Positions 1 to 64,000 of a DNA stretch of 64,000 bases are shown here, in pieces. The position numbers and the translations under genes were made by a program. The notes below the pieces were generated by a model. That model was not told the DNA's origin. It did no database searches and saw only the letters and a program-made list of their open reading frames with translations. The stretch spans positions 115,237 through 179,236 of the forward strand of contig JBFWJS010000005.1 in NCBI GenBank assembly GCA_050253075.1. Direction: 5' to 3'. The stretch comes from Deferribacterales bacterium (lineage in GTDB: Bacteria; Chrysiogenota; Deferribacteres; Deferribacterales; Geovibrionaceae). Position 1 is the stretch's first letter. Every line of letters begins with the position of its first letter.

Positions 1-868
1 CCTTTACATACACCTCACCCTCTTCGGGGGTGAATTTCACGGCGTTGCTTATAAAATTAAGCAGGATCTGGCGTATCTTTGAAGAATCCGCAAAAACTTT
101 TGCAGGAAGCTCAGGATCGATAAAGCAAACGAGCCTGATAGACTTCTGCAGCGCCTTCGCATAGAAGAGCTCTGCGGATGATTTAACAGTATCGTGGATG
201 CTGCATTCGGTAGGCTTGAACTCCAGCACGCCCTTTTCGACCTCGCTGATGCTAATTACGCTGTTTACGATGTCCAGCATAGAGTTAGAGCTGTCCTGCA
301 GGACATTGAGGTATTCCCTCTGCTCAACAGACAGGCTGGTGCTTTTCAAGAGTTCGATGAATCCGAGGATAGAGTTCAGCGGAGTACGCAGCTCGTGGCT
401 GGTATGCGCTAGGAATTCAGACTTGCTTTGGCTGTGCTTCTTATTTATCTCGGCCATGCGGTTCAGCTTCTGTTCCACTTCGAGATAAGGCGTACAGTCG
501 TAGACGGTAACGAGATAAACGTCCTCGTCATCCAGATAGCTGACTGTGACATCCTGCTGCATCACGTCAAAGAACTGCCCTGTCAGGCTTTTCACCTGAA
601 CGGGTATAAGATATCTATCGTTGAAACCCTGATAATAAGCAGGGGCCTTCATCATTTTTGTCTGATTCATCTTACGTTTGAGCTTTTTCAGATTTACATC
701 GGGAAAGATTTCGGCAAGCTCTTTACGGCTGATCTCATCCACGCACACACCGGTATGCAGATACAGCCAGTTGTTCCAGAAGAGCACCCTGCACTCTTCA
801 TCCAGCACCATGACACCGTTGTTCACATGGTTGAAAAGCTCAAATTTGTAGTTATCAGAAGTTTTCAT
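1..868 (-). CDS. PAS-domain sensor histidine kinase (partial; runs off the left edge)
   Basis: Manual translation from the ATG at 868 (MKTSDNYKFELFNHVNNGVMVLDEE, PAS-like). It contains the HisKA motif AKSEFLAHTSHELRTPLNSILGF and the N-box KIRQILLNFISNAVKFT. The start overlaps the end of the CheC gene. Confidence 0.9.
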   Translation of the reverse strand, partial: MKTSDNYKFELFNHVNNGVMVLDEECRVLFWNNWLYLHTGVCVDEISRKELAEIFPDVNLKKLKRKMNQTKMMKAPAYYQGFNDRYLIPVQVKSLTGQFFDVMQQDVTVSYLDDEDVYLVTVYDCTPYLEVEQKLNRMAEINKKHSQSKSEFLAHTSHELRTPLNSILGFIELLKSTSLSVEQREYLNVLQDSSNSMLDIVNSVISISEVEKGVLEFKPTECSIHDTVKSSAELFYAKALQKSIRLVCFIDPELPAKVFADSSKIRQILLNFISNAVKFTPEEGEVYVK

Positions 869-1469
869 CTATAAATTTTTCTATTGTTTCCTGAAGATAT
901 TCAAAAGATTCCTCGTTTATAAATATCAGCAGATACCCGACAACATCGCTCTCCTGACCGGAAAGCCAAGTCTTAATTATAAAAAAATGCTCGAACGAGT
1001 TGTTCCTGTATGTGAAAACGATATCGTCGATATGGCTGTCCACGAGGTTTGGTGCGGAGAAAGACATATGGGACGAAAGCAGCTCAGCGAGCTTGCCTAT
1101 GCTGACAGATGTCAGAATATTTGAAAGCTCCAGAGCACAGCTGCGGATGTCTTCTTCATCAAGTGCATCTGCGGGCTCTTCCAGCATCAGCGAAGCAAAG
1201 TTCTGCGCTGAAGACATATCTACAAGGAACAGACTCTCGCCTATATAGGCTCCTTTGAACTTCTGATTTGTGACGATGCAGTTTTTGAGATTCACCGGTA
1301 TCTTATCCAGCTGATTCTGGATGTCGTTGATATCTGTGACGATAATCTCAGGCACGCTGAGTTTAACATAGCTGCCTGCTGCATTCGTAATGAGGGATGT
1401 AGCCATACCGTATGAAATGTTTACTATCTCTTTGAGAACATCGACTTCATCAGCCGAGAATTTAATCAT
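855..1469 (-). CDS. CheC-like phosphatase / chemotaxis protein
   Basis: Two CheC ExxN motifs (DVLKEIVNI, ALELSNIL), plus LSVPEI and FSAPNL segments typical of the family. Confidence 0.8.
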   Translation of the reverse strand: MIKFSADEVDVLKEIVNISYGMATSLITNAAGSYVKLSVPEIIVTDINDIQNQLDKIPVNLKNCIVTNQKFKGAYIGESLFLVDMSSAQNFASLMLEEPADALDEEDIRSCALELSNILTSVSIGKLAELLSSHMSFSAPNLVDSHIDDIVFTYRNNSFEHFFIIKTWLSGQESDVVGYLLIFINEESFEYLQETIEKFIDENF

Positions 1470-1668
1470 CTAATCCACCATTCTTATCATTTAAGCCCAA
1501 AAGAATATAACTATCAATAATATCTGTATTTAGACTAATTTTATCATTATACGCTGTCTATATCAAGGATATTTCTGAACAACATAGGTTTAATAAAACC
1601 GACACACAGATAACCTGCATATAATATGCCCTTTTAGGCACTTAGCAATAATATTTATTTTCAAATGA

Positions 1669-1697
1669 TTGACATCGGCATCCTTAAGTAATAAAAT
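1669..1697 (+). promoter_or_regulatory. sigma70 promoter of the ModA-like gene
   Basis: TTGACA (1669-1674), 17 bp spacer, TAAAAT (1692-1697). Confidence 0.75.
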
Positions 1698-1701
1698 CAT
1701 G

Positions 1702-1728
1702 TCGATATATACTTAACTACATAACGAT
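1702..1728. promoter_or_regulatory. ModE-type operator
   Basis: TCGATATATA-cttaac-TACATAACGAT matches the ModE palindrome (CGnTATATA-N6-TAYATAACG). It overlaps the predicted transcription start of a molybdate-binding protein gene. Confidence 0.75.
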
Positions 1729-1748
1729 TATATTCTCAGTAGGAGGCG

Positions 1749-2495
1749 GTGCAAAAAATGATAAACATCTATTCATCCGGCAGCATTTCAGGCGCAGTGC
1801 GAGATGCCGTAAACAGCCATCTGTTCAACGAAGGCGGCATCGGTATAAACTGCACCGTAGGCCCTGCGGGGCTCCTCCGCAGACGTATCGAAGAGGGAGA
1901 GATGTTCGACATATTCATCTCCGCCGACCTGCACAACGCCAAAGAGCTCCAGATAAAAGGGATAACAAACGCTCCGATACATCTGGTGAAAAACAAGATG
2001 TCCGTATTCATAAAAAAGAGCCTCCACGCCGCAAAAGACACGGTGCTCGACATTCTGGCGAAGGACGGCATAAGACTGGGCATATCCACCCCGCTGTCTG
2101 ACCCTGCGGGAGATTATGCCATGGATGTGTTTTATAATATCGAGAATAATATATCGCAGGAATTAGGAAAACTGCTGAAGAAAAAGGCTATCCCCGTTGT
2201 CGGCAATGCTCTGCTACCCGCCATGCAGAACCACGGCAAAAGCCCCGTAGTGAGACTGTTCAGAGAAGGTCATATCGATGCATTCATAGGATACTCGAGC
2301 AGCTTCCTGAAGCTGGCGGAATGTCATGATTATGTCGAAGAGATAGACCTGCCCGAGCAGGCCGCCGTACAGGCGGATTATTACGCCGCACTCTTCATCG
2401 GAGCATCAGACGGCGCAGATAAGATAATCTGTACACTGCTGAAACAAAAGGACATATTCCTGAAACACGGCTTTATTCCGCTGGAGATATCTTAA
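1749..2495 (+). CDS. ModA-like molybdate/tungstate-binding protein without a signal peptide
   Basis: IYSSGS, GPAGLLRRRIE, DIFISAD, N-K-M and PLSDPAGDYA motifs of ModA-family binding proteins. AGGAGG RBS before the GTG. Confidence 0.8.
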   Translation: MQKMINIYSSGSISGAVRDAVNSHLFNEGGIGINCTVGPAGLLRRRIEEGEMFDIFISADLHNAKELQIKGITNAPIHLVKNKMSVFIKKSLHAAKDTVLDILAKDGIRLGISTPLSDPAGDYAMDVFYNIENNISQELGKLLKKKAIPVVGNALLPAMQNHGKSPVVRLFREGHIDAFIGYSSSFLKLAECHDYVEEIDLPEQAAVQADYYAALFIGASDGADKIICTLLKQKDIFLKHGFIPLEIS

Positions 2496-4155
2496 AGGTC
2501 TCCACCCTGTTTCGTCCGTTATTTTTTGCGCTGTAGAGAGCTTTGTCCGCAGAGACCATTAGTGATTCGAGGGAGTCATAACGCTCATATGCGCAGACTA
2601 TGCCTATGCTTATGGTACAGCTTATAAGTTCGCCTTCGGCATCCATCTTTGCACTCTCCACCAGCTCCCTTATGCGCTCCGCTACGAGGCGTGCTTCGTC
2701 AGGGTCTGTCTCTACGAGCACAGCCGCAAACTCCTCTCCGCCCAGACGACCAAAAAGGTCATTGTCTCTCAGTGCATTAGCACATATATCCGCAATATTC
2801 TGCAACACCAAATCGCCTATGTGGTGTCCGTATGTGTCGTTTACAGATTTGAAATGGTCGATATCCATCATCAGCAGACAGGCGTTGTGCTTATAGCGGA
2901 TGCTTCGCTGAAGCTCTTTTTCGCCCAGTTCCATAAAGTGACGCCTGTTGCTGACACCTGTCAGCTCGTCTATCATGGCTATCTTCCGCAGTTTTTCCTC
3001 TCTGTTGGAGACCTCGTTATCGTAATAGACAAAAACCTTCGCCATGTCGGTTATCTCGTCATTACCGGAGGTGTCTATATCTACATCGTCACCAGCCAGC
3101 CTGCCGAGTATAGCTTTGTTCAGCCTCATCAGCCTCTGAACCAGATTCTTTCTGAAATAGACGACCACAAAGCCAGACGTCATAAAAGCACCGATGGAAA
3201 CAACTGCGAATATCAGAGTCATCTGACCTATCCTTTCAGACAGCAGCCTCGAATTATCGGCGGTATAGTTGATCAGGGTATTAAAGCCTGAAGTGTTTCT
3301 GTTTTTGAAGTCTTCGACCATATTACGGGTGAAATTGCCCCGTCCGTATTTCTGCAGGCTGACCTTTATCGCTTCCTCTATTTTATCCACCAGCCCGTCA
3401 TCGGAAATGACAAAATCAGAGAGCTGTTCTTCCACAGCCTTCATTTTTAAGCGCAGGTCTGCGGGCATATCGCCGGATATCTTTTCAAGATTTGCGAAGT
3501 CTCTGCTGAGGCTGTTGCGCAGTATCTTTATCTTATACATGGCGTCGATGGTGCCCGCCTGATTAGCCTTGTTTATGATGGCGACCATATGCCCAGTCCA
3601 TGTGGAAAGTCCGGAGTATGTCTTCTGGTCTGAGATGGTCACACGTGTGTCCTGCTCGAATTTTATGATCTCTTCGGAAAAGTCGAACAGCCTGCTCATC
3701 AGTTCCTGTATTCCTGACGAGACCGCCACGTTCTCTGTTACCATATCGTTCAGCTCTTCCAGAGTGCTGTTTATGACCTCTATCTCATTCGACAGAGTTT
3801 CATTCAGCTCAAAGTCCGAGCCGACTATCCTGCCTATCTCCTCCATGCTCTGCTCGATATTGCCGTACGCCAGCCTCTGTACAGGGCTGGACTCCGCAGA
3901 TATGAGCCTCTCTGTCTCACTCAGCACATGGCTGATGAGGTTGTTCAGCTTCGCCCTGCGTGTGATGTCGGGGAGGCCCTTATTCGAAATATCTTTCATA
4001 GCAGAATGAAAGCTGTGAAAACCGATAAGCGCAATGCCGGACACGGCGACAAGCGCTATGACTATCGCAATGAGCCCGCCGGTGATCTTCTTGGCTATAC
4101 TCTGCTTTTTACCGTTTAAAATTTTTAAAATCTCTCTACTCCAAAAAAATAACAA
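2473..4155 (-). CDS. membrane diguanylate cyclase (periplasmic helical sensor, HAMP, GGDEF)
   Basis: Two TM segments, HAMP (GNDEITDMA), DELTGVSNRR, DIDHFKSVNDTYGH, I-site RDND and GGEEF. Start codon uncertain. Confidence 0.9.
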   Translation of the reverse strand: MLFFWSREILKILNGKKQSIAKKITGGLIAIVIALVAVSGIALIGFHSFHSAMKDISNKGLPDITRRAKLNNLISHVLSETERLISAESSPVQRLAYGNIEQSMEEIGRIVGSDFELNETLSNEIEVINSTLEELNDMVTENVAVSSGIQELMSRLFDFSEEIIKFEQDTRVTISDQKTYSGLSTWTGHMVAIINKANQAGTIDAMYKIKILRNSLSRDFANLEKISGDMPADLRLKMKAVEEQLSDFVISDDGLVDKIEEAIKVSLQKYGRGNFTRNMVEDFKNRNTSGFNTLINYTADNSRLLSERIGQMTLIFAVVSIGAFMTSGFVVVYFRKNLVQRLMRLNKAILGRLAGDDVDIDTSGNDEITDMAKVFVYYDNEVSNREEKLRKIAMIDELTGVSNRRHFMELGEKELQRSIRYKHNACLLMMDIDHFKSVNDTYGHHIGDLVLQNIADICANALRDNDLFGRLGGEEFAAVLVETDPDEARLVAERIRELVESAKMDAEGELISCTISIGIVCAYERYDSLESLMVSADKALYSAKNNGRNRVETFKISPAE

Positions 4156-4156
4156 A

Positions 4157-5626
4157 TCATGGGCATTTGGTTAATATTCTGCCCTCTATCTTCGGACTAA
4201 CCACATTCTTATTCTGGACATATTCCCTCACTATCTCCCAAATAAGCATGGACGCCTTTTTCCCCTGAACCACTCTAGCATCCTTCAGCATGGAGAAGCC
4301 GTCCCCTCCGTTCGCCATGAAATCTGCCGTGGCAGCTCTGTAAATCTTATCGTCTTTCAGCGGTTTGCCGTTTATCGTTATGGATACGACCCTGCTGCCG
4401 ACGGGTTTTTCAGGACAATAAGCCATCTTCACACCCGAAAAATGCAGGAATCTACCCTTTACGTCATCCATAGTACTGAGACCGTTTTCCACAGCGTCTC
4501 TGAGCTGTCTGCCTGTGATATCCAGCAGTATGCCCGAATTCCTGAAAGGCAGCTCCGACTGTATGTCTCCCCGTGTCAGCAGAGTGCCCGCAGAGTAAAG
4601 CCTGTTGCCCCTTATCCCGCCTGAATTCATAAAGGCGATGTCGCTGTCGTAGTAATCACGCAGGGCATCCGCCGTCAGGTTGCCGAATGCGTTTTCGTAA
4701 AGCCTCACTATCCTCTTAACGGTGGTCATCTCTGTGGTCGTCCTGCCTATCACGGCGGACATAACGTCTGAGAGCTTCCCGTTGTAATAATCTACTTTTT
4801 TACTAACCTCAGGATCAGGCGGAAATTCTAAAAGGTGCCTGAAAACAGGGCTAACAGATACACCGTCGGCGCTTTTTTTAATATCTGCGACGATTACATT
4901 GCCGTCCACCGTCCCCTGCTTCACAAGGAAGCTGCCGTTCACGTCTATCACCTGATCTTCCTGTGATTTCACTATGAACATGATGTCGACACTCTTGCTG
5001 TATATCATCTGCATAATGTCTTCGTTCACCATACCCGCAACCATAAGCACAACATCGGCACCGTTCTTTTTCAGCTTTCGTGCCAGTTCGTCCATGTGGC
5101 TGATGTCCGGGTCTACTATTATTCTGTCTGGCATATAGTCCATATTTACCGACGGATCGAGGTATGAAATGACGCATACATTTATATCATTTATCTTATT
5201 ACAGTAGTTATTTAGAACACCTTCGAGGTTTTTCCCCGTGAGAGGGTCAGTTATATTCGAAGAGACAAAGGGGAAGCCAGCCTCTTTTATCCTGAGCACC
5301 AGCTCGTCTTCTTTATAGGCGAGTTCACGCTCATTTACGGTGACGGCGTCAGGCTCCAAACTGTTAAGGATATCTATCATATGAGAACCGTGGTCAAAAG
5401 CAGACATCGCACTGGGCGCAAGGAAATCTCCGCCGTGAAGGAAAAATACTGAGCCCTCACTGCGTGACTGTCTGAGCAGACCGCCCAGCTCCACAAGCCC
5501 GCCGACACCCTTATCAGACATAGATATATCAGGTGTACGAGAGATGTAGATGAGCTTTAAACTACTTTCTGCATATGCTGTAAAACTTTGTATTAAAAGA
5601 AATAAAACTAATAACGACCTAAGCAT
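4157..5626 (-). CDS. exported 5'-nucleotidase/UshA-family protein with degenerate metal-binding motifs
   Basis: Signal peptide after a GGAGGT RBS (ATG 5626). FPFVSSNI, ENAFGNLTADALR, NSGGIRG, ELPFRN and GGDGF match the 5'-nucleotidase fold. Confidence 0.85.
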   Translation of the reverse strand: MLRSLLVLFLLIQSFTAYAESSLKLIYISRTPDISMSDKGVGGLVELGGLLRQSRSEGSVFFLHGGDFLAPSAMSAFDHGSHMIDILNSLEPDAVTVNERELAYKEDELVLRIKEAGFPFVSSNITDPLTGKNLEGVLNNYCNKINDINVCVISYLDPSVNMDYMPDRIIVDPDISHMDELARKLKKNGADVVLMVAGMVNEDIMQMIYSKSVDIMFIVKSQEDQVIDVNGSFLVKQGTVDGNVIVADIKKSADGVSVSPVFRHLLEFPPDPEVSKKVDYYNGKLSDVMSAVIGRTTTEMTTVKRIVRLYENAFGNLTADALRDYYDSDIAFMNSGGIRGNRLYSAGTLLTRGDIQSELPFRNSGILLDITGRQLRDAVENGLSTMDDVKGRFLHFSGVKMAYCPEKPVGSRVVSITINGKPLKDDKIYRAATADFMANGGDGFSMLKDARVVQGKKASMLIWEIVREYVQNKNVVSPKIEGRILTKCP

Positions 5627-5764
5627 AACACCTCCGTACGTAAGCCCAGAAATGTAAGCTGACAAATTAATAATAAATAAAATTATCCCAATAAGGTATA
5701 AATTACAAGGAATTTTGAGCTAGAATTTAAAAATTATTTAACAAGAAAACAAATAGGCATGATA

Positions 5765-5799
5765 GAAAAAAAAGGCATGCACCCTTTCGAATGCATGCC
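5765..5799 (-). terminator. intrinsic terminator after the ELWxxDGT gene
   Basis: GGCATGCA/TGCATGCC stem followed by a T8 run on the minus strand. Confidence 0.75.
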
Positions 5800-5811
5800 A
5801 TTGTATTAAGT

Positions 5812-8800
5812 TTACGAACTTAACCCTACCGGTCCTTCCATAACTTTTATCATGGAGCTGCCGAGTATTCTCACCAGGAATATCTCTCCCGTGGTGTCGT
5901 TCTGGAACCACTTAAGAGAATAGCCTGTTTCGGGCACTACACCTGTGTAGTAGATGCTGCTCAGCATGCTGAAACCATCCAGCCCTGCTGCTTCCACATC
6001 CAGCTCTTTCACTGTGCCTAAGGAGTTTCTTATGAGATGCGTAACAATGCCGTTCTCCCCATAGATACCCACATAGAAAATATCATCCACCAAAAGCGTA
6101 GGATATATCAGAGGGATAGGAACAGGAGGTATACTGTCAGGCTTTGCCACTGTATGCACCAGAACCGAGCCGTCCACAGTGCCGTCTGTCTTCCAGAGGT
6201 ATTCGCTGCTGAGGTCTTCTGCTTTAAAAGTGTAGTAGTAATCATCTTCTACCGTAAGCAGTCCTGTAGCATACTCAGTAGAGAGGAAGTCTCTCAGTTT
6301 TACGGAGCTCATGGTTGTAAGGTCTGTCGCCCATAAGGTCGATGTGCCGTCATCCATTGCTACCAGAGTAAAGAGCTTGCCCCCTGCGTACTGAAATGAA
6401 TTTGATGAACTATCATTCAGAACATCATTAAGCTGTATTTCGCCAGCGAGTGATGTTCCGTCCTGTGTACCGTCTGTGAGATAAACATAAAGCAGGGTTT
6501 CGTCTGCTGAGTTCATAGCTACGATAGCCAGCTCATCATCCACGGCTATTGCTTTGATTATATCGAGGTCCCCGTCGTAATGGTTCCCGTCGATGTCCTC
6601 AAGCCTTGTCACATTACCCTGCACGTCCATTATAAAGTAAATATCATCGAATGTATCTGTGGTCTCACCGATGAATAATATCTTGTCGCCGAATACGGTC
6701 AGGACTTCGATATCGCCGTATATATCACCGAAAAGCTCTGTGCCTGCCTGTGTGCCGTCACTCCTTACGAACTGACAATCGCCTGTACACGTAACAGCGA
6801 CACCGTATCCGCCGACAGAATAGATTGTGTTGATGGATCCGATCGTGTCTTCGGCAGCAAGAGTACCTGCTTCTGTGCCGTCAGATGTCCATAATTTATA
6901 ATCGACAGACTTCAGCACATATCCGTGCTCCGCTTTTACAGATGCGATATACATATTGAGACCGTTTGAAGGTGTGGTATTTGCATCTTTCAGTATGGCT
7001 GTTCCTGCTGCCGTACCGTCTGACATCCACGGTTCAAACTTGCCTTCGAACATTCCTGAGAAGTATACCTTCCCGTTTAGCTCAACGTGGGCATTGTAGT
7101 CCCTGCTCGGGATATCGATGTCTCCTATTGATTTGATAAGTGTCGTTCCCGCATCTGTTCCGTCTGTAGACCAGAATCCGTATTCGTCATCAACATCGTA
7201 ACCATAAAAAAGCAGTTCATCCCCAAGCTGATAAAACGATTTAATACCGTCTACTTTGCTTGTTACTGCGGAGATGGTACCCGCTGTGATATCTGCTTTA
7301 TAGAGGACATTATAATAAAGGAAGTAAACATCTTCATTCATCACAAATGCTCTGCCGTAAGTATATGAGTCGGAAACGCTGAGAACGTTAGCGAAAGGAT
7401 CTCCTGTGCCGTCTGAATAATATATTCTGGCATTATAGCTGTCACTTGTGTCACGCATAAGAAGGAATATGCTATCTTCCCCTGCTACCATTGATTTATC
7501 TGTATTATAAATAAAGCTGTTACGAATGGTATTATTCGCAGGGTATGCATATGAAGCCGGTGCAACCAGCTGTGCCTCATTTGTCAATGCTTCTGCGGCA
7601 TCAGCAGGTGTCAGCCTATAAATAGTAGTGCTGGTCTGTACATACAGGTCATCCTTGAAAGTAAGAAGAGCACTATTCGCCTCTATATCCATAGCATCAA
7701 CTGTCTTTGTCCCGTCTGAGACATAGAGCTTATCAGGCGTTTCAAACCAGATATATTCACCGGCAACTTGTATAATAGCTCTATCAGTCTGCGGGATAAG
7801 ATTCCCGTTAACATCCTGTACAGCTACTGTGCCCGCTTCGGTTCCGTCTGTAACTCCGACGACGTATACCCCCATGGATTCCATAGCTGCAGAGAAATAC
7901 GATTTACCCTTAAAAGATGTAAAGCTGTAAGGAAAGCTGCCGTTAGGTCCGGGTATTATATCCTTCAGCATGACAGTACCTGCTTCGGTTCCGTCTGAGA
8001 TCCATAGCTCACTTCCATGTACAGAGTCATTCACTCTGAAGATCAGAGTGCTGTCGTCAAAAGCTGCTAAAGAATACATCTCATTCGTGAACTCTTTAAC
8101 CAGAACCGTACCTGCTTCTGTCCCGTCAGATTTCCATAAAGATCCGCCGTTATCGCTTACAGTTGTGAAATAAAAATCTGAGCCGACCATAACAAAATTT
8201 TCCGGAAATGCTCTTTCAGTTGCGCTGTTTAAATCTTTTACAAATTTGAGTTCTTTGCCGTCCTCTGTCATCCACAGCTCTAATCCTCGCTCTGCATCAT
8301 AGCCTGCGAAGATGCGCTCTGTGGACTGGACAGTGCCGTCAGGGTCTATGGCGAGCTCGTTGAAAGTATCTTCCATGTGCTCCATAGCTTCCTCACGCTC
8401 GACAAATCTGAGCCCTTGAGGCAGGGTATCCCTGAGCCACTGCTCAAAGCCTGATGAAGAAAAGTCTGCATTTATAAGAGCAGCCAGAGCATCTTCGTCG
8501 GGAGTGATACCGTCTGAAGGGTCTCCGTTGCTGTCGATACTCTGAAGGAACTGAGCAAGGTTCAGAGCACGTTCCTCATCACCGGGAAATAGTGAATGAG
8601 GCGTGATATACGGGCCTGCCGGAGCAGAGCCGAGGACGATATCACCAGCCTTGAATGTTATAGTATCCCCTTCATTGTATTCGAACCCGCCGTTCTCATC
8701 TGTTGTTCCTGTTATTCCTGTCGGAGTGGTCTCATAAGAGAGGTTTACGACTGGGCTGTCGACGAAAACCCCTGTTTCAGAACCTGTGACAGGGTCTGGA

Positions 8801-8952
8801 TCTGGGTCCGGATCTGGGTCTGTTGAACCACCACCCGGGTCTGGTGTCGGCGCTACTGTTGTGGAACTTCCGCCCGAATTCCCAAGGAAGTTACAGCCGC
8901 CGGCTAAAAGGACCAGCGCTAAGATAACCGACAATGCGATTACACGTTTCAT
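5812..8952 (-). CDS. large surface lipoprotein with ELWxxDGT beta-propeller repeats
   Basis: Lipobox LAGGC, a PDPDPD linker, an N-terminal GVFVDSPV...LQSIDSNG domain, and many (L/E)WxSDGTxAGT repeats. Confidence 0.85.
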   Translation of the reverse strand: MKRVIALSVILALVLLAGGCNFLGNSGGSSTTVAPTPDPGGGSTDPDPDPDPDPVTGSETGVFVDSPVVNLSYETTPTGITGTTDENGGFEYNEGDTITFKAGDIVLGSAPAGPYITPHSLFPGDEERALNLAQFLQSIDSNGDPSDGITPDEDALAALINADFSSSGFEQWLRDTLPQGLRFVEREEAMEHMEDTFNELAIDPDGTVQSTERIFAGYDAERGLELWMTEDGKELKFVKDLNSATERAFPENFVMVGSDFYFTTVSDNGGSLWKSDGTEAGTVLVKEFTNEMYSLAAFDDSTLIFRVNDSVHGSELWISDGTEAGTVMLKDIIPGPNGSFPYSFTSFKGKSYFSAAMESMGVYVVGVTDGTEAGTVAVQDVNGNLIPQTDRAIIQVAGEYIWFETPDKLYVSDGTKTVDAMDIEANSALLTFKDDLYVQTSTTIYRLTPADAAEALTNEAQLVAPASYAYPANNTIRNSFIYNTDKSMVAGEDSIFLLMRDTSDSYNARIYYSDGTGDPFANVLSVSDSYTYGRAFVMNEDVYFLYYNVLYKADITAGTISAVTSKVDGIKSFYQLGDELLFYGYDVDDEYGFWSTDGTDAGTTLIKSIGDIDIPSRDYNAHVELNGKVYFSGMFEGKFEPWMSDGTAAGTAILKDANTTPSNGLNMYIASVKAEHGYVLKSVDYKLWTSDGTEAGTLAAEDTIGSINTIYSVGGYGVAVTCTGDCQFVRSDGTQAGTELFGDIYGDIEVLTVFGDKILFIGETTDTFDDIYFIMDVQGNVTRLEDIDGNHYDGDLDIIKAIAVDDELAIVAMNSADETLLYVYLTDGTQDGTSLAGEIQLNDVLNDSSSNSFQYAGGKLFTLVAMDDGTSTLWATDLTTMSSVKLRDFLSTEYATGLLTVEDDYYYTFKAEDLSSEYLWKTDGTVDGSVLVHTVAKPDSIPPVPIPLIYPTLLVDDIFYVGIYGENGIVTHLIRNSLGTVKELDVEAAGLDGFSMLSSIYYTGVVPETGYSLKWFQNDTTGEIFLVRILGSSMIKVMEGPVGLSS

Positions 8953-9179
8953 TAGTGTCTCCTTTAATGTGATAATAATAGATACATAGAAACATAAATA
9001 ACTGAGTTAAAGAAGATTATACCTAGAAAATTAACAGGGCAACTAATAATGAAGTGAACTAATGTTAAAATTACCAATCTGTGAGACATGTACTGGAAAA
9101 TATGTATAAGGATTGAATTTTATCATTAATAATGAAAACTTACCTATGTTCACGGCATCAGATTATGAAAAACTTAAAC

Positions 9180-9235
9180 GTCACTGAGAAGCCGGCAGGG
9201 CTGTGGCACTAGCCGAAGGTTTTCCTCGCAATGAC
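9180..9235. repeat. degenerate GTCAT...ATGAC palindromic repeat
   Basis: gtcactgagaagcc...cctcgcaatgac shares its ends with the copies at 20366 and 20651. Confidence 0.45.
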
Positions 9236-9269
9236 TTTCACGCTCCAGAGCCGGAGTCTGAGACAGCAT

Positions 9270-9301
9270 AAAAAAAGGTCAACTCCGTAAAAGCTGACCT
9301 T
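9270..9301 (-). terminator. terminator downstream of tRNA-Ala
   Basis: Minus strand AAGGTCAGCT...AGTTGACCTT followed by a T run. Confidence 0.7.
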
Positions 9302-9309
9302 AGTTAAAA

Positions 9310-9382
<73 letters not shown>

Positions 9383-9467
9383 ATGCATATTCGAAAGAAA
9401 CGGTCTCAAATGCTGACCGAGACAATTTATTACATACTTTTCATACATATGTCAAACAAAAAGAGCT

Positions 9468-10349
9468 CTATAGACTGTAAGTTACAGGTATATAATAGCT
9501 GAGCACGAACAGGTCGTCGTCAGAGAGGAAGTGATTCTTTTCATAAACGGCGTAGGCAGGGAGGGTCGTCGTCTCATAGCCGTTTGCGGGAAACCAGTCG
9601 TTATAAACCCACTGCATGAATTTCAGCACGTCGCCGTACCTCCCCTGCAGGTCGAAACGGGCAAATATCCCGCCCGGGATGGTCGTCCGGGGGAGCTCTG
9701 TTTCCACCCCCTCTTTCATACCGTCTATGCTGAGACAGGCGATGTAGCTGCACTCGCTAAGAGGTGTAAATGACGGGTTATCGTGATGCAGTCCTATCTG
9801 TATGCTGTTCTCCGCATTCATTTTCAGAGCCCACATATACAGCTTTTCCCACGTGCGCTTTATCGTGCGCCCGTATCCGTTGTGCCTGATGTATACGCAA
9901 GTCATCTTAGGCATGCGCACCATCTTCGGCTTCAGGTTTTCAAAGGTCATCTCGCTGTTCTTTGCCCAGTCGGATGTGCTGATGATGTCTGCAGAATATT
10001 TCCTGTATCCGTCCCTGCGCCATTCCTTCGGCGACATGCCGAACCTGTCTCGGAAAACCTTGTTAAAAGAAGACTGTGAAGCGTATCCGCAGACGGACGT
10101 TATCTCTGATATAGTCGAATGCTTGTTTGTGATGAGCAGGTTAGCCGCCTTGTGCAGGCGTATCTGTTTTATGGATTCGTATATATTCTTTCCAAAGACA
10201 TCCTTGAACACACGCTGAAGGTGAAACCTGCTGACCTTCAGGTCGTCCGCAAGCTCCTCAATGTTGATGTCGGTATCTATATACTTATAGATGTAATACA
10301 GGGCATCGTTTGCCATCTTCGAGTGATTCAGCAGGGTTGTTTTCTTCAT
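9468..10349 (-). CDS. AraC-family regulator with C-terminal GyrI-like domain
   Basis: SRFHLQRVFK...CGYASQSSFNKVFRDRFGMSPKEWR double HTH, then YIRHNGY...HDNP...YIAC...PGG GyrI domain. Likely start MKKTTL at 10349. Confidence 0.9.
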   Translation of the reverse strand: MKKTTLLNHSKMANDALYYIYKYIDTDINIEELADDLKVSRFHLQRVFKDVFGKNIYESIKQIRLHKAANLLITNKHSTISEITSVCGYASQSSFNKVFRDRFGMSPKEWRRDGYRKYSADIISTSDWAKNSEMTFENLKPKMVRMPKMTCVYIRHNGYGRTIKRTWEKLYMWALKMNAENSIQIGLHHDNPSFTPLSECSYIACLSIDGMKEGVETELPRTTIPGGIFARFDLQGRYGDVLKFMQWVYNDWFPANGYETTTLPAYAVYEKNHFLSDDDLFVLSYYIPVTYSL

Positions 10350-10452
10350 AAATTTAAAATTAGCAAAAATAGACAATTTTACAAGCAAAAATAATAAAGA
10401 ATAAGTAAACCAGACGTACTATTATCCTGTGAAAAGGACTAGGGGGTAGTCT

Positions 10453-11571
10453 ATGAAAAGATCATTTATAAGAGAGATCCTCGAATCTATCAACGAAGAA
10501 ACGATATCCTTTGCAGGGGGGCTTCCCGACGACAAGCTCTTTCCTCTGGAAGGGATGCAGGAAGCTGCTGCGAAGGCCATGCTCAACTCTTCAAATCTGC
10601 AGTATTCCACCAGCGGAGGCATCATGCCACTGCGTGAGAAGATAGCAGAGCTCCATACCGAAGAGGGCTTTCCCACAGAAGCGGAAAACATCCTTATCAC
10701 CACAGGCAGCCAGCAGGGCTTATATGCCGCTGCAAAATATTTCGAAGAGAGACAGATAGTCATCGAGTCGCCTTCATACCTCGGCGCCGTGAATATCTTC
10801 AGAGCAAACAACATGTTTATGCTTTCCGTACCGCTCACACAGAACGGCATAGACATAGAGCTCTTCGCCGAGAAGTTCCACAGGGCAAAGCTGACATACC
10901 TTATACCTGATTTCCAGAACCCTACAGGACACAGACATTCGCTGGAGAACAGACAGCAGACAGCCGATGTTGTCTATAACAACAGAGGGCTCATCATCGA
11001 AGACGCTCCGTACAACGAGCTGTACTTCGACGAACGTTACCCCAGCATCTCGTCCATGATACCGGACAACAGTATCTACATGGGCTCATTCTCCAAAACC
11101 CTGACACCGGGGCTGCGCATAGGCTGGGTAAGGGCAAAGAAAGAGATAATAGACAGACTGACAGCCATAAAGGAAACCATAGACCTGCACACAAGCACCG
11201 TCACACAGCACATACTGTATGAGTTCCTGAAAGACGATGTGACATATAAAGAGCATAAAAACATGCTGAGAAGAGAATACAAAGCAAAGATGGAAGTATT
11301 CGCAAACGCCCTGCGCAAATATCTGCCTGATTTCGAATTTACCAACCCTTCAGGCGGTATGTTCATATACGGCAGGCTGAAAGGCGTGGATACATACGAC
11401 ATGATACAGGAATGCATGAAGGAAAAGGTCGTCTTCGTACCGGGAAACCAGTTTTACAACGACAGGGACACCTGCGACGAGATACGCTTTAACTTCACCC
11501 ACAGCTCTCCTGAGATAATAGAGGAAGGGCTGAAACGCATCAGAAACATCTACGAATCTGTACACGTATAA
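10453..11571 (+). CDS. PLP-dependent aminotransferase class I/II (ARO8/LysN-like)
   Basis: ISFAGGLP, TTGSQQGL, PDFQNPTG, IIEDAPY, GSFSKTLTPGLRIGW. Confidence 0.92.
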   Translation: MKRSFIREILESINEETISFAGGLPDDKLFPLEGMQEAAAKAMLNSSNLQYSTSGGIMPLREKIAELHTEEGFPTEAENILITTGSQQGLYAAAKYFEERQIVIESPSYLGAVNIFRANNMFMLSVPLTQNGIDIELFAEKFHRAKLTYLIPDFQNPTGHRHSLENRQQTADVVYNNRGLIIEDAPYNELYFDERYPSISSMIPDNSIYMGSFSKTLTPGLRIGWVRAKKEIIDRLTAIKETIDLHTSTVTQHILYEFLKDDVTYKEHKNMLRREYKAKMEVFANALRKYLPDFEFTNPSGGMFIYGRLKGVDTYDMIQECMKEKVVFVPGNQFYNDRDTCDEIRFNFTHSSPEIIEEGLKRIRNIYESVHV

Positions 11572-11599
11572 AAAAAGGCGGGGCAAAAACCCCGCCTTA
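11572..11599. terminator. terminator between convergent genes
   Basis: AAGGCGGGG-caaaaa-CCCCGCCTT with an A run on the left (U tract on the minus strand). Confidence 0.75.
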
Positions 11600-11620
11600 T
11601 CTATTTTCTACTTAATCTAC

Positions 11621-13384
11621 TTAGTAAGTAAATTGTTTCTGAACACCGAATACTCTTCCGTATACGTCGAATACTTCGAAGTTTGCGTTGTATGAGTGAC
11701 CGGATGTAAATGTGGTTGCGTTAGCCACGATGCTTGTTGTATCGAATGGGATGCTTCCGCCGTCGTCATCGCCGTCGCTGCCGCCTTCGAAAACGTTATA
11801 GCCGCCTTCATTGTCATAAACATCAAGCTGCACTTCGGAAACGTTTGCATTATCTGTGTGAGTAAAAGCAAATGTTACAGTACCGTCTGTGTTTTGTGTA
11901 ACGGTGAGCGTCGGGATGAACTCATCCAGAACAGCCTCAGTAGGACAAGCAGGGAGAGTGAGCTCTATGCCGTCTGTTGTGCCGTCTGTGTAGTCCACAT
12001 GCAGATCGATGTCTCTGGCAGCGCATATGTCTGCAGAGTATGTTACGTCGTACTGCTGGTTGCCTGTGTAGTAATAAGGATATGTCTCACTTGTGTACAG
12101 GTGGTATTCGTTGCTGTCGTCGTTAGGGTTGATGAAAAGCTCTACAGTACTAGGAAAGAAGCCTGCATCGAGATATACGTTATCGATAGGGTAAAGGTCT
12201 GTCTCTGTGACATCCGCCCAAAATCTGCTCTCGATAGTGCCGTCGCCTGTGTCGTAGAAGCCCATGTTCACCCAGAACTCAGACTTTTTCTGGTTACCGA
12301 TGAGAGCCCACTTCTGTGTGGCTTCATCATATGTAACATACATAGGAGCTGCCTTGTATGATGCCTCTTTTGAGTCGTCATAGTTCTCTTCCTCAACCAC
12401 TTCGCCGTTGAGCTTAAGCTGTGTGTGTGAAGCGATGAATACTTTATAAGTAGTATCGTTCACTTTAACAGCTTTTGCATCTGAGCTGACGAGAGTCAAA
12501 GTGAGACCGGCATCTTGCATATCGGTTAATTCACTCTGAATGTTTGTAAGCCAGTGTTCTGCATCATATCCGTCTGTGAGGAAATCTGTGCTGAGGCTGG
12601 CTGCGAGTGTTGTAATGTCGCCTGTGGCATAAGCGTTGAATACGCCTTCGATGATCTCGGAAGCTGTTTCTGCATCATTAGATGAAGCAGGAACGACAAA
12701 TCCGCCTGTTGATATCTCTTCATAAATTTCAGAGCTTTCGAAAGCAGAAGCGAGAACAGTCGAAACACTCACACCGTTCTCAGCGTTTTGCCATGTGAGA
12801 GCATTCGTGTAGGACTGCCTGAGGCTTTCAAATGTACCGTCATTTTCAACAGACTCTCTGAATGTTGTCACGTCGATATCAAGTGTAGCATCAGAAAACC
12901 CTGCAAGAAGCTGAGCAGCACTGGCGCTGTTGTTGTTTGCCTCGAGAGCACCTACATAAGCCTGCAGGATATCTACGAAAAGTGTCGATTCAGGGTCTGT
13001 GGCACCTAAATCAACGCCGCCGTCTGTGGATGCAAGAGAGGAGAAGAAGTTCTTGAGAACAAGGTCTCCTGCGTGGGCTTCAACGTATCCCACAGCATCT
13101 TCGGAATAGTTTCTGACAACACAAGAGTATTCGCCGTTGCCGTCGTCAGTCATTTGATATGTTGTACCGTCTGCGAGAGTAAGAGTAACGCTGATGGCTG
13201 TTGCTCTTGATAAGCTGTCGTCAAAAAATCCTGACGGTGTACCTGTCAGAGACAGAGTTGTTTTGATCTCTACATCTGTAGAGTCGTCTGTTCCTGCATT
13301 ATCTGAGCTGCTTCCGCTGCCGCCACCACATGCGACAAGCGTGAGCATTACAGCTGTCATAAGCAGGTTTCTTAATAGTTTCAT
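11621..13384 (-). CDS. acidic surface lipoprotein, function unknown
   Basis: GGAGG RBS, ATG 13384, lipobox LVACGGGSG, Ser/Thr/Asp-rich, beta-rich sequence. Confidence 0.8.
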   Translation of the reverse strand: MKLLRNLLMTAVMLTLVACGGGSGSSSDNAGTDDSTDVEIKTTLSLTGTPSGFFDDSLSRATAISVTLTLADGTTYQMTDDGNGEYSCVVRNYSEDAVGYVEAHAGDLVLKNFFSSLASTDGGVDLGATDPESTLFVDILQAYVGALEANNNSASAAQLLAGFSDATLDIDVTTFRESVENDGTFESLRQSYTNALTWQNAENGVSVSTVLASAFESSEIYEEISTGGFVVPASSNDAETASEIIEGVFNAYATGDITTLAASLSTDFLTDGYDAEHWLTNIQSELTDMQDAGLTLTLVSSDAKAVKVNDTTYKVFIASHTQLKLNGEVVEEENYDDSKEASYKAAPMYVTYDEATQKWALIGNQKKSEFWVNMGFYDTGDGTIESRFWADVTETDLYPIDNVYLDAGFFPSTVELFINPNDDSNEYHLYTSETYPYYYTGNQQYDVTYSADICAARDIDLHVDYTDGTTDGIELTLPACPTEAVLDEFIPTLTVTQNTDGTVTFAFTHTDNANVSEVQLDVYDNEGGYNVFEGGSDGDDDGGSIPFDTTSIVANATTFTSGHSYNANFEVFDVYGRVFGVQKQFTY

Positions 13385-13620
13385 ATAACCTCCAAGTATT
13401 AAGTTCTTTTCCCAGTGCGAATGGAAAGTAATAAAATATACCCCCGCAAAATATGCAAAACAAGTTATATTTACCAATTCATATATATGTCAAACCATTG
13501 TCAATTTTATTAATTTCCGTAAACTACTATTTCTTATGATGTTTTCATAATCACCAATGTCTGAAACTCTTATAAAAAATAAAATTATATTCATGCAAGG
13601 TTTGCATCGGCATTTTATAT

Positions 13621-14607
13621 ATGTTAAGTTCAAAAATGCTTCATAGAATAATCAAAGATAAAGACTCACCCGATGAGCACAGACATAAAGTCAGCAAAAA
13701 TACAAAAAGACTAATAATCCCGAAGAAGTACACCATAATCAGATGGCTTACACAGAATTTCTTCATAATAATAGGCAGTGTGATATCCGCACTGGGCTAT
13801 GTTCTCTTTCAGATACCGTTCGACCTCGCCGCAGGCGGTGTGACAGGCCTCGCCATCATCCTGTATAAACTGGTCAATATCCCCGCAGACACCTCATATC
13901 TTGTACTCAATATACCATTGATGATTTTAGGATATTACACACTGGGAAAGATGAAGTTCCTGTCCTCCACCATGGTAGCAGTATTGACATTTTACCTTTC
14001 CACAAAGCTTTTCCTTGTCTATCTGCCGATATGGTTAACTCAGTATCCGATATCTCAGGACATGCTGCTGAGCAGTATATACTCCGGCGTTCTCTTCGGT
14101 ATAGGGATGGGCATCATATACCGTGCAGGCGGAACACTCGGCGGAACAAGCATCCCCGCTAGGATAATACAGCAAAAGACAGGATTCCCCCTTTCGCAGT
14201 CCTTTATGGTCACAGACCTTTCGATAATAATACTTGCAGGCTTCATCTTCAGCTGGGAGATAGCACTCCTCGCCATACTAGCACTGCTGCTCTCGGGCAT
14301 GGTCTCCGACTTTGTCATGGAGGGGAGCTCACAGGTGCGCACCGCTTTCATCATCACAAAGCATCCGAATGTACTAAGCAACACCCTCATGGCAGAGCTG
14401 GGCAGAGGCGTCAGCACATGGACCATACAGGGGGGATACTCCCAGACAGACCAGACAATGGTCTACTGCACAGTGCGAAGATCTCAGGTTTCCGAGCTGA
14501 AATACCTCGTGGCTGCCGTGGATGAAAAAGCATTCCTTGTCATCGGCACAGCACAGCAGGCGTGGGGCGGCGTAGGCTTCAACTCTCTCAAAGCTCCTAA
14601 AAACTAA
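13621..14607 (+). CDS. YitT-family membrane protein (DUF161/DUF2179)
   Basis: GGVTGLA, LNIPL, GGTLGGT TM region and C-terminal LGRGVS...GGYS...DEKAF domain. Confidence 0.9.
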   Translation: MLSSKMLHRIIKDKDSPDEHRHKVSKNTKRLIIPKKYTIIRWLTQNFFIIIGSVISALGYVLFQIPFDLAAGGVTGLAIILYKLVNIPADTSYLVLNIPLMILGYYTLGKMKFLSSTMVAVLTFYLSTKLFLVYLPIWLTQYPISQDMLLSSIYSGVLFGIGMGIIYRAGGTLGGTSIPARIIQQKTGFPLSQSFMVTDLSIIILAGFIFSWEIALLAILALLLSGMVSDFVMEGSSQVRTAFIITKHPNVLSNTLMAELGRGVSTWTIQGGYSQTDQTMVYCTVRRSQVSELKYLVAAVDEKAFLVIGTAQQAWGGVGFNSLKAPKN

Positions 14608-14652
14608 TCCGCACATACCCGACATACCCGAAATTCTGCAGAAGCGTCTATT

Positions 14653-14863
14653 TTTACATCCTGATTTACATCAAATCCGTCTATAGCTCTTACATTTTTA
14701 CACAATACTAATTTAATCTGATTCTATAACAGTCTAATAAATAGCGTCTTTTTCGCTATTAATATTTTACATTTTTCTTTACATTTTTAGTGTAAAATCT
14801 CTTTACATGCATTTACATAAATGGTATATAAATAACTGTGAGTTATGGAATTTAGATTTACAT
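14653..14863 (+). repeat. array of TTTACAT heptamers upstream of the first Fic gene
   Basis: Perfect copies start at 14653, 14665, 14766, 14778, 14802, 14812 and 14857; near copies at 14689, 14697 and (inverted) 14790. Confidence 0.7.
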
Positions 14864-14887
14864 TTTATTTATAATGAGAGGTTACAA

Positions 14888-16015
14888 ATGGTTACTAAAA
14901 AGGTTATGGCTACATCTAAGGTTTTTATGTTCAGCGACTCCTATGATAAAAAGTCCCTCGGCGAAATGCTCTCCCGTGCTGCAATCCTCAATACAACGAT
15001 AAGCGACATCCCCATGCTCCCTCAGCAGGCAGCAGACATCGATACGGAGATACTCGCTTCATCCATCACAGGCACAGCAGCAATAGACGGAAATCCGTTC
15101 ACTGAGCAGGACATTCGCACTGTCATTGAAAAAAATGATGTAGAAAATTACTCACTTAACCACAAAATAGAGATAGAAAACCTCATAGCAGCCTACGAAT
15201 CACTCGATAATTTCGAGACAAAGGGTGAAAACTTCATCATAACCGAAGAGTTCATCAAAACCCTCCACTACTCACTCACAAAAAACCTCACATACAAAAG
15301 CAACACACCCGGAGAATACAGAGACAAGCTGGTAAAGGTCGGTTCCGAACAGCACGGCGGTATCTACAGACCACCATCGACTCTCAACGATATAGAAAAC
15401 CTCATGGCTTCCTTTGTGGAATGGATAAACAGCGAAGAACTGCTGAACGCATCACCTTTCATCAGAGCATCACTCGCACACTATCACCTTTCCCTCATCC
15501 ACCCTTTCTTCTCAGGCAACGGACGCACCGCAAGGCTTCTTGAGGCTTACATCCTGCACGCTGCAAACATTCGCAATGTTTCAAAAATGCTCGCAGGCTA
15601 CTATTACAAAAACATGGACAGATACTTCCTCTCCTTCAGCCAGACAAAGCGAAAGGGGAAGGACACTACGCCATTCCTTATGTTCGTCCTCGAGGCTGTA
15701 AACGCATGTCTGGACGAGCTTAAGAACCGTGTCTACGGATACCTGTATGACCTCACCATGAGAGAATTCCTCACTATTATGAAAAACGACGGAGACCTGA
15801 ACACGAGACAGTACGAGCTTGTACTTCTTATGATGGACGAAGATGTAGAGATAAGCCTTAATTCACTTCAGACAGAGAAGCCCTTCGTATACCTCTACAG
15901 CGATGTGACAGAGCAGACGGCAAGGCGTGACATAAAGAAACTGTCAGACCTGAACCTGCTCCGTACGGAAGACGGCAAAAGTTTTCACCTCTGCTTTGAT
16001 ATGCTGATGTTTTAA
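14888..16015 (+). CDS. Fic-domain protein with C-terminal winged HTH (Fic-1)
   Basis: PGEYR, motif HPFFSGNGRTAR, C-terminal LNTRQ...TEQTARRDIKKL. The ATG at 14888 follows a GAGAGG RBS. Confidence 0.88.
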   Translation: MVTKKVMATSKVFMFSDSYDKKSLGEMLSRAAILNTTISDIPMLPQQAADIDTEILASSITGTAAIDGNPFTEQDIRTVIEKNDVENYSLNHKIEIENLIAAYESLDNFETKGENFIITEEFIKTLHYSLTKNLTYKSNTPGEYRDKLVKVGSEQHGGIYRPPSTLNDIENLMASFVEWINSEELLNASPFIRASLAHYHLSLIHPFFSGNGRTARLLEAYILHAANIRNVSKMLAGYYYKNMDRYFLSFSQTKRKGKDTTPFLMFVLEAVNACLDELKNRVYGYLYDLTMREFLTIMKNDGDLNTRQYELVLLMMDEDVEISLNSLQTEKPFVYLYSDVTEQTARRDIKKLSDLNLLRTEDGKSFHLCFDMLMF

Positions 16016-17059
16016 TTATTTAATGAATTTGCTGAATTTCTCGCCGAAGTCGTCGAGACTGTAAACGGTGACAGATTTATCATGTTCATTAAGGAGCTCT
16101 GCCAGAGCCTCCCAGTCGTCCTTAGGATAGACGTTTTTAGATATCTCGGGGAGAACGCCCGTGTCGGATGTGATGAGAGGCACACCGCAAGCCATGGCTT
16201 CCATCCCCACCCTGCATATTGCCTCTGAGCCAAGAGAGGATACAACGCACACATCGAGGCTGTTGTATATATCCGCAATATCATCCCTCTTTCCCGTTAT
16301 CAGGCTTATATCTTTTATACCGTGCTCTGTGAGCATGCGTTCTATCTCTGCCTCACTGCTGACAGCGTCGAACCCTGCTATGAGCAGACGTATGTCTTTA
16401 CGTCCGTTATGATAAAGTTTTGAGACCGCCCTGATGAGGTTCTCGTGTCCTTTGATAGGGTCAAATCTGCCGACTATCCCCACCACAAAGTTTTCATCGG
16501 TATAGCCGAATTCGTCCCTTAGCTTTATACGTGCGAAACCGCTCGGTTTGAATATATCAGTATCCACACCGCCGTATATGACATTCAGCCCTATTTCAGG
16601 CGTGTCAAAGATGTCTCTGTACTGCTGTTTGATGAATTCCCCTGATGTGATTATGGCATCGGTGCATCTGTTGTGAAAGAATTTGTTCAGCTTCCCCGGT
16701 TTCGGAGGACGGATGTCTCCACGGACACGCAGGAGCTTATATTTCTGTTTAGTGACCCGTCTGTAGGCAAAATAGCCATAAAATTCTCCCCTGTTGCATA
16801 TGACGATCTCCGGGTCAAAGGTCATCATCAGCTTATCCATTGCGCCCATAGCAGCCAGCACCCTGAAAGGGTCTGATTTGTTAATATCGGCCTCGAACGT
16901 TTCGAGGCCGATATCATGAGCTTTAAGGACAGGAGGTGTGCCAGGCAGACCGCAGACAAGGACATCGTGTCCTCTGCGCTTGAGGACCGATGAAAGGTTC
17001 ACGGCATACCAGGCAGTTGCGTTAAACCACCTGACGTTTATCACGTTCAGGATACGCAC
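16016..17059 (-). CDS. glycosyltransferase family 4 (GT-B)
   Basis: VGRFDPIKGH, SEAICRVGMEAMACGVPLITSDTG. Confidence 0.9.
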   Translation of the reverse strand: MRILNVINVRWFNATAWYAVNLSSVLKRRGHDVLVCGLPGTPPVLKAHDIGLETFEADINKSDPFRVLAAMGAMDKLMMTFDPEIVICNRGEFYGYFAYRRVTKQKYKLLRVRGDIRPPKPGKLNKFFHNRCTDAIITSGEFIKQQYRDIFDTPEIGLNVIYGGVDTDIFKPSGFARIKLRDEFGYTDENFVVGIVGRFDPIKGHENLIRAVSKLYHNGRKDIRLLIAGFDAVSSEAEIERMLTEHGIKDISLITGKRDDIADIYNSLDVCVVSSLGSEAICRVGMEAMACGVPLITSDTGVLPEISKNVYPKDDWEALAELLNEHDKSVTVYSLDDFGEKFSKFIK

Positions 17060-17070
17060 CTCGTACTCTT

Positions 17071-18198
17071 TTAATCCGCCTGATTTCTGAGGTAAGCCGG
17101 CAGTTCGGATTCTTCCTCGTTGAAGTCAGACAGAGTTTTTAACCTGTGATCATTTTTTCGGATGCTTCCGAGTGTTCTTTTAATATCGTTACCGCTTGTA
17201 GCTTTCTCGGCAAAGCTCTCAAGGTCTACGGCCTTTTTTTCGCGAGATTTACCAAGCCCCGTGGCAACGACTGTCACTCTGATCTCGCCGTTCATGTTAG
17301 GGTCAAGCACAACACCCTTAAAGATGTTTGCATCTTCGCCTGCGGCTTCATAGATCTTGAGTGCGATGTTTTCCATCTCCTGCATGCGGAAGTCCATACC
17401 GCATGTGATGTTCAGCAGCAGAGCTTCTGCGCCGTTGATGGATGCATCAGTGATAAGCGGAGAATTAAGGGCACGCTCTGCGGCCATAAGGTCTCTGTTC
17501 TCCCCTTCGCCCACACCGATACCCATGAGAGCCATACCTTTGGAACCCATGATGGTGCGGATATCTGCGAAGTCGACATTCACGACACCGCTGGAGTTAA
17601 TAGCGTCTGAGATACCCTGTACGCCCTGACGGAGAACATCGTCTGCCATCTTGAACGCTTCGTCAAAGAGTGTGTTCTCTTTGCACTGGTCGAGTATCTT
17701 GTCGTTGTGAACAACGATATATGTGTCAACATGCTCTTTAAGGAACTTAAGTCCTTGGTCAGCAAATGTATTTCTCTTTTTACCTTCGAAAGCGAAAGGC
17801 TTAGACACAACAGCAACGGTAAGTGCGCCGAGGTCCTTTGCAATGCTCGCAATAACAGGCGCAGCACCTGTGCCTGTTCCGCCGCCCATGCCTGCTGTTA
17901 CAAACACGAGGTCGGCTCCTTTGAGCTGCTCTTCTATCGCTTCCATATCTTCGATAGCGGATTTCTTACCCACTTCAGGGTTACCGCCGGCGCCGAGTCC
18001 ACGAGTGATAGTGGTTCCCAGCTGTATCTTCACCGGGGCGAGGTTCGCCTTCAGTGCCTGAGCATCAGTGTTTGCCGCGATAAAATCGACATCCTCTATG
18101 CCCTCTCGTATCATGTTGTTTACAGCATTGCCGCCTGCGCCGCCAACACCTACAACCTTGATGACCGCGTTACTGGCGATCTCAGTGAATTCAAACAT
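17071..18198 (-). CDS. ftsZ: cell division protein FtsZ
   Basis: [30 protein letters not shown]-terminal [18 protein letters not shown] before the ATG at 18198. Confidence 0.98.
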
Positions 18199-18299
18199 TA
18201 ATTCCTCCTGCAGAAAGCTCAACTTCTGCGTGTTGTCCTTAAATAGTACGCTCGATATATACTTCTTGATGAGTCGTCCTGACCATCTCGTATATGTCA

Positions 18300-18336
18300 T
18301 GGAAGATCACCACAGCCCTTTGGGCTTCGCGATGAC
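18300..18336. repeat. half copy of the GTCAT...ATGAC palindromic repeat
   Basis: tggaagatcaccacagccctttgggcttcgcgatgac is nearly identical to 20428-20465. Confidence 0.75.
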
Positions 18337-18349
18337 CTTAAAACACTTC

Positions 18350-19585
18350 TTAAAAGAATTCGCCAAACCAGCTCTTCATCCTGCCGAGCACATTTGTAAA
18401 AGCCTTCTCGTCGTTTCCGGAGAGCTTGTTACCCGGCTGATGCCCTTTGCGGCTTGCCACCATAGCCAGTCCCACTGCCGTAGCGTATTTAGGGTCTGTC
18501 ACATGGTCTGAAAGCCCGCCCACTCTCGAAGGTTTGCCGAGCCTCACAGGCACACCGAGTATCTCGGCTGCGAGGTGCTCTATCCCCTCGTGGTTTGCGA
18601 ATCCGCCTGTAATAACAACGCCCGCTCCCAGATGATCCATCAGCCCCTTATACTGGAGCTCGCCTTTGAATATCTGGAAAACTTCTTCGGCTCTCGCCTG
18701 AAGTATCTGTGTTACAACAGGTTTTCCAACTTCCCTCGGTGGACGCCCGCCCACTGTCGGTACTTCTATAACATCATCTTCCTCTACCAGAGGCATCCAG
18801 ACACACCCGTGTTTTATCTTCAGCTTTTCAGCCTCGGATTCAGGCGTATTCAGACCTATGGCGAGGTCTTTTGTAAAGTTTCTTCCGCCGATAAGGAGAG
18901 CCGCTGTGTGGAACACTGCACCCTGTTTGTAAACAGCCATGTCAGAAGTTCCGCCGCCGCCGTCGATGATACACACCCCTATCTCTTTTTCATCGTCCGA
19001 AAGGACCGATTCTGAAGAGGCTAATTGCTCTAAAACTATGTCATCAACGATAATTCCTGCTTTTTCACAGCTCTTCACTATATTCTGGGCACTGGATACT
19101 GCACCGGTGATGATATGCACGTCTGCCTCGAGGCGCACGCCTGTCATCCCCACGGGGTCTTTTATCTCGCTCTGCCCGTCCAGAATGAACTGCTGAGGGA
19201 GTATCGCCAGTATCTCATTACCCACAGTGATGTTTGTCGCTGCTGCTGTTTCGATAACTCTTTCGACGTCCTTCTGAGTGATCTCACGTCCGCCTTTCAC
19301 AGCTATCGTTCCACGCTGGTTAAAGCTCTTTATGTGACCGCCAGCAATGCCTGCGGTAGCTCTCTTTATCTGAACACCCGACATGCGCTCTGCCTCTGCA
19401 ACAGCTTCTCTGATGCTGTTCACAGTGGAGTCTATGTTGACGACCACACCTCTGCGGATGCCCTCGCTCGGAGCTTTCCCCAGACCGATAATATCAAGGC
19501 TTCCGTCCTCGTTCTTGCTCGCCACCACTGCGCAAATTTTAGTTGTGCCGAAATCAAGACCGACAAAGATGTTGTCCGTTGCCAT
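18350..19585 (-). CDS. ftsA: cell division protein FtsA
   Basis: GLDFGTTKIC, IIDGGGGTSD, C-terminal amphipathic MKSWFGEFF. Confidence 0.97.
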   Translation of the reverse strand: MATDNIFVGLDFGTTKICAVVASKNEDGSLDIIGLGKAPSEGIRRGVVVNIDSTVNSIREAVAEAERMSGVQIKRATAGIAGGHIKSFNQRGTIAVKGGREITQKDVERVIETAAATNITVGNEILAILPQQFILDGQSEIKDPVGMTGVRLEADVHIITGAVSSAQNIVKSCEKAGIIVDDIVLEQLASSESVLSDDEKEIGVCIIDGGGGTSDMAVYKQGAVFHTAALLIGGRNFTKDLAIGLNTPESEAEKLKIKHGCVWMPLVEEDDVIEVPTVGGRPPREVGKPVVTQILQARAEEVFQIFKGELQYKGLMDHLGAGVVITGGFANHEGIEHLAAEILGVPVRLGKPSRVGGLSDHVTDPKYATAVGLAMVASRKGHQPGNKLSGNDEKAFTNVLGRMKSWFGEFF

Positions 19586-20268
19586 TACATCACCCCTTTA
19601 ACATATATTTTATCGGGTATGCGCATATCCACGTATTCGATGGATTTATATCTGTTCTTCACAGTTTTCTTATAAACCTCGAAGAGCTTTGCAAATTCTT
19701 CCCTGTCATAGTTGCCGAGGATCTTGATATCCCCGTCTGTAACAGTGAAGTAAAACTGCTTAAGCTCCACATCCGCATCTTTCAGCACGGCAGTGTTCTC
19801 GTATATACGGATGAACTCTCTAAAGTCCTGATCCTCAACACCGCTCTCCATGCGAACCTTTGCCTCTTTGCAGTCTTCCTTTATCAGGAGGCCGGATGCA
19901 GTCGCTGTAAAGCATCCCTTTGTGTTTGTAAGCTGAAAGACGGGAGTCTTTTCAAATACAACCACTTCGAGGCTGTCAGGAAACACTTTCCTGATCTCCA
20001 TGCGCTCTACCCAAGTGTCGTCGACACTCGTTATATTCGTATTTTTAATATCAAAGATACTCTTGCCGACCAGCGATTTCACCATGGATTTCACTTTATT
20101 TTCATCGGCTTTGATAACACCTTTAACACGCACACTCTTCACTTTGAAATACCCGCTGTCGGAAAGCACCACCGCACCTGCTGTGACACCCACCGCGAAC
20201 AGACCTACGGTAAACAGTGCGAAGACCGTTACTGCCATAAATCCTACAAATCCTTTTTTCTTAGCCAT
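19585..20268 (-). CDS. ftsQ: cell division protein FtsQ/DivIB
   Basis: Single TM, POTRA (WVERMEIRKVFPDSLEV), C-terminal YVDMR; located just before ftsA. Confidence 0.88.
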   Translation of the reverse strand: MAKKKGFVGFMAVTVFALFTVGLFAVGVTAGAVVLSDSGYFKVKSVRVKGVIKADENKVKSMVKSLVGKSIFDIKNTNITSVDDTWVERMEIRKVFPDSLEVVVFEKTPVFQLTNTKGCFTATASGLLIKEDCKEAKVRMESGVEDQDFREFIRIYENTAVLKDADVELKQFYFTVTDGDIKILGNYDREEFAKLFEVYKKTVKNRYKSIEYVDMRIPDKIYVKGVM

Positions 20269-20328
20269 TACTTAACTCCATTCAAGTAATTTTGCGGCAT
20301 AAGTTCTTTATTACCTTATATTATGTCT

Positions 20329-20737
20329 CTTTGAAACTGATCGTCCCGACAGTTTCAAAGGCTTGGTCATTGCGAGGAGGATTTATCCGGCGAAGCAATC
20401 TTCCACTTAAAGAAACTCTTCTTAACCTGGAAGATCGCCACAGCCCTAAAGGGCTTCGCGATGACACTGTCTAATTCTCTACTACCTACCGTTTACTCTC
20501 AAAAGCTTCGAGGAGCATCTTCTCGATCGATAACTTCTTTGAAACGGATCGTCCTGACCGTTTCAAAGGCGACTTTGCCTAACTAGTCAGGCAAAGGTCT
20601 TTCGGGCTGCAATTCTTTTGCCCGCAGGTGCTCCTGCACCTGATGGTCTCGTCATTGCGAGGCTTGCCGAAGCAATCTTAGCCCTCGTTCCGCAGCCTAC
20701 CGTTTACTCTCAAAAGCTCCGAGGAGCATCTTCTCGA
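20329..20737. repeat. diverged ~210-bp tandem duplication with hairpins and the ddl 3' end
   Basis: 42-bp direct repeat 20485-20526 / 20696-20737 (1 mismatch); paired hairpins 20329-20360 / 20537-20568; GTCATTGCGAGG...CGAAGCAATCTT at 20366 and 20651. Confidence 0.8.
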
Positions 20738-21593
20738 CCATATCATCAAAGCTGTAGCCCGCTTTATTAGCGGCCTTAGGCAGAAGGCTGGTCTCTGTCA
20801 TGCCCGGCAGGGTATTCACCTCAAGCACATACGGATGCTTTCCGTCGTAGATGATGTCTGCCCTTCCGTAACCGCTGCATTCCAGAGCGTCAAAGGCTCT
20901 CATGGCCATGTTGTTCACTGCTTCTGTCTCCGTTTTGGAGAGACCTGTCTCGAAGATATATTCTGTCATACCTTTGGTATATTTTGATTCATAGTCATAG
21001 ACGCCTTTTTTCGGGCGTATCCATATAGCAGGGAGCACCTCACCGTCCAGTATGCTGACGGTCAGCTCCATGCCGCTGATGCACTGCTCTACGATAACCT
21101 TGCCGTCGTATTTGAAAGCGTCTTCCAGCTTCTCTGCATAGTCAGCTTCGTTGTCTACTATGTGTATGCCCACGCTGGAGCCCTGTCTTGCGGGCTTTAT
21201 CACGCATTTTTCGAAAGGCATATTTCTATTAACGTCTCTCAGCTCTATATAGTCTGCGGTCTTCACCTTAGACTTTATGAACTGTTCCTTAGAGAGCGCT
21301 TTATCAAAGGCTATCAGGTTAGACTGGTATGAAGAGCCTGTATAAGGCAGCCCCATTATGTCCAGCAGACCCTGTATGCGTCCGTCCTCACCGTATGTAC
21401 CGTGCAGAGCGATAAAGCAGACATCGGCGCCCGACCGGGCTACCTGAGAGGCGACATCACGCCCCATGTCTATGAGGGCGGTCTCGTATCCAAGGCGGAT
21501 GAGGGAGTCATAAGCTGCCTTTCCGCTGCGGAGGGAAACCTCTCTTTCTGCCGACATACCGCCGTAAAGGACGGCTACCTTTTTATCTTTCAC
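20697..21593 (-). CDS. ddl: D-alanine--D-alanine ligase
   Basis: GGMSAEREVSL, ALHGTYGEDG, GSSVGI, YDYESKY, EVNTLPGMT. Confidence 0.97.
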   Translation of the reverse strand: MKDKKVAVLYGGMSAEREVSLRSGKAAYDSLIRLGYETALIDMGRDVASQVARSGADVCFIALHGTYGEDGRIQGLLDIMGLPYTGSSYQSNLIAFDKALSKEQFIKSKVKTADYIELRDVNRNMPFEKCVIKPARQGSSVGIHIVDNEADYAEKLEDAFKYDGKVIVEQCISGMELTVSILDGEVLPAIWIRPKKGVYDYESKYTKGMTEYIFETGLSKTETEAVNNMAMRAFDALECSGYGRADIIYDGKHPYVLEVNTLPGMTETSLLPKAANKAGYSFDDMVEKMLLGAFESKR

Positions 21594-22980
21594 TTCTCTT
21601 TATCCTCACTGCCTCTGAAAGCTCAAAGGAGAATTTTGTAATGCTTCCCGCACCGAGTGTCAGCATGACTGTGTCGTCACAGCCGTGTTCGTGCAGGTAT
21701 TCAAACACCCCGTCAAATCCGTGGATGTATTTTACGTTTTTAAAGCCTCTGGTCTTGATCTCTTTCACCAGTGTTTCAGAGTCCACACCGTCTATCTTGT
21801 CTTCGCTGGCCGCATATATATCTGTAATGAAGAGCATGTCTGCATCAAAGAACGCAGTGGCGAAATCCTTCATGAGCGCCGCAGTACGGCTGTATCTGTG
21901 AGGCTGGAAAATAGCCAGTATCTTCTTATCCTGATAAGCACCGCGCACAGCCTTCAGAGTAGTTTTGATCTCTGTCGGGTGATGTCCGTAGTCGTCCATA
22001 ACGATGCAGCTTCCGTCTTCGTATCTGCTGGTCAGCCTGCGCTGAACACCCTTAAACCCTTCGAGGGCACGCTTTACCGTGCGGAAAGGTATGTCGAACT
22101 GCATAGCGACGGCTATTGCGCCCAGTGCGTTGCGTACATTATGCTCACCTGGGAATCCGAGCTTAATTCTGCCCGCCTTCTTTCCGCTGATGATAACGTC
22201 GAACTGCATAGAGAAACCCTTCTGCTCTATGTTCACCGCATGCACATCTGCCTGTGCGAGGAATCCGTATGTGACAAACCTGCGGTCTATCAGCGGGATG
22301 AGGTCTGCCGTGTTCTCGTCGTCGAGGCAGAGGACCACAGAGCCGTAAAAAGGCACTCTGGAAACAAAGTCGGCGAATGTCTGTTTGACATCTTCGATAT
22401 CTTTGTATGTGTCAGGGTGCTCAAAGTCTATATTTGTAACCAGTGCAACAGACGGCGACATCATAAGGAAACTCCTGTCTGATTCGTCCGCTTCGGCAAC
22501 TATCACGTTTCCTGTGCCGAGGGTTGCGTTGGTATCTTTCGTATTCAGTATCCCGCCCACGACCACTGTCGGGTCGAGTTTTGCGGTGTTCAATATCTCT
22601 GCCACCATGGATGTGGTGGTTGTCTTCCCGTGGGAGCCTGCGATGGCAATGCTGTATTTCAGACGCATAAGCTCCGCCAGCATCTCGCCACGCTTTATCA
22701 CAGGGATAAAGTTATCCTTTGCGCAGACCAGCTCAGGGTTTGTCTCCTTCACAGCGGATGAATAGACCACAACGTCTGCACCCTCTGCGTTTTCATACCT
22801 GTGTCCTGTCTGCACGTTTATTCCCATTTTCTGCAGGCGTTTAACATTGTTACTCTCCAAAAGGTCGGAACCGCTCACGCCAAACCCCATAGTATGCAGA
22901 ACCTCAGCGATACCGCTCATGCCTATCCCGCCTATGCCTACGAAGTGGATGTTTTTAACTTTTCCAAAAACCTTATCCAA
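21583..22980 (-). CDS. murC: UDP-N-acetylmuramate--L-alanine ligase
   Basis: HFVGIGGIGMSGIA, GSHGKTTTT, EADESD, DDYGHHPTE, FQPHRYSRT. Confidence 0.97.
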   Translation of the reverse strand: MDKVFGKVKNIHFVGIGGIGMSGIAEVLHTMGFGVSGSDLLESNNVKRLQKMGINVQTGHRYENAEGADVVVYSSAVKETNPELVCAKDNFIPVIKRGEMLAELMRLKYSIAIAGSHGKTTTTSMVAEILNTAKLDPTVVVGGILNTKDTNATLGTGNVIVAEADESDRSFLMMSPSVALVTNIDFEHPDTYKDIEDVKQTFADFVSRVPFYGSVVLCLDDENTADLIPLIDRRFVTYGFLAQADVHAVNIEQKGFSMQFDVIISGKKAGRIKLGFPGEHNVRNALGAIAVAMQFDIPFRTVKRALEGFKGVQRRLTSRYEDGSCIVMDDYGHHPTEIKTTLKAVRGAYQDKKILAIFQPHRYSRTAALMKDFATAFFDADMLFITDIYAASEDKIDGVDSETLVKEIKTRGFKNVKYIHGFDGVFEYLHEHGCDDTVMLTLGAGSITKFSFELSEAVRIKRSER

Positions 22981-24016
22981 TGTTCATTCCCCCTGCTATC
23001 AGCTCTACGCTTTCGTATGTTTTCAGGTTTTTCAGTGCTGTTTTATAGCTGTCATAGTTCAGAGATATGCTCTTCACCATTCCCGCCAGAGCCTCCGGCT
23101 TTGCGTCGTCCTCAGTGAGAACTTTCGCCACGCCCTGCTCCTCTGCAAATTTTGCATTATAGAGCTGGTGTTCGTCCGCCGACAGCGCAAAGGGTATGTA
23201 AATAGCGACCCTTTTTGCATTCATAACCTCGAAAACCGTCCCCGAGCCTGAGCGTGCTATTACCACATCCGCCCATTCCAGTGCCTCGGCGACATCATCT
23301 ATGTATCCGGTCACCTGAAGTCTCTCATCAGGTGTGATACCGAGCACGTTATATTTTTCCATAGTCTCACCCAGCAGCTTTCCGCCCGCCTGATGACGGA
23401 TGGTAAACCCCGCTTCCAAAAGCGACTTTGCGGCCTCTGCCACCTGAGTGTTTATAAACCTGCTCCCCTGCGAACCGCCGAGGATCAATATATTCTTACC
23501 CGCCTCTTCCTTCATCGGGATGTTTTTAAACATCGCCCTGACGGGGTTGCCTGTCACGGTTGTTTTCCCCACTGCCTTTTTGGTATCGGGGAAAGACAGA
23601 AAGACCTTTTCACAGCTCCCTGCGAACTTTCTGTTAGTCATGCCCATCACGCTGTTCTGCTCGTGGAGATACATCTCTATCCCCTTCATCGAGCCGACCA
23701 GAGCGGCGGCAGCGGATACAAACCCGCCTGTAAGGAGGAGCTTGTCGTCCTTTTTCAGCAGTCTGTGGCATCTGGCGACCTCTTTCATCAGCATGAATAC
23801 AGACTTTACCTTTCTGAATGCAGATACACCGTTCAGAGGTGTTTCCGACTGCTCATAGAAAGGATAGCCGAGGTCTGTGAGCACCTTCCTCTCCAGTCCC
23901 CTTTTGGAGACGATGAAGAAGCTGTCCACGCCGAACTGCTTTACGTATTCCGCAACGGCTACACCCGGGTAAAGATGCCCGCCTGTACCGCCGCCTGCGA
24001 TGACCAGCCTAGACAT
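22973..24016 (-). CDS. murG: lipid II GlcNAc transferase MurG
   Basis: AGGGTGGHLYPG, HEQN, TGNPVR, GGSQGS, HQLYNA. Confidence 0.96.
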   Translation of the reverse strand: MSRLVIAGGGTGGHLYPGVAVAEYVKQFGVDSFFIVSKRGLERKVLTDLGYPFYEQSETPLNGVSAFRKVKSVFMLMKEVARCHRLLKKDDKLLLTGGFVSAAAALVGSMKGIEMYLHEQNSVMGMTNRKFAGSCEKVFLSFPDTKKAVGKTTVTGNPVRAMFKNIPMKEEAGKNILILGGSQGSRFINTQVAEAAKSLLEAGFTIRHQAGGKLLGETMEKYNVLGITPDERLQVTGYIDDVAEALEWADVVIARSGSGTVFEVMNAKRVAIYIPFALSADEHQLYNAKFAEEQGVAKVLTEDDAKPEALAGMVKSISLNYDSYKTALKNLKTYESVELIAGGMNIG

Positions 24017-25106
24017 TCTGTTCCCCCTGTGCCTCTTCGGCACTGCGTATGAGCACGCCCACGATAAAGAGCGACATGATCATACTGGAACCGCCGTAGC
24101 TCACAAACGGAAGACCTATACCCTTAGTCGGCAGTGCACCTGTCACAACACCTATGTGCAGACAAGCCTGAACAACGAGACAATAAGCCAGACCGAATGT
24201 AAAAATACGTTTAAATTTATTCGTATGCAGCTTTGCAACTTGCACGCATACATAAAAAAGTACTGCAAAAAGCACTATAAAAAACAATGCACCAAGAAGC
24301 CCTGTCTCCTCAGCTATGATGGCATAGATGAAGTCTGTGTGAGCCTCGGGGAGGAAGTGCAGCTTCTGGGAAGAGTTGCCTATACCCTTGCCCGCCAGCT
24401 TCCCGCTGCCTACTGCGGCGAGAGACTGTATCAGCTGATATCCTGTCTTATACTGGTCTGCCCACGGGTCGAGAAAGCTGAGAAGCCTAGCCTTCCTGTA
24501 TCCCATCATCATCCCCGCTATCAGTATCGGAGAGATGAACCCGAGCATACCGCCTATATGCTTAATGCTCGCACCGCCGATGAGGAACATGGCGAGCAGT
24601 ATAGCTATCATCAGAAACGTAGTACCAAAGTCAGGCTCGGAGAGTATCAGAGCACCCATAAGGCCGAGCAGGATAGAAGCAGGTAAAAAACCTTTGGAGA
24701 AGTCTTTCAGCTTGTCTTCCTTCTTTTCCAGATAGTGCGCCAGATAGAGTATCAGCGTAAACTTCGCCAGCTCCGAAGGCTGGAAGCTGAAACCCGGCAG
24801 GAGCAGCCATCTGTGCGCTCCGTTGATAGGTCTGTAAAAGAAGACCGCAACGAGCAGTACCAGAGTGAGAAAATAAAGGATCGGAACATTCTTTCTCCAT
24901 GCGCTGAGAGGCACTTTATAAGCAGTGTACATAGCGAAGAAGCCGACGATGACGCTCACCATCTGCTTCTGGAAAAAGTAGAGCTCACGCTTGCCCAGAG
25001 AGATAGCCTGCATGCTCCCCGCAGAGAGTATGAAGATCAGACCGCCCATGGTCAGCACAGAGATTATCAGCAGTATTTTAAATCTGTTGTCTCTCAGCTC
25101 GTTCAT
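24009..25106 (-). CDS. ftsW: peptidoglycan glycosyltransferase FtsW
   Basis: FQPSELAK, EPDFGT, LPEAHTDFI, LPFVSYGGSS. Confidence 0.96.
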   Translation of the reverse strand: MNELRDNRFKILLIISVLTMGGLIFILSAGSMQAISLGKRELYFFQKQMVSVIVGFFAMYTAYKVPLSAWRKNVPILYFLTLVLLVAVFFYRPINGAHRWLLLPGFSFQPSELAKFTLILYLAHYLEKKEDKLKDFSKGFLPASILLGLMGALILSEPDFGTTFLMIAILLAMFLIGGASIKHIGGMLGFISPILIAGMMMGYRKARLLSFLDPWADQYKTGYQLIQSLAAVGSGKLAGKGIGNSSQKLHFLPEAHTDFIYAIIAEETGLLGALFFIVLFAVLFYVCVQVAKLHTNKFKRIFTFGLAYCLVVQACLHIGVVTGALPTKGIGLPFVSYGGSSMIMSLFIVGVLIRSAEEAQGEQNV

Positions 25107-26344
25107 TGTCTTCCCTTTATCTCCATTACCAGTTCTTTGAAGTGAGTACCTCTGTGTTCGAAGCCTCTGTGCTCGTCAAAGCTGGCACAGGCAGGTGAAA
25201 GCAGAACTTTTTCGCCCGCTTCAGCCGCCTCATATGCTTTTAAAACCGCCTCTTCCAGATTTAAAGCTCTGTAAAGAGGCACACTGATCTTTCCGTTCAG
25301 CGTGTTATATATCTTTTCACCTGCGCCGCCGTAGGCTATCACGCATGTACATTTTTCATTCAGGGCGTCTGTCATAGTTTTGAAGTCGCCGTTCTTGTCC
25401 TTTCCGCCGAGGATGATCACTATCCCCTTCTCCATGCCGTTCAGCGCTGTCAGGGTGCTGTGTATGTTTGTACCCTTAGAGTCGTTTATAAACTCCACGC
25501 CGTTTATCTCGGCTACGTGTTCGCATCTGTGCTCGAGCCCTGTGAGCCCTGTCAGCATATCCGAAACATCGCCTTCGAGCCCTGCCAACGCATCCACCGC
25601 TAAAAGGGCAAATGAAAGGTTTATCAGGTTATGCCCGCCACTCAGTGGGAAGTTTGCCGTATCGGCATAAAACCTGCCGAAATCGAGCCTGCCCGCCTGC
25701 GGTTTAGGGTCTATCTTTATCGTCTCACCCGTGAAGACAGACGCCTTCCCTTTCAGGTATTCATCGTCTTCTATTATCAGCCTGCCCTCAGGCTTCAGGT
25801 AATGCAGCAGATTTATCTTATCCGCTGTGTAGTCGTCCAGATCTGAGTATCTGTCCATGTGGTCTTCGGCGAGGTTTGTTATGACCGCTGCATCCGCCTG
25901 AAACTCTTTCAGCATCCCTGTCTGGAAGCTGGAGAGCTCTGCCACATAAACATCCTTTGCGCCCGCAAGCACCGCATCGCCGAATGTCACGCCTATGTTT
26001 CCGCAGGCTATGGCGCTCATCCCGCACTTTTCAAAGAGCTGTGCGGTGAGGTGAGTCACTGTGGACTTACCGTTTGTGCCTGTGATGGCGACTATCTTAG
26101 AGCCCATCGGCATGTGCTTGTATGCCAGCTCTATTTCGCTAGTATATTTTTTCGGTGCGTTTGTCAGCTTGCGCAGGTTTATCCCCGGGCTGACAGCAAC
26201 ACTGTCGTATTCATCTTTAAACTCTGCGATCGGTCTGGCGGACTTGTCGTCGAAAATATCGACTTCATTATATCCGTCCAGTGTCAGCAGTTTTTCGGCT
26301 GCCTTACCGCTCATACCGTAGCCTATGATCGCAGCTTTCATCAT
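25103..26344 (-). CDS. murD: UDP-MurNAc-L-Ala--D-Glu ligase
   Basis: ITGTNGKST, ELSSFQ, DHMDRY, NDSKGTN, LSPACASFD. The start overlaps the mraY stop (TAATG). Confidence 0.96.
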   Translation of the reverse strand: MMKAAIIGYGMSGKAAEKLLTLDGYNEVDIFDDKSARPIAEFKDEYDSVAVSPGINLRKLTNAPKKYTSEIELAYKHMPMGSKIVAITGTNGKSTVTHLTAQLFEKCGMSAIACGNIGVTFGDAVLAGAKDVYVAELSSFQTGMLKEFQADAAVITNLAEDHMDRYSDLDDYTADKINLLHYLKPEGRLIIEDDEYLKGKASVFTGETIKIDPKPQAGRLDFGRFYADTANFPLSGGHNLINLSFALLAVDALAGLEGDVSDMLTGLTGLEHRCEHVAEINGVEFINDSKGTNIHSTLTALNGMEKGIVIILGGKDKNGDFKTMTDALNEKCTCVIAYGGAGEKIYNTLNGKISVPLYRALNLEEAVLKAYEAAEAGEKVLLSPACASFDEHRGFEHRGTHFKELVMEIKGRQ

Positions 26345-27429
26345 TACCTCAGCTTCAGCGTGGACAGAGCCACCAGTGCCAGTATTATAGAGATGATCCA
26401 GAAGCGGATGACGATCTTTGTCTCGCCCCAACCGGAAAGCTCAAAATGATGATGTATAGGTGCCATGCGGAAAAGTCTCTTCCCGCCCGACATCTTAAAA
26501 TACCCGACCTGAAATATTACAGACAGGGTCTCCATTACGAATATACCGCCCACTATGGCGAGGACTATCTCGTGCTTTGCTATAACAGCTACTGTAGCCA
26601 GCGCACCGCCTATGGCAAGGCTGCCCACGTCGCCCATGAAGACGCTCGCAGGGTGTGCATTAAACCAGAGGAATCCGAGCCCCGCACCAACCATCGCTCC
26701 ACAGAATATAGCAAGCTCTCCTGCATCTCTGATGTAGATGATCTGCAGATAATCTGCGAATTTCACGTGACCTGTGAGGTACACGAAGAGCCCGATAGTT
26801 CCAAATGCTATGACGCTCGGTGCTATTGCCAGCCCGTCGAGACCGTCTGTGAGGTTCACGGCGTTTGATGTGCCGATGATGACAAACAGAGCAAATACAA
26901 AGTAGAAGTAGGACAGGTCTATCACCAGATGCTTGAAGAAAGGCATGGCGAGCCTTGTCACATTACCGCTAGTGTCCACCTGCATCAGCATAGCAGTAGC
27001 GGCAACAGCCACCACGAGCTGACCCATGAACTTTGTCCTTGCAGATATCCCGTTCGGGTTTTTCAGTATTGTCTTTTTATAGTCGTCGACAAATCCGAGG
27101 AAGCCGTAAGATACGAATACGAAAAGCGTAATCCACACATACGGATTTCTCAGGTCTGCCCACAGCAGTGTTGTAATTGTTGCGGAGCCGACTATTATTA
27201 TGCCCCCCATTGTCGGGGTGCCTTCTTTTGCTTTATGTCTGTCGGGCTCATAGCCCTTTGACTTCATATTGAAAGAGAGCTCCCTCAGCCTGCGTATAGC
27301 ATATGGACCGACTATCAGTGTGATGAGCATAGCGGTAACGGCAGCGTATGCCGCACGGAAAGTGATATAGCGAAAGACATTAAGTATGCTCAGCTGGTCC
27401 GCTAACGGGACTAAGAGGTTATACAGCAC
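26344..27429 (-). CDS. mraY: phospho-MurNAc-pentapeptide transferase
   Basis: [41 protein letters not shown]. Confidence 0.98.
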
Positions 27430-28777
27430 TCTTCATTTTCTCCTTTTCGAGGTGTTTTACGAACTCCTCGAACTTCTGACCACGGGAAGCCTTGAAAAGA
27501 ACCGCACCCTGACTTACCTCAGAGATGAGCCTCTTTGCCTCTTCACGTGTCTGAACTATCTTTATATTTCCCGCTTTTTCAAAACGGGTGAATCCTTTAC
27601 CTACAAATACGAAGTTTACGTTCTGAAGCTCGGATGCTTTTTTCATCAGTTTGAAGTAGAGCATCTCTTCGTATCCTTCTATCTCGCCCATTTCGCCTAT
27701 GAAGGCTGTCTTCACGTCCGATGGTATCTCGGCGAGGTTTGACATGGCGCTTATCACAGATTCGAAACCTGCGTTATAGGTGTCGTCGATGACCTTTATG
27801 CCGTCCACGTCATTTATGCGCCCTCTGCCTGCCTTCGGCTGAAAGTTTCTGATGCCCTTCATGACATCTGTATATGAGAGCCCCGCAGCCATGCCTATGG
27901 CTATTGCAGGGAGACTGTTATTTACAAAGTGGCTGTATATGTGGTTCAGCTTAAAGCAGTAAGGAGTATTCCTCGTGACCGCCGTAAAGTAGAAGTCACC
28001 CGCTGCTGTTCTGTTCACCTCAGCCAGTATCACGTGGGAGGACATGTCAGAGCCGAAGTATTTCACCTCTGCTTTTTCAAGCACTTCCGATGTAATGAAC
28101 CTGCGGCATGTGTCGGCTATGTAGAGCGTCCCTCTGTTTTTCATCCCTTTAACGATGGAGAGCTTCTCCTCTGCGAGCCCTTCTATGCCTTTGAATCTGC
28201 CGATGTGCGCATGTCCTATGCCTGTGACAACGCATACGTCAGGCTTTATATATTTAGAGAGCTGTTCTATCTCTCCGCTGGAGTTCGTACCCATTTCAAA
28301 CACTGCATAGCTTGTGCCCATCTTCATGTTTGCAGCACATATGGCGACTCCAAGCTCGTTGTTGTAATTGCCGTATGCGGTATAAACACGCTTTCTTGTT
28401 TTCAGCACTTCGCTGATCAGCTCTTTTGTGGTGGTTTTACCCACGCTGCCTGTTATGGCTATCTTTCTGCCTTTGTATCTCTGAAGGTTATAAGCACCGA
28501 GGTCTTTCAGTGCCTGCATGGCATCACGTACCAGAACCTTACTGCCTCTGATGCTGTCATAAACAGCCTCATCCGTGACCACGACAAGGGATGCACCCTC
28601 TTCGGACACTGCCTTTGCGTAAAGGTTTCCGTCTGTCTTCTCACCTTTGAAAGCGACAAAGCAGCTGTCTTTTCTCAGCTGTCTGCTGTCGATGACAAAG
28701 TTTTTGATCTGTACGTCTTCCTGCACATGGGAATGAAGAACACCGCCCATGGCATTGATTGCCTGTGTGACTAGCAT
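27419..28777 (-). CDS. murF: UDP-MurNAc-tripeptide--D-Ala-D-Ala ligase
   Basis: [31 protein letters not shown]. Confidence 0.95.
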
Positions 28778-28780
28778 TCG

Positions 28781-30232
28781 CTATACCTCCAGATACTTTC
28801 TCACTTCTTCTCTGTCGTCGAAGTGAATTTTCTCCTTACCGAGAACCATATAGTCCTCATGGCCTTTACCCGCTATCAGCACTATGTCCTTTGGCTCTGC
28901 CATCTCCACAGCCTGCTTGATAGCTTTCATACGATCGGGGCAGATGATAACGCTTTCTGCGTTTTCGAATCCTGCGATGATGTCTTCGATTATCTGCTGA
29001 GGATCTTCTGTCCTCGGGTTATCGCTGGTAACTATAACAACATCCGATCCGCTTTCGGCGGACTTTGCCATCCGTGGCCTCTTTGACCTGTCCCTATCCC
29101 CGCCGCAGCCGAACACTGTGATCAGCCTGTTTTCTTTAAAGCTGCAGAGTGCATCTACAACATTTCTCAGGGCGTCGTCAGTGTGGGCGTAGTCTACAAA
29201 TATATATGCTCCGTTAGCCTTCTCGAATTTCTCGAGCCTGCCCGGCACATTTTTCAGATTTTCGATACCTTTTACGATGTCGTCTCCGTCCACACCCAGC
29301 ATGATGCATCCCGCAGCAGCAGCCATAAGGTTCTCCAGATTGTGCAGACCGACTAGGTCGGACTTTATCTCGAGAGCACCGGAAGGGCAGACAAACTTTG
29401 CTTTCAGCCCGCTAAGGCCGAACCATATCTCCTCTGCGGTGATGTCAGATTTCGGAGTGAGTCCGTAGGACACTTTATCTATCTCAGCTTCTTTAAAGAG
29501 CTTTGCTCCATAGTCGTTATCTTTGCCTATCACGCCGACCTTGCAGTATTCCGGTGTGAAGAGTATCTTTTTCGCTTCGTAGTATTCGTCCATTGTCTTG
29601 TGATAGTCGAGGTGGTCGCCCGATATGTTTGTGAATATCGCCACGTCGAAGACAACGCCGTTTACCCTGTGCTGATGCAGAGCGTGTGAGGATACCTCCA
29701 TGATGAGGGTATCGCAGCCCGCCTTTTTAGCATCTGCCAGTATTTTAAAGAATTCATATGTAGGCGGTGTGGTACTGTTCAGGTCGATCAGCTTGTCAGC
29801 GTATCTGATACCTGTCGTGCCGACCACCACAGGCTTTTTACCAGCCTGTTTCACGATGGATTCTATGATATATGTTGTGGTTGTTTTGCCGTTTGTACCT
29901 GTCACGGCAATGCATTCCATAGCTTCGTCCGGTCTGCCGAAGAAGTTTCTGCAGGCTCTGGCGACGGCTCTTCTTCCGTCTTCCACGATGACTGTAGGCA
30001 CACCTTCGATCTTTTCCTCTGCGACGACAAACGGTACTTTTCCGCTGGCGAACACATCGGCAGCAAACTGGGTTGAATCCACGGCAGCACCCTTAAACGC
30101 AAAGAACGGAGACCTGTTTTTCAGGTTTCTGCTGTCAATATTGATATCTTTCACATCTGTTTCGAAATCTACATCAAGATCGAAACCCTTGATGGAAAGT
30201 CCGTCAAGAAGCTGGGAGACTTTCATATACAT
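28781..30232 (-). CDS. murE: UDP-MurNAc-dipeptide--meso-DAP ligase
   Basis: TGTNGKTT, MEVSSH, DYAHT, GCGGDRD, DNPR (DAP-specific), AGKGHE. Confidence 0.97.
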   Translation of the reverse strand: MYMKVSQLLDGLSIKGFDLDVDFETDVKDINIDSRNLKNRSPFFAFKGAAVDSTQFAADVFASGKVPFVVAEEKIEGVPTVIVEDGRRAVARACRNFFGRPDEAMECIAVTGTNGKTTTTYIIESIVKQAGKKPVVVGTTGIRYADKLIDLNSTTPPTYEFFKILADAKKAGCDTLIMEVSSHALHQHRVNGVVFDVAIFTNISGDHLDYHKTMDEYYEAKKILFTPEYCKVGVIGKDNDYGAKLFKEAEIDKVSYGLTPKSDITAEEIWFGLSGLKAKFVCPSGALEIKSDLVGLHNLENLMAAAAGCIMLGVDGDDIVKGIENLKNVPGRLEKFEKANGAYIFVDYAHTDDALRNVVDALCSFKENRLITVFGCGGDRDRSKRPRMAKSAESGSDVVIVTSDNPRTEDPQQIIEDIIAGFENAESVIICPDRMKAIKQAVEMAEPKDIVLIAGKGHEDYMVLGKEKIHFDDREEVRKYLEV

Positions 30233-31892
30233 AGCTCCTTTTTAATCCAAGCTGCATTGACAGCTGTTCTGCCAGAGTCTTAAAAGTGTGGGCCGCTGTA
30301 GAACCGCCGTATATCGACTTTTTAGGTTCCTGATAGACCACCAGCATAGCTATCCTCGGATTATCAGCAGGGAAAACCCCTGCAAAACTCGCAACATACT
30401 CTTTCTTACTGTATGTTCCTGTTTCACTATCTATCCTTTGTCCTGTCCCTGTCTTTCCGGCTATAGGCACAAAGGATGACTGCGCATTGCTTCCTGTTCC
30501 GTCTGTTACGACATCGGACAGTAATGACTGCAACGCTTTTGCTGTTTCTTCAGAAAAGATCCTTTTCTGTACATATTTCGGTCTGTATATATTTCCGCCG
30601 TTTTCGACTTTGCTCACTATTTTAGGGTTCACCAGTCTGCCGCCGTTGGCGATGGCAGAGTAAAAACGCACCATCTGCAGCGGAGTGACCATCACTTCCT
30701 GCCCGATGGATATCGAAGGTTTGCTGAGTCCTGACCACTGCTCTGTCGATCTGAGGATGCCCTCTTCTTCGCCCAGTCCTGATACGCCTGTCTTCTCGCC
30801 AAATCCTGCTTCTTTCATGTATTGATAGAATTCCTTTTTTGTCACTTTGTCGGACAGCTTCATTGTGCCTATGTTGCTGGAGTGCAGCATGACCTGTCTG
30901 GCTGTCAGTATCTGAAACGGGTGAACATCCTTCACCACGTGGTCGTACAGCTTATACTTACCGTTTTCACAGTTGACCATCTCTCTCATGTTCAGATTAT
31001 GCTTATCCATAAGCAGAGAAAAAAGCACAGGCTTGAATATGGAGCCCGGCTCGTATAGATATCCCGCAGGATAGTTTTTCCATTCAGAACGGCTGTATTT
31101 GCCGTATTCGTTCGGGTCAAAGCCTCCGGAGGACGCCGCAAAAATTATATCCCCAGTGTATGCATCCATGGCAACTGCGATTCCCCTCTTGGCCATGAAT
31201 TTCTCGGTGTCCTCTCGGAGCACTTCTTCGCTTAGACCCTGTAGGTATTTGTCTATCGTCAGATAGAGCTGTGTATCTATTTCTTTTTCTTTTCTGGTAT
31301 CTTCGAAAACGATGCGCTTGCCTTTGTTATCCTTCAGGCTGAGCAGCTGGAGCTTATGCCCCTGCAGTATCTTTTCGTATCTGTTTTCCAGTCCGCCGAG
31401 ACCTTTGTTATCCGTACCGGTGAAGCCCACGATTGACGCAGCCAGCTTTCTCTCTGGATAAAGTCTCTGCTCTTCCAGCAGATATTCCACATTCGGGATC
31501 TGCTTCTGTATCTTTTCCGCCTGATCTATGTCTATGTTCCTTTCGATCCAGACGAATCCGTCGTTTTTCAGTATGCGTGTGATGGTATTCTTAGAGAGCT
31601 TCAGACCTGCATTCTGGAGCTTTCTAACGAACACCTTCCTGTCGTTTATCTCACTGGCGAAGACATAGAGGGATGCGGACTTCTTATTCAGTGCGAGCGG
31701 GTCTCCGTTCACATCGAGAATGAATCCTCTGCCCCTTGTGCTCTCTATGACGCCCTTTGCTTGATTGCCCGCAAACTCAGTGAAAAAGTCCCCCTGCCAT
31801 AATTGAAGATAGGCGATCCTGGCAACCAGAACGCCTAAAGCAAGGAAAGCTAACAAACTGAAGAAGTTTATGCGGGATCTGTCATTTGACAT
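30204..31892 (-). CDS. ftsI: division transpeptidase PBP3/FtsI
   Basis: N-terminal TM, RGFILD, YEPGSIFK (SxxK), SSN, KTGT. Confidence 0.95.
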   Translation of the reverse strand: MSNDRSRINFFSLLAFLALGVLVARIAYLQLWQGDFFTEFAGNQAKGVIESTRGRGFILDVNGDPLALNKKSASLYVFASEINDRKVFVRKLQNAGLKLSKNTITRILKNDGFVWIERNIDIDQAEKIQKQIPNVEYLLEEQRLYPERKLAASIVGFTGTDNKGLGGLENRYEKILQGHKLQLLSLKDNKGKRIVFEDTRKEKEIDTQLYLTIDKYLQGLSEEVLREDTEKFMAKRGIAVAMDAYTGDIIFAASSGGFDPNEYGKYSRSEWKNYPAGYLYEPGSIFKPVLFSLLMDKHNLNMREMVNCENGKYKLYDHVVKDVHPFQILTARQVMLHSSNIGTMKLSDKVTKKEFYQYMKEAGFGEKTGVSGLGEEEGILRSTEQWSGLSKPSISIGQEVMVTPLQMVRFYSAIANGGRLVNPKIVSKVENGGNIYRPKYVQKRIFSEETAKALQSLLSDVVTDGTGSNAQSSFVPIAGKTGTGQRIDSETGTYSKKEYVASFAGVFPADNPRIAMLVVYQEPKKSIYGGSTAAHTFKTLAEQLSMQLGLKRSYVYESLPAS

Positions 31893-32181
31893 AAAACGTC
31901 CTTCGCACATCCGGCAAACTCAGCCCGAGTTCTTTTGCCTTTCTGTATAGGTTCTCTGTATCATATTCTCTGGATTTCTTATCCAGCATGCTCAGATAGC
32001 TTATCTCTGCTCTCTCGTTTCTGTCGGAGAGATTGCTTATCTCATACCCTGTTTTGATGCACAGGTGTCTGACATATACCAAGCTGAAAAGGAGTAGAAT
32101 TGTGAGCGATGCGAAAAAGAGTGTACGCATTTTGAGTCTGCCCGCTTGTGGTGCTGCTGTTGAAAGTGTTCCTGCTCTCAT
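31882..32181 (-). CDS. ftsL: cell division protein FtsL
   Basis: Small bitopic protein with a coiled coil and AKELGL, located between rsmH and ftsI. Confidence 0.8.
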   Translation of the reverse strand: MRAGTLSTAAPQAGRLKMRTLFFASLTILLLFSLVYVRHLCIKTGYEISNLSDRNERAEISYLSMLDKKSREYDTENLYRKAKELGLSLPDVRRTFYVK

Positions 32182-32208
32182 ATCTCTCTCCTTATTTCCT
32201 TTATCTCA

Positions 32209-32267
32209 GTCATCCTGAACATAGTGCAGGATCTGTCTGTCCTGATTCTTCGTTTACTCAGAATGAC
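32209..32267. repeat. GTCAT...ATGAC palindromic repeat
   Basis: gtcatcctgaac...gattcttcgtttactcagaatgac. Confidence 0.7.
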
Positions 32268-32276
32268 GTTTATCTC

Positions 32277-33203
32277 TCAAACCCTTTTTGCGACCCTCAT
32301 CTTAGAGCTGCGGCTTAACGGGTTTGCTTCTACTTCGTCCTTTTGAGGTTCCAGAGGTTTGCGGGTGAGCTGTTTGAATGTCCTCTTTTTATCGCAGGTG
32401 CACACGGGCATCTCCGACGGACAAACACACTCTTTCTCAAACTCTCTGAAAGCATCCTTGACTATCCTGTCCTCCAGTGAATGAAACGAGATAAAGGCGG
32501 CTATGCCCCCCTCGCTCACACGGTCTTCAAGTTTGCCAAGCATCGTTTCTATGCTCTCAAGCTCGCTGTTCACATATATGCGCAGAGCCTGAAAGGTCTT
32601 TGTGGCAGGGTTTATACCCGGCTTCTGAGCCTTTCTTGGTATTGCCGATGCGACTATCTCTGCCAGACGTGTCGTCGTGTTGATGGACTCCGTCTCCCTC
32701 GCAGATACTATCGCCCCTGCTATATTCCATGCGAAGCTGTCTTCGCCATATTTTCTTATGATGTCGCTCAGCTCTTCTCTGGAGAAGCTGTTCACCACAT
32801 CGGATGCAGAAAGTCTTTCATTCTGATTCATCCTCATGTCGAGCGGTCCCTCACTCCTAAAGGAGAAGCCCCTCTCGGCAACTTTCAGGTGGTAAAGTGA
32901 AACTCCGAAGTCAGCCAAAACAGATGTTACAGATGGGATACCCAGTTCATCGAGAACAAGGTCGAATTCGGAAAAGTTGGAATGAACTATGGTAACTCTG
33001 GAGTCACCTTTAAAGCGGTCTTTCAGCCTTTCGACTGCGTCCAGATCTCTGTCCAGAACGATAAGTCTACCCCTCTCAGAGATCTTTTCAAGCATCGCAG
33101 CAGAGTGACCGCCTCCGCCGCCTGTCATATCCAGGGTTATACCGTCTGGATCAGCCGGCAGATACTTCAGCACCTCCCTCATCATTACCGGTATGTGCTT
33201 CAT
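32277..33203 (-). CDS. rsmH: 16S rRNA m4C1402 methyltransferase
   Basis: MKHIPVM, GGGGHS, GFSF...PLDMRM, FQALRIYVN, SFHSLEDRIVK, NPLSRS. Confidence 0.97.
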   Translation of the reverse strand: MKHIPVMMREVLKYLPADPDGITLDMTGGGGGHSAAMLEKISERGRLIVLDRDLDAVERLKDRFKGDSRVTIVHSNFSEFDLVLDELGIPSVTSVLADFGVSLYHLKVAERGFSFRSEGPLDMRMNQNERLSASDVVNSFSREELSDIIRKYGEDSFAWNIAGAIVSARETESINTTTRLAEIVASAIPRKAQKPGINPATKTFQALRIYVNSELESIETMLGKLEDRVSEGGIAAFISFHSLEDRIVKDAFREFEKECVCPSEMPVCTCDKKRTFKQLTRKPLEPQKDEVEANPLSRSSKMRVAKRV

Positions 33204-33378
33204 TCCTAACAACCGTCCCGACTGCCATGCCATCCGTACTAAGTCTGACAAAGCTGCCTTTTTGCATAAATCTGTAACACTCTTTCGCAAGAGTCTCACG
33301 GTCCAGGTCCTTCATGTCGAAAACCGACAGGTCACAGCCTGAATTTACCTTATGGGCCAGCCAAGAAAACACTGACAT
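33151..33378 (-). CDS. small hypothetical protein between mraZ and rsmH (weakly STAS-like)
   Basis: AAGGAG RBS ahead of the ATG at 33378; fills the mraZ-rsmH gap and overlaps the rsmH start. Confidence 0.45.
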   Translation of the reverse strand: MSVFSWLAHKVNSGCDLSVFDMKDLDRETLAKECYRFMQKGSFVRLSTDGMAVGTVVRNEAHTGNDEGGAEVSAG

Positions 33379-33416
33379 AAAATGCTCCTTACGTGTCTAC
33401 TTGCGGCCTGCCATCA

Positions 33417-33863
33417 TTATCTGATCTTTCCGGCGAACTTCTTATAAAGTTCCGCCTTTTTGTTGTCTGTAGACTTGTTCTCCCAGACAGCGGCAGGCCA
33501 TATCTCGAAATGGTTACGCAGACCATTTACGATACATTCACCCTTGATGCCGCACCTTTCTCTGATTTCAGAAGAGATCATCACACGTCCGTTTTTGTCT
33601 ATGGACAGCTCGTCCATATCTGCATACAGCAGTCTGAGAAACTCCTGAAACTCCTCGTCGTCGTTGGATTCGTCCTCCAACCTGGCTTCCTCTCTGTCCC
33701 ACTCGGCAGTTGGATAAAGTCTGAGGTGGTCCTCCATTGACAACAGTGTAAGCTCATCACTGCCGTACTTAACCTTAAGTATCTCTCTGAACTTCGAAGG
33801 AACAGAGATACGTCCGGTCTCACTAATTTTGTGTTGGTGGTGTCCTCTAAAACTTCCTGCCAT
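33417..33863 (-). CDS. mraZ: division/cell wall cluster regulator MraZ
   Basis: FRG...GRISVPSKFR, IDKNGRVMI, FEIW; first gene of the dcw cluster. Confidence 0.93.
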   Translation of the reverse strand: MAGSFRGHHQHKISETGRISVPSKFREILKVKYGSDELTLLSMEDHLRLYPTAEWDREEARLEDESNDDEEFQEFLRLLYADMDELSIDKNGRVMISSEIRERCGIKGECIVNGLRNHFEIWPAAVWENKSTDNKKAELYKKFAGKIR

Positions 33864-33864
33864 T

Positions 33865-33914
33865 TTTATACCAATTTGTACCTTCTTATGACAATATCGT
33901 ACAATTTATGCCAA
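33865..33914 (-). promoter_or_regulatory. five tandem 10-bp repeats, probable MraZ operator
   Basis: Minus strand: TTGGCATAAA TTGTACGATA TTGTCATAAG AAGGTACAAA TTGGTATAAA, ending 1 nt before the mraZ ATG. Confidence 0.7.
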
Positions 33915-33943
33915 AGTTAACAAATAATATGTAATTATGTCAA
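33914..33943 (-). promoter_or_regulatory. sigma70 promoter of the dcw operon
   Basis: TTGACA (33943-33938), 18 bp spacer, TAACTT with an extended -10 TG. Confidence 0.6.
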
Positions 33944-34098
33944 GGGATATTGATTTTGTCCTATTTAGCTCTAATTCAGTGTTTTAGGGGATTTACGCAC
34001 TATTATTAATGCTTTAATGTGAAAATTCACTCATGTGTAGAAAAAATATTTTTTTAGAAATGCTGAAGTGAGTATTTTTTGTGCAGTAATTTTGGAGA

Positions 34099-34131
34099 AA
34101 AAAAAGCCCCGCTCGTTAAAAGCAGGGCTTC
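34099..34131 (-). terminator. terminator after the MCP gene
   Basis: AAGCCCTGCT...AGCGGGGCTT followed by a T run on the minus strand. Confidence 0.7.
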
Positions 34132-34144
34132 GTTTATCAGTTGT

Positions 34145-36436
34145 TTATATGCATTTAGCCTTGTCGAACATGATCTCAAGATACTTGATGAGCTGCTCCA
34201 CTCTGCTGTGCATTTTCATCAGATCCTCATAGGCGGCATCCATATTACCTTTCGCTATCATATCAGAGATATGGTGTGAAAGCTGGTGCACCTCTTTGTG
34301 AGGAGCCTCGATAGCTTTGAAGTCTGCATCATTTTTATACAGCTCCTGTATGTCCTTGGAGAAGTATATCTGGCCGAAATCACACTCATGGTCACTTTTA
34401 AGTCCCTGAGGCCTGTTTCCGGTCATGAAAGCGGTGAACAGGTTCTTAAGGTATTTGACGTGTGCCATCTTCGCCTTAACGAAGACTATACCTTTGCAGG
34501 AGAGCTCATACTGAATGAGGTCTTTCTCAAGTGTGGCAAGGTCGTCCATAAGCCCGTATATCTGCCCCATAAGCCCCATAACATTGTCTCTGGATGTGCC
34601 GGATGCAGCGGCAACCTTCTCAATACTGTTGGCAACCTCTGCTGTGGCGCCTGCCTGCTGTTCGGATGCTGTGGATATATTAAGGAGCAGTCCGTTCAGT
34701 TCCTCCACAGAGCTGAGGATATCCTGAAATCTGCTGTTTGCCTCTTCGCTGGTTTTCACCTGTGACGAGATGCTCTCGGAAACCTCGGCGGCGTTTCTAT
34801 CCGCACGGGTCACGTTTTCCTGAATGATCTTCACCATCTTTTCGATCTCGTTGGTGGATGCGAGGGTCTTTTCTGCTAGCTTTCTGACCTCGTCGGCAAC
34901 AACGGCAAAGCCTCTGCCCGCTTCCCCTGCTCTGGCAGCCTCGATGGCAGCGTTCAGTGCGAGCAGGTTTGTCTGTTCGGAAATGTCGTTGATGACCTCT
35001 ACCACAGAGCCGATACTCTGGGCGTTTTCGGTCAGAGAGTTAATGTCGCTTGCGAGACTGTCTACTACAGATTTAACATTCTCTGCTTTCTCGGCAGCTT
35101 CACGTACAAGGTCTGAGCCCTCTGTGGCAAGGCTGAGGGTCTGCTCGCCTTTGGCGGCGACATCGGCAGTGTTTCTGGATATCTCCTCCACGGTGATGCT
35201 CATCTCTTCCCCCGCAGCAGCAACAGTGGCCGCAAGGTCTACGTTCTCGTTGGAAGACTTGCGCACTTCCGTCAGAGCGTAATATATAGGCATGATCTTA
35301 CCCAGCAGGTTACCCAGCGAGTAAGTTGTTCTCGAAATATTTTTATCCATTGTATCGAGGAAGTCGTTCATTTTGAATGAAACAGACTCAAGCTCGTTAC
35401 CTTCTCTGTTCACAGGGATCCTTTTTGAGAGGTCTCCGTGTCCTTTTGTAACAGCTTCGATGATGCGTGTCATTGTCACCAGCAGCTTAAGGTAGTACTG
35501 CATGAAGTAGTAAAGGAATACGGCAAAGCCTGATGCCATTACGAATCCCACTATCAGCTTTTTCAGAGCATAGTTAAATGATGCCGCCAGTTTGTCAGAG
35601 ATATCCTTGAAGAGGATGACCTCTCCGATAGGCTCACCCTGAAAGTCTTTAAGCTCGACACTTTTGGAAAGTATCTTATGCCCGTCATATACAATGGTCT
35701 CCTCAGGAGCATACTGACTCATGAGGTCTCTGGAGTGTTCGTTGGTATATTTATAAAAGACAACGCCGTCTTTGACGATGTCGGTGTCTTTTGTTTCAAA
35801 CCTTTTTGCCTGCTTGAAGACAGAGTCTTTTATACCTATTACATAGTCCATGTCGAAAGTATCTTTGACACTTTCAAGCGAGCTGTCGATAGAACCGCCG
35901 TACTCAACAGAACCGTACAGCTTTCCTTCGTAAAAGACAGGGAAAACAGCTCTGAGTCCGGGGCCGCCACGACCGACCTCAAGCCCTATCATAGGCTTTT
36001 GCTGCTTGTTAGCATCTACGACAGTCTGTCTGAAAGATGAAAGGTCATCGCCGAATTTATCAGGTTTATGCAGACGCAGAAAGCTGATAGCAGGCGGAGT
36101 GTGAAACTGAAACTGGGCTATCCCGTAGTCATCCTTTATGTCTTTGAACAGAGGGAGATACTTCTTCAGCAGTCCTTCTCTGTCACCTTCAGCAAGCATT
36201 CTAGCAGTATCTTCATCTTTCGCCACCGTACGCACGGAGAGGGAGAGATCCCGCAGCTTATCATCCAGATTTTTGCTGAGAGAAGATGCCACATCCGTCA
36301 TGGTGTGTCTGGTGTCTTCGAAAAGTGCCGAGCGATAAGATACGTAGTCATACCCTGCCAGTATAATAGTAATGAATAGAATACCGATATAGGCGGTGAT
36401 GGATACAACTTGCTTTATACTAAGTCTCAATCTCAT
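34145..36436 (-). CDS. methyl-accepting chemotaxis protein (dCache-type sensor, HAMP, MA, C-terminal CZB)
   Basis: [18 protein letters not shown]ache motif, [36 protein letters not shown]-terminal AH...HECDFG...H...H zinc-binding CZB motif. Confidence 0.93.
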
Positions 36437-36544
36437 ATAATACCCCTAAAAAAATAAAGTTTATCTTTACAATACCTTCGTATCTTAATAAATTAACATC
36501 TAGCGAAGTTTTTCGCATCACAAATTTTACACTTTCGCAAAGAT

Positions 36545-37324
36545 ATGAATATGAATAACAAATTTATACAACTCGTTGAAATCGTTAAAACTTTACGCAG
36601 TCCTGAAGGGTGCCCGTGGGACAGGGAACAAAATCTTTTATCAATTAAAAATCATTTTCTGGAAGAAGCCTTTGAGCTTGTCGATGCACTGGACAACGAA
36701 GACATCCCGAATATAAGGGAAGAGCTCGGAGACATCATATTCCACGTAGTATTTCATTCTGTGATGGCAGAGGAAGAGGGAAAATTCAACCTTGAAGATG
36801 TCATTGCAGAGGTAAATGAAAAGCTGATACGCAGACACCCCCATGTTTTCGGCGATCTGGGCAAGATAGGCACCGAAGAGGTCGTGATAAACTGGGAAAA
36901 GATCAAAGAGCAGGAAAAGAAAGATAAGAGGAAATCAGTTCTGGATGATATACCGGGCAGTTTCCCTTCCATACAGCGTTCGCAAAAGATGCAGGAGCGT
37001 GTGAGAAAGGTCGGATTCGACTGGCCAAATATGGAAGAATGCATGGAAAAGGTGAATGAGGAGATAGGCGAATTCAAAGAAGCTGTCGGCACAGGCAGTA
37101 AAAAAGATATCGAGCACGAGCTCGGCGATGTCTTCTTCGCACTGATAAACCTTTCACGATTTTTAAAAGTAGACCCGGACGAAGCACTGCGAAAAGCAAA
37201 TAAAAGATTCCACAAACGTTTCTCATACATTGAACAAAGCCTTCAGGAGAGAGGACTCAGCTCTGAGGATGCCACCATCGAACAGATGGAGGAGCTCTGG
37301 CAGGAAGCAAAAAAGATGGAATAA
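36545..37324 (+). CDS. mazG: nucleoside triphosphate pyrophosphohydrolase MazG
   Basis: GCPWDREQ, EELGD, KLIRRHPHVF, GFDW, HELGD. Confidence 0.96.
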   Translation: MNMNNKFIQLVEIVKTLRSPEGCPWDREQNLLSIKNHFLEEAFELVDALDNEDIPNIREELGDIIFHVVFHSVMAEEEGKFNLEDVIAEVNEKLIRRHPHVFGDLGKIGTEEVVINWEKIKEQEKKDKRKSVLDDIPGSFPSIQRSQKMQERVRKVGFDWPNMEECMEKVNEEIGEFKEAVGTGSKKDIEHELGDVFFALINLSRFLKVDPDEALRKANKRFHKRFSYIEQSLQERGLSSEDATIEQMEELWQEAKKME

Positions 37325-37429
37325 CGCTTGCAAATAACCCGGCTTAATATTAAGATTTACCTATAATTATTAGTTTCCGCACAATATTTTCGTTACTTTT
37401 TTATTCAATATTACTAATGGATTACAAAC

Positions 37430-38518
37430 ATGACCAAAGAACTGAATACGTTTCACACCGGCAAGTATCTTCTGTCTGCCGATATATGTTGCGACACCTC
37501 CGTACTGAATGAGGCGCTCAACGTTTTTATGCGTATGCCCCTCTTCCCGAATACCGTTGCGCACCTTAACGACAGCCAGACAGACGGCTTTGTATTTGCA
37601 GAAGCAAAACTAGAGGAAAACCCTGCCACATACGAGCAGGTATGCCGTATAACAAAGCATGCCCGTGAGAACTTTTCACAGGACACTTCGGCCATAGAAG
37701 TCATAAATATATTCGAGGCGCACAACCTCGCTCTGAAAAACCTCGGCACGGCTCTCACGCCGGAGCTTCTCGCTTCATTTCATAAGGAGCTCACGGCATC
37801 ACTGCCGAACATCAAAGAGACAAACGGCGCATACCGCAACGGCGGCGTAAAGGCAGACGGTAAATACCTCACGGTGAACTACACTCCGCCTGCGTCCACA
37901 CTGGACATAAACTTTCTTATAAAGAACCTGTTCGACTGGCTGGAAAACGACGCTAAAACTCTAAACCCTATAATAAAAGCGATACTCCTGCACCTGCATA
38001 TAAAAAAGATACAGCCTTTTTCCAACGCAAACGGACACCTCGCACGCATCATGGAGATGTGGTATCTGAAAAAGAGCGGAATAAAGTTTCTGCCATACAT
38101 GCTTTCAGGTATTTATAAAGAAAATAAAGACGAATATTATAAATGTGTTTCCGAGTTTTATACATCCTCGGACATAAATCCGTTTCTGAAATTCATATCG
38201 GCAAAGCTGGAAAAGACCGTCACAGACATACGTGATGCGAACTATTCCGCCATGTCTGCCGTGATATCAGACGCATATCTTTCATCCCTTTTGAACGACA
38301 AGTCTCTGATAAAGCGCCAGTATGATTTCCTCTGTGCAGTCCGTGAGAGCGGAGAAGTCTTCACACAGGAAGACCTGCAGCTCAAGAAGCAGTTTACAAA
38401 GCTGTACGGAAAGGTCAGCAGGACAACTGTTTCAAGGGATATTAAGAAATTTGAAGAGATGGCTCTGATAACAGCAGAAGGTAACGGCTACGTTTTCAAC
38501 AAAGCAGCACTGGCATAG
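37430..38518 (+). CDS. degenerate Fic-domain protein with C-terminal winged HTH (Fic-2)
   Basis: NGAYR, YTPP, motif IQPFSNANGHLAR, C-terminal LIKRQ...SRTTVSRDIKKF. Confidence 0.82.
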   Translation: MTKELNTFHTGKYLLSADICCDTSVLNEALNVFMRMPLFPNTVAHLNDSQTDGFVFAEAKLEENPATYEQVCRITKHARENFSQDTSAIEVINIFEAHNLALKNLGTALTPELLASFHKELTASLPNIKETNGAYRNGGVKADGKYLTVNYTPPASTLDINFLIKNLFDWLENDAKTLNPIIKAILLHLHIKKIQPFSNANGHLARIMEMWYLKKSGIKFLPYMLSGIYKENKDEYYKCVSEFYTSSDINPFLKFISAKLEKTVTDIRDANYSAMSAVISDAYLSSLLNDKSLIKRQYDFLCAVRESGEVFTQEDLQLKKQFTKLYGKVSRTTVSRDIKKFEEMALITAEGNGYVFNKAALA

Positions 38519-38521
38519 ACA

Positions 38522-39952
38522 TTATCTGAAGTTAATGGTCTCCTCTGCCTTGTCATAGTAATATTCGCCTTTGCCCCGCTCATTCTTAAGCAGTATAAAT
38601 TTACCCGCAATGGAAACACGCACCTCGGGCCAGATGGCTCTGCCCACGTTGATGGTGCCTTCCAACGGCGATGTCAGCATCTTTTGTATAGATTTCAGCT
38701 CGGCATTCTTTTCCAGAAGCTCTTTGCGGAGCTGCTCTCTCTTTTTTATCAGCTTTGCTATCTGGTCGTGCTTATCAGTACCAAACCCTGTGAATACGCT
38801 CTTCTTATTCGCACCGAGATAATCGTCTATACGTGTCAGATCCTTTGATATCTGGAACCTTCTGGCGACGACTTCCCTCAGAAGCAAAACGTCTCTGGCG
38901 GATTTATAAAGTGCCACTTCGGTCTTTACATAGCTTTCAGAGCCGAATATCTTCGCCTCAATGCTGTCCACTGCGAAAAGGCTCCCGCCGACAATAGCTC
39001 CGGGCGAGCCCTCAACGATGATGCTCCCTTCGGAATATATCTCTGAGCTGACTATTGATTTCTTTACGGTCAGACTTTCCTTGCATATAACTTTCGCATA
39101 CTGCATGAATTTACAGTAGACTCCGCCGCCGCTGTTGATGGTGGACTTCTGCGTGCCGCCGATTATACCCTGCTTTGCGACAACATCCCCTTTGGTGGTC
39201 ACATCCCCTCTGATGGTGTCTGCCACCACATCTTTCAGAGCATGCACCTCAAAGCCTGCTTTGATGACGCCCCTTACTATGACAGAACCGGGGAAGTCGA
39301 TATTGCCCGTAGTATAGTCTACATCTCCGTTTACGAAATACACCTCGGAAACATCGAAATTAACTGTGCCGTCAGAATTCTTTTTATACTCGATGAGCCC
39401 GTCTATCCTGCTTATTATCTTTCGCCCTTCGATGAAGACATTCTCGCCGAGACGCAGATCGACACCTTCGCCGTCATGCCCGGGGATAGGATTGCCGTAG
39501 ACATCCATCCCGTCGTTACCTTTTGTGGGCTGTATTATCATGGCTACGGGCTTATCTTTTTCGCCCATCGCCAGCATCTTTCTTTTATATGTTTTATAGT
39601 CTACCTGAGTGAGGTCTTCGGATGAGACAATGATGTCCTCAGGCTCTTTTGTGCGCAGTATGAGCTCACCGGGCTGACCATGAACGGCATGGCGTCCTTT
39701 GGCAATGCGGTATTTCGGCTCCAGCTTCAGCTTGTCGTAAAGCTGCTTCTGCAGATCACTGAGGAGCTCTGCATCAATGCCGAATGAGATGCTCCTTTCC
39801 GCCAGCAGTTCTTTCAGGTCTGTGGGCAGCGGCTTCATCGGCACGATAAGATAGGCTGTCATCCCGTCTTCGTCTATCTCGACGTAGGGGGTCTCTCCTA
39901 TCGGCTCTTCTTCTTCAAAAAGAGAACCTCTGAGGTCTTTTCCTTCACTCAT
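38522..39952 (-). CDS. FapA / DUF342-family protein
   Basis: EDGMTAYL, ISFGID, IAKG, PTKGNDGMDVYGNPIP, GDVDYTTGNIDFPGSVIVRG, beta-helix repeats. Confidence 0.88.
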   Translation of the reverse strand: MSEGKDLRGSLFEEEEPIGETPYVEIDEDGMTAYLIVPMKPLPTDLKELLAERSISFGIDAELLSDLQKQLYDKLKLEPKYRIAKGRHAVHGQPGELILRTKEPEDIIVSSEDLTQVDYKTYKRKMLAMGEKDKPVAMIIQPTKGNDGMDVYGNPIPGHDGEGVDLRLGENVFIEGRKIISRIDGLIEYKKNSDGTVNFDVSEVYFVNGDVDYTTGNIDFPGSVIVRGVIKAGFEVHALKDVVADTIRGDVTTKGDVVAKQGIIGGTQKSTINSGGGVYCKFMQYAKVICKESLTVKKSIVSSEIYSEGSIIVEGSPGAIVGGSLFAVDSIEAKIFGSESYVKTEVALYKSARDVLLLREVVARRFQISKDLTRIDDYLGANKKSVFTGFGTDKHDQIAKLIKKREQLRKELLEKNAELKSIQKMLTSPLEGTINVGRAIWPEVRVSIAGKFILLKNERGKGEYYYDKAEETINFR

Positions 39953-40818
39953 TCTATACTATCCATTCTGATTACAGATACGGCGTACTTCGGCAGTTCC
40001 AAAGCGGACACGGTGGTAAGGCTGGCAAGAACCTCAACAGGTCCCTCCTCTAGCCCGAGCAGATTGACCTTTACGGTCTTTCCGTTTGATTCCATTACTT
40101 TCTGAAAGTCTTCATGCTTTTCAAAAAGCTCCGAAACATCTCTGCCGATGAGAGTATCGCCCTCTTTAAATAAGTTTATCGCAGAAAAATTCATATCCTC
40201 GATGATGTTAAAACAGTCATAAACGATGCGCGCACGGGGAGAATTTTCATAAAGAGCCTTATAAAATGCCTCGCCCTGCCATGCACGTTCCTCGCTCTCT
40301 TTGTGTTCGGAAACATCGAGGATTATACCGAGAATCCCTGCGACCGTACCGACGGATGTCAGTATTATTTTCTTGTGTATAACGTGATAACTGTTCCCCA
40401 TTGCAGAGAATTTGCCCCTGTGCTCCACCAGCTCGTTCCGCAGCTCGCTGACGAGTATGCCGTTGCTGGTGGTAAAGACCTCTGCCTCCTCATGGGAAAA
40501 AATGTCAAAAACAGTCTTGCCTATTATCTGATCTTTGCTCCTCTCGTAAAGGTCTGCTAAGGCTTCGTTGCACCCGATATATACGCCGAATATATCTTTG
40601 TAATATACGGGAACGGGGAGCATATCGAGTATCTTCTGCAGAAATGTCGCATCGGTTGTGATGCAGTGGAGATCGCAGAAACCGCCGCCCATTATATGCA
40701 GCAGTGAGTTGCTGAGTTCCGTGCGGCTTCCGCCGTTTTCGATCAGGTTTATTGCTTCTTTTAAGCCTGCAATAATGTTCTCAGTATCGATTCTTACATC
40801 CATTACACATCTCCGCAT
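39949..40818 (-). CDS. tandem PAS-domain protein with no output domain
   Basis: LDMLPVPVYYKDIFGVYIGCN...IIGKTVFDIF...DVSEHK and a second PAS (LYENSP...IGRDV). ATGA overlap with the FapA gene. Confidence 0.78.
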   Translation of the reverse strand: MRRCVMDVRIDTENIIAGLKEAINLIENGGSRTELSNSLLHIMGGGFCDLHCITTDATFLQKILDMLPVPVYYKDIFGVYIGCNEALADLYERSKDQIIGKTVFDIFSHEEAEVFTTSNGILVSELRNELVEHRGKFSAMGNSYHVIHKKIILTSVGTVAGILGIILDVSEHKESEERAWQGEAFYKALYENSPRARIVYDCFNIIEDMNFSAINLFKEGDTLIGRDVSELFEKHEDFQKVMESNGKTVKVNLLGLEEGPVEVLASLTTVSALELPKYAVSVIRMDSIE

Positions 40819-40931
40819 CTCTGTTTAAACACCCTTTACTTATTAATATACACAGAGTTTTCTCTTTTCACAGCAGAAATTGAACATCAATTTCACTTGT
40901 ATTTTTACTGTTTTTACCATAACAATATCTA

Positions 40932-43900
40932 ATGAAATTCAAATCCCTAGTTGTCCAAGGCTTCAAGTCGTTCGTAGATAAGACCGTGATAGAGTTTCCC
41001 GGCGGGATAACCTGCGTCATCGGTCCGAACGGTTCGGGTAAAAGTAATATACTCGATGCCATCCGTTGGATATTCGGCGAGCAGAGCGCAAAGGAGCTTC
41101 GCGGTGCCGACATGGACGACGTGGTTTTCTCGGGCTCTCAGCACAGGAAGCCGACAGGATTTGCCGAAGTTTCACTCACTCTTTCCGAACTGCCCGAAAG
41201 CCTTACGGCGAAATGGGGCTCTTTCAGCGAAATAACCGTCAGCAGAAAACACTACCGCACAGGCGACAGAGAATACCGCATAAACGGTAAGAAATGCCGA
41301 CTGAAGGATATACGTGAAATATTCTACGACTCGGGTATCGGAGCACGGAGCATCTCCATCATCGAGCAGGGAAAGGTGGAAAAGATCATTCAGTCATCCC
41401 CCGAAGACCTTCGTGCATTCTTTGAAGAGACCGCAGGCGTTATGCGCTTCAAAGAGCGTAAGAAAGAGGCAGAGCGCAGACTGCACCAGACAAAGGACAA
41501 CCTGAGCCGTGTAACGGACATCATAGCCGAGATACGTGCACAGATGGAGACACTCTCCGTACAGTCCGAGCGTGTCTCACGATACCGAGAGCTGGCAGCC
41601 AGACAGTCCGTACTGTCTAAGGCGGTCATTTTCCACAGATACAGCAAATCATTCAGTGACCTGAAAGAGATAAACGAAACGGTCAACAAGCTGAAGATAG
41701 ACCTCTCTGGCTATACGGAAAAGTTCGCAAAGCTGGCACAGGTCGAAACTGAGCTGAACAGCAAGCTGTCAGCAGCCAGAAAGGAATTCAACGGTAAAAA
41801 CGACCAGATATTACAGGCAGAGTCGGAATCGGGACGAACCGAAGCAGACATAAGACTGCTAGAAAACGAGATAGAAGCAGCCGAAAAGAGCAAAGACAAC
41901 CTGCACAATGACATAGAATTCCTGCAAAAGAAGCTGAGTGAGCTCACAGAGAGGCGTGTGAACATCCTCGAGAGCAAAAGCGAGCATGCAGATAAGCTGA
42001 AAGAAGCCGAAGAAAAGATAGAAGAATTCAACGAACGCATATCAGACTATGAAATAATGCGTGAAGAGATAAAGGAAGAGATGTTCGCAGTGGACGACCA
42101 GTACCTCGAGCTGGCACAGCGTGCATCAGACACCAGAAACGCAATATTCGAAAACGAAACCCTCCTCACCCGCTCCGAAAAGGACCGTGAGAGGCTGAAA
42201 GCCGAAAAAGAGGAGAGCTTAAAAGACAGCCAGTTCGCAAAGAATAACATCGAGGAACAGACCAGAGATGTCGAAAGGCTCACCCTCGAGCTCGAGACTA
42301 TTGCGGAAACTCTGGAACACTACGCAGACGAACACGCAGAACTGCGTGACGAGATATCATCCATAGAAACAACCCTCGGCGAAAAGCGCATTGAGGTAAA
42401 AACGATAACCAACCGCATAGAAATGCTGAAACAGGCACTCGATGCCGAATCAGCCAGCGACGACATAAAGCACATACTCGAATCTCTCGGAGGTTCGCTC
42501 CTTCTTCCCCGTCTGTCCGAAGACCTGACAAGGGAGCTCGGCGATATCATCGTGATACCAAAGAGTAAAGAATCAGAAATAGCAGAAACACTCGCAGAGG
42601 TGAAGCAGTCCGTCAGGTTCGTATACGACTCGGATGTCGATGCCCTGCTCAGCTATGCAAAGGATAATATTGACGCATCCACAGGGATAGTCCGCAACGG
42701 ATACATCCACAGAAAGCCAGGCTCCGACGACAAGCGAGAGAACGTACTCCGCCTGCAGAAACAGATAGACGGCTATGAAGCCGACCTGATAAAAGCGAAC
42801 GCAGAGTGCACAGAGCTCGAGGAATCGCTCCCCGAAATGGTCGAAAAGCTCGAGATACTCGCAGATAAAAAGGACGAGCTTCAGGAACAGCGCCAAACAG
42901 CCACACTGGATCTAAAAGATAAGGAACGCAGCCTCGAAGACCTGAAGAGCAGGCACGAACGCCTCTCAAAACGTTCATCCATCATAGACAGCGAGCTGCA
43001 GAACATCGACCACGAGATAGAAAGAGCAAAAGAAAAGATAGAATACCTGAAAGAGCAGAACAAAGAGCTCTCTGTCAGCATCGCAGCCAAAGAGGAAGAG
43101 AAAGAGGCGATGCAGAGCAAGCTCGAAGATATAGATAATATGTACGAGGACGTCCGTGACGAGCTCTCAGGATACCGCATCGAGATGCGCGGTATACAGG
43201 AGAAGATGAACGCAGTCACAAACGAGCTTCACTTCATAGACAAAGACCTCGACGAATCCCAGACAAAGCTGACAGCAGCAAAGAACAGGCTGTCCACACT
43301 GATCACATCAGATATAGTGACCCTTAAGGATAATCTGGAAAAACGCAGAAGCGACTATCAGGAAGTTATTAAGAGACGTCATAACCTTAATGATGAAAAG
43401 CAGAATCTGGACAGACAGATAGCCGAATATGAGAAACAGATAGACGACTACGGACATGATATAGATAAGATGAACCTGTACATCAAAGGTATCGAAGACG
43501 AGATATTCGACGCCGAAAAGAAGATGGAAAGGTATCAGGCAGAAGTATCCGCACAGACAGAGGCCTTCGTAGAGAAATTTAACGAGGACATCACAGAGTT
43601 TGAGATGGATCTCACAGACTTTCAGCCGAATAAGGCAAAGGGAGAGCTGTCCATCATCGAAAGGGATATAGACTCCCTCGGCCCGCTGAATATGGCGGCG
43701 GAAAGCGAGTATAAGGAAGTGATGGAGAGGAACGAATTCCTCACGGCGCAGAAGGATGACCTCGAAGATGCAGTGGCATCCATCTATGAGCTGATCAGAG
43801 AGATGGACGAAAATACATCCGCACTCTTTCAGGAAACATTCGAAGGGGTTAAGAAGAACTTCCACCGTGTGTTCTCCATGCTCTTCGGCAACGGAAACTG

Positions 43901-44267
43901 CGACCTTAAGCTCACAGAGCCCGACGACATACTCAACAGCGGTGTTGAGATATTTGTCCAGCCGCCGGGCAAAAAGCTGCAGAACATGAACCTGCTCTCC
44001 GGCGGTGAAAAGGCGATGAGCGCATGTACGCTCCTTTTCGCACTTTTCCTGTATCGTCCTACACCGTTCTGCTTCCTCGATGAGATCGACGCTCCGCTGG
44101 ACGAAAACAACATCGACCGTTTCACCCGCATAGTAAAAACGCTCTCCGCAGACACCCAGTTTGTCATCATCAGCCACAACCAAAAGACGATGGCAGCGGC
44201 AGATTCGCTATACGGCGTCACAATGCAGGAGCCGGGTGTTTCACGCATACTCTCCGTCACAATGTAG
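40932..44267 (+). CDS. smc: chromosome segregation protein SMC
   Basis: GFKSF, Walker A GPNGSGKSN, Q-loop IIEQG, long coiled coils, LSGGE signature, LDEIDAPLD. Confidence 0.96.
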   Translation: MKFKSLVVQGFKSFVDKTVIEFPGGITCVIGPNGSGKSNILDAIRWIFGEQSAKELRGADMDDVVFSGSQHRKPTGFAEVSLTLSELPESLTAKWGSFSEITVSRKHYRTGDREYRINGKKCRLKDIREIFYDSGIGARSISIIEQGKVEKIIQSSPEDLRAFFEETAGVMRFKERKKEAERRLHQTKDNLSRVTDIIAEIRAQMETLSVQSERVSRYRELAARQSVLSKAVIFHRYSKSFSDLKEINETVNKLKIDLSGYTEKFAKLAQVETELNSKLSAARKEFNGKNDQILQAESESGRTEADIRLLENEIEAAEKSKDNLHNDIEFLQKKLSELTERRVNILESKSEHADKLKEAEEKIEEFNERISDYEIMREEIKEEMFAVDDQYLELAQRASDTRNAIFENETLLTRSEKDRERLKAEKEESLKDSQFAKNNIEEQTRDVERLTLELETIAETLEHYADEHAELRDEISSIETTLGEKRIEVKTITNRIEMLKQALDAESASDDIKHILESLGGSLLLPRLSEDLTRELGDIIVIPKSKESEIAETLAEVKQSVRFVYDSDVDALLSYAKDNIDASTGIVRNGYIHRKPGSDDKRENVLRLQKQIDGYEADLIKANAECTELEESLPEMVEKLEILADKKDELQEQRQTATLDLKDKERSLEDLKSRHERLSKRSSIIDSELQNIDHEIERAKEKIEYLKEQNKELSVSIAAKEEEKEAMQSKLEDIDNMYEDVRDELSGYRIEMRGIQEKMNAVTNELHFIDKDLDESQTKLTAAKNRLSTLITSDIVTLKDNLEKRRSDYQEVIKRRHNLNDEKQNLDRQIAEYEKQIDDYGHDIDKMNLYIKGIEDEIFDAEKKMERYQAEVSAQTEAFVEKFNEDITEFEMDLTDFQPNKAKGELSIIERDIDSLGPLNMAAESEYKEVMERNEFLTAQKDDLEDAVASIYELIREMDENTSALFQETFEGVKKNFHRVFSMLFGNGNCDLKLTEPDDILNSGVEIFVQPPGKKLQNMNLLSGGEKAMSACTLLFALFLYRPTPFCFLDEIDAPLDENNIDRFTRIVKTLSADTQFVIISHNQKTMAAADSLYGVTMQEPGVSRILSVTM

Positions 44268-44386
44268 AACCCGCTTACCAAAGCTATTTCACCAAATATC
44301 AAATCATTATTCTATCGTAATAAATATTGACTTATTATTACCTATGGTTCATACCTTAACTATTATTTTGTATTTAGGGGACACCA

Positions 44387-44860
44387 ATGAAGAAACTTAT
44401 TATGATCCTTTTTCTGGTGGCTGTAGTTGCCGGAGGTGTATATTATTTCATCTCGAACCAGCCTACCAAAGTCGCAAACCCGCTTCCTATGCCTGAATAC
44501 GGCAAGATAACTGTCGAGCATGCCGCACCGCTTTTCGACGGAAAGCTGCCTGAGGGATATGCGGTAGTCGATGTCAGAACTGTCGAGGAATATGACAAGA
44601 AGCACACAGAAGGCACAGTGAACGTGCCCGTAGCCATCTTTGAAGAGTCCGACGACCCATGTAAAGAGATAGCTCTTATGCTGCCTAAAGCTGAAAAGAT
44701 CATTTTCGTATGCCCTTACGGCCCTAGGTCTAAGGATATGTATGAAAACCTCACAGCACCCGTGGACGACCTCGGATGCGGATTTCCAAAGGACGGTCTT
44801 TATCACCTCTGGGCAAACATAAAGTATAAAAAAGACCACATAATCGTTCAAAGCAAGTAG
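44387..44860 (+). CDS. membrane-anchored rhodanese-like protein
   Basis: N-terminal TM, VVDVRT.EEY...H..G..NVP, active-site loop VCPYGPRS. Confidence 0.85.
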   Translation: MKKLIMILFLVAVVAGGVYYFISNQPTKVANPLPMPEYGKITVEHAAPLFDGKLPEGYAVVDVRTVEEYDKKHTEGTVNVPVAIFEESDDPCKEIALMLPKAEKIIFVCPYGPRSKDMYENLTAPVDDLGCGFPKDGLYHLWANIKYKKDHIIVQSK

Positions 44861-44864
44861 TATA

Positions 44865-44958
44865 TTTGTCATGCTGAGGAGGGATATTATCCCGACGTAG
44901 GCATCTCAGCCATAGCTTAGATTCTTACGTCGCACACAGTGCTCCTCAGAATGACAAA
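44865..44958. repeat. GTCAT...ATGAC palindromic repeat at the end of the portal gene
   Basis: tttgtcatgctgaggag...ctcctcagaatgacaaa long inverted repeat between convergent genes. Confidence 0.75.
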
Positions 44959-44963
44959 GTTTA

Positions 44964-46070
44964 TCAGATCACAGGCACGCCGAACCTTTTCGCCACCTCA
45001 GCCTTATCCACATCAAAGCCGAGCTCTATAGCATCTTTTATAACATCCCAGTCGGCCTCCACCTTCATATCCAGTATGAAAGCAGGCACAGGCGCATCGC
45101 CGAAGTTCAGATCGACTATCCATCTAAGCAGTGTCCTCGTAAGCGTCTCCGACAGCGCCCCCGCTATCTTATAGCTCTTTGTCTGCAGTGTCTCGAGATG
45201 CTGCTGAGCCAGAGAATACGAGCCGTTTGTGGATGTGTCGCTGGTGAGTATCTCGCCTGTCACGGCCTTTGATATCTCCGTATTGCATATGTTCACCAGC
45301 TCGGAAAAGTCCGCCGATGTACCCTTTGTCTCCAGCACCTGCACGCTGTCCACATTTGCCAGAGCCACAGCTGCATCTGACTGTATATTATAAAGATTTT
45401 CTGCCAGTTCTTTTGCCCTTGCCCTGCTGTCTGCATCGTCTATGGAGTCAAATAGAGCGAGCACCGTCGGCACGCCGTACTTCTCTGCCACTGTCAGCCA
45501 ATACCTGAACCCCGCCTTTTTAAACATCCACGGCCAGTAGCATTTTGACAGAACGGGTGTGCCGTAGGGGTTCTCATTCTTCGGGCTGTTTCGGTGTACG
45601 ACAAACTTGTACTCCTCCTCCAGAGGTATAGACACGGCGCCGTCCGCCAGTGCCAGCCCGCCGTCGCTTGTGAATGCAAACCTTGAAGGCTTCCGCCCCA
45701 TAGCGTTCACGGGTATCCAAGCCCCTTCTCTCTCTTCCCATATGATCTCTATCACGCTGAAGCCGTATTCCACGGCCATCATCATATCCTGCAGAAGCTG
45801 TTTCACGCCGAGCCCGTTCAGACAATCCTTCACAAATGCGGCTATACCTGCGGATTCGTCGTCCATATCCTTCGCACGCACGTCCCACTTCATGGCAAAG
45901 ACCCTGTCTTTCAGCTGTTCGAGCTTTGCGTGTATGTGGGCATCCTGAAGCATCTCGTCAAAGATGCTCATGTTCACCCCTGTCTTACCGAAAAGCACGT
46001 CTGGGTTTGTCATCATCCCCATAGACGTCACGTCTGTATTCTTTGTCAGCACACTTGTTAATCTGCTCAT
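44964..46070 (-). CDS. phage portal protein, DUF935 / Mu gp29-like
   Basis: DAHIHA, AVEYGFSVIEIIW, NPYG.P.L..CYWPW.FKK, EKYGVP, NTEISKAVTGEILT, HLE; 368 aa. Confidence 0.88.
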   Translation of the reverse strand: MSRLTSVLTKNTDVTSMGMMTNPDVLFGKTGVNMSIFDEMLQDAHIHAKLEQLKDRVFAMKWDVRAKDMDDESAGIAAFVKDCLNGLGVKQLLQDMMMAVEYGFSVIEIIWEEREGAWIPVNAMGRKPSRFAFTSDGGLALADGAVSIPLEEEYKFVVHRNSPKNENPYGTPVLSKCYWPWMFKKAGFRYWLTVAEKYGVPTVLALFDSIDDADSRARAKELAENLYNIQSDAAVALANVDSVQVLETKGTSADFSELVNICNTEISKAVTGEILTSDTSTNGSYSLAQQHLETLQTKSYKIAGALSETLTRTLLRWIVDLNFGDAPVPAFILDMKVEADWDVIKDAIELGFDVDKAEVAKRFGVPVI

Positions 46071-46085
46071 ATCTATCTCCTTTCA

Positions 46086-47486
46086 TTAATATTTTTTGAA
46101 CATATCTCCGCTCTTTCGCCCCGCTCCCGAGAATGACGCCGAAGGCTTCACCCGTCTTTCCGTCTGGCTGAGAGCCTGTGTCATGGCATCCACCATGTCG
46201 TCATTTTTCCCGCCCGGGAATAATGCCGCCTCGTCCATCAGCTCCTCGGAGAACTTTGCCCCCCGTTTCAGATAGACATTCCCCGCCTCGAGCATAGGCG
46301 TGACGGCTATCGCCCTCGCTGTCTTGCTCCCCTGCGGATTCACGGGGATGAGCCCCTGTATCTCATTTTTCAGAGCGGATATCACAGCGGGGCCGTTCGC
46401 CTTATCTTCAATGTATTTAGCACGTGCCTGCGGGTACTTTTCCGTCATCATGCGCAGGGCTCGCAGGGCAGACATAAAGTCCATCCGCCCACGCACCTGA
46501 TCCACAAGGTATCTCTCCGTGCCCCGAATCCCCCACACCTGACCGACCACAAAGTCTGAGCCGTCACCTCCGGAGAATGTCATATCCCACGACTGCACCA
46601 TCTGCTCAAAGGCAGGCTCCGCATCGTAAAAGCGGAACCACGACTTTTTGAAAACTGCTCCGTCCTCGGGGGCTGGTCTCTGCTGATAGAGTGCGTTCCA
46701 AACACGGGAGCCCACTGCGGAGCGTATCTGTGCGAGGGCGTCTTCGTCATATTTCTCAGCCCAGAGCGGTTCACCCACGGTACGGAATGCCTCGTCCTCC
46801 TCTGCTATTGCGGGGAAGCTGACCACCTGCCAGCCGTCTCTGTCGGCATTCAGCAGTCTGCCTGCGAGGTCGTCCTCGTGCCAGCGGGTGAGTATGACGA
46901 CTATCCGTCCCCCCTTCTCTATCCTTGTGTACAGGGTGGACTGATACCAGTCCCACACCTTGTCACGATAGTTCTTGCTGTCGGCGTCCTCCTGATTTTT
47001 AAACGGGTCGTCGATGATGAGCAGGTCGCCCCCCATCCCCGTTATCGAACCGCCAACCCCCGCTGCGACATAGCCGCCGCCGTCTGCGGTCTCCCATCTG
47101 TCTGCTGCCTTTGACCTTCCGCTCAGCCCAGTGCCGAACGTCAGGCGGAATTTTGGATCTGCTACGATATCCCGCACCTTTCTGCCGAAGTTCTCCGCAA
47201 GTCGGGCACTGTATGATGTGGCTATCACCCGCTTTGTCGGGTGTCTGCCCAGAAACCAAGCGGGGAAACGCACGGATGCCAGCTCGCTCTTCCCGTGGCG
47301 CGGGGGCATGAGTATCATCAGCCTGCCGTCAGTCCCTGCCTCCAGCTCGGTGAGCTTATCCGCCAGCAGTCGGTGGTGCCAGTTCGGCTCGTATCCTCTG
47401 TATGTCAGCTTACAGAACGGGATGAGGCTCTCTCGGGCGAGCTTCAGCGCATAAAGTTTTTCAAAGTTTTCACTGCTTAGCTTCAT
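46086..47486 (-). CDS. phage terminase large subunit (ATPase plus RNase H-like nuclease)
   Basis: Walker A MPPRHGKSE, Walker B LIIDDP, TRWHEDDL, ALYQQRP, nuclease SWD...D...IEDKANG...DDMVDA. Confidence 0.93.
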   Translation of the reverse strand: MKLSSENFEKLYALKLARESLIPFCKLTYRGYEPNWHHRLLADKLTELEAGTDGRLMILMPPRHGKSELASVRFPAWFLGRHPTKRVIATSYSARLAENFGRKVRDIVADPKFRLTFGTGLSGRSKAADRWETADGGGYVAAGVGGSITGMGGDLLIIDDPFKNQEDADSKNYRDKVWDWYQSTLYTRIEKGGRIVVILTRWHEDDLAGRLLNADRDGWQVVSFPAIAEEDEAFRTVGEPLWAEKYDEDALAQIRSAVGSRVWNALYQQRPAPEDGAVFKKSWFRFYDAEPAFEQMVQSWDMTFSGGDGSDFVVGQVWGIRGTERYLVDQVRGRMDFMSALRALRMMTEKYPQARAKYIEDKANGPAVISALKNEIQGLIPVNPQGSKTARAIAVTPMLEAGNVYLKRGAKFSEELMDEAALFPGGKNDDMVDAMTQALSQTERRVKPSASFSGAGRKSGDMFKKY

Positions 47487-47919
47487 GCATTATCGCTTTG
47501 GCATCCTCTACGCTCAGGTTATCCAGCTCACTCATAAGGTCGGCTATATTACCGTCAGCAGATTCGTCTTTGAGGAATTCGTCGGGGGATTTGCCTATGC
47601 AGATGTCCTTATAGTTTTTCACTGTTTTCGAATGCAGTTCCACATCACGCAGATTCTCACACTCGTTGAGGAGTACATCCGCCTTTTCCAGCCCTGCCAT
47701 TGTGCTGTTGCATATGGCATCCAGCATCTTCACCCGATGATTTTTCAGCCTTCGGATTGTCTTATCCGTTTCGGGGCGTTTCCATTTTTCGGCATCGGCT
47801 CTGTTCTTCACCGTCTCTGTTTTTATGCCGTATTCCTCTGACAGCTCGGACAGGTCATATACACCGTCCTCGTATTCACTGCGCATGGATGTCCATGTTT
47901 CCTTCGTTATTCTGCCCAT
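47470..47919 (-). CDS. probable terminase small subunit
   Basis: N-terminal HTH-like W..MR.EYE.G...L.EL...YGI..TV..RA..EKW; overlaps the terL start; GGAG RBS. Confidence 0.7.
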   Translation of the reverse strand: MGRITKETWTSMRSEYEDGVYDLSELSEEYGIKTETVKNRADAEKWKRPETDKTIRRLKNHRVKMLDAICNSTMAGLEKADVLLNECENLRDVELHSKTVKNYKDICIGKSPDEFLKDESADGNIADLMSELDNLSVEDAKAIMHEAKQ

Positions 47920-47943
47920 ATGGTTCTCCGTATTTTTTAATCA

Positions 47944-47997
47944 GGATTCTACGCAGAAATTTGAATTAATATGTTTAAACACGATAGACTTAGAAAC
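47944..47997 (-). promoter_or_regulatory. shared late-type promoter motif, copy 1 (packaging operon)
   Basis: Minus strand GTTTC-N14-TTAAACATAT-N16-GTAGAATCC; same spacing as 57792-57845. Confidence 0.7.
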
Positions 47998-48031
47998 ACA
48001 GATCGGTGAAAATTAATACTTTCGTTTTCAA

Positions 48032-49171
48032 ATGAACACAGGTGATATATACTATTTAAAACGAGAGTCAGAGTGTGCCTATATGATCAGAAAAGTTATT
48101 ACAGACGTCTATGAAGACATCCATTTCAGTGATAAATACGACACTGAGCAGATAAACCTGCTGCTGAAAGAACTGGACGTGCGCCATGCGCATTTCTCCG
48201 GGCTGCCTATCGTGCCCGAGGTTCGCAGCTTCCTTAACGGCGAGCTCCGCACACAGTCCATATACTCCACCGCCGCAATCGGAAAGCCCGATATGGAGGA
48301 GGAAGACGTGCGCAATTTCCTCGCAGGGAACCCGCACGAGCTGGACGAGACACGCTCCCGCATAGTGAATAACATCAGGCGCACATTTGAATTCGTCGAT
48401 AAAAACAGAACGACTTTCGAGCTGACCACCGAAAACCTGCGCAAGCTCCACATCATGCTCGTGATAGACACGGCTGAGGGGCTCCCCGGCGTATACAGAT
48501 CTAAGGACCGCTCAGAGGTAAACATAGACTATAAGCCCCCGAGGGGCTCTATGGACGAGCTGACCAAAGAATTCTGCGACTGGTTCGCCAGCTCCGACAT
48601 GCAGAAGCATCACCCTGCCGTTAGGGCGTTTCTCGCTCATTACCACATAGGTATGCTTCAGCCTTTCAGCAACGGCAACGGGCGTGTGGCACGCACTCTG
48701 GAGGCTATCGTGCTGGAGAACGCAGATATGCCGTACCTCACCCATGTGCTGTCTCAATATTATAAAAGAAACAGAAAAGACTATATAAAAGCATATATCA
48801 AAAACGAAAAGACGGGCGGATTCGACATGACGCCGTTCCTCGCATTCTGCCTCGAGGGCTCCGTGCGTGCGTATAAGCTGATAACAGACATGGCTGTCAC
48901 AGGGCTCCGTGCCATCAGCGTGCGTGAATACATCCGCAGACTCAGGACAGAAAAGAAAATCACCGAACGCCAGCGTGACCTGCTGGAGATAATATATCAG
49001 TACGACAAGCCATTCGACCTGCACGACCTGCTCACGAACCCTATATTCGCAGGGCTCTACCGCAGTGTGACAGAAAATACCGCACGCAATGACATAAAGC
49101 GCATGAAAGAACTGAGCCTCGTGACACAGACTCAGGGCGGATATATCTTTAACCGCTTCGTGCTCGGATAG
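48032..49171 (+). CDS. degenerate Fic-domain protein with C-terminal winged HTH (Fic-3)
   Basis: PGVYR, YKPP, motif LQPFSNGNGRVAR, C-terminal ITERQ...TENTARNDIKRM. Confidence 0.85.
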   Translation: MNTGDIYYLKRESECAYMIRKVITDVYEDIHFSDKYDTEQINLLLKELDVRHAHFSGLPIVPEVRSFLNGELRTQSIYSTAAIGKPDMEEEDVRNFLAGNPHELDETRSRIVNNIRRTFEFVDKNRTTFELTTENLRKLHIMLVIDTAEGLPGVYRSKDRSEVNIDYKPPRGSMDELTKEFCDWFASSDMQKHHPAVRAFLAHYHIGMLQPFSNGNGRVARTLEAIVLENADMPYLTHVLSQYYKRNRKDYIKAYIKNEKTGGFDMTPFLAFCLEGSVRAYKLITDMAVTGLRAISVREYIRRLRTEKKITERQRDLLEIIYQYDKPFDLHDLLTNPIFAGLYRSVTENTARNDIKRMKELSLVTQTQGGYIFNRFVLG

Positions 49172-50068
49172 GTGCTTATGTATCTGTGCTTCGACATAGG
49201 CGGGACAAACATCAAATCCTGTCTGACAGACGAAAACGGCAAATGCCTCGATAAGATATCTATACACACACCGAAGGATTACGGCGATATCCTCTCGATA
49301 CTCATATCCTCTGCCGAACGTATAAGCGACTTCAAAGCCTGTGCTGTAGCCGTACCGGGGACATGCTCGCCTTCATCGGGCGAGGTGCTCTTTGCTCCGA
49401 ACCTGACAGCACTGAACGGCAGAAATATCAAGAACGACCTCGAAAAGGCTCTGAACAAGCCGGTATTCATAGAAAACGATGCAAACCTCGCCGCTCTAGG
49501 CGAATACTACTTCATTGAGAAAGATAAGGTGAAGAACATGATATTCCTCACCATAGGCACAGGGCTCGGAGGCGGAGCAGTGCTGAACGGAGAACTGCTC
49601 ACATCAGACATCTCCCTCTTTGAAGCGGGGCACATAAACCTCATCCCCGACGGACGCCTCTGCGGATGCGGTAAAAAGGGATGCCTCGAAACATACGCCA
49701 GCATCGGCGGGATAATGAAGACATATAAAGAACTCTCCGCAAGGGGTGAGGCAGACAATGTGAACCAGATATACACCGCTGCCAAAAACGGCGACAGGGC
49801 AGCACAGCTCACCTTTGAAGTTTTCGGCGGACAGCTCGGCATAGGCATGGCTAGCCTCGTGAACATACTGGTCCCGCAGAAGATAAAGATAGGCGGAGGC
49901 ATATCCGAGATGGCAGACGCCTTCCTCCATCACACCATGAAGATCTTTTCGAAAAACATATATCCCGCTTATAAACAACGTGTTTCCATAGAGCTCTCCG
50001 CTTTGAAAAACGAGGCAGGGCTCAAAGGGTGCACAGCCCTCTCCATCACTAATCTTTCGTCAAAATAA
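49172..50068 (+). CDS. ROK-family sugar kinase (glucokinase-like)
   Basis: DIGGT, ENDANLAALGE, TIGTGLGGG, EAGH, CGCGKKGCLE. Confidence 0.92.
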   Translation: MLMYLCFDIGGTNIKSCLTDENGKCLDKISIHTPKDYGDILSILISSAERISDFKACAVAVPGTCSPSSGEVLFAPNLTALNGRNIKNDLEKALNKPVFIENDANLAALGEYYFIEKDKVKNMIFLTIGTGLGGGAVLNGELLTSDISLFEAGHINLIPDGRLCGCGKKGCLETYASIGGIMKTYKELSARGEADNVNQIYTAAKNGDRAAQLTFEVFGGQLGIGMASLVNILVPQKIKIGGGISEMADAFLHHTMKIFSKNIYPAYKQRVSIELSALKNEAGLKGCTALSITNLSSK

Positions 50069-50117
50069 ACCTTGTGTTTTCCGCTCTATATGAAATATTA
50101 TCCCTACGGAGCACAAA

Positions 50118-50930
50118 TTGGAAAAGCGACTTATCACAGGCATCACACCTACGAAATGCCTTAACTGGCTATACAGAAAGAACCCCGAAGTTTATGTCTA
50201 TCCACCCGCCGTTGCGGATGTCGACGGAGAGTATTATCAGCTGAACAGCTTCGAACATTACTCTCAGGAGTACTTCATCATCGAGGCAGACAGTGTGGAA
50301 GATGCGCTGAACATATCCGTAGACCTCTACGGAGCAGCCAGCCTGAACACCACAGAGCTGGCTTACCTTACCGCTGTGTGCGATAGACAGGAACTGGATA
50401 AGTCAAAGATAACAGCATACGAAACCCACGGCATAAAGGGGAAGAAAAACTTTGAAACCCTGAAGGCCATCACATTCATGTGCCCGTCGCTGCAGAAATA
50501 CATCTCGGTGAAAGCTATCCCGCTGAAGACCATAGCCGTCTTCGACAAGCTCGAGAAGGATTTCCGCAGGTTTGTGAAAAACACTATCGACGACAGAGAG
50601 CTATCCGTGCAGGATTTCCGTAAGATGGTGAATCTGCTGTTTGACATGCAGTCGAGCGCAACTCCGGAAGACATGGGCCCCGACCTGCTCAAAAAACTGG
50701 CCGAAAAGAAAGATATGACACGCATCAGCTTTATGAAGGAGATGCAAAACCTCACTAAGGGTTTGAGTGCAAACGTCTTTTCAGAAAACAACTTTGAAAC
50801 GGGCGAGCTGACATTCAGCATAAAGGCATCAGGGATGAAAGAGCTGAAAGAAAAACTGGAAGCTCTGTCAGAAGACGAAAATAAAATAGAAAGAATATAC
50901 AGGTTTTTGGATGAGCAGGATATTTGTTGA
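50118..50930 (+). CDS. hypothetical protein, possibly a degenerate ParB-like partner of the radical SAM gene
   Basis: Long ORF with a GGAG RBS that overlaps the next gene; C-terminal NFETGELTFSI pattern; no certain family. Confidence 0.6.
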   Translation: MEKRLITGITPTKCLNWLYRKNPEVYVYPPAVADVDGEYYQLNSFEHYSQEYFIIEADSVEDALNISVDLYGAASLNTTELAYLTAVCDRQELDKSKITAYETHGIKGKKNFETLKAITFMCPSLQKYISVKAIPLKTIAVFDKLEKDFRRFVKNTIDDRELSVQDFRKMVNLLFDMQSSATPEDMGPDLLKKLAEKKDMTRISFMKEMQNLTKGLSANVFSENNFETGELTFSIKASGMKELKEKLEALSEDENKIERIYRFLDEQDIC

Positions 50931-51990
50931 TAAAGCGGCGGCTGAAAGCGAAGTAGCCGCAAACGCCATGAAGAACTGCTCCGACGTCAGCTTTGTCGGC
51001 AGTGCCGAAGAAGTCCCCGATAACAAGAACTGCATATATATCACCGCAGGCCCAAACACCTTTGTACACAGGTGCCCCGCCACAAAGATATACAGATGCT
51101 GTGACTACTATGTGGCAGATGTAGCCGAGGGATGCCCCTTCGACTGTACATACTGTATATTACAGTCATACCTGAACCACGAATATATAAAGGTCTATTC
51201 AGACTTTGAAGGGATAAAGAACGATATACTGAATCTGCCGAAAGACAGGTTTTACCGGCTGGGCACGGGCGAACTCTCCGACAGCCTCGCCCTCGACCAC
51301 ATATTCAACTTCAGCGGATTCATAGGCGAAACAGTGAATAAAGCGGAAAACCTCCTCTTCGAGTTCAAAACCAAATCCGCAAACATAAAGAACCTCCTGA
51401 ACATAAACCCGAAGAATATGATGGTCTCATGGAGTATGAATCCACAGGAGATAATTGATAAAGAAGAGCACGGAGCGGCAAAGCTGGACAACAGGCTGAA
51501 AGCCGCAAACCTCTGCTCCCAGTACGGATACAAGATAGGCTTCCACTTCGATCCGCTGATATACTACGACAATTTCGAAGCGGGATACGCCGAAGTCATC
51601 AGAAAGATGGCAGAGTCTGTCCCCGAAAGCTCTGTGGAATACATATCTGTCTCCACTTTCCGCTTCATCCCCGAGCTCTTAGACATTGTAAGGGGCAAGT
51701 TTGACCGTTCGCTGCTGCTCCAGAGCGAATACGTGAAGACAATGGACGGAAAGATGCGCTACTTCAAGCCTGTTCGTGTACACATGCTTGACTTCTTTGT
51801 AAAAGAGGTGCGTAAATACTGGAAGGATGTTTTCATATACTTCTGCATGGAGCATGAATCCGTCTGGAAAAAGATAATGAAGTACGACCCCGGTGAGCGT
51901 GAAGACTTTGAAAAGTTCTTCCCATGCCAGATAAAACATACGCCTGACAGCAGGATAACTCATTCTGAACAAGTAGAAGAATCTGAATAA
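50911..51990 (+). CDS. spore-photoproduct-lyase-like radical SAM protein
   Basis: GCPFDCTYCILQ, GTGELSDSL, EFKTK, GFHFDP, DGKMRY, YFCME. Confidence 0.88.
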   Translation: MSRIFVDKAAAESEVAANAMKNCSDVSFVGSAEEVPDNKNCIYITAGPNTFVHRCPATKIYRCCDYYVADVAEGCPFDCTYCILQSYLNHEYIKVYSDFEGIKNDILNLPKDRFYRLGTGELSDSLALDHIFNFSGFIGETVNKAENLLFEFKTKSANIKNLLNINPKNMMVSWSMNPQEIIDKEEHGAAKLDNRLKAANLCSQYGYKIGFHFDPLIYYDNFEAGYAEVIRKMAESVPESSVEYISVSTFRFIPELLDIVRGKFDRSLLLQSEYVKTMDGKMRYFKPVRVHMLDFFVKEVRKYWKDVFIYFCMEHESVWKKIMKYDPGEREDFEKFFPCQIKHTPDSRITHSEQVEESE

Positions 51991-52011
51991 GAAAGATAAA
52001 TAAGGTCACAT

Positions 52012-52036
52012 ATCCTTCGCATCTGCTCAGGATGAC
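52012..52036. repeat. half copy of the GTCAT...ATGAC repeat
   Basis: atccttcgcatctgctcaggatgac resembles the right arm of the 32209 copy. Confidence 0.55.
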
Positions 52037-52110
52037 CCGGCGAGCATTACATTTCCCCTTTTATTAAAAGCGGAATCTGCTTATAATATGCCCGTTTCGA
52101 TGGAGGAATA

Positions 52111-53301
52111 ATGGGTTTTTTCAGCATATTTAAAAAGAAGAAAGACGAGGTAGCCGAGCAGGAAGAGCAGGTTATCGAAAATGATATAGAAACCGAAGAG
52201 GAAGGCGAAGAGCCCGAAGCTGTCGAGGTGCAGGCGGAAGAACCTGCCGCAGTGGAAGAAGCTACAGACGAAGAGCCTGAAGATGATGAATCCGAGGACG
52301 AATCTGAGGACGAAGATGAAGAGGAAGAGCAGTCCGAAGCTGTAAAGCAGGACTATGCCGAGAAGCCTGCCGTGAAGCAGGGCTTCTTTAAAAGGCTGAA
52401 AAAGGGTCTCTCCAAAACATCCGGCAAGCTGGTCGGCGGGATGGAGAGCATCTTCACAGGGAAAAAGAACATCGACGAAGACCTCCTAGAAGAGCTGGAA
52501 GAGCTGTTCATCACATCCGATGTGGGCGTCCCCACCACAATGAAGATCATAGACAACGTACGCAGCGAGCTTTCCCGCAAGGCTCTGAAAGACCCACAGG
52601 AGCTCAAGGCCGAGCTTAAAAAACAGATCAAAAATATTCTCGATATACCGAACGACCTGAACACCACCGAAGATAAGCCATACGTGATAATGGTGCTCGG
52701 CGTGAACGGCGCAGGAAAGACCACAAGCATCGCAAAGATGGCTAAACGCTTTAAAGAGCAGGGACTTTCCACATGTCTCGCCGCAGGGGACACATTCCGT
52801 GCTGCCGCCATAGACCAGCTGTGCGTATGGGCAGACAGGGTGAAAGTACCCGTGGTGAAACAGTCCGAAGGGAGCGACAGCGCCGCTGTCATATTCGACG
52901 CTATACAGTCCTGCAGATCAAAGGGTATACAGGTACTCATTGCGGATACTGCGGGAAGACTGCATAATAAATTTAACCTGATGAAAGAGATGGAAAAGAT
53001 AGTCCGCATATGTAAGCGGGAGCTGCCTGATGCGCCGCACGAGATACTCCTTGTGCTGGATGCTACCAGCGGACAGAACGCCCTCTCTCAGGCACAGAAA
53101 TTCCACGAAAGCGTGGGCATCACAGGGCTGGTACTCACAAAGCTGGACGGCACAGCAAAGGGCGGTGCGGTCATCGGCATCGTGGACGAGCTTCAGATAC
53201 CTGTGAAATTCATAGGTTTCGGTGAAGGGATAGACGACATGAAGCCTTTCGATGCGGAAGACTTCGTCAATGCCCTCTTTGACAACGACACGGAGAACTG
53301 A
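52111..53301 (+). CDS. ftsY: signal recognition particle receptor FtsY
   Basis: Acidic N-terminal region, GVNGAGKTT, DTFRAAA, DTAGRL, TKLDGTAKGG. Confidence 0.97.
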   Translation: MGFFSIFKKKKDEVAEQEEQVIENDIETEEEGEEPEAVEVQAEEPAAVEEATDEEPEDDESEDESEDEDEEEEQSEAVKQDYAEKPAVKQGFFKRLKKGLSKTSGKLVGGMESIFTGKKNIDEDLLEELEELFITSDVGVPTTMKIIDNVRSELSRKALKDPQELKAELKKQIKNILDIPNDLNTTEDKPYVIMVLGVNGAGKTTSIAKMAKRFKEQGLSTCLAAGDTFRAAAIDQLCVWADRVKVPVVKQSEGSDSAAVIFDAIQSCRSKGIQVLIADTAGRLHNKFNLMKEMEKIVRICKRELPDAPHEILLVLDATSGQNALSQAQKFHESVGITGLVLTKLDGTAKGGAVIGIVDELQIPVKFIGFGEGIDDMKPFDAEDFVNALFDNDTEN

Positions 53302-53308
53302 TCATAAC

Positions 53309-53647
53309 ATGCGCTTCCTATTTATTTTAATTGCTCTGGCATGCTTAATGCCTAGCCAAGCCCCCGCACAGGAGAATATCCGCGGGATATTCTTTGAAAA
53401 CGATTCACCGCACATGCTCGGCGTACGCCTTATCAACAGATACAGCAGAGTGGAGGATCACTATCTTTTCGACCCGAACAGCAAAGAGCACGTGGACACA
53501 AAGGTCGAAACATTCACACTCTCTGCACAGCTGATAACACCCAGCTATCAGATAGACTGCTGTGAATGGACACAGATACACAGCGGCGACACCGTCACCA
53601 TAGAGTATCTGCCCGACCGCGACAGATGCTGGTGTAAGATAAAATAA
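53309..53647 (+). CDS. small exported hypothetical protein
   Basis: Signal peptide MRFLFILIALACLMPSQAPA; OB-fold-like GDTVTIEY. Confidence 0.65.
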   Translation: MRFLFILIALACLMPSQAPAQENIRGIFFENDSPHMLGVRLINRYSRVEDHYLFDPNSKEHVDTKVETFTLSAQLITPSYQIDCCEWTQIHSGDTVTIEYLPDRDRCWCKIK

Positions 53648-53899
53648 TCAGTCTATATTCATACAGCTCCGCTCCTGAAGGAACTCCTCAAGGCTCTTTT
53701 TCGGCACACGCCATCTGCCGTTTCCGTCTATGCTGGTGTTCCATGCGATGAGCTTTGCGCTTTTTATCCATCTGCGTACCGTGATGTGACTGACCTGAAG
53801 TATCTTCGCCACCTGATATATGGTCAGGTTGCTCCCGGGCATTGATTCCACCTGTCTGCTTATACTATCCTCATTCCATACTTTGCACGGAGCCGACAT
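53648..53899 (-). CDS. HTH_17 / excisionase-type (MerR-like) DNA-binding protein
   Basis: LTIYQVAKILQVSHITVRRWIKSAKLIA...GRWRVPKKSLEEFL; GGAGG RBS before the ATG at 53899. Confidence 0.85.
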   Translation of the reverse strand: MSAPCKVWNEDSISRQVESMPGSNLTIYQVAKILQVSHITVRRWIKSAKLIAWNTSIDGNGRWRVPKKSLEEFLQERSCMNID

Positions 53900-53915
53900 A
53901 CCGCACCTCCAAATA

Positions 53916-54000
53916 ACATAATTTATTTGTACATAAATACACAATATGCATGTATTTTTCAACACATATTTTCTGTTTGTTTTTCACAGAATATATCTGT
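53916..54000. promoter_or_regulatory. four ACA-N9-TGT operators between divergent HTH genes
   Basis: ACATAATTTATTTGT 53916, ACACAATATGCATGT 53939, ACACATATTTTCTGT 53962, ACAGAATATATCTGT 53986; spacing 23, 23, 24 bp. Confidence 0.8.
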
Positions 54001-54011
54001 ATATATTATAT

Positions 54012-54371
54012 ATGGGTGTAGGACACAGATTAAAAGAGCTCCGCAGAGAGCTGAAGATCAGTCAGAAAGAACTAGGAAATCTGCTGAATGTCGCACAGCA
54101 GGTGGTCAGTTATTATGAAAAAAGCGGTAATATAGATGCGTCAAAACTGTCCATCATCTCTGAAAAATACAGCATAGATATCAGATACTTCTTCGAAGAC
54201 AAACCTTTAAACTCTTACAGAGGCACAAACCTTCAGCTTAATTCCTCTTCAGACTTTATAATCCCCGCCGGATGGGACGACATACTCCATGAAATGGCGG
54301 AGATAGAATACGGCAAGGTGCGGATAATAGAATCTGTTGTCAGAACATTGATTAAAGAATTTAAGAATTAA
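54012..54371 (+). CDS. XRE-family (cI-like) repressor
   Basis: GHRLKELRRELKISQKELGNLLNVAQQVVSYYEKS HTH. No SD, so possibly leaderless. No S24 autopeptidase domain. Confidence 0.88.
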   Translation: MGVGHRLKELRRELKISQKELGNLLNVAQQVVSYYEKSGNIDASKLSIISEKYSIDIRYFFEDKPLNSYRGTNLQLNSSSDFIIPAGWDDILHEMAEIEYGKVRIIESVVRTLIKEFKN

Positions 54372-54404
54372 CACTTTAAATTTCATACGGGGGAAAACCG
54401 GCTG

Positions 54405-56513
54405 ATGGATATTAGCGGCGAAAACGCCCCATTTATTTTACGTTTTTCTAAATACATGTATCGAACAAACCCGAGAATAACAAGAGGAGGACCGCCCAGA
54501 ACAGCCTAAGGCCAGCCTCTGAATATAGATAAAGCCGTAGCAGGCATACGAAATGCGCATACAGCATACTGCCGTTTCGACTTTAATAAAGACCTCCCAC
54601 TTTACTCACTGCTGACCTTGAAAAAAGGCTCACTCTCAAAGTCGAACAGATACCACTTCCTGAAAACCGCAGATATAAAGCTGACGGGCAGTTTGTCCCC
54701 TGAGGACCTCATCTTTGCGCTAAAGGACGATGCAGATATCTCCAGATTTGAAAACATACTGCGCTACAGTCGAAACATAAACTTCCGAAAGTCTCTGACC
54801 CATATGTCAGACATAAGAGCCCTACTGCCGGAGGATAAGCTGAAAAACTCAGTTACCGAAGGCGACATAGTAATCCAGCTGTTTAATAACGACAACTACG
54901 GCAAACTACTCCACTTTCTCAGAGACGGGCTGAATATAAGAGCAGGCGACATCTTTTCCGTAGGCAGTCTGAACATCATAAAAGCAAATATAAACGACCT
55001 GTCTAAGCTGGAAACTCTAGCATCACACTCTCTGATAAGGTCTGTGGAAAGCGCTCACAGCATCCATCTGGAAGAGCATTATATAAGGCACGCTCCGCTG
55101 CCGCTGAACTGTGTGAAAGAACGAGCCCTTCAAAAAGCATATCCCAAGGCCGCCCTGATAGACTCAGGCGTGGCATCTGACTCCCTGCTGAAAGAGTGGG
55201 AGATATCCACGGAAAGCTACATCCCTGATGAAAAGCGAAATCCAGCCCACGGCACTTTTGTCTGCGGGCGAATGCTTCAGGAAGGGGAAGAGTTCGGCGG
55301 GATACTGTACCTGAACGCTGAAATGATGCCTTCGGACGGAATTTTATCCATCAGCGATTTCTACAGAAACATGACAGACATCCTGCAGAAATACTCAAAG
55401 ACCATAAAAGTTTATAACATCTCCATGGGTACATCTGCTCTGCTCCGAGACGAATTTTCCTACTCCGCATACATACTGGACACACTGCAGAAGGAATATG
55501 ACGTGCTCTTCATAATATCCGCAGGCAACTGTGCACCTGACGGGGAGGCTCCGAGGTCACTCACTGCACCTGCCGAAAGCGTACACTCCGTCAGCGTCGG
55601 TTCCGTGGCGCACACAGACACAAATATCCAGAAGAAGCACACCCCATCCCTTTTCACAAGGCACGGCCCGGCACCGCTCGGATTCATAAAGCCCGACATC
55701 GCCGCATACGGAGGGGCTCATGCTGAGCATTTCGGCAGGCTGAAACCTGTGGGAGTATTCAGCATCGGCGTGCAGAACGAGCTGGCAGAAGACATCGGAA
55801 CCTCCCACGCCGTCCCTATGGTCACATCAAAAGCGGCAAAGCTGTATCACCAATACAGCCATGCATTTAAAAGCCCCGACATAACAAAAACATTGCTGAT
55901 ACACGATGCATTCCTAAAAAAAAGCTCCAAAGAGCCCGACATATACTGCGGATACGGCATATCTGCCGATGGAGACAATGACGAAAACCATGTAACATAC
56001 ATCCATCAGGGGCTGGTAAAGCCTGAGCAGATAGTAGAACTGCCCGAGATACCTATCCCACCCGATATGATAAAGGACGGAGCCGTCTATGGAGGCATCG
56101 TCCTGACACTTGTTTATAAGACACACGTGGACATAGCTTTCCCTCATTACTACTGCATGACAATGCTGGATATATCACTCGGGTATTACGACGGGGGGAA
56201 GTGGATATCTGTGATGACGGCGAAAGATACGGCGGGGCTCCCCAAAGGAAAAGATGCACAGGAGCTCTTTAAATGGCAGCCTGTAAAAGTGTTCAGCAGG
56301 GTATTTAAAAATAAGAAAATGCCCGACAAGCTATTACTAAGAATAATACCGTCTAAAAGAGATTTTTATGACAAAATGGAAGACATTTCATACTCATTCG
56401 CTATATCTTTTGTGAGCAAAGAGGAAAACCTGTTGAAAGGTATTCTCGACAGACCGTCTGATTTTTCACACATTCTCGAATCTGCCCATGACTTGTGGAA
56501 AACATGTGGATAA
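54405..56513 (+). pseudogene. IetS-like S8 (subtilisin-like) serine peptidase with an in-frame TAA at 54507-54509
   Basis: Triad IDSGV / HGTFV / GTSHAVP and oxyanion SAGN are intact in the 54618-56513 ORF. The same frame extends to the ATG at 54405 (MDISGENAPFILRFSKYMYRTNPRITRGGPPRTA*GQPLNIDKAVAG...) with only one stop. Confidence 0.6.
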
Positions 56514-56692
56514 TAAAAGCGTTAATTAGCCAATAAACCAACACTTTTCAACAATACAATAAAAAAACCTTATTTATCAATTATATAACAAAAAACCCCG
56601 CAAACACGGGGTTTAGGTTGTCAAGCACTTTTTTTTCAACAAAATTTTGGAAAACATGTTTACAAAATAGTCAGAAACCTTGTGTCTTCACA
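56462..56692. promoter_or_regulatory. DnaA-box cluster
   Basis: Exact TTWTNCACA matches at 56462(+), 56494(-) and 56505(-); one-mismatch boxes at 56545(+), 56633(+) and 56646(-); AT-rich context. Confidence 0.7.
56590..56614 (-). terminator. probable terminator of the TPR gene
   Basis: AAACCCCG/CGGGGTTT stem with a T run on the minus strand. Confidence 0.55.
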
Positions 56693-56752
56693 GTTTCGAC
56701 AAAACTGTTCATTTTTTGACCATTAAAAAAAATCATATTTTAACGGTAAAAA

Positions 56753-57706
56753 TCACCACAATCTGAGCTTTGTACCTTTTTCGTAATTTTGTATGTCGTA
56801 TCTGAAATCTTCTTTCTGAACCAGATCCTGTGTCTGAGCTATTGCTTCGTCCAATACCTTTATTGCGTTTTCAAAATCGTCGGTCTCGGCATATGCCGCA
56901 GCCATCACTTCCGCATAGTGGACAACGTTCAGGTCATAGAGTTCTTTTGCTATCTTTACGGCTTTTTCGCCGTTTCTGTATGATTCCAGAGGGTTTGTGG
57001 AATATACCCATGCGAGCATGCGCTTCGCCTCGAGGTTCGTCTTGTCTATTTTAATGGCCTTTTCAAGGTCGTTAACGGCCTGATTTGCGTCTTTCTGCTT
57101 ATAGAACACCTTCGCCCTGAGCAGATAAAGATCAGAGTTTTCAGGGGATTTCTGCATGGCTTTCAGGGTGTATGTCTTTGCCTCGTCATACTTGCCCATG
57201 TTGAATAACAGATCGCCCATAGCAACGAGGAAATCTGCGCTCTCTCCGCCCCATCTCTCGGCACCTTTGAGGTCCTTTGCCGCCTCTGCATAGTCGCCCA
57301 TGGCCACATGTGCTTTTGCTCTCTCCACATATGCCACAGGGTATTTCTTCCCTGCTTTATCTATGACGGTTCTGAAATCTATCACCGCATCCTTATAAAA
57401 GCTGAGTTTCACGTATGCACGTCCCCTTTTCAGGTGATATTTAGCATCGCCGTGGTTTCTGATGGCTTTTGTATAGTTGTTTACAGCCTCGCCGTATCTG
57501 CCGAATGCGTAGTCTATATCCGCAAGTCCTTCATAGTAATAATCCGAATGAACAGACTTCGTAACATTCTTTTCATAATTCTGAACCGCTTCTTCGTATG
57601 TCGGCGCTTTCAGCGCAGCATCGAGCCCCGCCGTATACTCTTCCTGATTAACAGTACAGCCGGCAGTCATAAGAACAAGCGAAAACAAAGCAATCAAAAC
57701 TCTCAT
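56753..57706 (-). CDS. TPR-repeat lipoprotein
   Basis: Lipobox MTAGC, several TPRs, C-terminal LAWVYST.P..YRNG..A motif; GAGG RBS before the ATG at 57706. Confidence 0.85.
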   Translation of the reverse strand: MRVLIALFSLVLMTAGCTVNQEEYTAGLDAALKAPTYEEAVQNYEKNVTKSVHSDYYYEGLADIDYAFGRYGEAVNNYTKAIRNHGDAKYHLKRGRAYVKLSFYKDAVIDFRTVIDKAGKKYPVAYVERAKAHVAMGDYAEAAKDLKGAERWGGESADFLVAMGDLLFNMGKYDEAKTYTLKAMQKSPENSDLYLLRAKVFYKQKDANQAVNDLEKAIKIDKTNLEAKRMLAWVYSTNPLESYRNGEKAVKIAKELYDLNVVHYAEVMAAAYAETDDFENAIKVLDEAIAQTQDLVQKEDFRYDIQNYEKGTKLRLW

Positions 57707-57791
57707 CAAAGCACCTCTCTGGTCGTGTCTAAGTGAATACAATACCTTTTATTAGATTCCATTGAAAGAGTAAAGTTCAGCCCCCACAGCC

Positions 57792-57845
57792 GTTTCAGGT
57801 TTAACCGCCCTTAAACATATCCATTATTTCATTCCTGTACCATCC
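57792..57845 (+). promoter_or_regulatory. shared late-type promoter motif, copy 2 (head/tail operon)
   Basis: GTTTC-N14-TTAAACATAT-N16-GTACCATCC; same architecture as 47997-47944. Confidence 0.7.
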
Positions 57846-57875
57846 ACTCACTTGAAAAACTCTAAAGGAGGAAAC

Positions 57876-58568
57876 ATGAAACTGGAACTGGCGAAAACCG
57901 GAAACCATAACGGCATCACCATAACAGAAGAAGACCTGAGAGACATGGCAGCGACCTTTACAGGCGATGTGCCCGTCACAATAGGTCACGAGGCCGACGA
58001 CTCCATGCCCGCATACGGCTGGGTCACCGCTCTAGAAGTGTCCGAAGACGGACAGACACTCACAGGCGAACTGGAGCTGAACGAAGAGCTCCAGCAGGCT
58101 ATCGCAGAGGGACGTTACAAGAACTGGAGCATAGGCGCAGGCAGAAACGCAGACGAGCAGATGTATCTGCACCATGTGGCGTTCCTCGGCGCTGTCCCCC
58201 CGATGATAAAGGGGCTGAAGCTCATCGAGATGGGCGACAGGTCAGACATCGTCACATTCGCCATAAACGGCGGATGCTCACTCACCCTCTCCGATGCGGA
58301 GCTCTCCGAATACGCATCACTGCGTAAGGAAAAGAAGAGCGCACTCATCAAAAAGCTCTCCGACGCATCAGCGGGGAAGATCCCCTTCGGCAAGCGTGAG
58401 GAGCTCATCAGATTCGCAGACTCTCAGCTCTCCGCAGGCGGCGAAGAGATAGTCTCCATGCTGGCGGAGATATTCGAAAGCGTGAAACACCCAGTGAGAG
58501 AAGGGATATCCCAAGCCATCAGAACAAAAAACGCTGAAACGTCCGTAAACGTATTCAGCAAAATCTAG
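57876..58568 (+). CDS. Mu gpI-like head maturation protease / short scaffold
   Basis: PVTIGH...PAYGWV...GRYKNWSI...YLHHVAFLGAVPP.IKGL; AAGGAGG RBS. Confidence 0.82.
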   Translation: MKLELAKTGNHNGITITEEDLRDMAATFTGDVPVTIGHEADDSMPAYGWVTALEVSEDGQTLTGELELNEELQQAIAEGRYKNWSIGAGRNADEQMYLHHVAFLGAVPPMIKGLKLIEMGDRSDIVTFAINGGCSLTLSDAELSEYASLRKEKKSALIKKLSDASAGKIPFGKREELIRFADSQLSAGGEEIVSMLAEIFESVKHPVREGISQAIRTKNAETSVNVFSKI

Positions 58569-58577
58569 GAGGAATAA

Positions 58578-58940
58578 ATGGCAACAGTAAACGGCGTTAT
58601 CGGTCAGCAGACCATCACAGACAAATCTGTCATCGACGACAGACACCCCGCAGTGATCCGCTTTATGCAGTTCAAAGCAGACAACGGCATCATCGGAGCA
58701 GGCGAGATACTCGCACTGGATTCTAACGGCGACGTGGTCTCATACGACCCTGCATCAGGCGGAACAGAGGCATCACCTATCGGCGTGTGCTCATCACAGA
58801 CAGACACGGCGAAAGATACCGCAGGCGGAGTCATCATCCATGGAACAGTAGTAGGCGCAAGCCTTCTCACCCTCGGCGTAAAAGCTGTCTCCGCAGAGAT
58901 AGAAGCCCTCGAGGCAAACACACTCATCTGGTCATTCTAG
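58578..58940 (+). CDS. head decoration protein
   Basis: 120 aa between protease and capsid genes; AGEILA...PIGV...VIIHGTV pattern. Confidence 0.7.
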   Translation: MATVNGVIGQQTITDKSVIDDRHPAVIRFMQFKADNGIIGAGEILALDSNGDVVSYDPASGGTEASPIGVCSSQTDTAKDTAGGVIIHGTVVGASLLTLGVKAVSAEIEALEANTLIWSF

Positions 58941-58952
58941 GAGGATACATAA

Positions 58953-59936
58953 ATGATACAGCTTGATCTCAGCAGATATTTCACAACAGACTCACTCATC
59001 AAAGCACTCACAAACATGCCGGAGCTTAAATCCCCCGTCATGGACAGCATCTACACGGCGGACAAACGCAGAAACCACCCTCTGCCGACAGTCTCCGTCA
59101 GCGACCTCCAACAGGCGGTTAAGAACATAGCTATCACAAAAAGAGGCGGAGAACCTGTGCCTGTCTATGAAGAAAGCATGAACATCACACACATCGAACC
59201 TCAGCCGTTCAGACCTTCCGAAAGACTCAACGGAGTGGACGTGAATAACCTCAAGCTCCTCGACGAGACAGGCGTGGAGCTCCTCGTAAATAACAAGATA
59301 GACAGACTCCGCCGCATCGTCAGAGCATCCACAGAGGCTATGGCGGCACAGTCGCTCACAGGCTCTATCGCATACCCTATGGCTATGGACGGCGGATACG
59401 GCACATACAGCGTGGACTTCGGCTCCACACTCAGCCACTCCGTCGGCACTGCATGGACAGACTCGGGCATCACACTCGACGCCGTCCTCGCAGACCTCAT
59501 CAGCATGGAGGCAAACATCCAGGCTGAGACACACTACGGCTCCGACATCCGCTTCTGGGCGGGTCAGGACGCCTTCATGGCTCTGGCAAAGATCGTCCAG
59601 GACGTCAACAACACAGGCATCACGGGCATGATAGACGCAAGAACCATCAACATAGCAGGATTCAGGGTAGAGCTTCAGAACAGCTCATACACAGACCTCG
59701 CCACAGGCTCGCAGACAAAGGTCGTGGATACTTCAAAGGTGATGGCGTTCGCCGCCGATGCACCTTTCGAGCTGGTCTACTCTGTCATAGACGACCTCGA
59801 CAGCAACCTTACTGCCATGCCTTTCTTCGTAAAGAGCGTGAAAGACCCGAGGTCCTCAAGCATCGAGATCATCGCAGAGAGCAAACCGCTCCCTGTTCCG
59901 TTCACAAAGGGTATTTGCTGGGCAACAGCCGTATAA
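58953..59936 (+). CDS. major capsid protein (lambda gpE-like family)
   Basis: 327 aa; RG...P, LRRIV..TEAMAAQSLTG, VDFG, C-terminal ESKPLPVP. Confidence 0.82.
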   Translation: MIQLDLSRYFTTDSLIKALTNMPELKSPVMDSIYTADKRRNHPLPTVSVSDLQQAVKNIAITKRGGEPVPVYEESMNITHIEPQPFRPSERLNGVDVNNLKLLDETGVELLVNNKIDRLRRIVRASTEAMAAQSLTGSIAYPMAMDGGYGTYSVDFGSTLSHSVGTAWTDSGITLDAVLADLISMEANIQAETHYGSDIRFWAGQDAFMALAKIVQDVNNTGITGMIDARTINIAGFRVELQNSSYTDLATGSQTKVVDTSKVMAFAADAPFELVYSVIDDLDSNLTAMPFFVKSVKDPRSSSIEIIAESKPLPVPFTKGICWATAV

Positions 59937-59952
59937 GGCTCGACTCAAAAAT

Positions 59953-59981
59953 CGGCAGGGGTGCTCTGATGCGCCCCGCCG
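59953..59981. other. GC-rich hairpin after the capsid gene
   Basis: CGGC(A)GGGGTGC / GCGCCCCGCCG stem with no U tract on the plus strand. Confidence 0.45.
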
Positions 59982-60002
59982 CCCTATCAAAAGAGGTAAA
60001 CC

Positions 60003-60359
60003 ATGCTGATAGACATATATGAGCTTCAGGAAATGATACAGACAGAGGACTACGACGCCATATGCCGTGGTGACGATGCCGTTGCGGAAGAATCACTGGA
60101 ATCTGCCCGTGCGTATGTAGGACTGGCCGCTGAGAAATTCGGCATTGAATACGACGAGGAAGACCCAGCCATAAGGCTCGCCGTGAAAAAGTGGGCTCTG
60201 GCGCAGATGTACATCTTCGCAGCGGAGTGGGAAACAGCCCAAAGGTATAAGGACGAATGCAACGAAGTGCTCGCACCACTTGCCCCCGCATCCGAACAGG
60301 GGGGAAGAGTCTACTCTTCGACCGTTTCGGGGAGCACCTCGTGGAAAGGATATTACTGA
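60003..60359 (+). CDS. head-tail connector, Mu gp36/DUF1320-like
   Basis: 118-aa helical protein right after the capsid gene; A..YV...A..LY...RY pattern. Confidence 0.62.
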   Translation: MLIDIYELQEMIQTEDYDAICRGDDAVAEESLESARAYVGLAAEKFGIEYDEEDPAIRLAVKKWALAQMYIFAAEWETAQRYKDECNEVLAPLAPASEQGGRVYSSTVSGSTSWKGYY

Positions 60360-60730
60360 TGAAGACAGCTCAGGAGATAAAGCAGGCGATAGCCGACTCG
60401 CTGAATACCTGCGGCGTGTTCGACTCTGTGCTGACACCGTCCGACAACCGAAAGGATGCGACCATAATGCGTGAGCCGTCTGCTGCGGTCTATTACAGCG
60501 GATGCGTGATAAGGGACGATAACGGCGTGCAGGTGACAGAATACGCATACATCATACGCATGAAGTTCCTGAAAATAGGCGTAAACGAAACAGCCGACGA
60601 CATAGAACTCGCCGTTAACGCCCTGAAAGAGCTGGAGCCCGCATCCCTCGCCCAGTCGGGCAAAACAGACACAAACAGCAGATCGGCATCATACACCATA
60701 GACATAACATTTGCGGGGTGCAGGGGATGA
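60359..60730 (+). CDS. probable tail completion/terminator protein (gp37-like)
   Basis: TGATG-coupled start MKTAQEIKQAIADSL; PSAAVYYSG; position in the operon. Confidence 0.55.
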   Translation: MKTAQEIKQAIADSLNTCGVFDSVLTPSDNRKDATIMREPSAAVYYSGCVIRDDNGVQVTEYAYIIRMKFLKIGVNETADDIELAVNALKELEPASLAQSGKTDTNSRSASYTIDITFAGCRG

Positions 60731-61095
60731 TACGCATATCAGACATAACACTCCCAAAGTCCGCAGTGTGGGCAAACGAGATATCAAACAGCACACATAA
60801 AACCGAGCGGACAGCATGCCCCTACGGGACAGAAGTCATCTTTGCAGACATACAGGATGCTGAGATAGACATATACATACCAAAGATATCTGGCGAGCTG
60901 ACCCGTGCGGACGTGCAGAGGCTGAAAGCTCTAGCAGACGGCACAAACGAGATAAGCATAAACATAAACGGCACAGACAAAACGTGCGTCTTCAGGCATT
61001 CGGACACCGCACTCGACCTGCACCCGATAAGCCCGAAACAGACACAAACGCACACCGACAGCTACTACGGATATATAAGGCTTCTGGAGGTTTAA
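60727..61095 (+). CDS. tail-tip (distal-tail-like) protein of Mu-like siphophage type
   Basis: ATGA-coupled start MIRISDITLPKSAVWANE...TRADVQRLKALAD...VFRH...IRLLEV. Confidence 0.55.
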   Translation: MIRISDITLPKSAVWANEISNSTHKTERTACPYGTEVIFADIQDAEIDIYIPKISGELTRADVQRLKALADGTNEISININGTDKTCVFRHSDTALDLHPISPKQTQTHTDSYYGYIRLLEV

Positions 61096-62064
61096 ATGAA
61101 TCAGACAGACATAAAAATACTGAAAGCAGAAACGATAACAGACGACAGCATAAACGGCGGGAGGGTCAGCTTCGCCTCTGAGGTGATCAGCGGAGTGAAG
61201 TTTAACCTGTTCCCCAGAGTGACATCATCCGAAAGGGACAGTGGAGTGACAAGATACCGTAAGGCCTTCATCGGCAACATGAACCCGCTGGGCGAGACGG
61301 CATACGGCGCATCTGTCGCCATCAGTACCCCCGGCAACGGCGAAGACAGGTTCTATATAAAGCAGGGAACACACTCAGACACACAGGACGACCTGACATC
61401 GGACGGATGGACAGGATGCGGAACGCTGGCATACACGGCATCCGCTGGGGACACATCCATACAGGTAATTTTTAAATCCAGCGACTACGCCATCCCCGAG
61501 GGCGCTATGCTCATAATCAAAGATGATCTGGAAAACACCGTGAACATACGCACATCGGCATCGGCACCGTGCGCAGAGTGGAACGGCACAACGGCGACAA
61601 TACAGCTCGAATCCCAGCTCCCAGACGGATTCTCTTCATACAGCACACACGTGGGCGTGATGATAGAAACGGGCGACCTAGCTCCTGAGATGACTGACAT
61701 ATCGGTATCATCCTCATCAGGCACATTCGACGAGAGCATCGTAACCCTCTATAACGGCGGAACAATAGCGGACACATACTCAGTCACATTCGACAGTGCA
61801 TTCAGCTTTGCCGTGTCGGGTGCGGAAACAGGCGCACTGGCATCGGGCACCACAGGCTCCGCATATGAGCCGTCTAACCCGCAGACAAACAAACCTTATT
61901 TCAGCATACCTTCTGAAAGCTGGTCGGGGATATTCGAAGCTGGCGACACTGTGACATTCACCACTGCGCCTTCGTGTGCTGGCTTCTGGATAAAAGAGGC
62001 TGTCCCCGCAGGGTGCGCACACGAGCCGAACAACAGCTTCAATCTGGACTGGATGATAGATTAG
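61096..62064 (+). CDS. phage tail/baseplate structural protein
   Basis: N-terminus DIKILKAETITDD...GGR...EVISGVKFNLFPRV...ER..G...RKAF resembles tail proteins of transposable siphophages as I recall them. Confidence 0.65.
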   Translation: MNQTDIKILKAETITDDSINGGRVSFASEVISGVKFNLFPRVTSSERDSGVTRYRKAFIGNMNPLGETAYGASVAISTPGNGEDRFYIKQGTHSDTQDDLTSDGWTGCGTLAYTASAGDTSIQVIFKSSDYAIPEGAMLIIKDDLENTVNIRTSASAPCAEWNGTTATIQLESQLPDGFSSYSTHVGVMIETGDLAPEMTDISVSSSSGTFDESIVTLYNGGTIADTYSVTFDSAFSFAVSGAETGALASGTTGSAYEPSNPQTNKPYFSIPSESWSGIFEAGDTVTFTTAPSCAGFWIKEAVPAGCAHEPNNSFNLDWMID

Positions 62065-62071
62065 GTGACAC

Positions 62072-63301
62072 ATGGCTAACCTTACATACGCGAATTTCGC
62101 ACTATCAAAGCTGACACAGGCACTCTCTGCATCGGGCACAGCCGTACACATAGCAGACGACGCCCTCTTCCCCGACGGATACTTCACCGCCGTGATATGG
62201 AGCGCAGGGGTCGGCTCACCTCTGGAGGATGCAGACAGCGAGCTGCTGACGCTGATGCGCACATCCGCAGGAGTTTTCGAAGCGGTGCGGGGAGATGAAG
62301 GGACAACTGCCCGTGACTGGGCGCAGGATTCCCTGATAGCAAACGTGGTGACGGCGGAAACTATGGAATACATATACTCCGCAGCTGGGAACACGGCATC
62401 CGTCACCGTGATGTCCGACACCGCATACACCATGGAAAGGGACGACACAAAGATGCTGTGTACATTCACCCCCGCAGAGGGGGAAAAGTCTGTCACCCTC
62501 CCCGCATCGGATGTGTGTGAAGGGCTGACATATACGATACTCAACAGAGGCATATATCCGCATCAGACACTAAAGCTATATCCGAACGCATCCGACGGAT
62601 ATGCACATACTGCCGAAGGATACATAAGCATACCTTCGGGCGGGTCTGCACAGCTTATACACAGCGATGACGGATGGGTCGTCATATCAGCAAACGCCGA
62701 CAGCTACAAAAACCTGCGCATAATAGACGAAGACATGCCGAGCGTATCATTCGGCGAGGGCACACTGTATGCAGACACATCGGCAGAGGATATAAACATC
62801 ACCCTCCCCTCGGCAAAGGAATACTGCGGTGTCCCCCTCAAGATATATAAATTCTCCGACGACGCAAACAAGGTGATCATCAGCGGATACGAAGGGGACA
62901 GCACCCCCGTAGAGCTGACGGAGCAGTGGCAGTCCGCCGTGTTTGTCATGAGCCAGAGCGGGACAGTATATATGACAGACGGTCCGCAGGCTTCAGCACC
63001 TTCATCAGGGACATCCGAGGGGGACGTGATCTTCCTGTCTGAAAACAGGTTCCTCGACGGCAGCGAACGCTTCATCTTCGTGACGACAGGGTCAGTGGGG
63101 ATACACTCATACCTGCCCGAGCCGAGCGCACACACGGGAAAGATGGTAACGGTGAAGAAGATAGACTCTGGCTCAGGCGTTGCCATCATCTTCCCCATAG
63201 ACAGCACAATAGACGGTGCAGCAGACTTGGTGGAGCTCACACAGCAGTGGCAGTACGCCACATTTGCCTGCGGCGGAGACGGCTGGTACAGGGTAGGCTG
63301 A
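62072..63301 (+). CDS. tail fibre / receptor-binding-like protein with three internal repeats
   Basis: N-terminal ANFA.S.L...FP...VRGDEGTTARDW anchor; three TLP/YLP...G...W domains. Confidence 0.62.
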   Translation: MANLTYANFALSKLTQALSASGTAVHIADDALFPDGYFTAVIWSAGVGSPLEDADSELLTLMRTSAGVFEAVRGDEGTTARDWAQDSLIANVVTAETMEYIYSAAGNTASVTVMSDTAYTMERDDTKMLCTFTPAEGEKSVTLPASDVCEGLTYTILNRGIYPHQTLKLYPNASDGYAHTAEGYISIPSGGSAQLIHSDDGWVVISANADSYKNLRIIDEDMPSVSFGEGTLYADTSAEDINITLPSAKEYCGVPLKIYKFSDDANKVIISGYEGDSTPVELTEQWQSAVFVMSQSGTVYMTDGPQASAPSSGTSEGDVIFLSENRFLDGSERFIFVTTGSVGIHSYLPEPSAHTGKMVTVKKIDSGSGVAIIFPIDSTIDGAADLVELTQQWQYATFACGGDGWYRVG

Positions 63302-63302
63302 T

Positions 63303-64000
63303 ATGTTTATACAATGCGGAGCACCGCTTTTAAACATATCTCTGTCCTCACAGTCAGGGCTGAACGGCAGTCTGAGCATCACAGCCCCCTTTGTGATAGA
63401 CGGCAGTGTGGAGCTTGCCTCCGCACTGTCCATTTCGGACAGCCTGAACCTGCCTATACCGGAGGGGCTGAACGGCGAGCTGTTGATATACGCACTCTTT
63501 GCCGAGGTATACAGAGGCTCGGATAATATCCCCGTCAGTCTGTCTGCTATGGATGAAGCCACTGTCGCCTGTAATACGGTGAACGCACTCGCCCTTGATG
63601 GAGCCGTATCTATATCCTCAGAGCTGGCAGAAGCCTTTGAGGGCAGTCTGACATCCTTAAACACCATAGGCGAGTATGCACTCAGAGCATCAACTGACAT
63701 CAGGATACCGTTCGGGCTGTATGACACATCAGGAAGCTGTGAAATACGCCTTCCCCAAACCACAGCCCACGTCATAAAGGACGAGCTGGAAGTATATGCA
63801 GACGGCATCGACATCACAAAGCTGTTAAGGAGCGCAGAGATAAAACTCTTCGGCGGAAATGAACCGATCAGGCTGAAAGCATTGCTGAAACCTCTGAAAA
63901 ATACGCCGAAGTACATCGACATCTTCATCAACGGTGAGGCATACGCCTTCCGCATTGATACGGCGGAGCATTCCTCTGAGCAGTGCACCCTGACTGGCAG
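63303..64000 (+). CDS. further phage tail-region protein (partial; runs off the right edge)
   Basis: ATG 63303 immediately after the previous stop (MFIQCGAPLLNISLSSQSG...); the frame appears open to the window end. Confidence 0.55.
   Translation, partial: MFIQCGAPLLNISLSSQSGLNGSLSITAPFVIDGSVELASALSISDSLNLPIPEGLNGELLIYALFAEVYRGSDNIPVSLSAMDEATVACNTVNALALDGAVSISSELAEAFEGSLTSLNTIGEYALRASTDIRIPFGLYDTSGSCEIRLPQTTAHVIKDELEVYADGIDITKLLRSAEIKLFGGNEPIRLKALLKPLKNTPKYIDIFINGEAYAFRIDTAEHSSEQCTLTG

Follow-up and report, generated by a model that had tools for sequence, protein, structure and literature searches.

The stretch of DNA analysed here, called the window in what follows, comprises 64,000 nucleotides from a Deferribacterales bacterium, and two groups of phage-related genes are found in it. 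The first is a packaging module at 44964–47919 on the (−) strand. Its genes were compared with those of 16 genomes from one Deferribacteres family (Denitrovibrio, Seleniivibrio and probably Geovibrio), which fall into four genera, g1 to g4. The portal gene (44964–46070, (−), 368 aa) is of the Mu gp29 type, matching the Pfam family Portal_Mu at 1.8e-86 over residues 35–365 and phrog_113 at 7.1e-80, and its ORF is uninterrupted in all 16 genomes. Upstream of it lies the gene for the large terminase subunit TerL (46086–47486, (−), 466 aa; Terminase_6N 1.5e-18, Terminase_6C 8.3e-16, phrog_38 4.3e-131), found in 16/16 genomes at 58–82% identity; the nearest TerL proteins of cultured phages are 40–48% identical. 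In one genome, G001, terL contains one in-frame TGA. The third gene (47470–47919, (−), 149 aa), the stop of which overlaps the start of terL, codes for a probable small terminase subunit, TerS. The profile matches are weak (phrog_2606 at 3.8e-5 and phrog_1206 at 5e-5, both "terminase small subunit"), and the position of the gene is kept in all 16 genomes at 30–67% identity. Four structural-gene entries had a stop inside the tblastn alignment; at least one of these is an overrun artefact, its ORF having been found whole separately.

The second group is an operon of 16 genes on the (+) strand that starts at 57876 and encodes head and tail-tip proteins. The first gene (57876–58568, (+), 230 aa) codes for a protease of head maturation in which the scaffold portion is short (phrog_976 6.3e-29, profile positions 31–198 of 415). 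It is followed by genes for a head decoration protein (58578–58940, (+), 120 aa; phrog_49 2e-5, Pfam HDPD 0.0038, under the cut-off) and for a major capsid protein of the lambda-E type (58953–59936, (+), 327 aa; Phage_cap_E 7.2e-59). The capsid protein is present in 16/16 family genomes at 61–88% identity. Searched against cultured phages, it gave no match at 1e-10 and only matches of 23–25% at 1e-3, while a scan of IMG/VR with the capsid alignment returned solely a contig of this same locus. The ORFs 3' of the capsid gene are tightly coupled. Two of them are without a family match: a presumed head-completion or adaptor protein (60003–60359, (+), 118 aa), so named from its position after the capsid gene and uninterrupted in 16/16 genomes, and a presumed connector protein of ca 123 aa (60359–60730, (+)). 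The latter is taken to begin at an ATG within the listed ORF, which itself extends from 60257; its orthologues in g4 have 117–119 aa and align from residue 35. No NCBIfam model named any of the structural proteins except TerL.

The third of the small connector proteins has 125 aa (60718–61095, (+); phrog_4408 2.9e-8) and is related to the product of a gene that lies 3' of the tape measure gene in Ralstonia phage RS138; its C-terminal half is 33% identical to RS138 ORF47. The next gene (61096–62064, (+), 322 aa) encodes the best-conserved tail protein, which belongs to a family of 1765 cluster representatives and can be matched to RS138 ORF48 in the N- and C-terminal parts of the latter. Together with a structure model, this match points to a tail-tip or distal-tail type protein. 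The AlphaFold2 model was built from a 110-sequence alignment and has a pLDDT of 97.5; with only 6 sequences the pLDDT was 42 and the model unusable. In the predicted structure, a central barrel resembles the tail tip of phage Chi (Z 10.7), a baseplate chain of JBD30 (Z 10.3) and the T5 Dit protein (Z 8.6). The informative matches are at the domain level only, since global Foldseek matches are weak (TM at most 0.25), and two full-length matches in BFVD are both without names. The look-up of clusters likewise yielded no protein names, and profile searches of three tail proteins against solved structures gave nothing under E = 0.28. The distal tail protein of JBD30 is described in PMC11445458 as carrying OB domains.

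Further downstream are a presumed fibre or accessory tail protein of 409 aa (62072–63301, (+)), in which a conserved domain at the N-terminus is combined with a beta domain present in three copies, and a tail protein of 546 aa, the first 232 codons of which are in the window (63303–64000, (+)). In g2 and g3 the former has 218–230 aa, one repeat and another place in the operon. For the 546-aa protein no match was found among cultured phages; its orthologues and those of the downstream operon genes are present in 5/5 other genomes examined, and the Atlas look-alikes are viral. The operon genes beyond the window, also on the (+) strand, encode proteins of 165, 241, 334, 341, 404, 104 and 78 aa. 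The 404-aa protein is a beta-helix fibre or spike, and a small membrane protein is also encoded in the operon. In the fibre, the N-terminal 50 aa are conserved and the C-termini are unrelated from one lineage to another. The 241-aa tail gene of G002 is interrupted by an IS with a DDE transposase, and this genome lacks the fibre and its 104-aa neighbour.

These genes had been described before in a sequence-only reading of the window as separate islands, with terS, terL and portal on one strand and the protease, decoration, capsid, connector and tail-tip genes on the other, embedded among ordinary host genes. All of the named genes are where they had been placed, including smc and the rhodanese, Fic, ROK, SPL-like, ftsY and TPR genes that flank and separate the modules. 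Three points have to be amended: the list of genes between the modules lacked an S8 peptidase gene between the XRE and TPR genes, the head–tail operon, correctly placed as far as it was visible, continues ca 6 kb past the end of the window, to about window-equivalent position 69958, and this operon has no gene for a tail tube or tape measure.

Between the modules there is a pair of regulatory genes, which had been called a repressor/HTH switch and are indeed present and divergent. One encodes an excisionase-type HTH_17 DNA-binding protein (53648–53899, (−), 83 aa; HTH_17 1.6e-12) and the other an XRE-family regulator (54012–54371, (+), 119 aa; HTH_3 5.1e-9), and their true starts leave an AT-rich gap of 112 nt. 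The HTH_17 gene is single-copy in 16/16 family genomes (47–92% identity), always divergent from the XRE gene that adjoins it in each. The peptidase gene follows (54618–56513, (+), 631 aa; PADLOC IetS 7.2e-91, phrog_3964 4.1e-80) and occurs in 16/16 family genomes and in 0/52 other genomes of the phylum. Its likeness to the IetAS anti-phage system is in the match to IetS profiles, which spans almost the entire protein. Unlike that system, it has no adjoining IetA ATPase partner, the upstream gene being the 119-aa XRE gene and the downstream one the TPR gene; it is found family-wide next to the HTH_17/XRE pair, and its score with the NCBIfam model IteS is 216 bits against a cut-off of 900, so that it was not assigned to IetAS defence. 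Membership of these three genes in the system is uncertain. In all of the genomes examined, the gene for the TPR protein (56753–57742, (−), 329 aa; TPR families) and the protease gene are divergent, and the two are neighbours in G000, G002, G004, G007, G013 and G015 and in 8/8 related loci. The TPR gene may belong to the system, or else have been next to it ancestrally.

The peptidase and the HTH/XRE pair share a distribution confined to the family and adjoin the head operon in two genera, which would fit a particle put to some use other than gene transfer or killing, such as release of DNA into a biofilm matrix, a phage decoy or delivery of a protein cargo. Against this, family searches of the operons brought up no gene that could be recognised as a cargo or an effector, and the full packaging machinery is conserved. 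We consider such a use decidedly unlikely, and the reading as a gene transfer agent (GTA), to which we return below, is preferred.

We consider now the promoters of the two operons. Upstream of terS, at 47946–47978 on the (−) strand, the elements TTAAACATAT and GTAGAAT are found, separated by 16 nt. The head–tail operon has TTAAACATAT, 16 nt and GTACCAT at 57811–57843 on the (+) strand. From the start of the motif to the ATG downstream of it there are 59 nt in the case of terS and 65 nt in that of the protease gene. The PWM scores are 30.4 and 32.4, respectively, and these are the only sites in the genome with a score above 23. The motif is present at 22/22 sites in 11 genomes, and in 8/8 related loci it occurs once per 21-kb locus, always at the position of the head–tail promoter. 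Genus g3 has a motif of its own, common to both operons and found nowhere else. A scan with the sigma-70 consensus picked up neither operon promoter. Both operons are predicted to be controlled by one dedicated promoter type, in line with the earlier suggestion that the opposite-facing modules, ca 10 kb apart, share a promoter motif.

Three other candidate sites were rejected. One (PWM score 22.7) falls on a start codon, that of an unrelated gene read from the opposite strand. A repeat resembling the motif, found where the 546-aa gene begins, is conserved in no relative, and a match on contig C4 sits between two convergent genes. A terminator scan was uninformative.

A number of functions expected of a phage are missing. 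Searches of both modules with the Pfam, PHROG and NCBIfam families matched no integrase, transposase or replication gene, and no flanking direct (att-like) repeat or tRNA was found at the locus, which bears out what the sequence-only reading had said on both counts. Family searches of both modules also found no endolysin or lysis cassette in the operons, and no tail tube, tape measure or sheath in the element.

The same genome offers a direct comparison, because a Mu-like prophage, complete and contiguous, lies on its contig C1 and has genes for transposase, MuB, Mu F, gp27, sheath, tail tube and tape measure. Family searches of the element revealed no MuA, MuB, Mu F, gp27, major tail protein or tape measure. 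The portal family is common to the element, this prophage and the Mu-like siphophages JBD30 and RS138, and the protease, decoration and capsid proteins of the prophage are 30–38% identical to those of the element (38% for the protease and 30% for the decoration protein). The likeness extends to RS138 by way of ORF47 and ORF48, both 3' of its tape measure gene, and to JBD30 by way of the predicted fold of the 322-aa protein. The portal and the protease/scaffold are compact, as had been proposed: the prophage versions have 503 and 293 aa. The TerL of the element belongs to a different lineage, and BLAST did not match it to that of the prophage. The label "Mu-like" is apt for the portal and the tail-tip proteins and has to be dropped for TerL. 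The element further differs from Mu-like phages in that its genes are non-contiguous and the set is not mobile; MuA/MuB and the contiguous late operon of a transposable prophage have no counterpart here.

To what extent the arrangement is an old one can be seen from the other family genomes. The capsid and TerL genes are single-copy in 16/16 of them, while a capsid query of 52 other genomes of the phylum gave one distant match only, at 39% identity. The modules are syntenic or near-syntenic in all 16 and separated in all four genera. In g1 they are ca 10 kb apart on opposite strands, in g2 and g3 they are 30–37 kb apart on the same strand, and in g4 they lie on different contigs in 7/7 genomes; the gap in G007 contains ffh, rimM, trmD, rplS, rplM, rpsI and lon. 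Misassembly of the junctions, which the earlier reading had named as a way for its proposal to fail, can be excluded because the same junctions are present in the complete single-contig relative G002 and because single contigs of the source sample bridge them, with an even depth of 16–19 across modules and host genes.

The structural genes had been described as intact, with good ribosome-binding sites. The protease does start with an ATG behind AAGGAGG, and out of 112 ORFs (7 genes in 16 genomes) 111 are uninterrupted, compared to 15/16 for smc, the proteins of which are as low as 48% identical across these lineages. The dN/dS values, for which a result near 1 would have spoken against the proposal, are 0.012–0.144 versus 0.020–0.036 for smc (three unsaturated pairs). 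On the terminase, portal and TerS genes, purifying selection is as strong as on those of the head. The GC3 of the modules follows that of smc in each host, over a range of 0.38 to 0.65; a recent import, with raised GC in the modules, was rejected because GC3 equals that of the host. Finally, the tree of TerL, portal and capsid and that of smc agree wherever nodes are well supported. The packaging module of one g3 genome departs from the host tree and was exchanged within g3. Judged from these comparisons, the element is inherited vertically and is under purifying selection.

These results bear on two rival explanations. The first is a decaying prophage remnant kept by chance or by linkage to core genes. 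The IS and the fibre loss in G002, the stop in terL of G001 and the absence of tube, tape measure and lysis genes would be consistent with it. However, decay would have erased the intact ORFs, the low dN/dS (0.01–0.14) and the promoter motif, which both operons retain in 11 genomes and which, where replaced in g3, is still common to the two. Neutral decay is therefore very unlikely. The second is a live mobile element, that is, a temperate phage or satellite acquired by repeated infection. Its proteins do have many viral relatives, one packaging module has been exchanged within g3, and IMG/VR lists the contig of this locus as viral. On the other side, the element is single-copy at conserved neighbourhoods with trees equal to the host tree, core genes separate its modules, integrase, transposase and replication genes are lacking, GC3 is fully adapted to each host, and the depth equals that of host genes. 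This explanation is the more remote of the two and can hardly be upheld.

The preferred reading is that the genes encode a phage-derived particle system that has been host-owned since the common ancestor of the family, and that this system is probably a GTA. The gene content and the comparative data agree with this: genes of phage origin for head, packaging and tail lie in the chromosome, the set is unable to propagate itself, having no mobility genes and modules at least 10 kb apart or on different contigs, and its inheritance is vertical, as described above. The computational tests that the sequence-only reading had called for all turned out in favour of its proposal. We found no GTA described for this phylum in the literature, as that reading had supposed for the lineage.

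RcGTA, which has alphaproteobacterial relatives (Rhodogtaviriformidae), is a phage-derived set of head, packaging and tail genes of ca 15 kb that is vertically inherited, controlled by a host regulon, present at more than one locus and without replication or integration genes. Its portal and capsid belong to HK97-type families. The present element resembles RcGTA and the Rhodogtaviriformidae in its phage-derived gene set of ca 15 kb that lacks replication and integration genes, the vertical inheritance under purifying selection and the multiple loci. It differs in having no detectable common descent, with a Mu-type portal (PF06074) and a lambda-E capsid (PF03864), in having no tail tube or tape measure, in its host phylum, and in the split between packaging and head genes. 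With its Portal_Mu portal and Phage_cap_E capsid, set against the RcGTA families as generally known, it was not counted as RcGTA-like. Brachyspira VSH-1 (BhGTA) and Bartonella BaGTA are similar in that tailed phages were domesticated there, each time independently, to become DNA-packaging particles owned by the host; they differ in ancestry and hosts. Table 2 of PMC9953437 gives the taxonomy of Rhodogtaviriformidae, with VSH-1 (BhGTA) and BaGTA as separate viriform families; three GTA families are formally classified there.

Another relevant case is PBSX of Bacillus, a chromosomal, non-propagating particle system with an XRE-type repressor nearby, the genes of which, including those for a contractile tail and for lysis, are contiguous in one cluster. 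The element shares with it the host-kept chromosomal set of phage-like genes and the nearby XRE-type regulator, and differs in its two separated operons and in the lack of sheath, tube, tape measure and endolysin. A tailocin does not match the findings, as capsid, portal and terminase are present and conserved and no sheath or tube was found. A PBSX-like defective particle, filled with DNA and serving to kill or disturb competitors or for altruistic lysis without productive delivery of DNA, would have the same gene content and conservation as a GTA. The fibre, with its conserved N-terminus and unrelated C-termini, is as expected of strain-specific targeting, and the absent tube and tape measure make DNA delivery less certain. 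Nevertheless, because the terminase, portal and TerS are selected as strongly as the head genes, DNA packaging itself has been kept, and a purely killing particle needs no DNA. The operons are also without a lysis cassette, unlike PBSX. We judge this explanation to be rather unlikely, and a GTA remains our preferred reading.

The following sequence of events can then be envisaged from the genes. Both operons would be switched on from the one dedicated promoter type, and small heads would be assembled in the producer cell. DNA would enter these by way of the Mu-type portal, driven by the terminase, and each head would receive a short tail tip that has no tube. Having no replication, integration or transposition genes and with its parts scattered, the element cannot package or propagate itself as a unit, and the packaged DNA would thus be host DNA, taken up by a headful mechanism, released and delivered to related cells. 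A more specific version is that of a functional GTA of independent origin, the first in Deferribacterota, derived from a siphophage with a Mu-type portal by loss of tail tube and tape measure. A distal-tail-like ring and a tip would sit directly on the head connector, and two unlinked operons would be driven by a lineage-specific promoter element that has turned over between genera. The HTH_17/XRE pair, restricted to the family, could together with the IetS-like peptidase act as the switch. This version we put forward tentatively, its likelihood being somewhat short of even.

Only a handful of independent GTAs are known, and each of them has changed the thinking on phage domestication and host-controlled gene flow. 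The resident true Mu-like prophage provides an internal control for separating a domesticated particle system from a prophage by comparative genomics alone. As the promoter element, of 10 bp, singles out just two operons in each genome, induction experiments, reporter fusions and a search for the regulator are feasible. If the proposal is correct, it would add a GTA in a deep-branching, little-studied phylum of anaerobic respirers, and one of unusual build, in which packaging and head genes form separate operons and the tail tip has neither tube nor tape measure.

The two modules of the element lie on opposite strands. The packaging operon, on the minus strand, comprises the portal gene (44964-46070; Portal_Mu, 1.8e-86), terL (46086-47486; Terminase_6N/6C and phrog_38, 4.3e-131) and a probable terS (47470-47919; weak PHROG matches). 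The head operon, on the plus strand, encodes a protease of 230 aa, read from the ATG behind AAGGAGG (57876-58568), then the decoration protein (58578-58940) and the capsid (58953-59936; Phage_cap_E, 7.2e-59), after which come several coupled ORFs. The modules are flanked and separated by smc and the genes for a rhodanese protein, a Fic protein, a ROK kinase, an unknown 270-aa protein and an SPL-like radical-SAM protein, as well as ftsY, a secreted 131-aa protein, a TPR protein and a divergent HTH_17/XRE pair. The gene positions in the sequence-only reading were all confirmed by the ORF list and the family scans. The genes that it had placed between the modules are also there, except that it had overlooked an S8 peptidase between the XRE and TPR genes. 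The 64-kb window contains three Fic-domain paralogues (14807-16015, 37430-38518 and 48032-49171), and the last of these, which adjoins terS, matches the SoFic defence profile (1.8e-33).

The head operon runs past the end of the window, and proteins of 546, 165, 241, 334, 341, 404, 104 and 78 aa are encoded on the contig. The 404-aa protein is a right-handed beta helix, and a single hydrophobic helix is present in the final, 78-aa protein. The end of the operon lies directly before glnB-amtB, at about window-equivalent 69958, and the element totals about 3 kb (packaging) and 12 kb (head and tail). Searches of Pfam, PHROGs and NCBIfam gave no match in the element to an integrase, transposase, replication protein, endolysin, sheath, tube or tape measure, and no flanking direct repeat or tRNA was found there. 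The earlier impression that integrase, transposase, replication and lysis genes and att repeats are missing was thus borne out.

The genome of the window (G000) also carries a complete Mu-like myovirus prophage, at ca 586-622 kb of its contig C1 (loci L043-L045), which looks intact and serves as an example of a genuine prophage of its type in the same host. Among its gene products are an rve transposase, a MuB-like ATPase, GemA and an amidase. Its packaging and head genes encode gp27, TerL (523 aa), portal (503 aa), Mu F, protease/scaffold (293 aa), decoration protein and capsid, and its tail genes gp36, sheath, tape measure (802 aa), baseplate J and I proteins and fibre, all of them contiguous and co-oriented. 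The Mu F protein of this prophage is fused to a PBECR2 nuclease domain. The portal, protease, decoration and capsid proteins of the element are 28-38% identical to the prophage counterparts, and the two TerL proteins give no BLAST match with each other. Measured against the prophage proteins, the portal and protease of the element are indeed compact, as had been supposed from their Mu counterparts.

The capsid gene is present in all 16 genomes of the family, which represent four genera, and is single-copy apart from two distant extra copies. The identity is 86-88% within the genus of the window (g1, Denitrovibrio), 79-80% in g4 (which includes Seleniivibrio), 63-64% in g3 (probably Geovibrio) and 61% in g2. 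The distribution of TerL runs parallel to this, with 78-82%, 66-70%, 58-59% and 60%, respectively. Among 52 other genomes of the phylum, only one has a capsid match, at 39% identity, which is the level of the unrelated Mu-like prophage. A 15.9-kb metagenome contig of the same locus (L082), classed as viral in IMG/VR, ends inside the capsid gene and is 100% identical to it in the best segment; a host locus has here been mistaken for a virus.

The split into two modules, for which a comparison of synteny across relatives had been proposed, is found in all four genera. In the four g1 genomes the modules are ca 11.5 kb apart on opposite strands, and G002, a complete single-contig genome, has the identical gene order. 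In g4 they lie on different contigs in 7/7 genomes, but Fic-ROK still comes after the packaging operon, and the genes from ftsY to TPR still come before the head operon. In g2 and g3, the four genomes that have both modules on one contig show them in the same orientation, 30-37 kb from each other; in G009 (g3) they are on different contigs. The gap in genome G007 holds ffh, rimM, trmD, rplS, rplM, rpsI, lon, two hsp20 genes, glnB-amtB and a cheW cluster. Misassembly of the junctions is excluded by contigs of the source sample that bridge the rhodanese/portal, terS/Fic and TPR/protease junctions at an even depth of 16-19, equal to that of the host genes, and by the same order in G002.

The neighbourhood of smc and ftsY (window 40932-53301, compared with G007 and G004) has been rearranged several times between genera, and the packaging operon adjoins smc in only two of the seven g4 genomes. 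The 131-aa ORF at 53252-53647, next after ftsY in the window, encodes the secreted protein with its signal peptide. In g2 and g3 the homologue is found after the portal gene instead, so that this gene may have moved together with the packaging module.

We now consider selection and descent. For seven genes in 16 genomes, 111 of the 112 ORFs are uninterrupted, and only terL of G001 is broken, by a TGA. For smc, taken as the control, 15/16 genomes have an uninterrupted ORF. The dN/dS ratios of the seven genes (Nei-Gojobori, three genome pairs with unsaturated dS) are 0.012-0.144, well below 1, compared with 0.020-0.036 for smc. The total GC of the element is 4-6 points in excess, which could be taken as a mark of recent import. 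However, its GC3 tracks that of smc in each host, from 0.38 to 0.65, and this explanation can therefore be ruled out.

The proposed comparison of TerL and capsid trees with the host tree, here that of smc, also turned out in favor of vertical inheritance: the combined TerL, portal and capsid tree shares with the smc tree every branch that is well supported in both (quick IQ-TREE runs with SH-aLRT). The head-gene tree has the same groupings wherever the smc tree is supported, including within g3. The packaging tree, on the other hand, rejects the host-supported pair G009 and G011 (AU p = 0.005, for a clade named after the data were seen). Between these two close g3 genomes (loci L061 and L059), dS is 1.6-2.4 for the packaging genes vs 0.24-0.43 for the head genes and 0.45 for smc. 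Together, these results indicate that one packaging module was swapped within g3.

The promoter motif said to be common to the two modules was recovered throughout g1 and g4. The word TTAAACATAT lies within the 60-bp promoter region of the element operons, and the motif, TTA(A/C/T)ACATAT followed after 16 bases (17 in two terS sites) by (G/T)TAnnAT, occurs 5' of both terS and the protease gene, at 22/22 sites in 11 genomes, starting 53-74 nt before the ATG. The two sites in G000 have weight-matrix scores of 32.4 and 30.4; the next-best site (22.7) overlies the start codon of another gene on the other strand and was discarded. A loose form of the pattern gives 24 sites in the 11 genomes, and 19 of these coincide with the two promoters; it gives none in g2 or g3, and its reversed control gives 5. 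In g3 the two operons instead have in common YACACNNNRTAACAA, 17-21 nt and TATATTYC, with 7 matches in 4 genomes and none elsewhere, the pattern being derived from these same sites. The -35 region of the element promoters is not sigma-70-like, and a standard scan missed both promoters. We infer that an activator or an alternative sigma factor would read them. A stretch of 18 nt at the start of the 546-aa gene (63323-63340) nearly repeats the promoter word together with its 5' flank. It was rejected as a promoter, as no -10 box follows it and no relative conserves it.

A possible switch of the element is the trio of HTH_17, XRE and S8 peptidase genes (53648-56513). Each is present in 16/16 family genomes, and in the six genomes examined, which cover the four genera, they lie next to one another. 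The HTH_17/XRE pair is divergent, with an AT-rich gap of 112 nt between the real starts. The S8 peptidase is IetS-like (PADLOC, 7.2e-91) but under the NCBIfam cut-off, has no IetA partner beside it and no match in the 52 other genomes of the phylum; in G001 its gene contains a stop. The trio adjoins the head operon in g1 and g4. Its membership is unproven, because in g2 and g3 it is ca 42 kb from terL, and because the promoter motif was not found 5' of any of its genes. In each of the 12 distinct genomes compared, the TPR and protease genes are divergently oriented.

Orthologues of the 118, 125, 322, 546, 165, 241 and 334-aa proteins were found in 5/5 other genomes examined and at 8/8 related loci. 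The 322-aa protein belongs to a large, unnamed and mostly viral family (1765 cluster representatives). In its confident predicted model (pLDDT 97.5) the central barrel resembles the phage Chi tail tip domain (Z 10.7, rmsd 1.8, 82 aligned), a JBD30 baseplate chain (Z 10.3, rmsd 3.8, 105 aligned) and T5 Dit (Z 8.6). The JBD30 study describes tube-like sandwich domains decorated by OB domains in its distal tail protein (PMC11445458). The 322-aa protein also matches both ends of ORF48 (1213 aa) of Ralstonia phage RS138, and the 125-aa protein matches ORF47, these being the two genes directly 3' of the tape measure. The fibre keeps ca 50 N-terminal residues at 58-62% identity, and its C-termini are unrelated (312-699 aa). 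We infer that the tail would be a short tip sitting on the connector, with no tube.

The 409-aa protein (62072-63301; alignment A7) has three copies of a repeated beta domain. Its g2/g3 version is a one-repeat protein of 218-230 aa encoded between the 118-aa and 125-aa genes, so that both repeat number and position have changed between genera. Some observations weigh against the reading of the element as a gene transfer agent, among them the stops in terL and the S8 peptidase gene of G001. Further, the orthologue of the 241-aa tail gene in G002 is split by an IS that carries a 466-aa DDE transposase (L026:7487-9013), with residues 1-197 and 196-241 on either side, and this genome lacks both the fibre (404 aa) and the 104-aa gene. 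Eleven entries in the table of related loci have a stop inside the tblastn alignment, seven of them from queries carrying a non-coding leader; four in-alignment stops are in structural genes, one of which is contradicted by an intact ORF.

These results demonstrate a packaging, head and tail-tip gene set that is conserved, selected, co-regulated and unable to move as a unit. It differs from the RcGTA family, from Mu-like prophages and from tailocins, and is a member of none of them. In the literature found, at the level of abstracts, no gene transfer agent (GTA) or phage-like particle is described for Deferribacter, Denitrovibrio or Geovibrio. The three features of the GTA class that genomic data can address are all present, and the element would probably work like a GTA. 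Control as a host regulon, another feature of the class, may apply, the shared promoter motif being the observation that bears on it. On induction, the Mu-type portal would be the base for head assembly, aided by a short scaffold. Membership of TerL in the Terminase_6 family would point to headful packaging, and TerS and TerL would by this mechanism fill the heads with host DNA. A tip complex with a lineage-specific fibre would then be added to the head, the cell would release the particles, and related cells would take up the packaged DNA.

Follow-up and report, generated by a model that had tools for sequence, protein, structure and literature searches.

A promoter motif that occurs twice in the 64-kb stretch of DNA analysed here (the window), once ahead of packaging genes and once ahead of a head-tail operon, is real and very probably marks a regulon with its own dedicated promoter. 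Comparison among related genomes shows one predicted promoter type at the head of the packaging, head-tail and lysis units of a phage-derived element, and in genus g1 also ahead of a gene for an RHH protein. On balance, we favour a reading in which the motif would be the dedicated late promoter of a vertically inherited, phage-derived and GTA-like DNA-packaging particle system that was independently domesticated and is controlled by a lambda-like switch, with a winged-helix (wHTH) protein activating. The features of the window are collected in Table 1.

Table 1. Element features in the window, in order of position
Feature	Position	Strand	Details
Mu-type portal	44964..46070	-	PF06074, E 2e-86
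Large terminase (terL)	46086..47486	-	16/16 family genomes
Small terminase (terS)	47470..47919	-	PHROGs terS, E 4e-5; N-terminal HTH region drifts across family
Late-type promoter, terS-terL-portal	47946..47993	-	C(-54) 47993; C(-44) 47983; box TTAAACATAT 47978-47969; -10 TAGAAT 47951-47946
112-aa protein, hydrophobic N-terminus	53309..53647	+	9/16 family genomes, 0/7 in g4
83-aa BldC/Xis/Cox-like winged-helix protein, candidate activator	53648..53899	-	PF12728; 16/16 family genomes
Four ACA-N9-TGT palindromes, putative repressor operators	53916..54000		At 53916, 53939, 53962 and 53986, in divergent switch
XRE repressor, 119 aa	54012..54371	+	Invariant QQ-x-x-S helix
IetS-like S8 protease	54405..56513	+	Matches IetS, E 7e-91; no adjacent IetA
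Late-type promoter, head-tail operon	57796..57843	+	C(-54) 57796; C(-44) 57806; box 57811-57820; -10 TACCAT 57838-57843
Head maturation protease	57876..58568	+	phrog_976, E 6e-29
Head decoration protein	58578..58940	+	Family profile matches
Major capsid protein	58953..59936	+	PF03864; lambda-E-type
Probable head-tail adaptor	60003..60359	+	Gene position; present in 7/7 relatives examined
Tail terminator, lambda gpU fold	60359..60730	+	Foldseek E 1e-6
Dit-like protein	60727..61095	+	phrog_4408; label from homologue positions in phage contigs
Conserved 322-aa tail-tip-region protein	61096..62064	+	Phage-contig comparison
409-aa fibre-like protein	62072..63301	+	Shorter in g2/g3; not found in G003 cluster
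Hub/Tal-like protein, 546 aa, start only	63303..64000	+	YqbQ on 11-14% of cluster members, lead only

The two 54-bp strings with identical spacers that were reported in the preliminary description are present at 47997-47944 on the minus strand and at 57792-57845 on the plus strand. With the -10 hexamer assumed to occupy positions -12 to -7, the conserved core comprises a phased 10-bp direct repeat, C-N4-TTAAACATAT, and, after a gap of 17 bp, the -10 box, and the consensus kept across orthologous sites is C-N4-TTAAACATAT-N17(18)-TAnnWT. The GTTT...AAAC inverted repeat that had also been described is not conserved, because only 4 of the 33 orthologous sites have an exact GTTTC in this place. There are two exact matches to GTTTC-N14-TTAAACATAT in the window and likewise two in the 3.04-Mb genome; when up to two mismatches are allowed, the window contains three, compared with 0.15 expected. 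In 205,120 pairwise comparisons of this genome's upstream regions, an exact 10-mer located 17 bp before TAnnAT is shared three times, once by the terS/protease pair. A weight matrix whose training set left out this genome places the two window sites at the top, with scores of 31.3 and 27.7 followed by 18.5 for the next site; the lysis and RHH sites are absent from the matches that it listed.

The possibility that the motif represents an ordinary promoter class was rejected: TTG-type -35 boxes are most frequent 16-17 bp from TAnnAT (20 and 18 occurrences, compared with 3-12 at other spacings), and CATAT has no such maximum. The loose pattern ACA-N20-TATATTY matches at control level, and a match at position 219830 of this genome's contig C5 overlaps the start of an unrelated gene. 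Late promoters of the Mu C/Mor and P2 Ogr type combine a -10 box with an activator site and lack a canonical -35. The element promoters are similar in having a -10, no canonical -35 and a putative activator site, and they differ from those of Mu C/Mor in having no conserved dyad. The analogy drawn earlier to Mu C and P2 Ogr is therefore wrong in detail, since the site is a direct repeat positioned over -35. Mor was discarded as an activator; among five genomes tested it occurs only in this one, in an unrelated Mu-like prophage that itself has no motif match.

This genome, a member of the genus Denitrovibrio, has exactly four motif matches, all at unit starts: those of terS-terL-portal, the head-tail operon, a distant endolysin/holin-like locus and a 47-aa RHH gene. 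The site at the lysis locus was found by a pattern built from the terS and protease sites only, and an extra site before the lysis genes, as had been predicted, is found in 11/11 genomes of g1 and g4. The same prediction extended to the missing tail genes and does not hold there: there is no tube or tape-measure promoter to find, because those genes themselves were not found. Conservation in orthologous regions, proposed earlier as a check, is borne out by the core, which is kept at 33/33 orthologous sites in the 11 g1/g4 genomes, in three operons whose spacers diverge. C(-44), which was not selected for, is present at all 33 of these sites and at nine of ten sites in g2 and g3, with the terS site of G004 as the exception. 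In total, 36 of the 46 matches in the 11 g1/g4 genomes are located at the four unit types, and the remaining 10 compare with 12 for a reversed control. The two other genera, g2 and g3, carry a motif variant, which in g3 is TTACAC-N4-TAACAA; a strict pattern built from the g3 sites matches only two element promoters per genome in four genomes. No phage-type gene start was found at seven loci inspected for off-regulon matches (five in g1/g4 and two in g3) or at two more. The RHH protein was set aside as a family-wide activator, given that with one query its gene is present in 4/4 g1 genomes only.

The capsid gene is present in all 16 genomes of the family and in none of 45 other genomes of the order. 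At a cut-off of 1e-40, terL is equally universal in the family and has no match in 52 other genomes of the phylum, and the wHTH-XRE-S8 switch is again found in 16/16 family genomes. Values of dN/dS are 0.013-0.064 for the capsid gene, compared with 0.020-0.036 for smc, and 0.013-0.23 for the structural genes together. The capsid, terminase and switch genes (S8 left out) are under purifying selection, which is strong for terminase and portal. Eleven of 13 tree splits are common to the element and smc, and all genus-level groups are identical. By this comparison the element follows the host tree, a pattern that indicates vertical inheritance. The phage-derived head, packaging and lysis genes occupy fixed chromosomal sites at three to five separate loci, which are flanked by host genes; no replication genes were seen at these loci, and no tyrosine integrase (PF00589) was found within 10 kb of them in five genomes. 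In-frame stops are found in S8 of this genome, in terL, S8 and one tail gene of G001 (3/18 element genes), and in one tail gene of G003, where 2/13 housekeeping genes also have stops. In this strain, the S8 gene has a TAA at codon 35 (54507), after which a reading frame of 631 aa stays open and retains the D/H/S motifs. The same TAA is seen in contigs of two sequencing runs that are a possible source of this DNA; contigs from the other strains stop at this point and are uninformative. In nearly all genomes, the element genes are intact and under selection.

The divergent wHTH/XRE switch is kept alongside the element genes together with an array of three to four putative operators. The 119-aa XRE protein fits the invariant palindromes, and the head-tail promoter of this genome has no intact operator. 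A predicted model of the wHTH protein matches BldC with an rmsd of 1.2-1.5 A and a probability of 1.0, but with E-values of 0.015-0.13 (none at or below 0.001). Its R43, which aligns to BldC Arg30, is invariant in 15/15 sequences. The protein is thus predicted, at weak E-values, to have a stand-alone MerR-like wHTH fold plus an Arg at the guanine-reading position of BldC. According to parts of the respective papers, BldC reads one invariant C:G per repeat through Arg30 (PMC5859096), and RdfS-type wHTH proteins are promoter activators (PMC11963761). The predicted fold match and the invariant Arg resemble BldC, RdfS and P2 Cox, the extra N-terminal helix resembles RdfS, and the phased direct repeats, in which every turn has one invariant C:G, resemble BldC sites; unlike the AATT-N4-C of BldC, the element repeat is of TTAAAC type (PMC5859096 and PMC11963761, both in part). 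The recognition helix reads SHITVRRW in 11/11 g1/g4 and NPLTVKRW in 5/5 g2/g3 sequences and tracks the two motif variants; this match is a single event on the deepest tree split and is therefore not independent proof. The 83-aa protein is the best activator candidate and probably activates these promoters; the weak structure matches and the repeat spacing, which differs from that of BldC, count against this assignment. Four viral relatives of the wHTH protein (39-41% identity) sit in unrelated phages.

The head-tail operon runs beyond the end of the window, to C5:184961. A tail tube gene is present in one of the 16 family genomes, that of a g2 strain, and missing in the other 15. Two Pfam profiles gave no tape-measure match above the cut-off, either at the loci or across the single-contig genomes G002 and G007, and all 10 phage contigs inspected have an ORF of 982-2431 aa at the tape-measure position. 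The element keeps terminator, tip and fibre-like genes of its own. In a predicted model, the tail terminator docks on the Dit-like protein (score 0.66; best control 0.00), for which no PDB sequence match was found. No family match was obtained in profile searches for the protein that we take, from gene position and prior knowledge, to be a head-tail adaptor. The gene for the 112-aa protein adjoins the portal gene on its 3ˊ side in G004 and G007, and this protein is therefore possibly part of the system. The HTH-like N-terminus of TerS is its least conserved part, with an identity of 0.38 compared with 0.82 in the coiled coil.

The same regulon could instead be driven by a host response regulator of the OmpR/PhoB type acting on a 10-bp tandem box over -35, with the wHTH protein only tuning the switch. 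Four family genomes each have 5-8 genes for OmpR-family regulators, which also read 10-bp tandem sites, the RstA box TACA-N6-TACA (PMC4117788) is close to the g3 variant, and RcGTA is under host-regulator control (PMC11150451, in part). We consider this arrangement rather unlikely: none of the four sites of this genome heads a response-regulator operon and just one heads a gene that is not obviously phage-derived, and the strict g3 pattern, which was built from the element sites, is restricted to element promoters in four genomes. It is very unlikely that the activator is a different XRE protein confined to the family, either a tandem-HTH XRE or the 119-aa XRE. The tandem-HTH 273-aa XRE (C5:187605-188441) is encoded near the element in 7/7 relatives examined, was not found in five outgroup genomes, and has two HTH domains that could span the direct repeat, but its first helix has the same sequence whichever motif variant a genome carries, and its second differs among genomes with the same variant. 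The 119-aa XRE fits the palindromes instead.

A decaying prophage, with the motif left over or matching by chance, would be consistent with the in-frame stops and with the loss of tube and tape measure. This explanation is extremely unlikely given dN/dS values far below 1, a tree that follows the host, retention of the motif in three operons despite spacer divergence, and a relocated lysis locus that has its own copy. The earlier proposal of one regulon, rather than a decaying remnant, is thus supported by the lysis-gene site in the 11 g1/g4 genomes, purifying selection and vertical inheritance. Also unlikely is a real regulon whose particles are produced but do not serve as gene-transfer vehicles. 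Capsid-forming satellites hijack tails, and the particles might be tailless heads that borrow helper tails, or else decoys, killing or adhesion particles. The near absence of the tube, the missing tape measure and the IetS-like defence protease retained in the switch operon speak for this view, but an element that borrows tails would have no use for tip and fibre-like genes of its own, nor would a decoy or tailocin for a terminase and portal under strong selection. The element is most likely a host-owned particle ferrying chromosomal DNA, with its tail tube lost, and we lean towards particles that carry host DNA between cells. Against a GTA reading, DNA delivery is not accounted for without a tape measure, and the HTH region of TerS is kept.

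Comparable schemes are found in CcGTA of Caulobacter (RogA - GafYZ) and RcGTA (GafA), in which a repressor silences a dedicated activator of a main cluster and accessory loci (PMC11150451, in part). Like these systems, the element has split genes and is not self-mobile, and a chain from repressor to activator to scattered loci is proposed; unlike them, it belongs to another phylum and phage ancestry (Mu-type portal and lambda-E-type capsid), and no tube or tape measure was found. The candidate activator, a lone BldC/Xis-like protein, is set apart from GafA, GafY and GafZ by description, not sequence, and it is also unlike the Q-like antiterminator described for BaGTA in the sources drawn on here. 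The portal and capsid types of RcGTA presumably differ from PF06074 and PF03864. As with VSH-1, Dd1, BaGTA and VTA, the element would represent an independent domestication, with several loci and with packaging, structural and lysis genes only (PMC11841831; bioRxiv 10.1101/2024.11.20.624540; both in part). The known GTA TerS proteins are described in part of PMC11841831 as being without an HTH or DNA-binding domain; in contrast, the element TerS keeps its drifting HTH region, and the element has also kept a complete divergent switch of phage type. The S8 protease resembles IetS of the IetAS toxin-antitoxin/defence pair but has no AAA ATPase beside it and follows the XRE gene in the family, unlike two phage records that have the ATPase upstream. 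With one phage ATPase as query in five genomes, IetA-like matches were found only in G002, away from the element.

In the GTA-like reading that we favour, XRE would bind ACA-N9-TGT and keep the gene for the wHTH protein repressed; in three genera it would also repress the head-tail promoter directly. In the few cells that escape repression, copies of the wHTH protein would line up head-to-tail along the 10-bp repeats, which have a C at -34, -44 and often -54 and would stand in for a -35 box, and would activate RNA polymerase carrying the housekeeping sigma factor at the TAnnAT -10. Lysis may be delayed by a folded leader of the lysis mRNA, for which no Rfam match near the gathering score was found. 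Terminase with a drifting DNA-binding domain would fill heads with host DNA, and the tail tip may dock straight on the terminator to give a stubby particle. More doubtful is the full combination of a family-wide GTA, a tubeless siphovirus virion without tape measure, an XRE/wHTH toggle, an excisionase-like wHTH as the single late activator and an orphan IetS-like protease as the inducing anti-repressor.

Our literature searches found no paper on this element, and none in which a BldC/Xis-type wHTH is proposed as the only activator of a particle system's late genes. New GTAs are difficult to recognize owing to their resemblance to remnants of prophages, the scattering of their genes and the lack of a known inducer (PMC11841831, in part). 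Here, the promoter motif serves as a list of the system's scattered parts. If the proposed reading is true, a GTA-like system would be added in a phylum for which literature searches found none described, and a BldC/Xis-type protein would be shown to be a late activator. The system also bears on whether tube and tape measure are dispensable for the assembly of a siphovirus particle and for its delivery of DNA.

The two 54-mers upstream of the terS-terL-portal genes and of the protease-headed head-tail operon have equal spacing, as the preliminary description claimed and as checked on the window sequence. GTTTC-N14-TTAAACATAT has two exact matches in the window, with a third at two mismatches (0.15 expected), and two exact matches across the 3.04-Mb genome (G000). 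An exact 10-mer located 17 bp before TAnnAT is common to only 3 of 205,120 upstream-region pairs. Orthologous promoters of terS, the protease gene and the lysis genes in the 11 genomes of the genera g1 (Denitrovibrio, including G000) and g4 provided a set of 33 sites. The box is TTAAACATAT in 22 of these, with one or two changes in the others, and is separated by 17 bp (29 sites) or 18 bp (four sites) from a −10 element, TAnnnT. C(−44), a position outside the selection pattern, is invariant (33/33) and lies precisely one turn of the helix upstream of C(−34), which is likewise invariant, and C(−54) is present in 19 sites. Because these cytosines recur at helical-turn spacing, the motif is a phased direct repeat over the −35 position. 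The GTTTC of the preliminary description corresponds to the third repeat, at C(−54), and is exact in 4 of the 33 promoters.

In the genera g2 and g3 (five genomes) the motif takes the form CAY-N4-TRACAA-N19-TATATT, and C(−44) is kept at 9 of 10 sites. Matches to this pattern, which was derived from those same sites, are confined to element promoters, two per genome in four g3 genomes and one in G004 (control 0). The possibility that the motif is a housekeeping promoter class was ruled out.

A pattern built from the terS and protease sites yielded 28 matches in the 11 g1/g4 genomes (reversed control, 5), including 21 training-type sites and four that precede one orthologous endolysin and holin-like locus on a separate contig. 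This locus is free-standing in all 11 genomes with the motif at each, and thus the copies upstream of lysis genes that had been proposed as a check are present. The head-tail operon of G004 and G007 contains the holin-like gene together with an endolysin of another type (M15-like rather than the lysozyme of g1/g4, as the type varies by genus); the relocated g1/g4 unit therefore brings along a separate copy of the promoter. A fourth site precedes a ribbon-helix-helix (RHH) gene in all four g1 genomes, whose product is a possible feedback regulator or packaging accessory. The refined pattern has exactly four matches in G000 and 46 among the 11 genomes, with 36 at the four unit types and 10 elsewhere (control 12); the lysis site of G013 escapes it.

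Ten of the 11 lysis loci have a leader of 73–112 nt that begins at the predicted +1. Nine of these leaders fold so that a closing stem encloses two inner hairpins and finishes immediately upstream of the ribosome site (z between −1.3 and −6.3), and the closing pair varies among G-C, A-U and C-G. This arrangement fits the −10 assignment and suggests that the leader might delay lysis.

Coordinates of element genes and other features
Feature	Location	Remarks
Endolysin and holin-like gene	G000:C7:63272-64036 (L083:1496-2260)	motif; 5′ leader structured and conserved, unmatched in Rfam
47-aa RHH gene	G000:C3:158356-158565 (L166:3356-3565)	same promoter; adjoins tRNA gene
Tandem-HTH XRE	G000:C5:187605-188441 (L001:12606-13442)	S24-like tail; near element in all relatives compared
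Orphan IetS-like S8	window 54405-56513	behind repressor
Two Fic-domain proteins	window 37430-38518, 48032-49171	C-terminal HTH
Last fibre-like gene	L001:8426-9640	beta-helix here
Major tail tube gene	G004:C2:287117-287815 (L136)	phrog_807
Mu-like prophage	G000 C1:586000-619400 (around L019)	contractile tail, Mor, tape measure
AT-rich repeat	e.g. C1:198290, C5:230166	at least 8 copies

The 83-aa wHTH protein encoded in the element is a candidate activator of these promoters. Its predicted structure (pLDDT 80) resembles BldC (rmsd 1.2–1.5 Å over 52 residues), RacA, P2 Cox, Xis and RdfS, with weak E values (0.015–0.13; profile comparison, 0.03). Its residue R43, which aligns with Arg30 of BldC, is invariant. 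BldC is reported to form a head-to-tail oligomer on direct repeats, with Arg30 reading one C:G per repeat (PMC5859096), and RdfS to activate promoters (PMC11963761). The wHTH recognition helix differs between g1/g4 and g2/g3 in step with the motif variant, although this is a single event at the deepest split. The main rival is a host OmpR-type regulator, since such proteins also read 10-bp tandem boxes (PMC4117788) and number five to eight per genome. The nearby tandem-HTH XRE is a less likely activator, and was not found in five outgroup genomes. Its tail apparently lacks the catalytic Ser.

The candidate wHTH activator gene and that of the 119-aa putative repressor XRE are divergent in all four genera, with S8 downstream of XRE. 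The gap between them carries AC[AG]-N9-[TC]GT palindromes, four in 14 genomes and three in two. The strict form, ACA-N9-TGT, occurs 51 times in these gaps versus 0–21 for other spacers, and the array is the sole such cluster in G000. Two such palindromes lie in the protease promoter of 11 of 12 g2/g3/g4 genomes (one in the twelfth) and zero or one in g1, and they are mostly absent from the terS promoter. The XRE helix has an invariant QQ-x-x-S, and a likeness can be drawn to the 434 repressor, which reads ACAA-N6-TTGT. The S8 protease is IetS-like without IetA, and may be a defence gene co-expressed with the repressor or an anti-repressor. It is found in 16/16 genomes, yet is broken in G000 and G001. 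In G000 the lesion is a TAA at codon 35, seen in two sequencing runs that may be the source of the G000 sequence. The two Fic-domain proteins, one divergent from terS, are conserved in relatives.

To judge from sequence comparison, the phage-derived genes constitute a family-wide element under selection. Capsid orthologs are present in 16/16 genomes of the family, Geovibrionaceae of the Deferribacterota (four genera, 61–88% identity), and in 0/45 other genomes of the order; TerL is found in 16/16 and in 0/52 other phylum genomes at 1e-40, and wHTH and S8 in 16/16 with only weak matches outside the family. Among 10 chosen genome pairs, with saturated or identical pairs left out, dN/dS was 0.013–0.064 for capsid (10 pairs), 0.033–0.061 for terL (9), 0.033–0.063 for portal (7), 0.014–0.033 for wHTH (5), 0.025–0.34 for XRE (7) and ≤0.23 for decoration, with 0.020–0.036 for the reference gene smc (7). 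The smc tree and a concatenated tree of eight element genes have 11 of 13 splits in common (single short genes, 7–11). Low dN/dS, a host-like tree and family-wide presence support the earlier view of one regulon rather than decaying remnants. Gene order varies by genus, and in g2/g3 the packaging, head-tail and switch loci are separated by 30–78 kb. No tyrosine integrase was found within 10 kb of element loci in five genomes. In G001, stops interrupt terL, S8 and one tail gene, compared with no more than 1 of 17 housekeeping genes. The stops of G003 fall in both gene classes, a pattern suggestive of assembly noise. IMG/VR lists a 98%-identical copy of the head-tail region among its viral contigs (L138), so the element is probably entering catalogues as a prophage.

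Retained particle parts include portal, terminase, protease, decoration, capsid, a probable adaptor and a tail terminator (gpU fold, E 1e-6), and the tip genes are stop-free in most relatives compared. Only the G004 cluster still has a tail tube gene, without a tape measure, making this genome a natural intermediate. No tape measure was found in the clusters examined, and neither genome assembled as a single contig (G002, G007) yielded one over the cut-off for two Pfam profiles. Twelve phage contigs share the tip module, and 10 of 10 inspected have a 982–2431-aa ORF upstream of the tip genes, labelled tape measure from size and position alone. Modelling the terminator and the Dit-like protein as 3+3 copies gave a score of 0.66, and the best control scored 0.00; no less than 95% of contacts were shared between runs, and partner pLDDT was 76 or higher. 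Of solved pairs 116/157 reach the mark, as do 2/215 mismatched pairs, counts that are only approximate here. Because Dit and tail tube have a common fold, this pass may stem from resemblance to solved terminator-tube stacks. The last fibre-like gene has a conserved N-terminus of ~50 aa and C-termini swapped among genomes; G003 has three beta-helix copies.

G000 also carries a separate, apparently complete Mu-like prophage, with no motif match. Its capsid is 35% identical to that of the element, indicating distantly related head modules; a similar second capsid was found in only one other genome, and Mor only in this prophage among five genomes tested. A near-identical AT-rich repeat beginning TCCTGAAACATAAAAACCCC, on contigs C1, C2, C4, C5 and C7, is probably an insertion-sequence end.

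Inheritance and gene content agree with a gene transfer agent (GTA). TerS and the tail are less clear in this respect: TerS keeps an HTH region, the tube gene occurs in 1/16 genomes, and no tape measure was found in the clusters and single-contig genomes examined. GTA small terminases known so far lack a DNA-binding domain (PMC11841831). The TerS HTH region is conserved far below the coiled coil (0.38 vs 0.82), which would fit relaxed specificity. In CcGTA, a repressor controls a dedicated activator of scattered loci (PMC11150451), and the arrangement proposed here would work in a like manner. No description of the element was found in the mainly open-access literature covered, and prophage catalogues could list the loci. 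Its distinctive features are a readable promoter code, a candidate wHTH activator and a tubeless design.

Follow-up and report, generated by a model that had tools for sequence, protein, structure and literature searches.

A likely phage-immunity-type switch for a dispersed, domesticated Mu-like element in Deferribacterales

A divergent pair of regulator genes, one encoding an XRE repressor and the other an HTH_17 protein, would be the master switch of a domesticated, Mu-like and GTA-like element, with XRE turning it off and HTH_17 turning it on; we put the probability of this reading at about two in three. The pair lies in a 64,000-nucleotide stretch of a Deferribacterales genome (the window), and it is likely that a conserved switch of the phage-immunity type governs this dispersed element. 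Proof of a cryptic GTA is difficult to obtain when no means of turning it on is known. Here, the sequence names a candidate one-gene inducer (the 83-aa HTH_17 protein), a candidate one-gene repressor, their sites and the target operons, so that a single overexpression or knockout could put the GTA hypothesis for this family to a direct test. If the reading is true, a protein of the Xis/BldC type joins the master late activators of domesticated phages.

The regulator pair and its conservation in the family

The HTH_17 gene (53648..53899, minus strand; 83 aa) and the XRE repressor gene (54012..54371, plus strand; 119 aa) diverge across a gap of 112 bp (53900-54011). The HTH_17 product is a winged-helix protein of the Xis/BldC/RdfS type (PF12728, E 9e-13), assigned by Pfam and NCBIfam matches and also matching the excisionase families TIGR01764 and phrog_66; the fold of its predicted model matches BldC, RacA, Pukovnik Xis, P2 Cox and RdfS, weakly (E 0.01-0.05). 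The XRE product (PF01381, E 3e-9) matches the DNA-binding domain of ImmR in sequence (E 9e-5), and Gln29-Gln30 of its recognition helix are invariant. In the 434 repressor, a Gln-Gln pair reads ACA. As the original prediction had it, the repressor has no RecA-cleavable S24 domain (no Pfam match, and a modelled C-terminus of two helices) and no integrase adjoins the pair, the nearest tyrosine recombinase on the contig, the only recombinase type considered, being more than 150 kb away.

The HTH_17 gene has a Shine-Dalgarno sequence, GGAGG (53906..53910, minus strand), read from the sequence, and a purine-rich SD-like word lies upstream of its start in the aligned relatives. No SD-like word occurs in the 22 nt 5' of the XRE ATG in any of 16 genomes, and XRE Met1 is invariant across the aligned genomes. 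A database annotation of the repressor as a 141-aa protein was rejected: its upstream frame crosses the operators, is not conserved and is stopped in several relatives.

The sample comprised 41 genomes of the order, 16 in the family and 25 in other families. XRE, HTH_17, the major capsid protein, the large terminase and an S8 protease were each found in all 16 family genomes, where the XRE and HTH_17 genes are always adjacent. In the 25 genomes from other families, capsid and terminase had no match, and XRE, HTH_17 and the S8 protease had only weak partial matches (in three, two and one genomes, respectively) and no ortholog. Thus the co-occurrence of the pair with the structural modules, proposed earlier as a check, holds in 16/16 family genomes versus 0/25 others. 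In genus g1 the modules fit into about 15 kb; in the four g2/g3 genomes that have them on one contig, they are separated by 40-80 kb. Wherever measurable, dN is well under dS: dN/dS is 0.03-0.36 for xre (9 pairs) and about 0.02-0.04 for HTH_17 (5 pairs), the remaining pairs being saturated or identical. These comparisons indicate that the pair is vertically inherited and conserved across the family. As would be expected of a GTA, the virion genes of this element are dispersed, vertically kept and under purifying selection.

Named relatives at 87-89% identity are Denitrovibrio, and repressor homologs carry the names Denitrovibrio and Seleniivibrio. On viral contigs, all relatives found were distant (4 loci for HTH_17 and 10 for XRE), and the major capsid protein had no match among annotated phages. 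An HTH_17 profile search of 1.84 billion representatives gave two full-length strong matches, the remainder being generic HTH_17 domains.

HTH_17 might instead be the leftover excisionase of a decaying prophage, in a region without present function. The excisionase-family matches fit such an origin, as does decay within genus g1, with in-frame stops in the S8 gene (source genome, G000, and G001) and in terL (G001) and a split virion gene in G002. Yet no integrase lies within 150 kb, HTH_17 has the low dN/dS given above, and the operators are kept across four genera. This alternative is extremely unlikely, being largely refuted by such conservation, and the earlier view that HTH_17 is no excisionase gains support from the same distance to a recombinase and the same dN/dS.

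G007 and G011 have a tract of about 6 kb in common (L051:1980-8520 vs L053) in which identity is 98-100%, compared with about 80-86% elsewhere; it has one dip near 2900-3400 and a longest identical run of 2,228 nt. The tract spans host genes, HTH_17, the operators and the 5' half of xre, and the switch is identical in both genomes. It may reflect recent recombination or an assembly artefact, and is compatible with gene transfer without proving it.

Operators and predicted promoters of the switch

The intergenic gap contains four ACA-N9-TGT palindromes, O1 to O4, starting at 53916, 53939, 53962 and 53986 with intervals of 23, 23 and 24 bp. This array, on which the original prediction was built, is conserved in all 16 family genomes: their 64 operator positions comprise 51 perfect sites, 12 with a single mismatch and one with two, so that 63/64 retain ACA and TGT with at most one mismatch. 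The O3-O4 interval is 24 bp in 16/16 genomes and the O2-O3 interval 23 bp in 15/16, and O1 and O2 are 23 bp apart in 11 genomes and 19 bp apart in the other five. Four such sites appeared in 0/20,000 dinucleotide shuffles of 53900-54014; some of this significance is lost because the motif was chosen post hoc, four copies of any trimer palindrome (any spacer of 3-15) being found in 2.5% of shuffles. Genome-wide, among 690 matches to ACA-N9-TGT, this is the only cluster of at least three sites within 100 bp. The repressor-side palindrome had been singled out as the most symmetric; O4 does have the longest perfect arms (5 bp), but O3 ties with it at 5/7 symmetric positions. O2 has the highest mean profile score of the four, and O3 is imperfect in G004.

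Two promoters are predicted within the gap. That of the HTH_17 gene (53934..53962, minus strand) would consist of a -35 TTGAAA (53962-53957), a 17-bp spacer and a -10 TATTTA (53939-53934); the -35 begins with TTG in 16/16 genomes and with TTGA in 15/16, and the -10 is poor, its final T missing in 16/16. That of the repressor gene (53977..54005, plus strand) would consist of a -35 TTGTTT, a 17-bp spacer and a -10 TATATA, with TTG at the -35 in 11/11 g1 and g4 genomes and absent in g2/g3, and a -10 that begins with TAT in 16/16, 5-7 nt 5' of the ATG. A consensus promoter scan listed neither. The TATATT noticed earlier, at 54002, does stop 4 nt before the SD-less XRE ATG, and the -10 conserved across genomes is at 54000-54005. 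The repressor transcript would thus start at the ATG itself, and a leaderless mRNA, first proposed by analogy to cI, is likely in view of this -10-like box and of the missing SD in all 16 genomes.

In lambda, the operators are 17 bp long and separated by spacers of 6 and 7 bp, with OR3 located on PRM and OR2 bordering it (PMC1920246); by this geometry, O2 to O4 correspond to OR1 to OR3. O2 (53939..53953) lies inside the spacer of the predicted HTH_17 promoter, O3 (53962..53976) between the two predicted -35 boxes, and O4 (53986..54000) inside the spacer of the predicted repressor promoter. O1 (53916..53930), directly downstream of the predicted HTH_17 -10, is an extra site without a counterpart in lambda OR. 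The lambda-like spacing that had been pointed out is therefore apparent as tandem palindromes 23-24 bp apart over both predicted promoters.

XRE very probably represses via these four palindromes. In the OFF state, XRE dimers on O1 to O3 would block the HTH_17 promoter, and occupancy of O4 would limit the repressor's own leaderless transcript; XRE at O3 may also stimulate this transcript, as CI does at OR2. The HTH_17 gene runs head-on into a convergent gene at its 3' end in the source genome and is therefore likely to be the sole output of its promoter.

Late promoters of the structural and lysis operons

The likely target operons in the window encode the small terminase, large terminase and Mu-type portal (44964..47919, minus strand) and the protease, decoration protein, major capsid protein and further virion proteins (57876..64000, continuing past the window, plus strand). 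A separate Mu-like prophage in the source genome encodes portal, protease, decoration and capsid proteins that share 28-35% identity with the ones here. This prophage (G000:C1:586000-619500) has its own S24-less repressor and a Mor-family activator, and its head genes are distantly related to the domesticated module. A SoFic-like Fic gene (48032-49171), divergent from terS, is present in 11/11 g1 and g4 genomes and was not found there in g2/g3.

Both operons are preceded by the same kind of promoter. At terS-terL-portal (47946..47993, minus strand), phased C residues at 47993 and 47983 are followed by the box TTAAACATAT (47978-47969), 17 bp and a -10 TAGAAT; at the capsid operon (57796..57843, plus strand), phased C residues at 57796 and 57806 are followed by TTAAACATAT (57811-57820), 17 bp and a -10 TACCAT. 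A TTAAACATAT-like box, a spacing of 17-18 bp and TAnnnT are shared by the two modules in 22/22 cases from g1 and g4, and a variant box of the TAACAA type occurs at both modules in 10/10 cases from g2 and g3; the g2/g3 boxes, and four boxes of g4 lysis promoters, were located with patterns tuned by eye. The late promoter is thus a box plus a -10 with no -35 (TTG at the -35 in 0/48), and it occurs at terminase, capsid, lysin, RHH and tail modules. When the 48 late promoters, which form seven module-by-clade groups of kin and hence are not 48 independent cases, were aligned on the core C, a further C was found exactly 10 bp upstream in 47 and another 20 bp upstream in 27, compared with a background of 0.17. 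As in domesticated phages, a shared box for a presumed activator marks the likely target promoters.

The box also served as a search tool, leading to a lysis operon in the source genome and a separate tail operon in G004. When the source genome was scanned with the g1 and g4 late-promoter profile, a phage lysozyme operon ranked third and a 47-aa ribbon-helix-helix (RHH) gene fourth. The former (G000:C7:63399-64036, outside the window) encodes the lysozyme and a 59-aa phage protein, a possible holin, behind a late promoter. Lysozyme orthologs are present in 11/11 g1 and g4 genomes and 0/5 g2 and g3 genomes, and the late box is kept at all 11 (4 by the first pattern and 7 by a relaxed one); it was not found at four non-orthologous lysins. 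Thus, as in domesticated phages, the regulators are co-inherited with dispersed structural and lysis loci, for this lysin within g1 and g4. The RHH gene (G000:C3:158422-158565) is confined to genus g1, where it is present in 4/4 genomes with the late box kept in 4/4. In G004, a separate tail operon (G004:C1:2019600-2029500), encoding terminator, tube-like, chaperone-like and long proteins, follows a late-box-like promoter, whose box is a two-mismatch match to a pattern that is unselective in this genome. In most lysozyme orthologs, the 5' leader shows, by eye, a complementary heptamer pair around a GC-rich hairpin immediately 5' of the SD, which may act as an RNA control element.

The exact late-box pattern gave 10 matches in five genomes, all at module promoters, from which the pattern itself was derived. 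Among g1/g4 one-mismatch matches outside known modules (n=12), none was beside a phage-like gene. The g2/g3 box with two mismatches allowed was rejected as a search pattern, since it is unselective (5 matches in G004 vs 13 for the reversed control); of 20 such matches inspected, one led to phage genes.

Several observations point to HTH_17 as the reader of the box. BldC binds direct repeats head-to-tail, each subunit reading one C-G pair by Arg30 (PMC5859096), and RdfS activates promoters (PMC11963761); C residues phased by 10 bp are what a reader of the BldC/RdfS type would predict, and HTH_17 has an invariant Arg-Trp pair at the BldC-aligned position. Both the late box and the HTH_17 recognition helix differ between g1+g4 and g2+g3, and the operators and the XRE Gln-Gln pair are unchanged, although this co-variation is one phylogenetic split among related genomes. 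An activator of the Mor/C type was found in none of four relatives and, in the source genome, only within the Mu-like prophage; the Mor family alone was excluded among alternative activator types. Family scans of HTH_17 gave matches of the HTH_17/excisionase type only, and none to PrtN or GafY/Z. HTH_17 therefore probably activates late genes, and the original assignment to this role now appears likely from the shared box, its phased C and the missing Mor/C activator. In the ON state, removal of XRE would let HTH_17 bind head-to-tail on the 10-bp-phased box that replaces the -35, and box-bound HTH_17 would recruit RNA polymerase to the packaging, capsid and lysis operons.

Could another protein, e.g., an unrecognised activator or a second regulator, read the late box, leaving HTH_17 as a mere Cro/Cox-like antagonist or auxiliary of a repressing XRE? 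A double-HTH XRE protein, whose S24-like domain has no catalytic Ser motif, is encoded about 8 kb past the window end (G000:C5:187605-188441, minus strand). It has full-length orthologs in 16/16 family genomes, in the family only, about 1.4-4 kb from the portal or from the end of the capsid operon where checked, and its domain order resembles that of RogA; HTH_17 proteins, moreover, can also repress (PMC11963761). However, neither operator nor late box was found upstream of this regulator in 6/6 genomes checked, symmetric XRE dimers would be expected on palindromes rather than on a 10-bp-phased direct repeat, HTH_17 is likely all that the repressed promoter expresses, and the switch has no conserved box of the HTH_17 type. 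Such a division of roles is unlikely compared with late activation by HTH_17. The late box does contain an operator-like ACA half-site, so that which protein occupies which site may be less clear-cut than this.

The repressor may also act directly at the capsid promoter. The 130 nt upstream of the capsid operon were scanned with an operator profile trained solely on switch operators, 726 AT-rich upstream windows of the source genome serving as background. A score of at least 10 was reached in 12/16 genomes (background 6/726), with two such sites in 10/16 (background 0/726); with the own genus left out of training, 12/16 capsid promoters still scored at least 8 (background 2-3%). The sites are at -69, -67/-66, -59, -37/-35 and -26, overlapping the late box or falling within the spacer, and this variety of positions suggests turnover. 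The profile found none in the source genome, G001 and G002. In most relatives, therefore, one or two capsid operators might provide a second lock, lost in the source genome. None of 16 terS promoters reached a score of 10. Repressor operators at the lysis promoter were considered and found unsupported (1/11 only, about 215 nt upstream), and isolated high-scoring matches elsewhere in the source genome are near or inside host genes. Within genus g1, this loss of capsid operators in three genomes accompanies in-frame stops in S8 and terL and the split virion gene noted above, and XRE divergence is faster.

Inducing signal, bistability and comparison with known systems

The pair had been described as stand-alone, which is too strong. 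An IetS-like S8 protease gene (54405..56513, plus strand; PADLOC IetS, E 7e-91) begins 33 nt after the repressor stop, the distance being 10-58 nt in 16/16 genomes, and is likely co-transcribed with the repressor gene. In this assembly it has an in-frame stop at codon 35 (54507-54509); G001 also has an in-frame stop, and the XRE-HTH_17 pair is intact in both genomes. No full IetA partner was detected with one IetA model in 4/5 genomes, and the IetA of G002 belongs with a second S8 copy. The protease is a candidate inducer or toxin; together with the RogA-like second regulator, it is a candidate source of the inducing signal.

Given this gene order, XRE might chiefly autoregulate an xre-S8 operon of a toxin-antitoxin-like or defence type, its phage link being shared ancestry only. 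The S8 gene remained next to xre in g2/g3, where the capsid operon has relocated to a distance of about 70 kb, and it is IetS-like without a linked IetA, as this alternative would have it. Such a role leaves the capsid-promoter operators of 12/16 genomes unexplained, however, and the S8 gene is interrupted in G000 and G001 where the pair is intact; the idea is very unlikely.

The pair had also been called bistable and SOS-independent. In a true lambda-type toggle of this kind, the two proteins would compete for the operators or bind each other, and a minority of cells would flip ON by chance. Such behaviour has a precedent in CP-933P, where four palindromes and a leaderless, S24-less repressor give bistability by same-site competition (PMC8630535), and O3 is placed where CI activates PRM (PMC1920246). 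The partner here, however, is a winged-helix HTH_17 protein, not a Cro-like reader of the same palindromes, and late-box scores within the switch are at background in 15/16 genomes, no such box being conserved; there is thus no sign of Cro-like feedback. The toggle reading is doubtful, and bistable expression, left unsupported by these scores, is equally so.

For SOS independence, the odds are about even. It had been deduced from the missing S24 domain; however, an XRE repressor of the ImmR type is cut by ImmA after DNA damage, under RecA control (PMC5812530), so the missing domain alone proves nothing on SOS. S24-less PaaR2, in turn, is unresponsive to mitomycin C (PMC8630535). No ImmA homolog (PF06114) lies beside the pair, and the family, found in 6/13 family genomes and weak in the source genome, is not conserved, in keeping with an SOS-independent toggle. 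LexA is present in 5/5 genomes. In three of these, all from g1/g4 and none from g2/g3, a GAAC-N4-GTTY box, which we take to be a Firmicutes-like LexA box, lies 5' of lexA; the source-genome candidate is upstream of lexA on G000:C6, at about 37650. The box is absent from 16 switches, which would also suit the toggle, and from 32 late promoters, yet also from the source-genome recA, and this test is weak because the box is recognisable in only 3/5 genomes and missing at that recA.

A fuller scenario can be drawn for an undescribed GTA of Denitrovibrio and relatives: a captured phage immunity switch in which a former excisionase-type protein is now master activator of five scattered late operons, the capsid operon is under a double lock by the repressor, a co-transcribed protease derived from the IetAS defence system removes the repressor without RecA, and a minority of cells flips ON. 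That all of this holds together is improbable.

The separate parts of the proposed master switch have precedents; the literature, at the level of titles and abstract openings and outside subscription papers and supplements, contains no match for their combination and lineage and no description of this element or switch. The likeness to lambda OR lies in operators whose centres are 23 and 24 bp apart (PMC1920246; PMC8630535), in one operator per promoter with one bordering the repressor -35, and in a leaderless repressor mRNA, which is predicted here. Here, however, the sites number four and are 15 bp long, where lambda has three of 17 bp, and there is no S24 domain, Cro-type partner, early operon, replication genes or integrase.

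In PrtR/PrtN and AlpR/AlpA (PMC12796719), RogA/GafYZ (PMC9632790) and PBSX Xre (PMC8987985), a repressor silences the activator of scattered structural and lysis loci, as would be the case here; the available text of these reports describes no HTH_17 activator or repressor operators at a capsid promoter. PrtR and AlpR self-cleave (PMC12796719). RogA, once offered as an XRE parallel, is a loose one, being LexA-like with an HTH and an inactive S24-like domain (PMC9632790). The repressor here does not have such an HTH-S24 architecture. The PBSX Xre switch has four operators.

Like ICEBs1 with its ImmR, ImmA and Xis, the locus here has a small XRE repressor, which would control an xis-type gene and whose own gene shares an operon with a protease gene (PMC5812530); the protease here is S8/IetS-like, not ImmA, and integrase and conjugation genes are absent. 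HTH_17 resembles BldC and RdfS in fold, in the Arg-Trp at the BldC-aligned position and in the 10-bp-phased C of its putative targets (PMC5859096; PMC11963761), with the late box an inexact match to the BldC motif AATT-N4-C (PMC5859096). It differs in having extra N- and C-terminal helices and in scoring 19.4 bits against the BldC family (NCBIfam NF033787), under the cut-off of 77.

The closest known switch in the available literature is PaaR2/YdaS of CP-933P in E. coli O157:H7, which has four palindromes, a leaderless repressor without a RecA-cleavage motif, and bistability that has been shown (PMC8630535). Its divergent gap is 97 bp, compared with 112 bp here, and both systems have four palindromes (equally spaced in CP-933P), an S24-less repressor and a leaderless repressor mRNA, predicted in our case. 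In CP-933P, which is a defective prophage, the repressor gene likewise heads an operon with a toxin-type gene (PMC8630535). The partner in CP-933P is a Cro-like competitor for the same sites, whereas here it is an HTH_17 winged-helix protein whose putative box is a different one and lies at remote late promoters, and unlike CP-933P, the element here is family-wide and dispersed.
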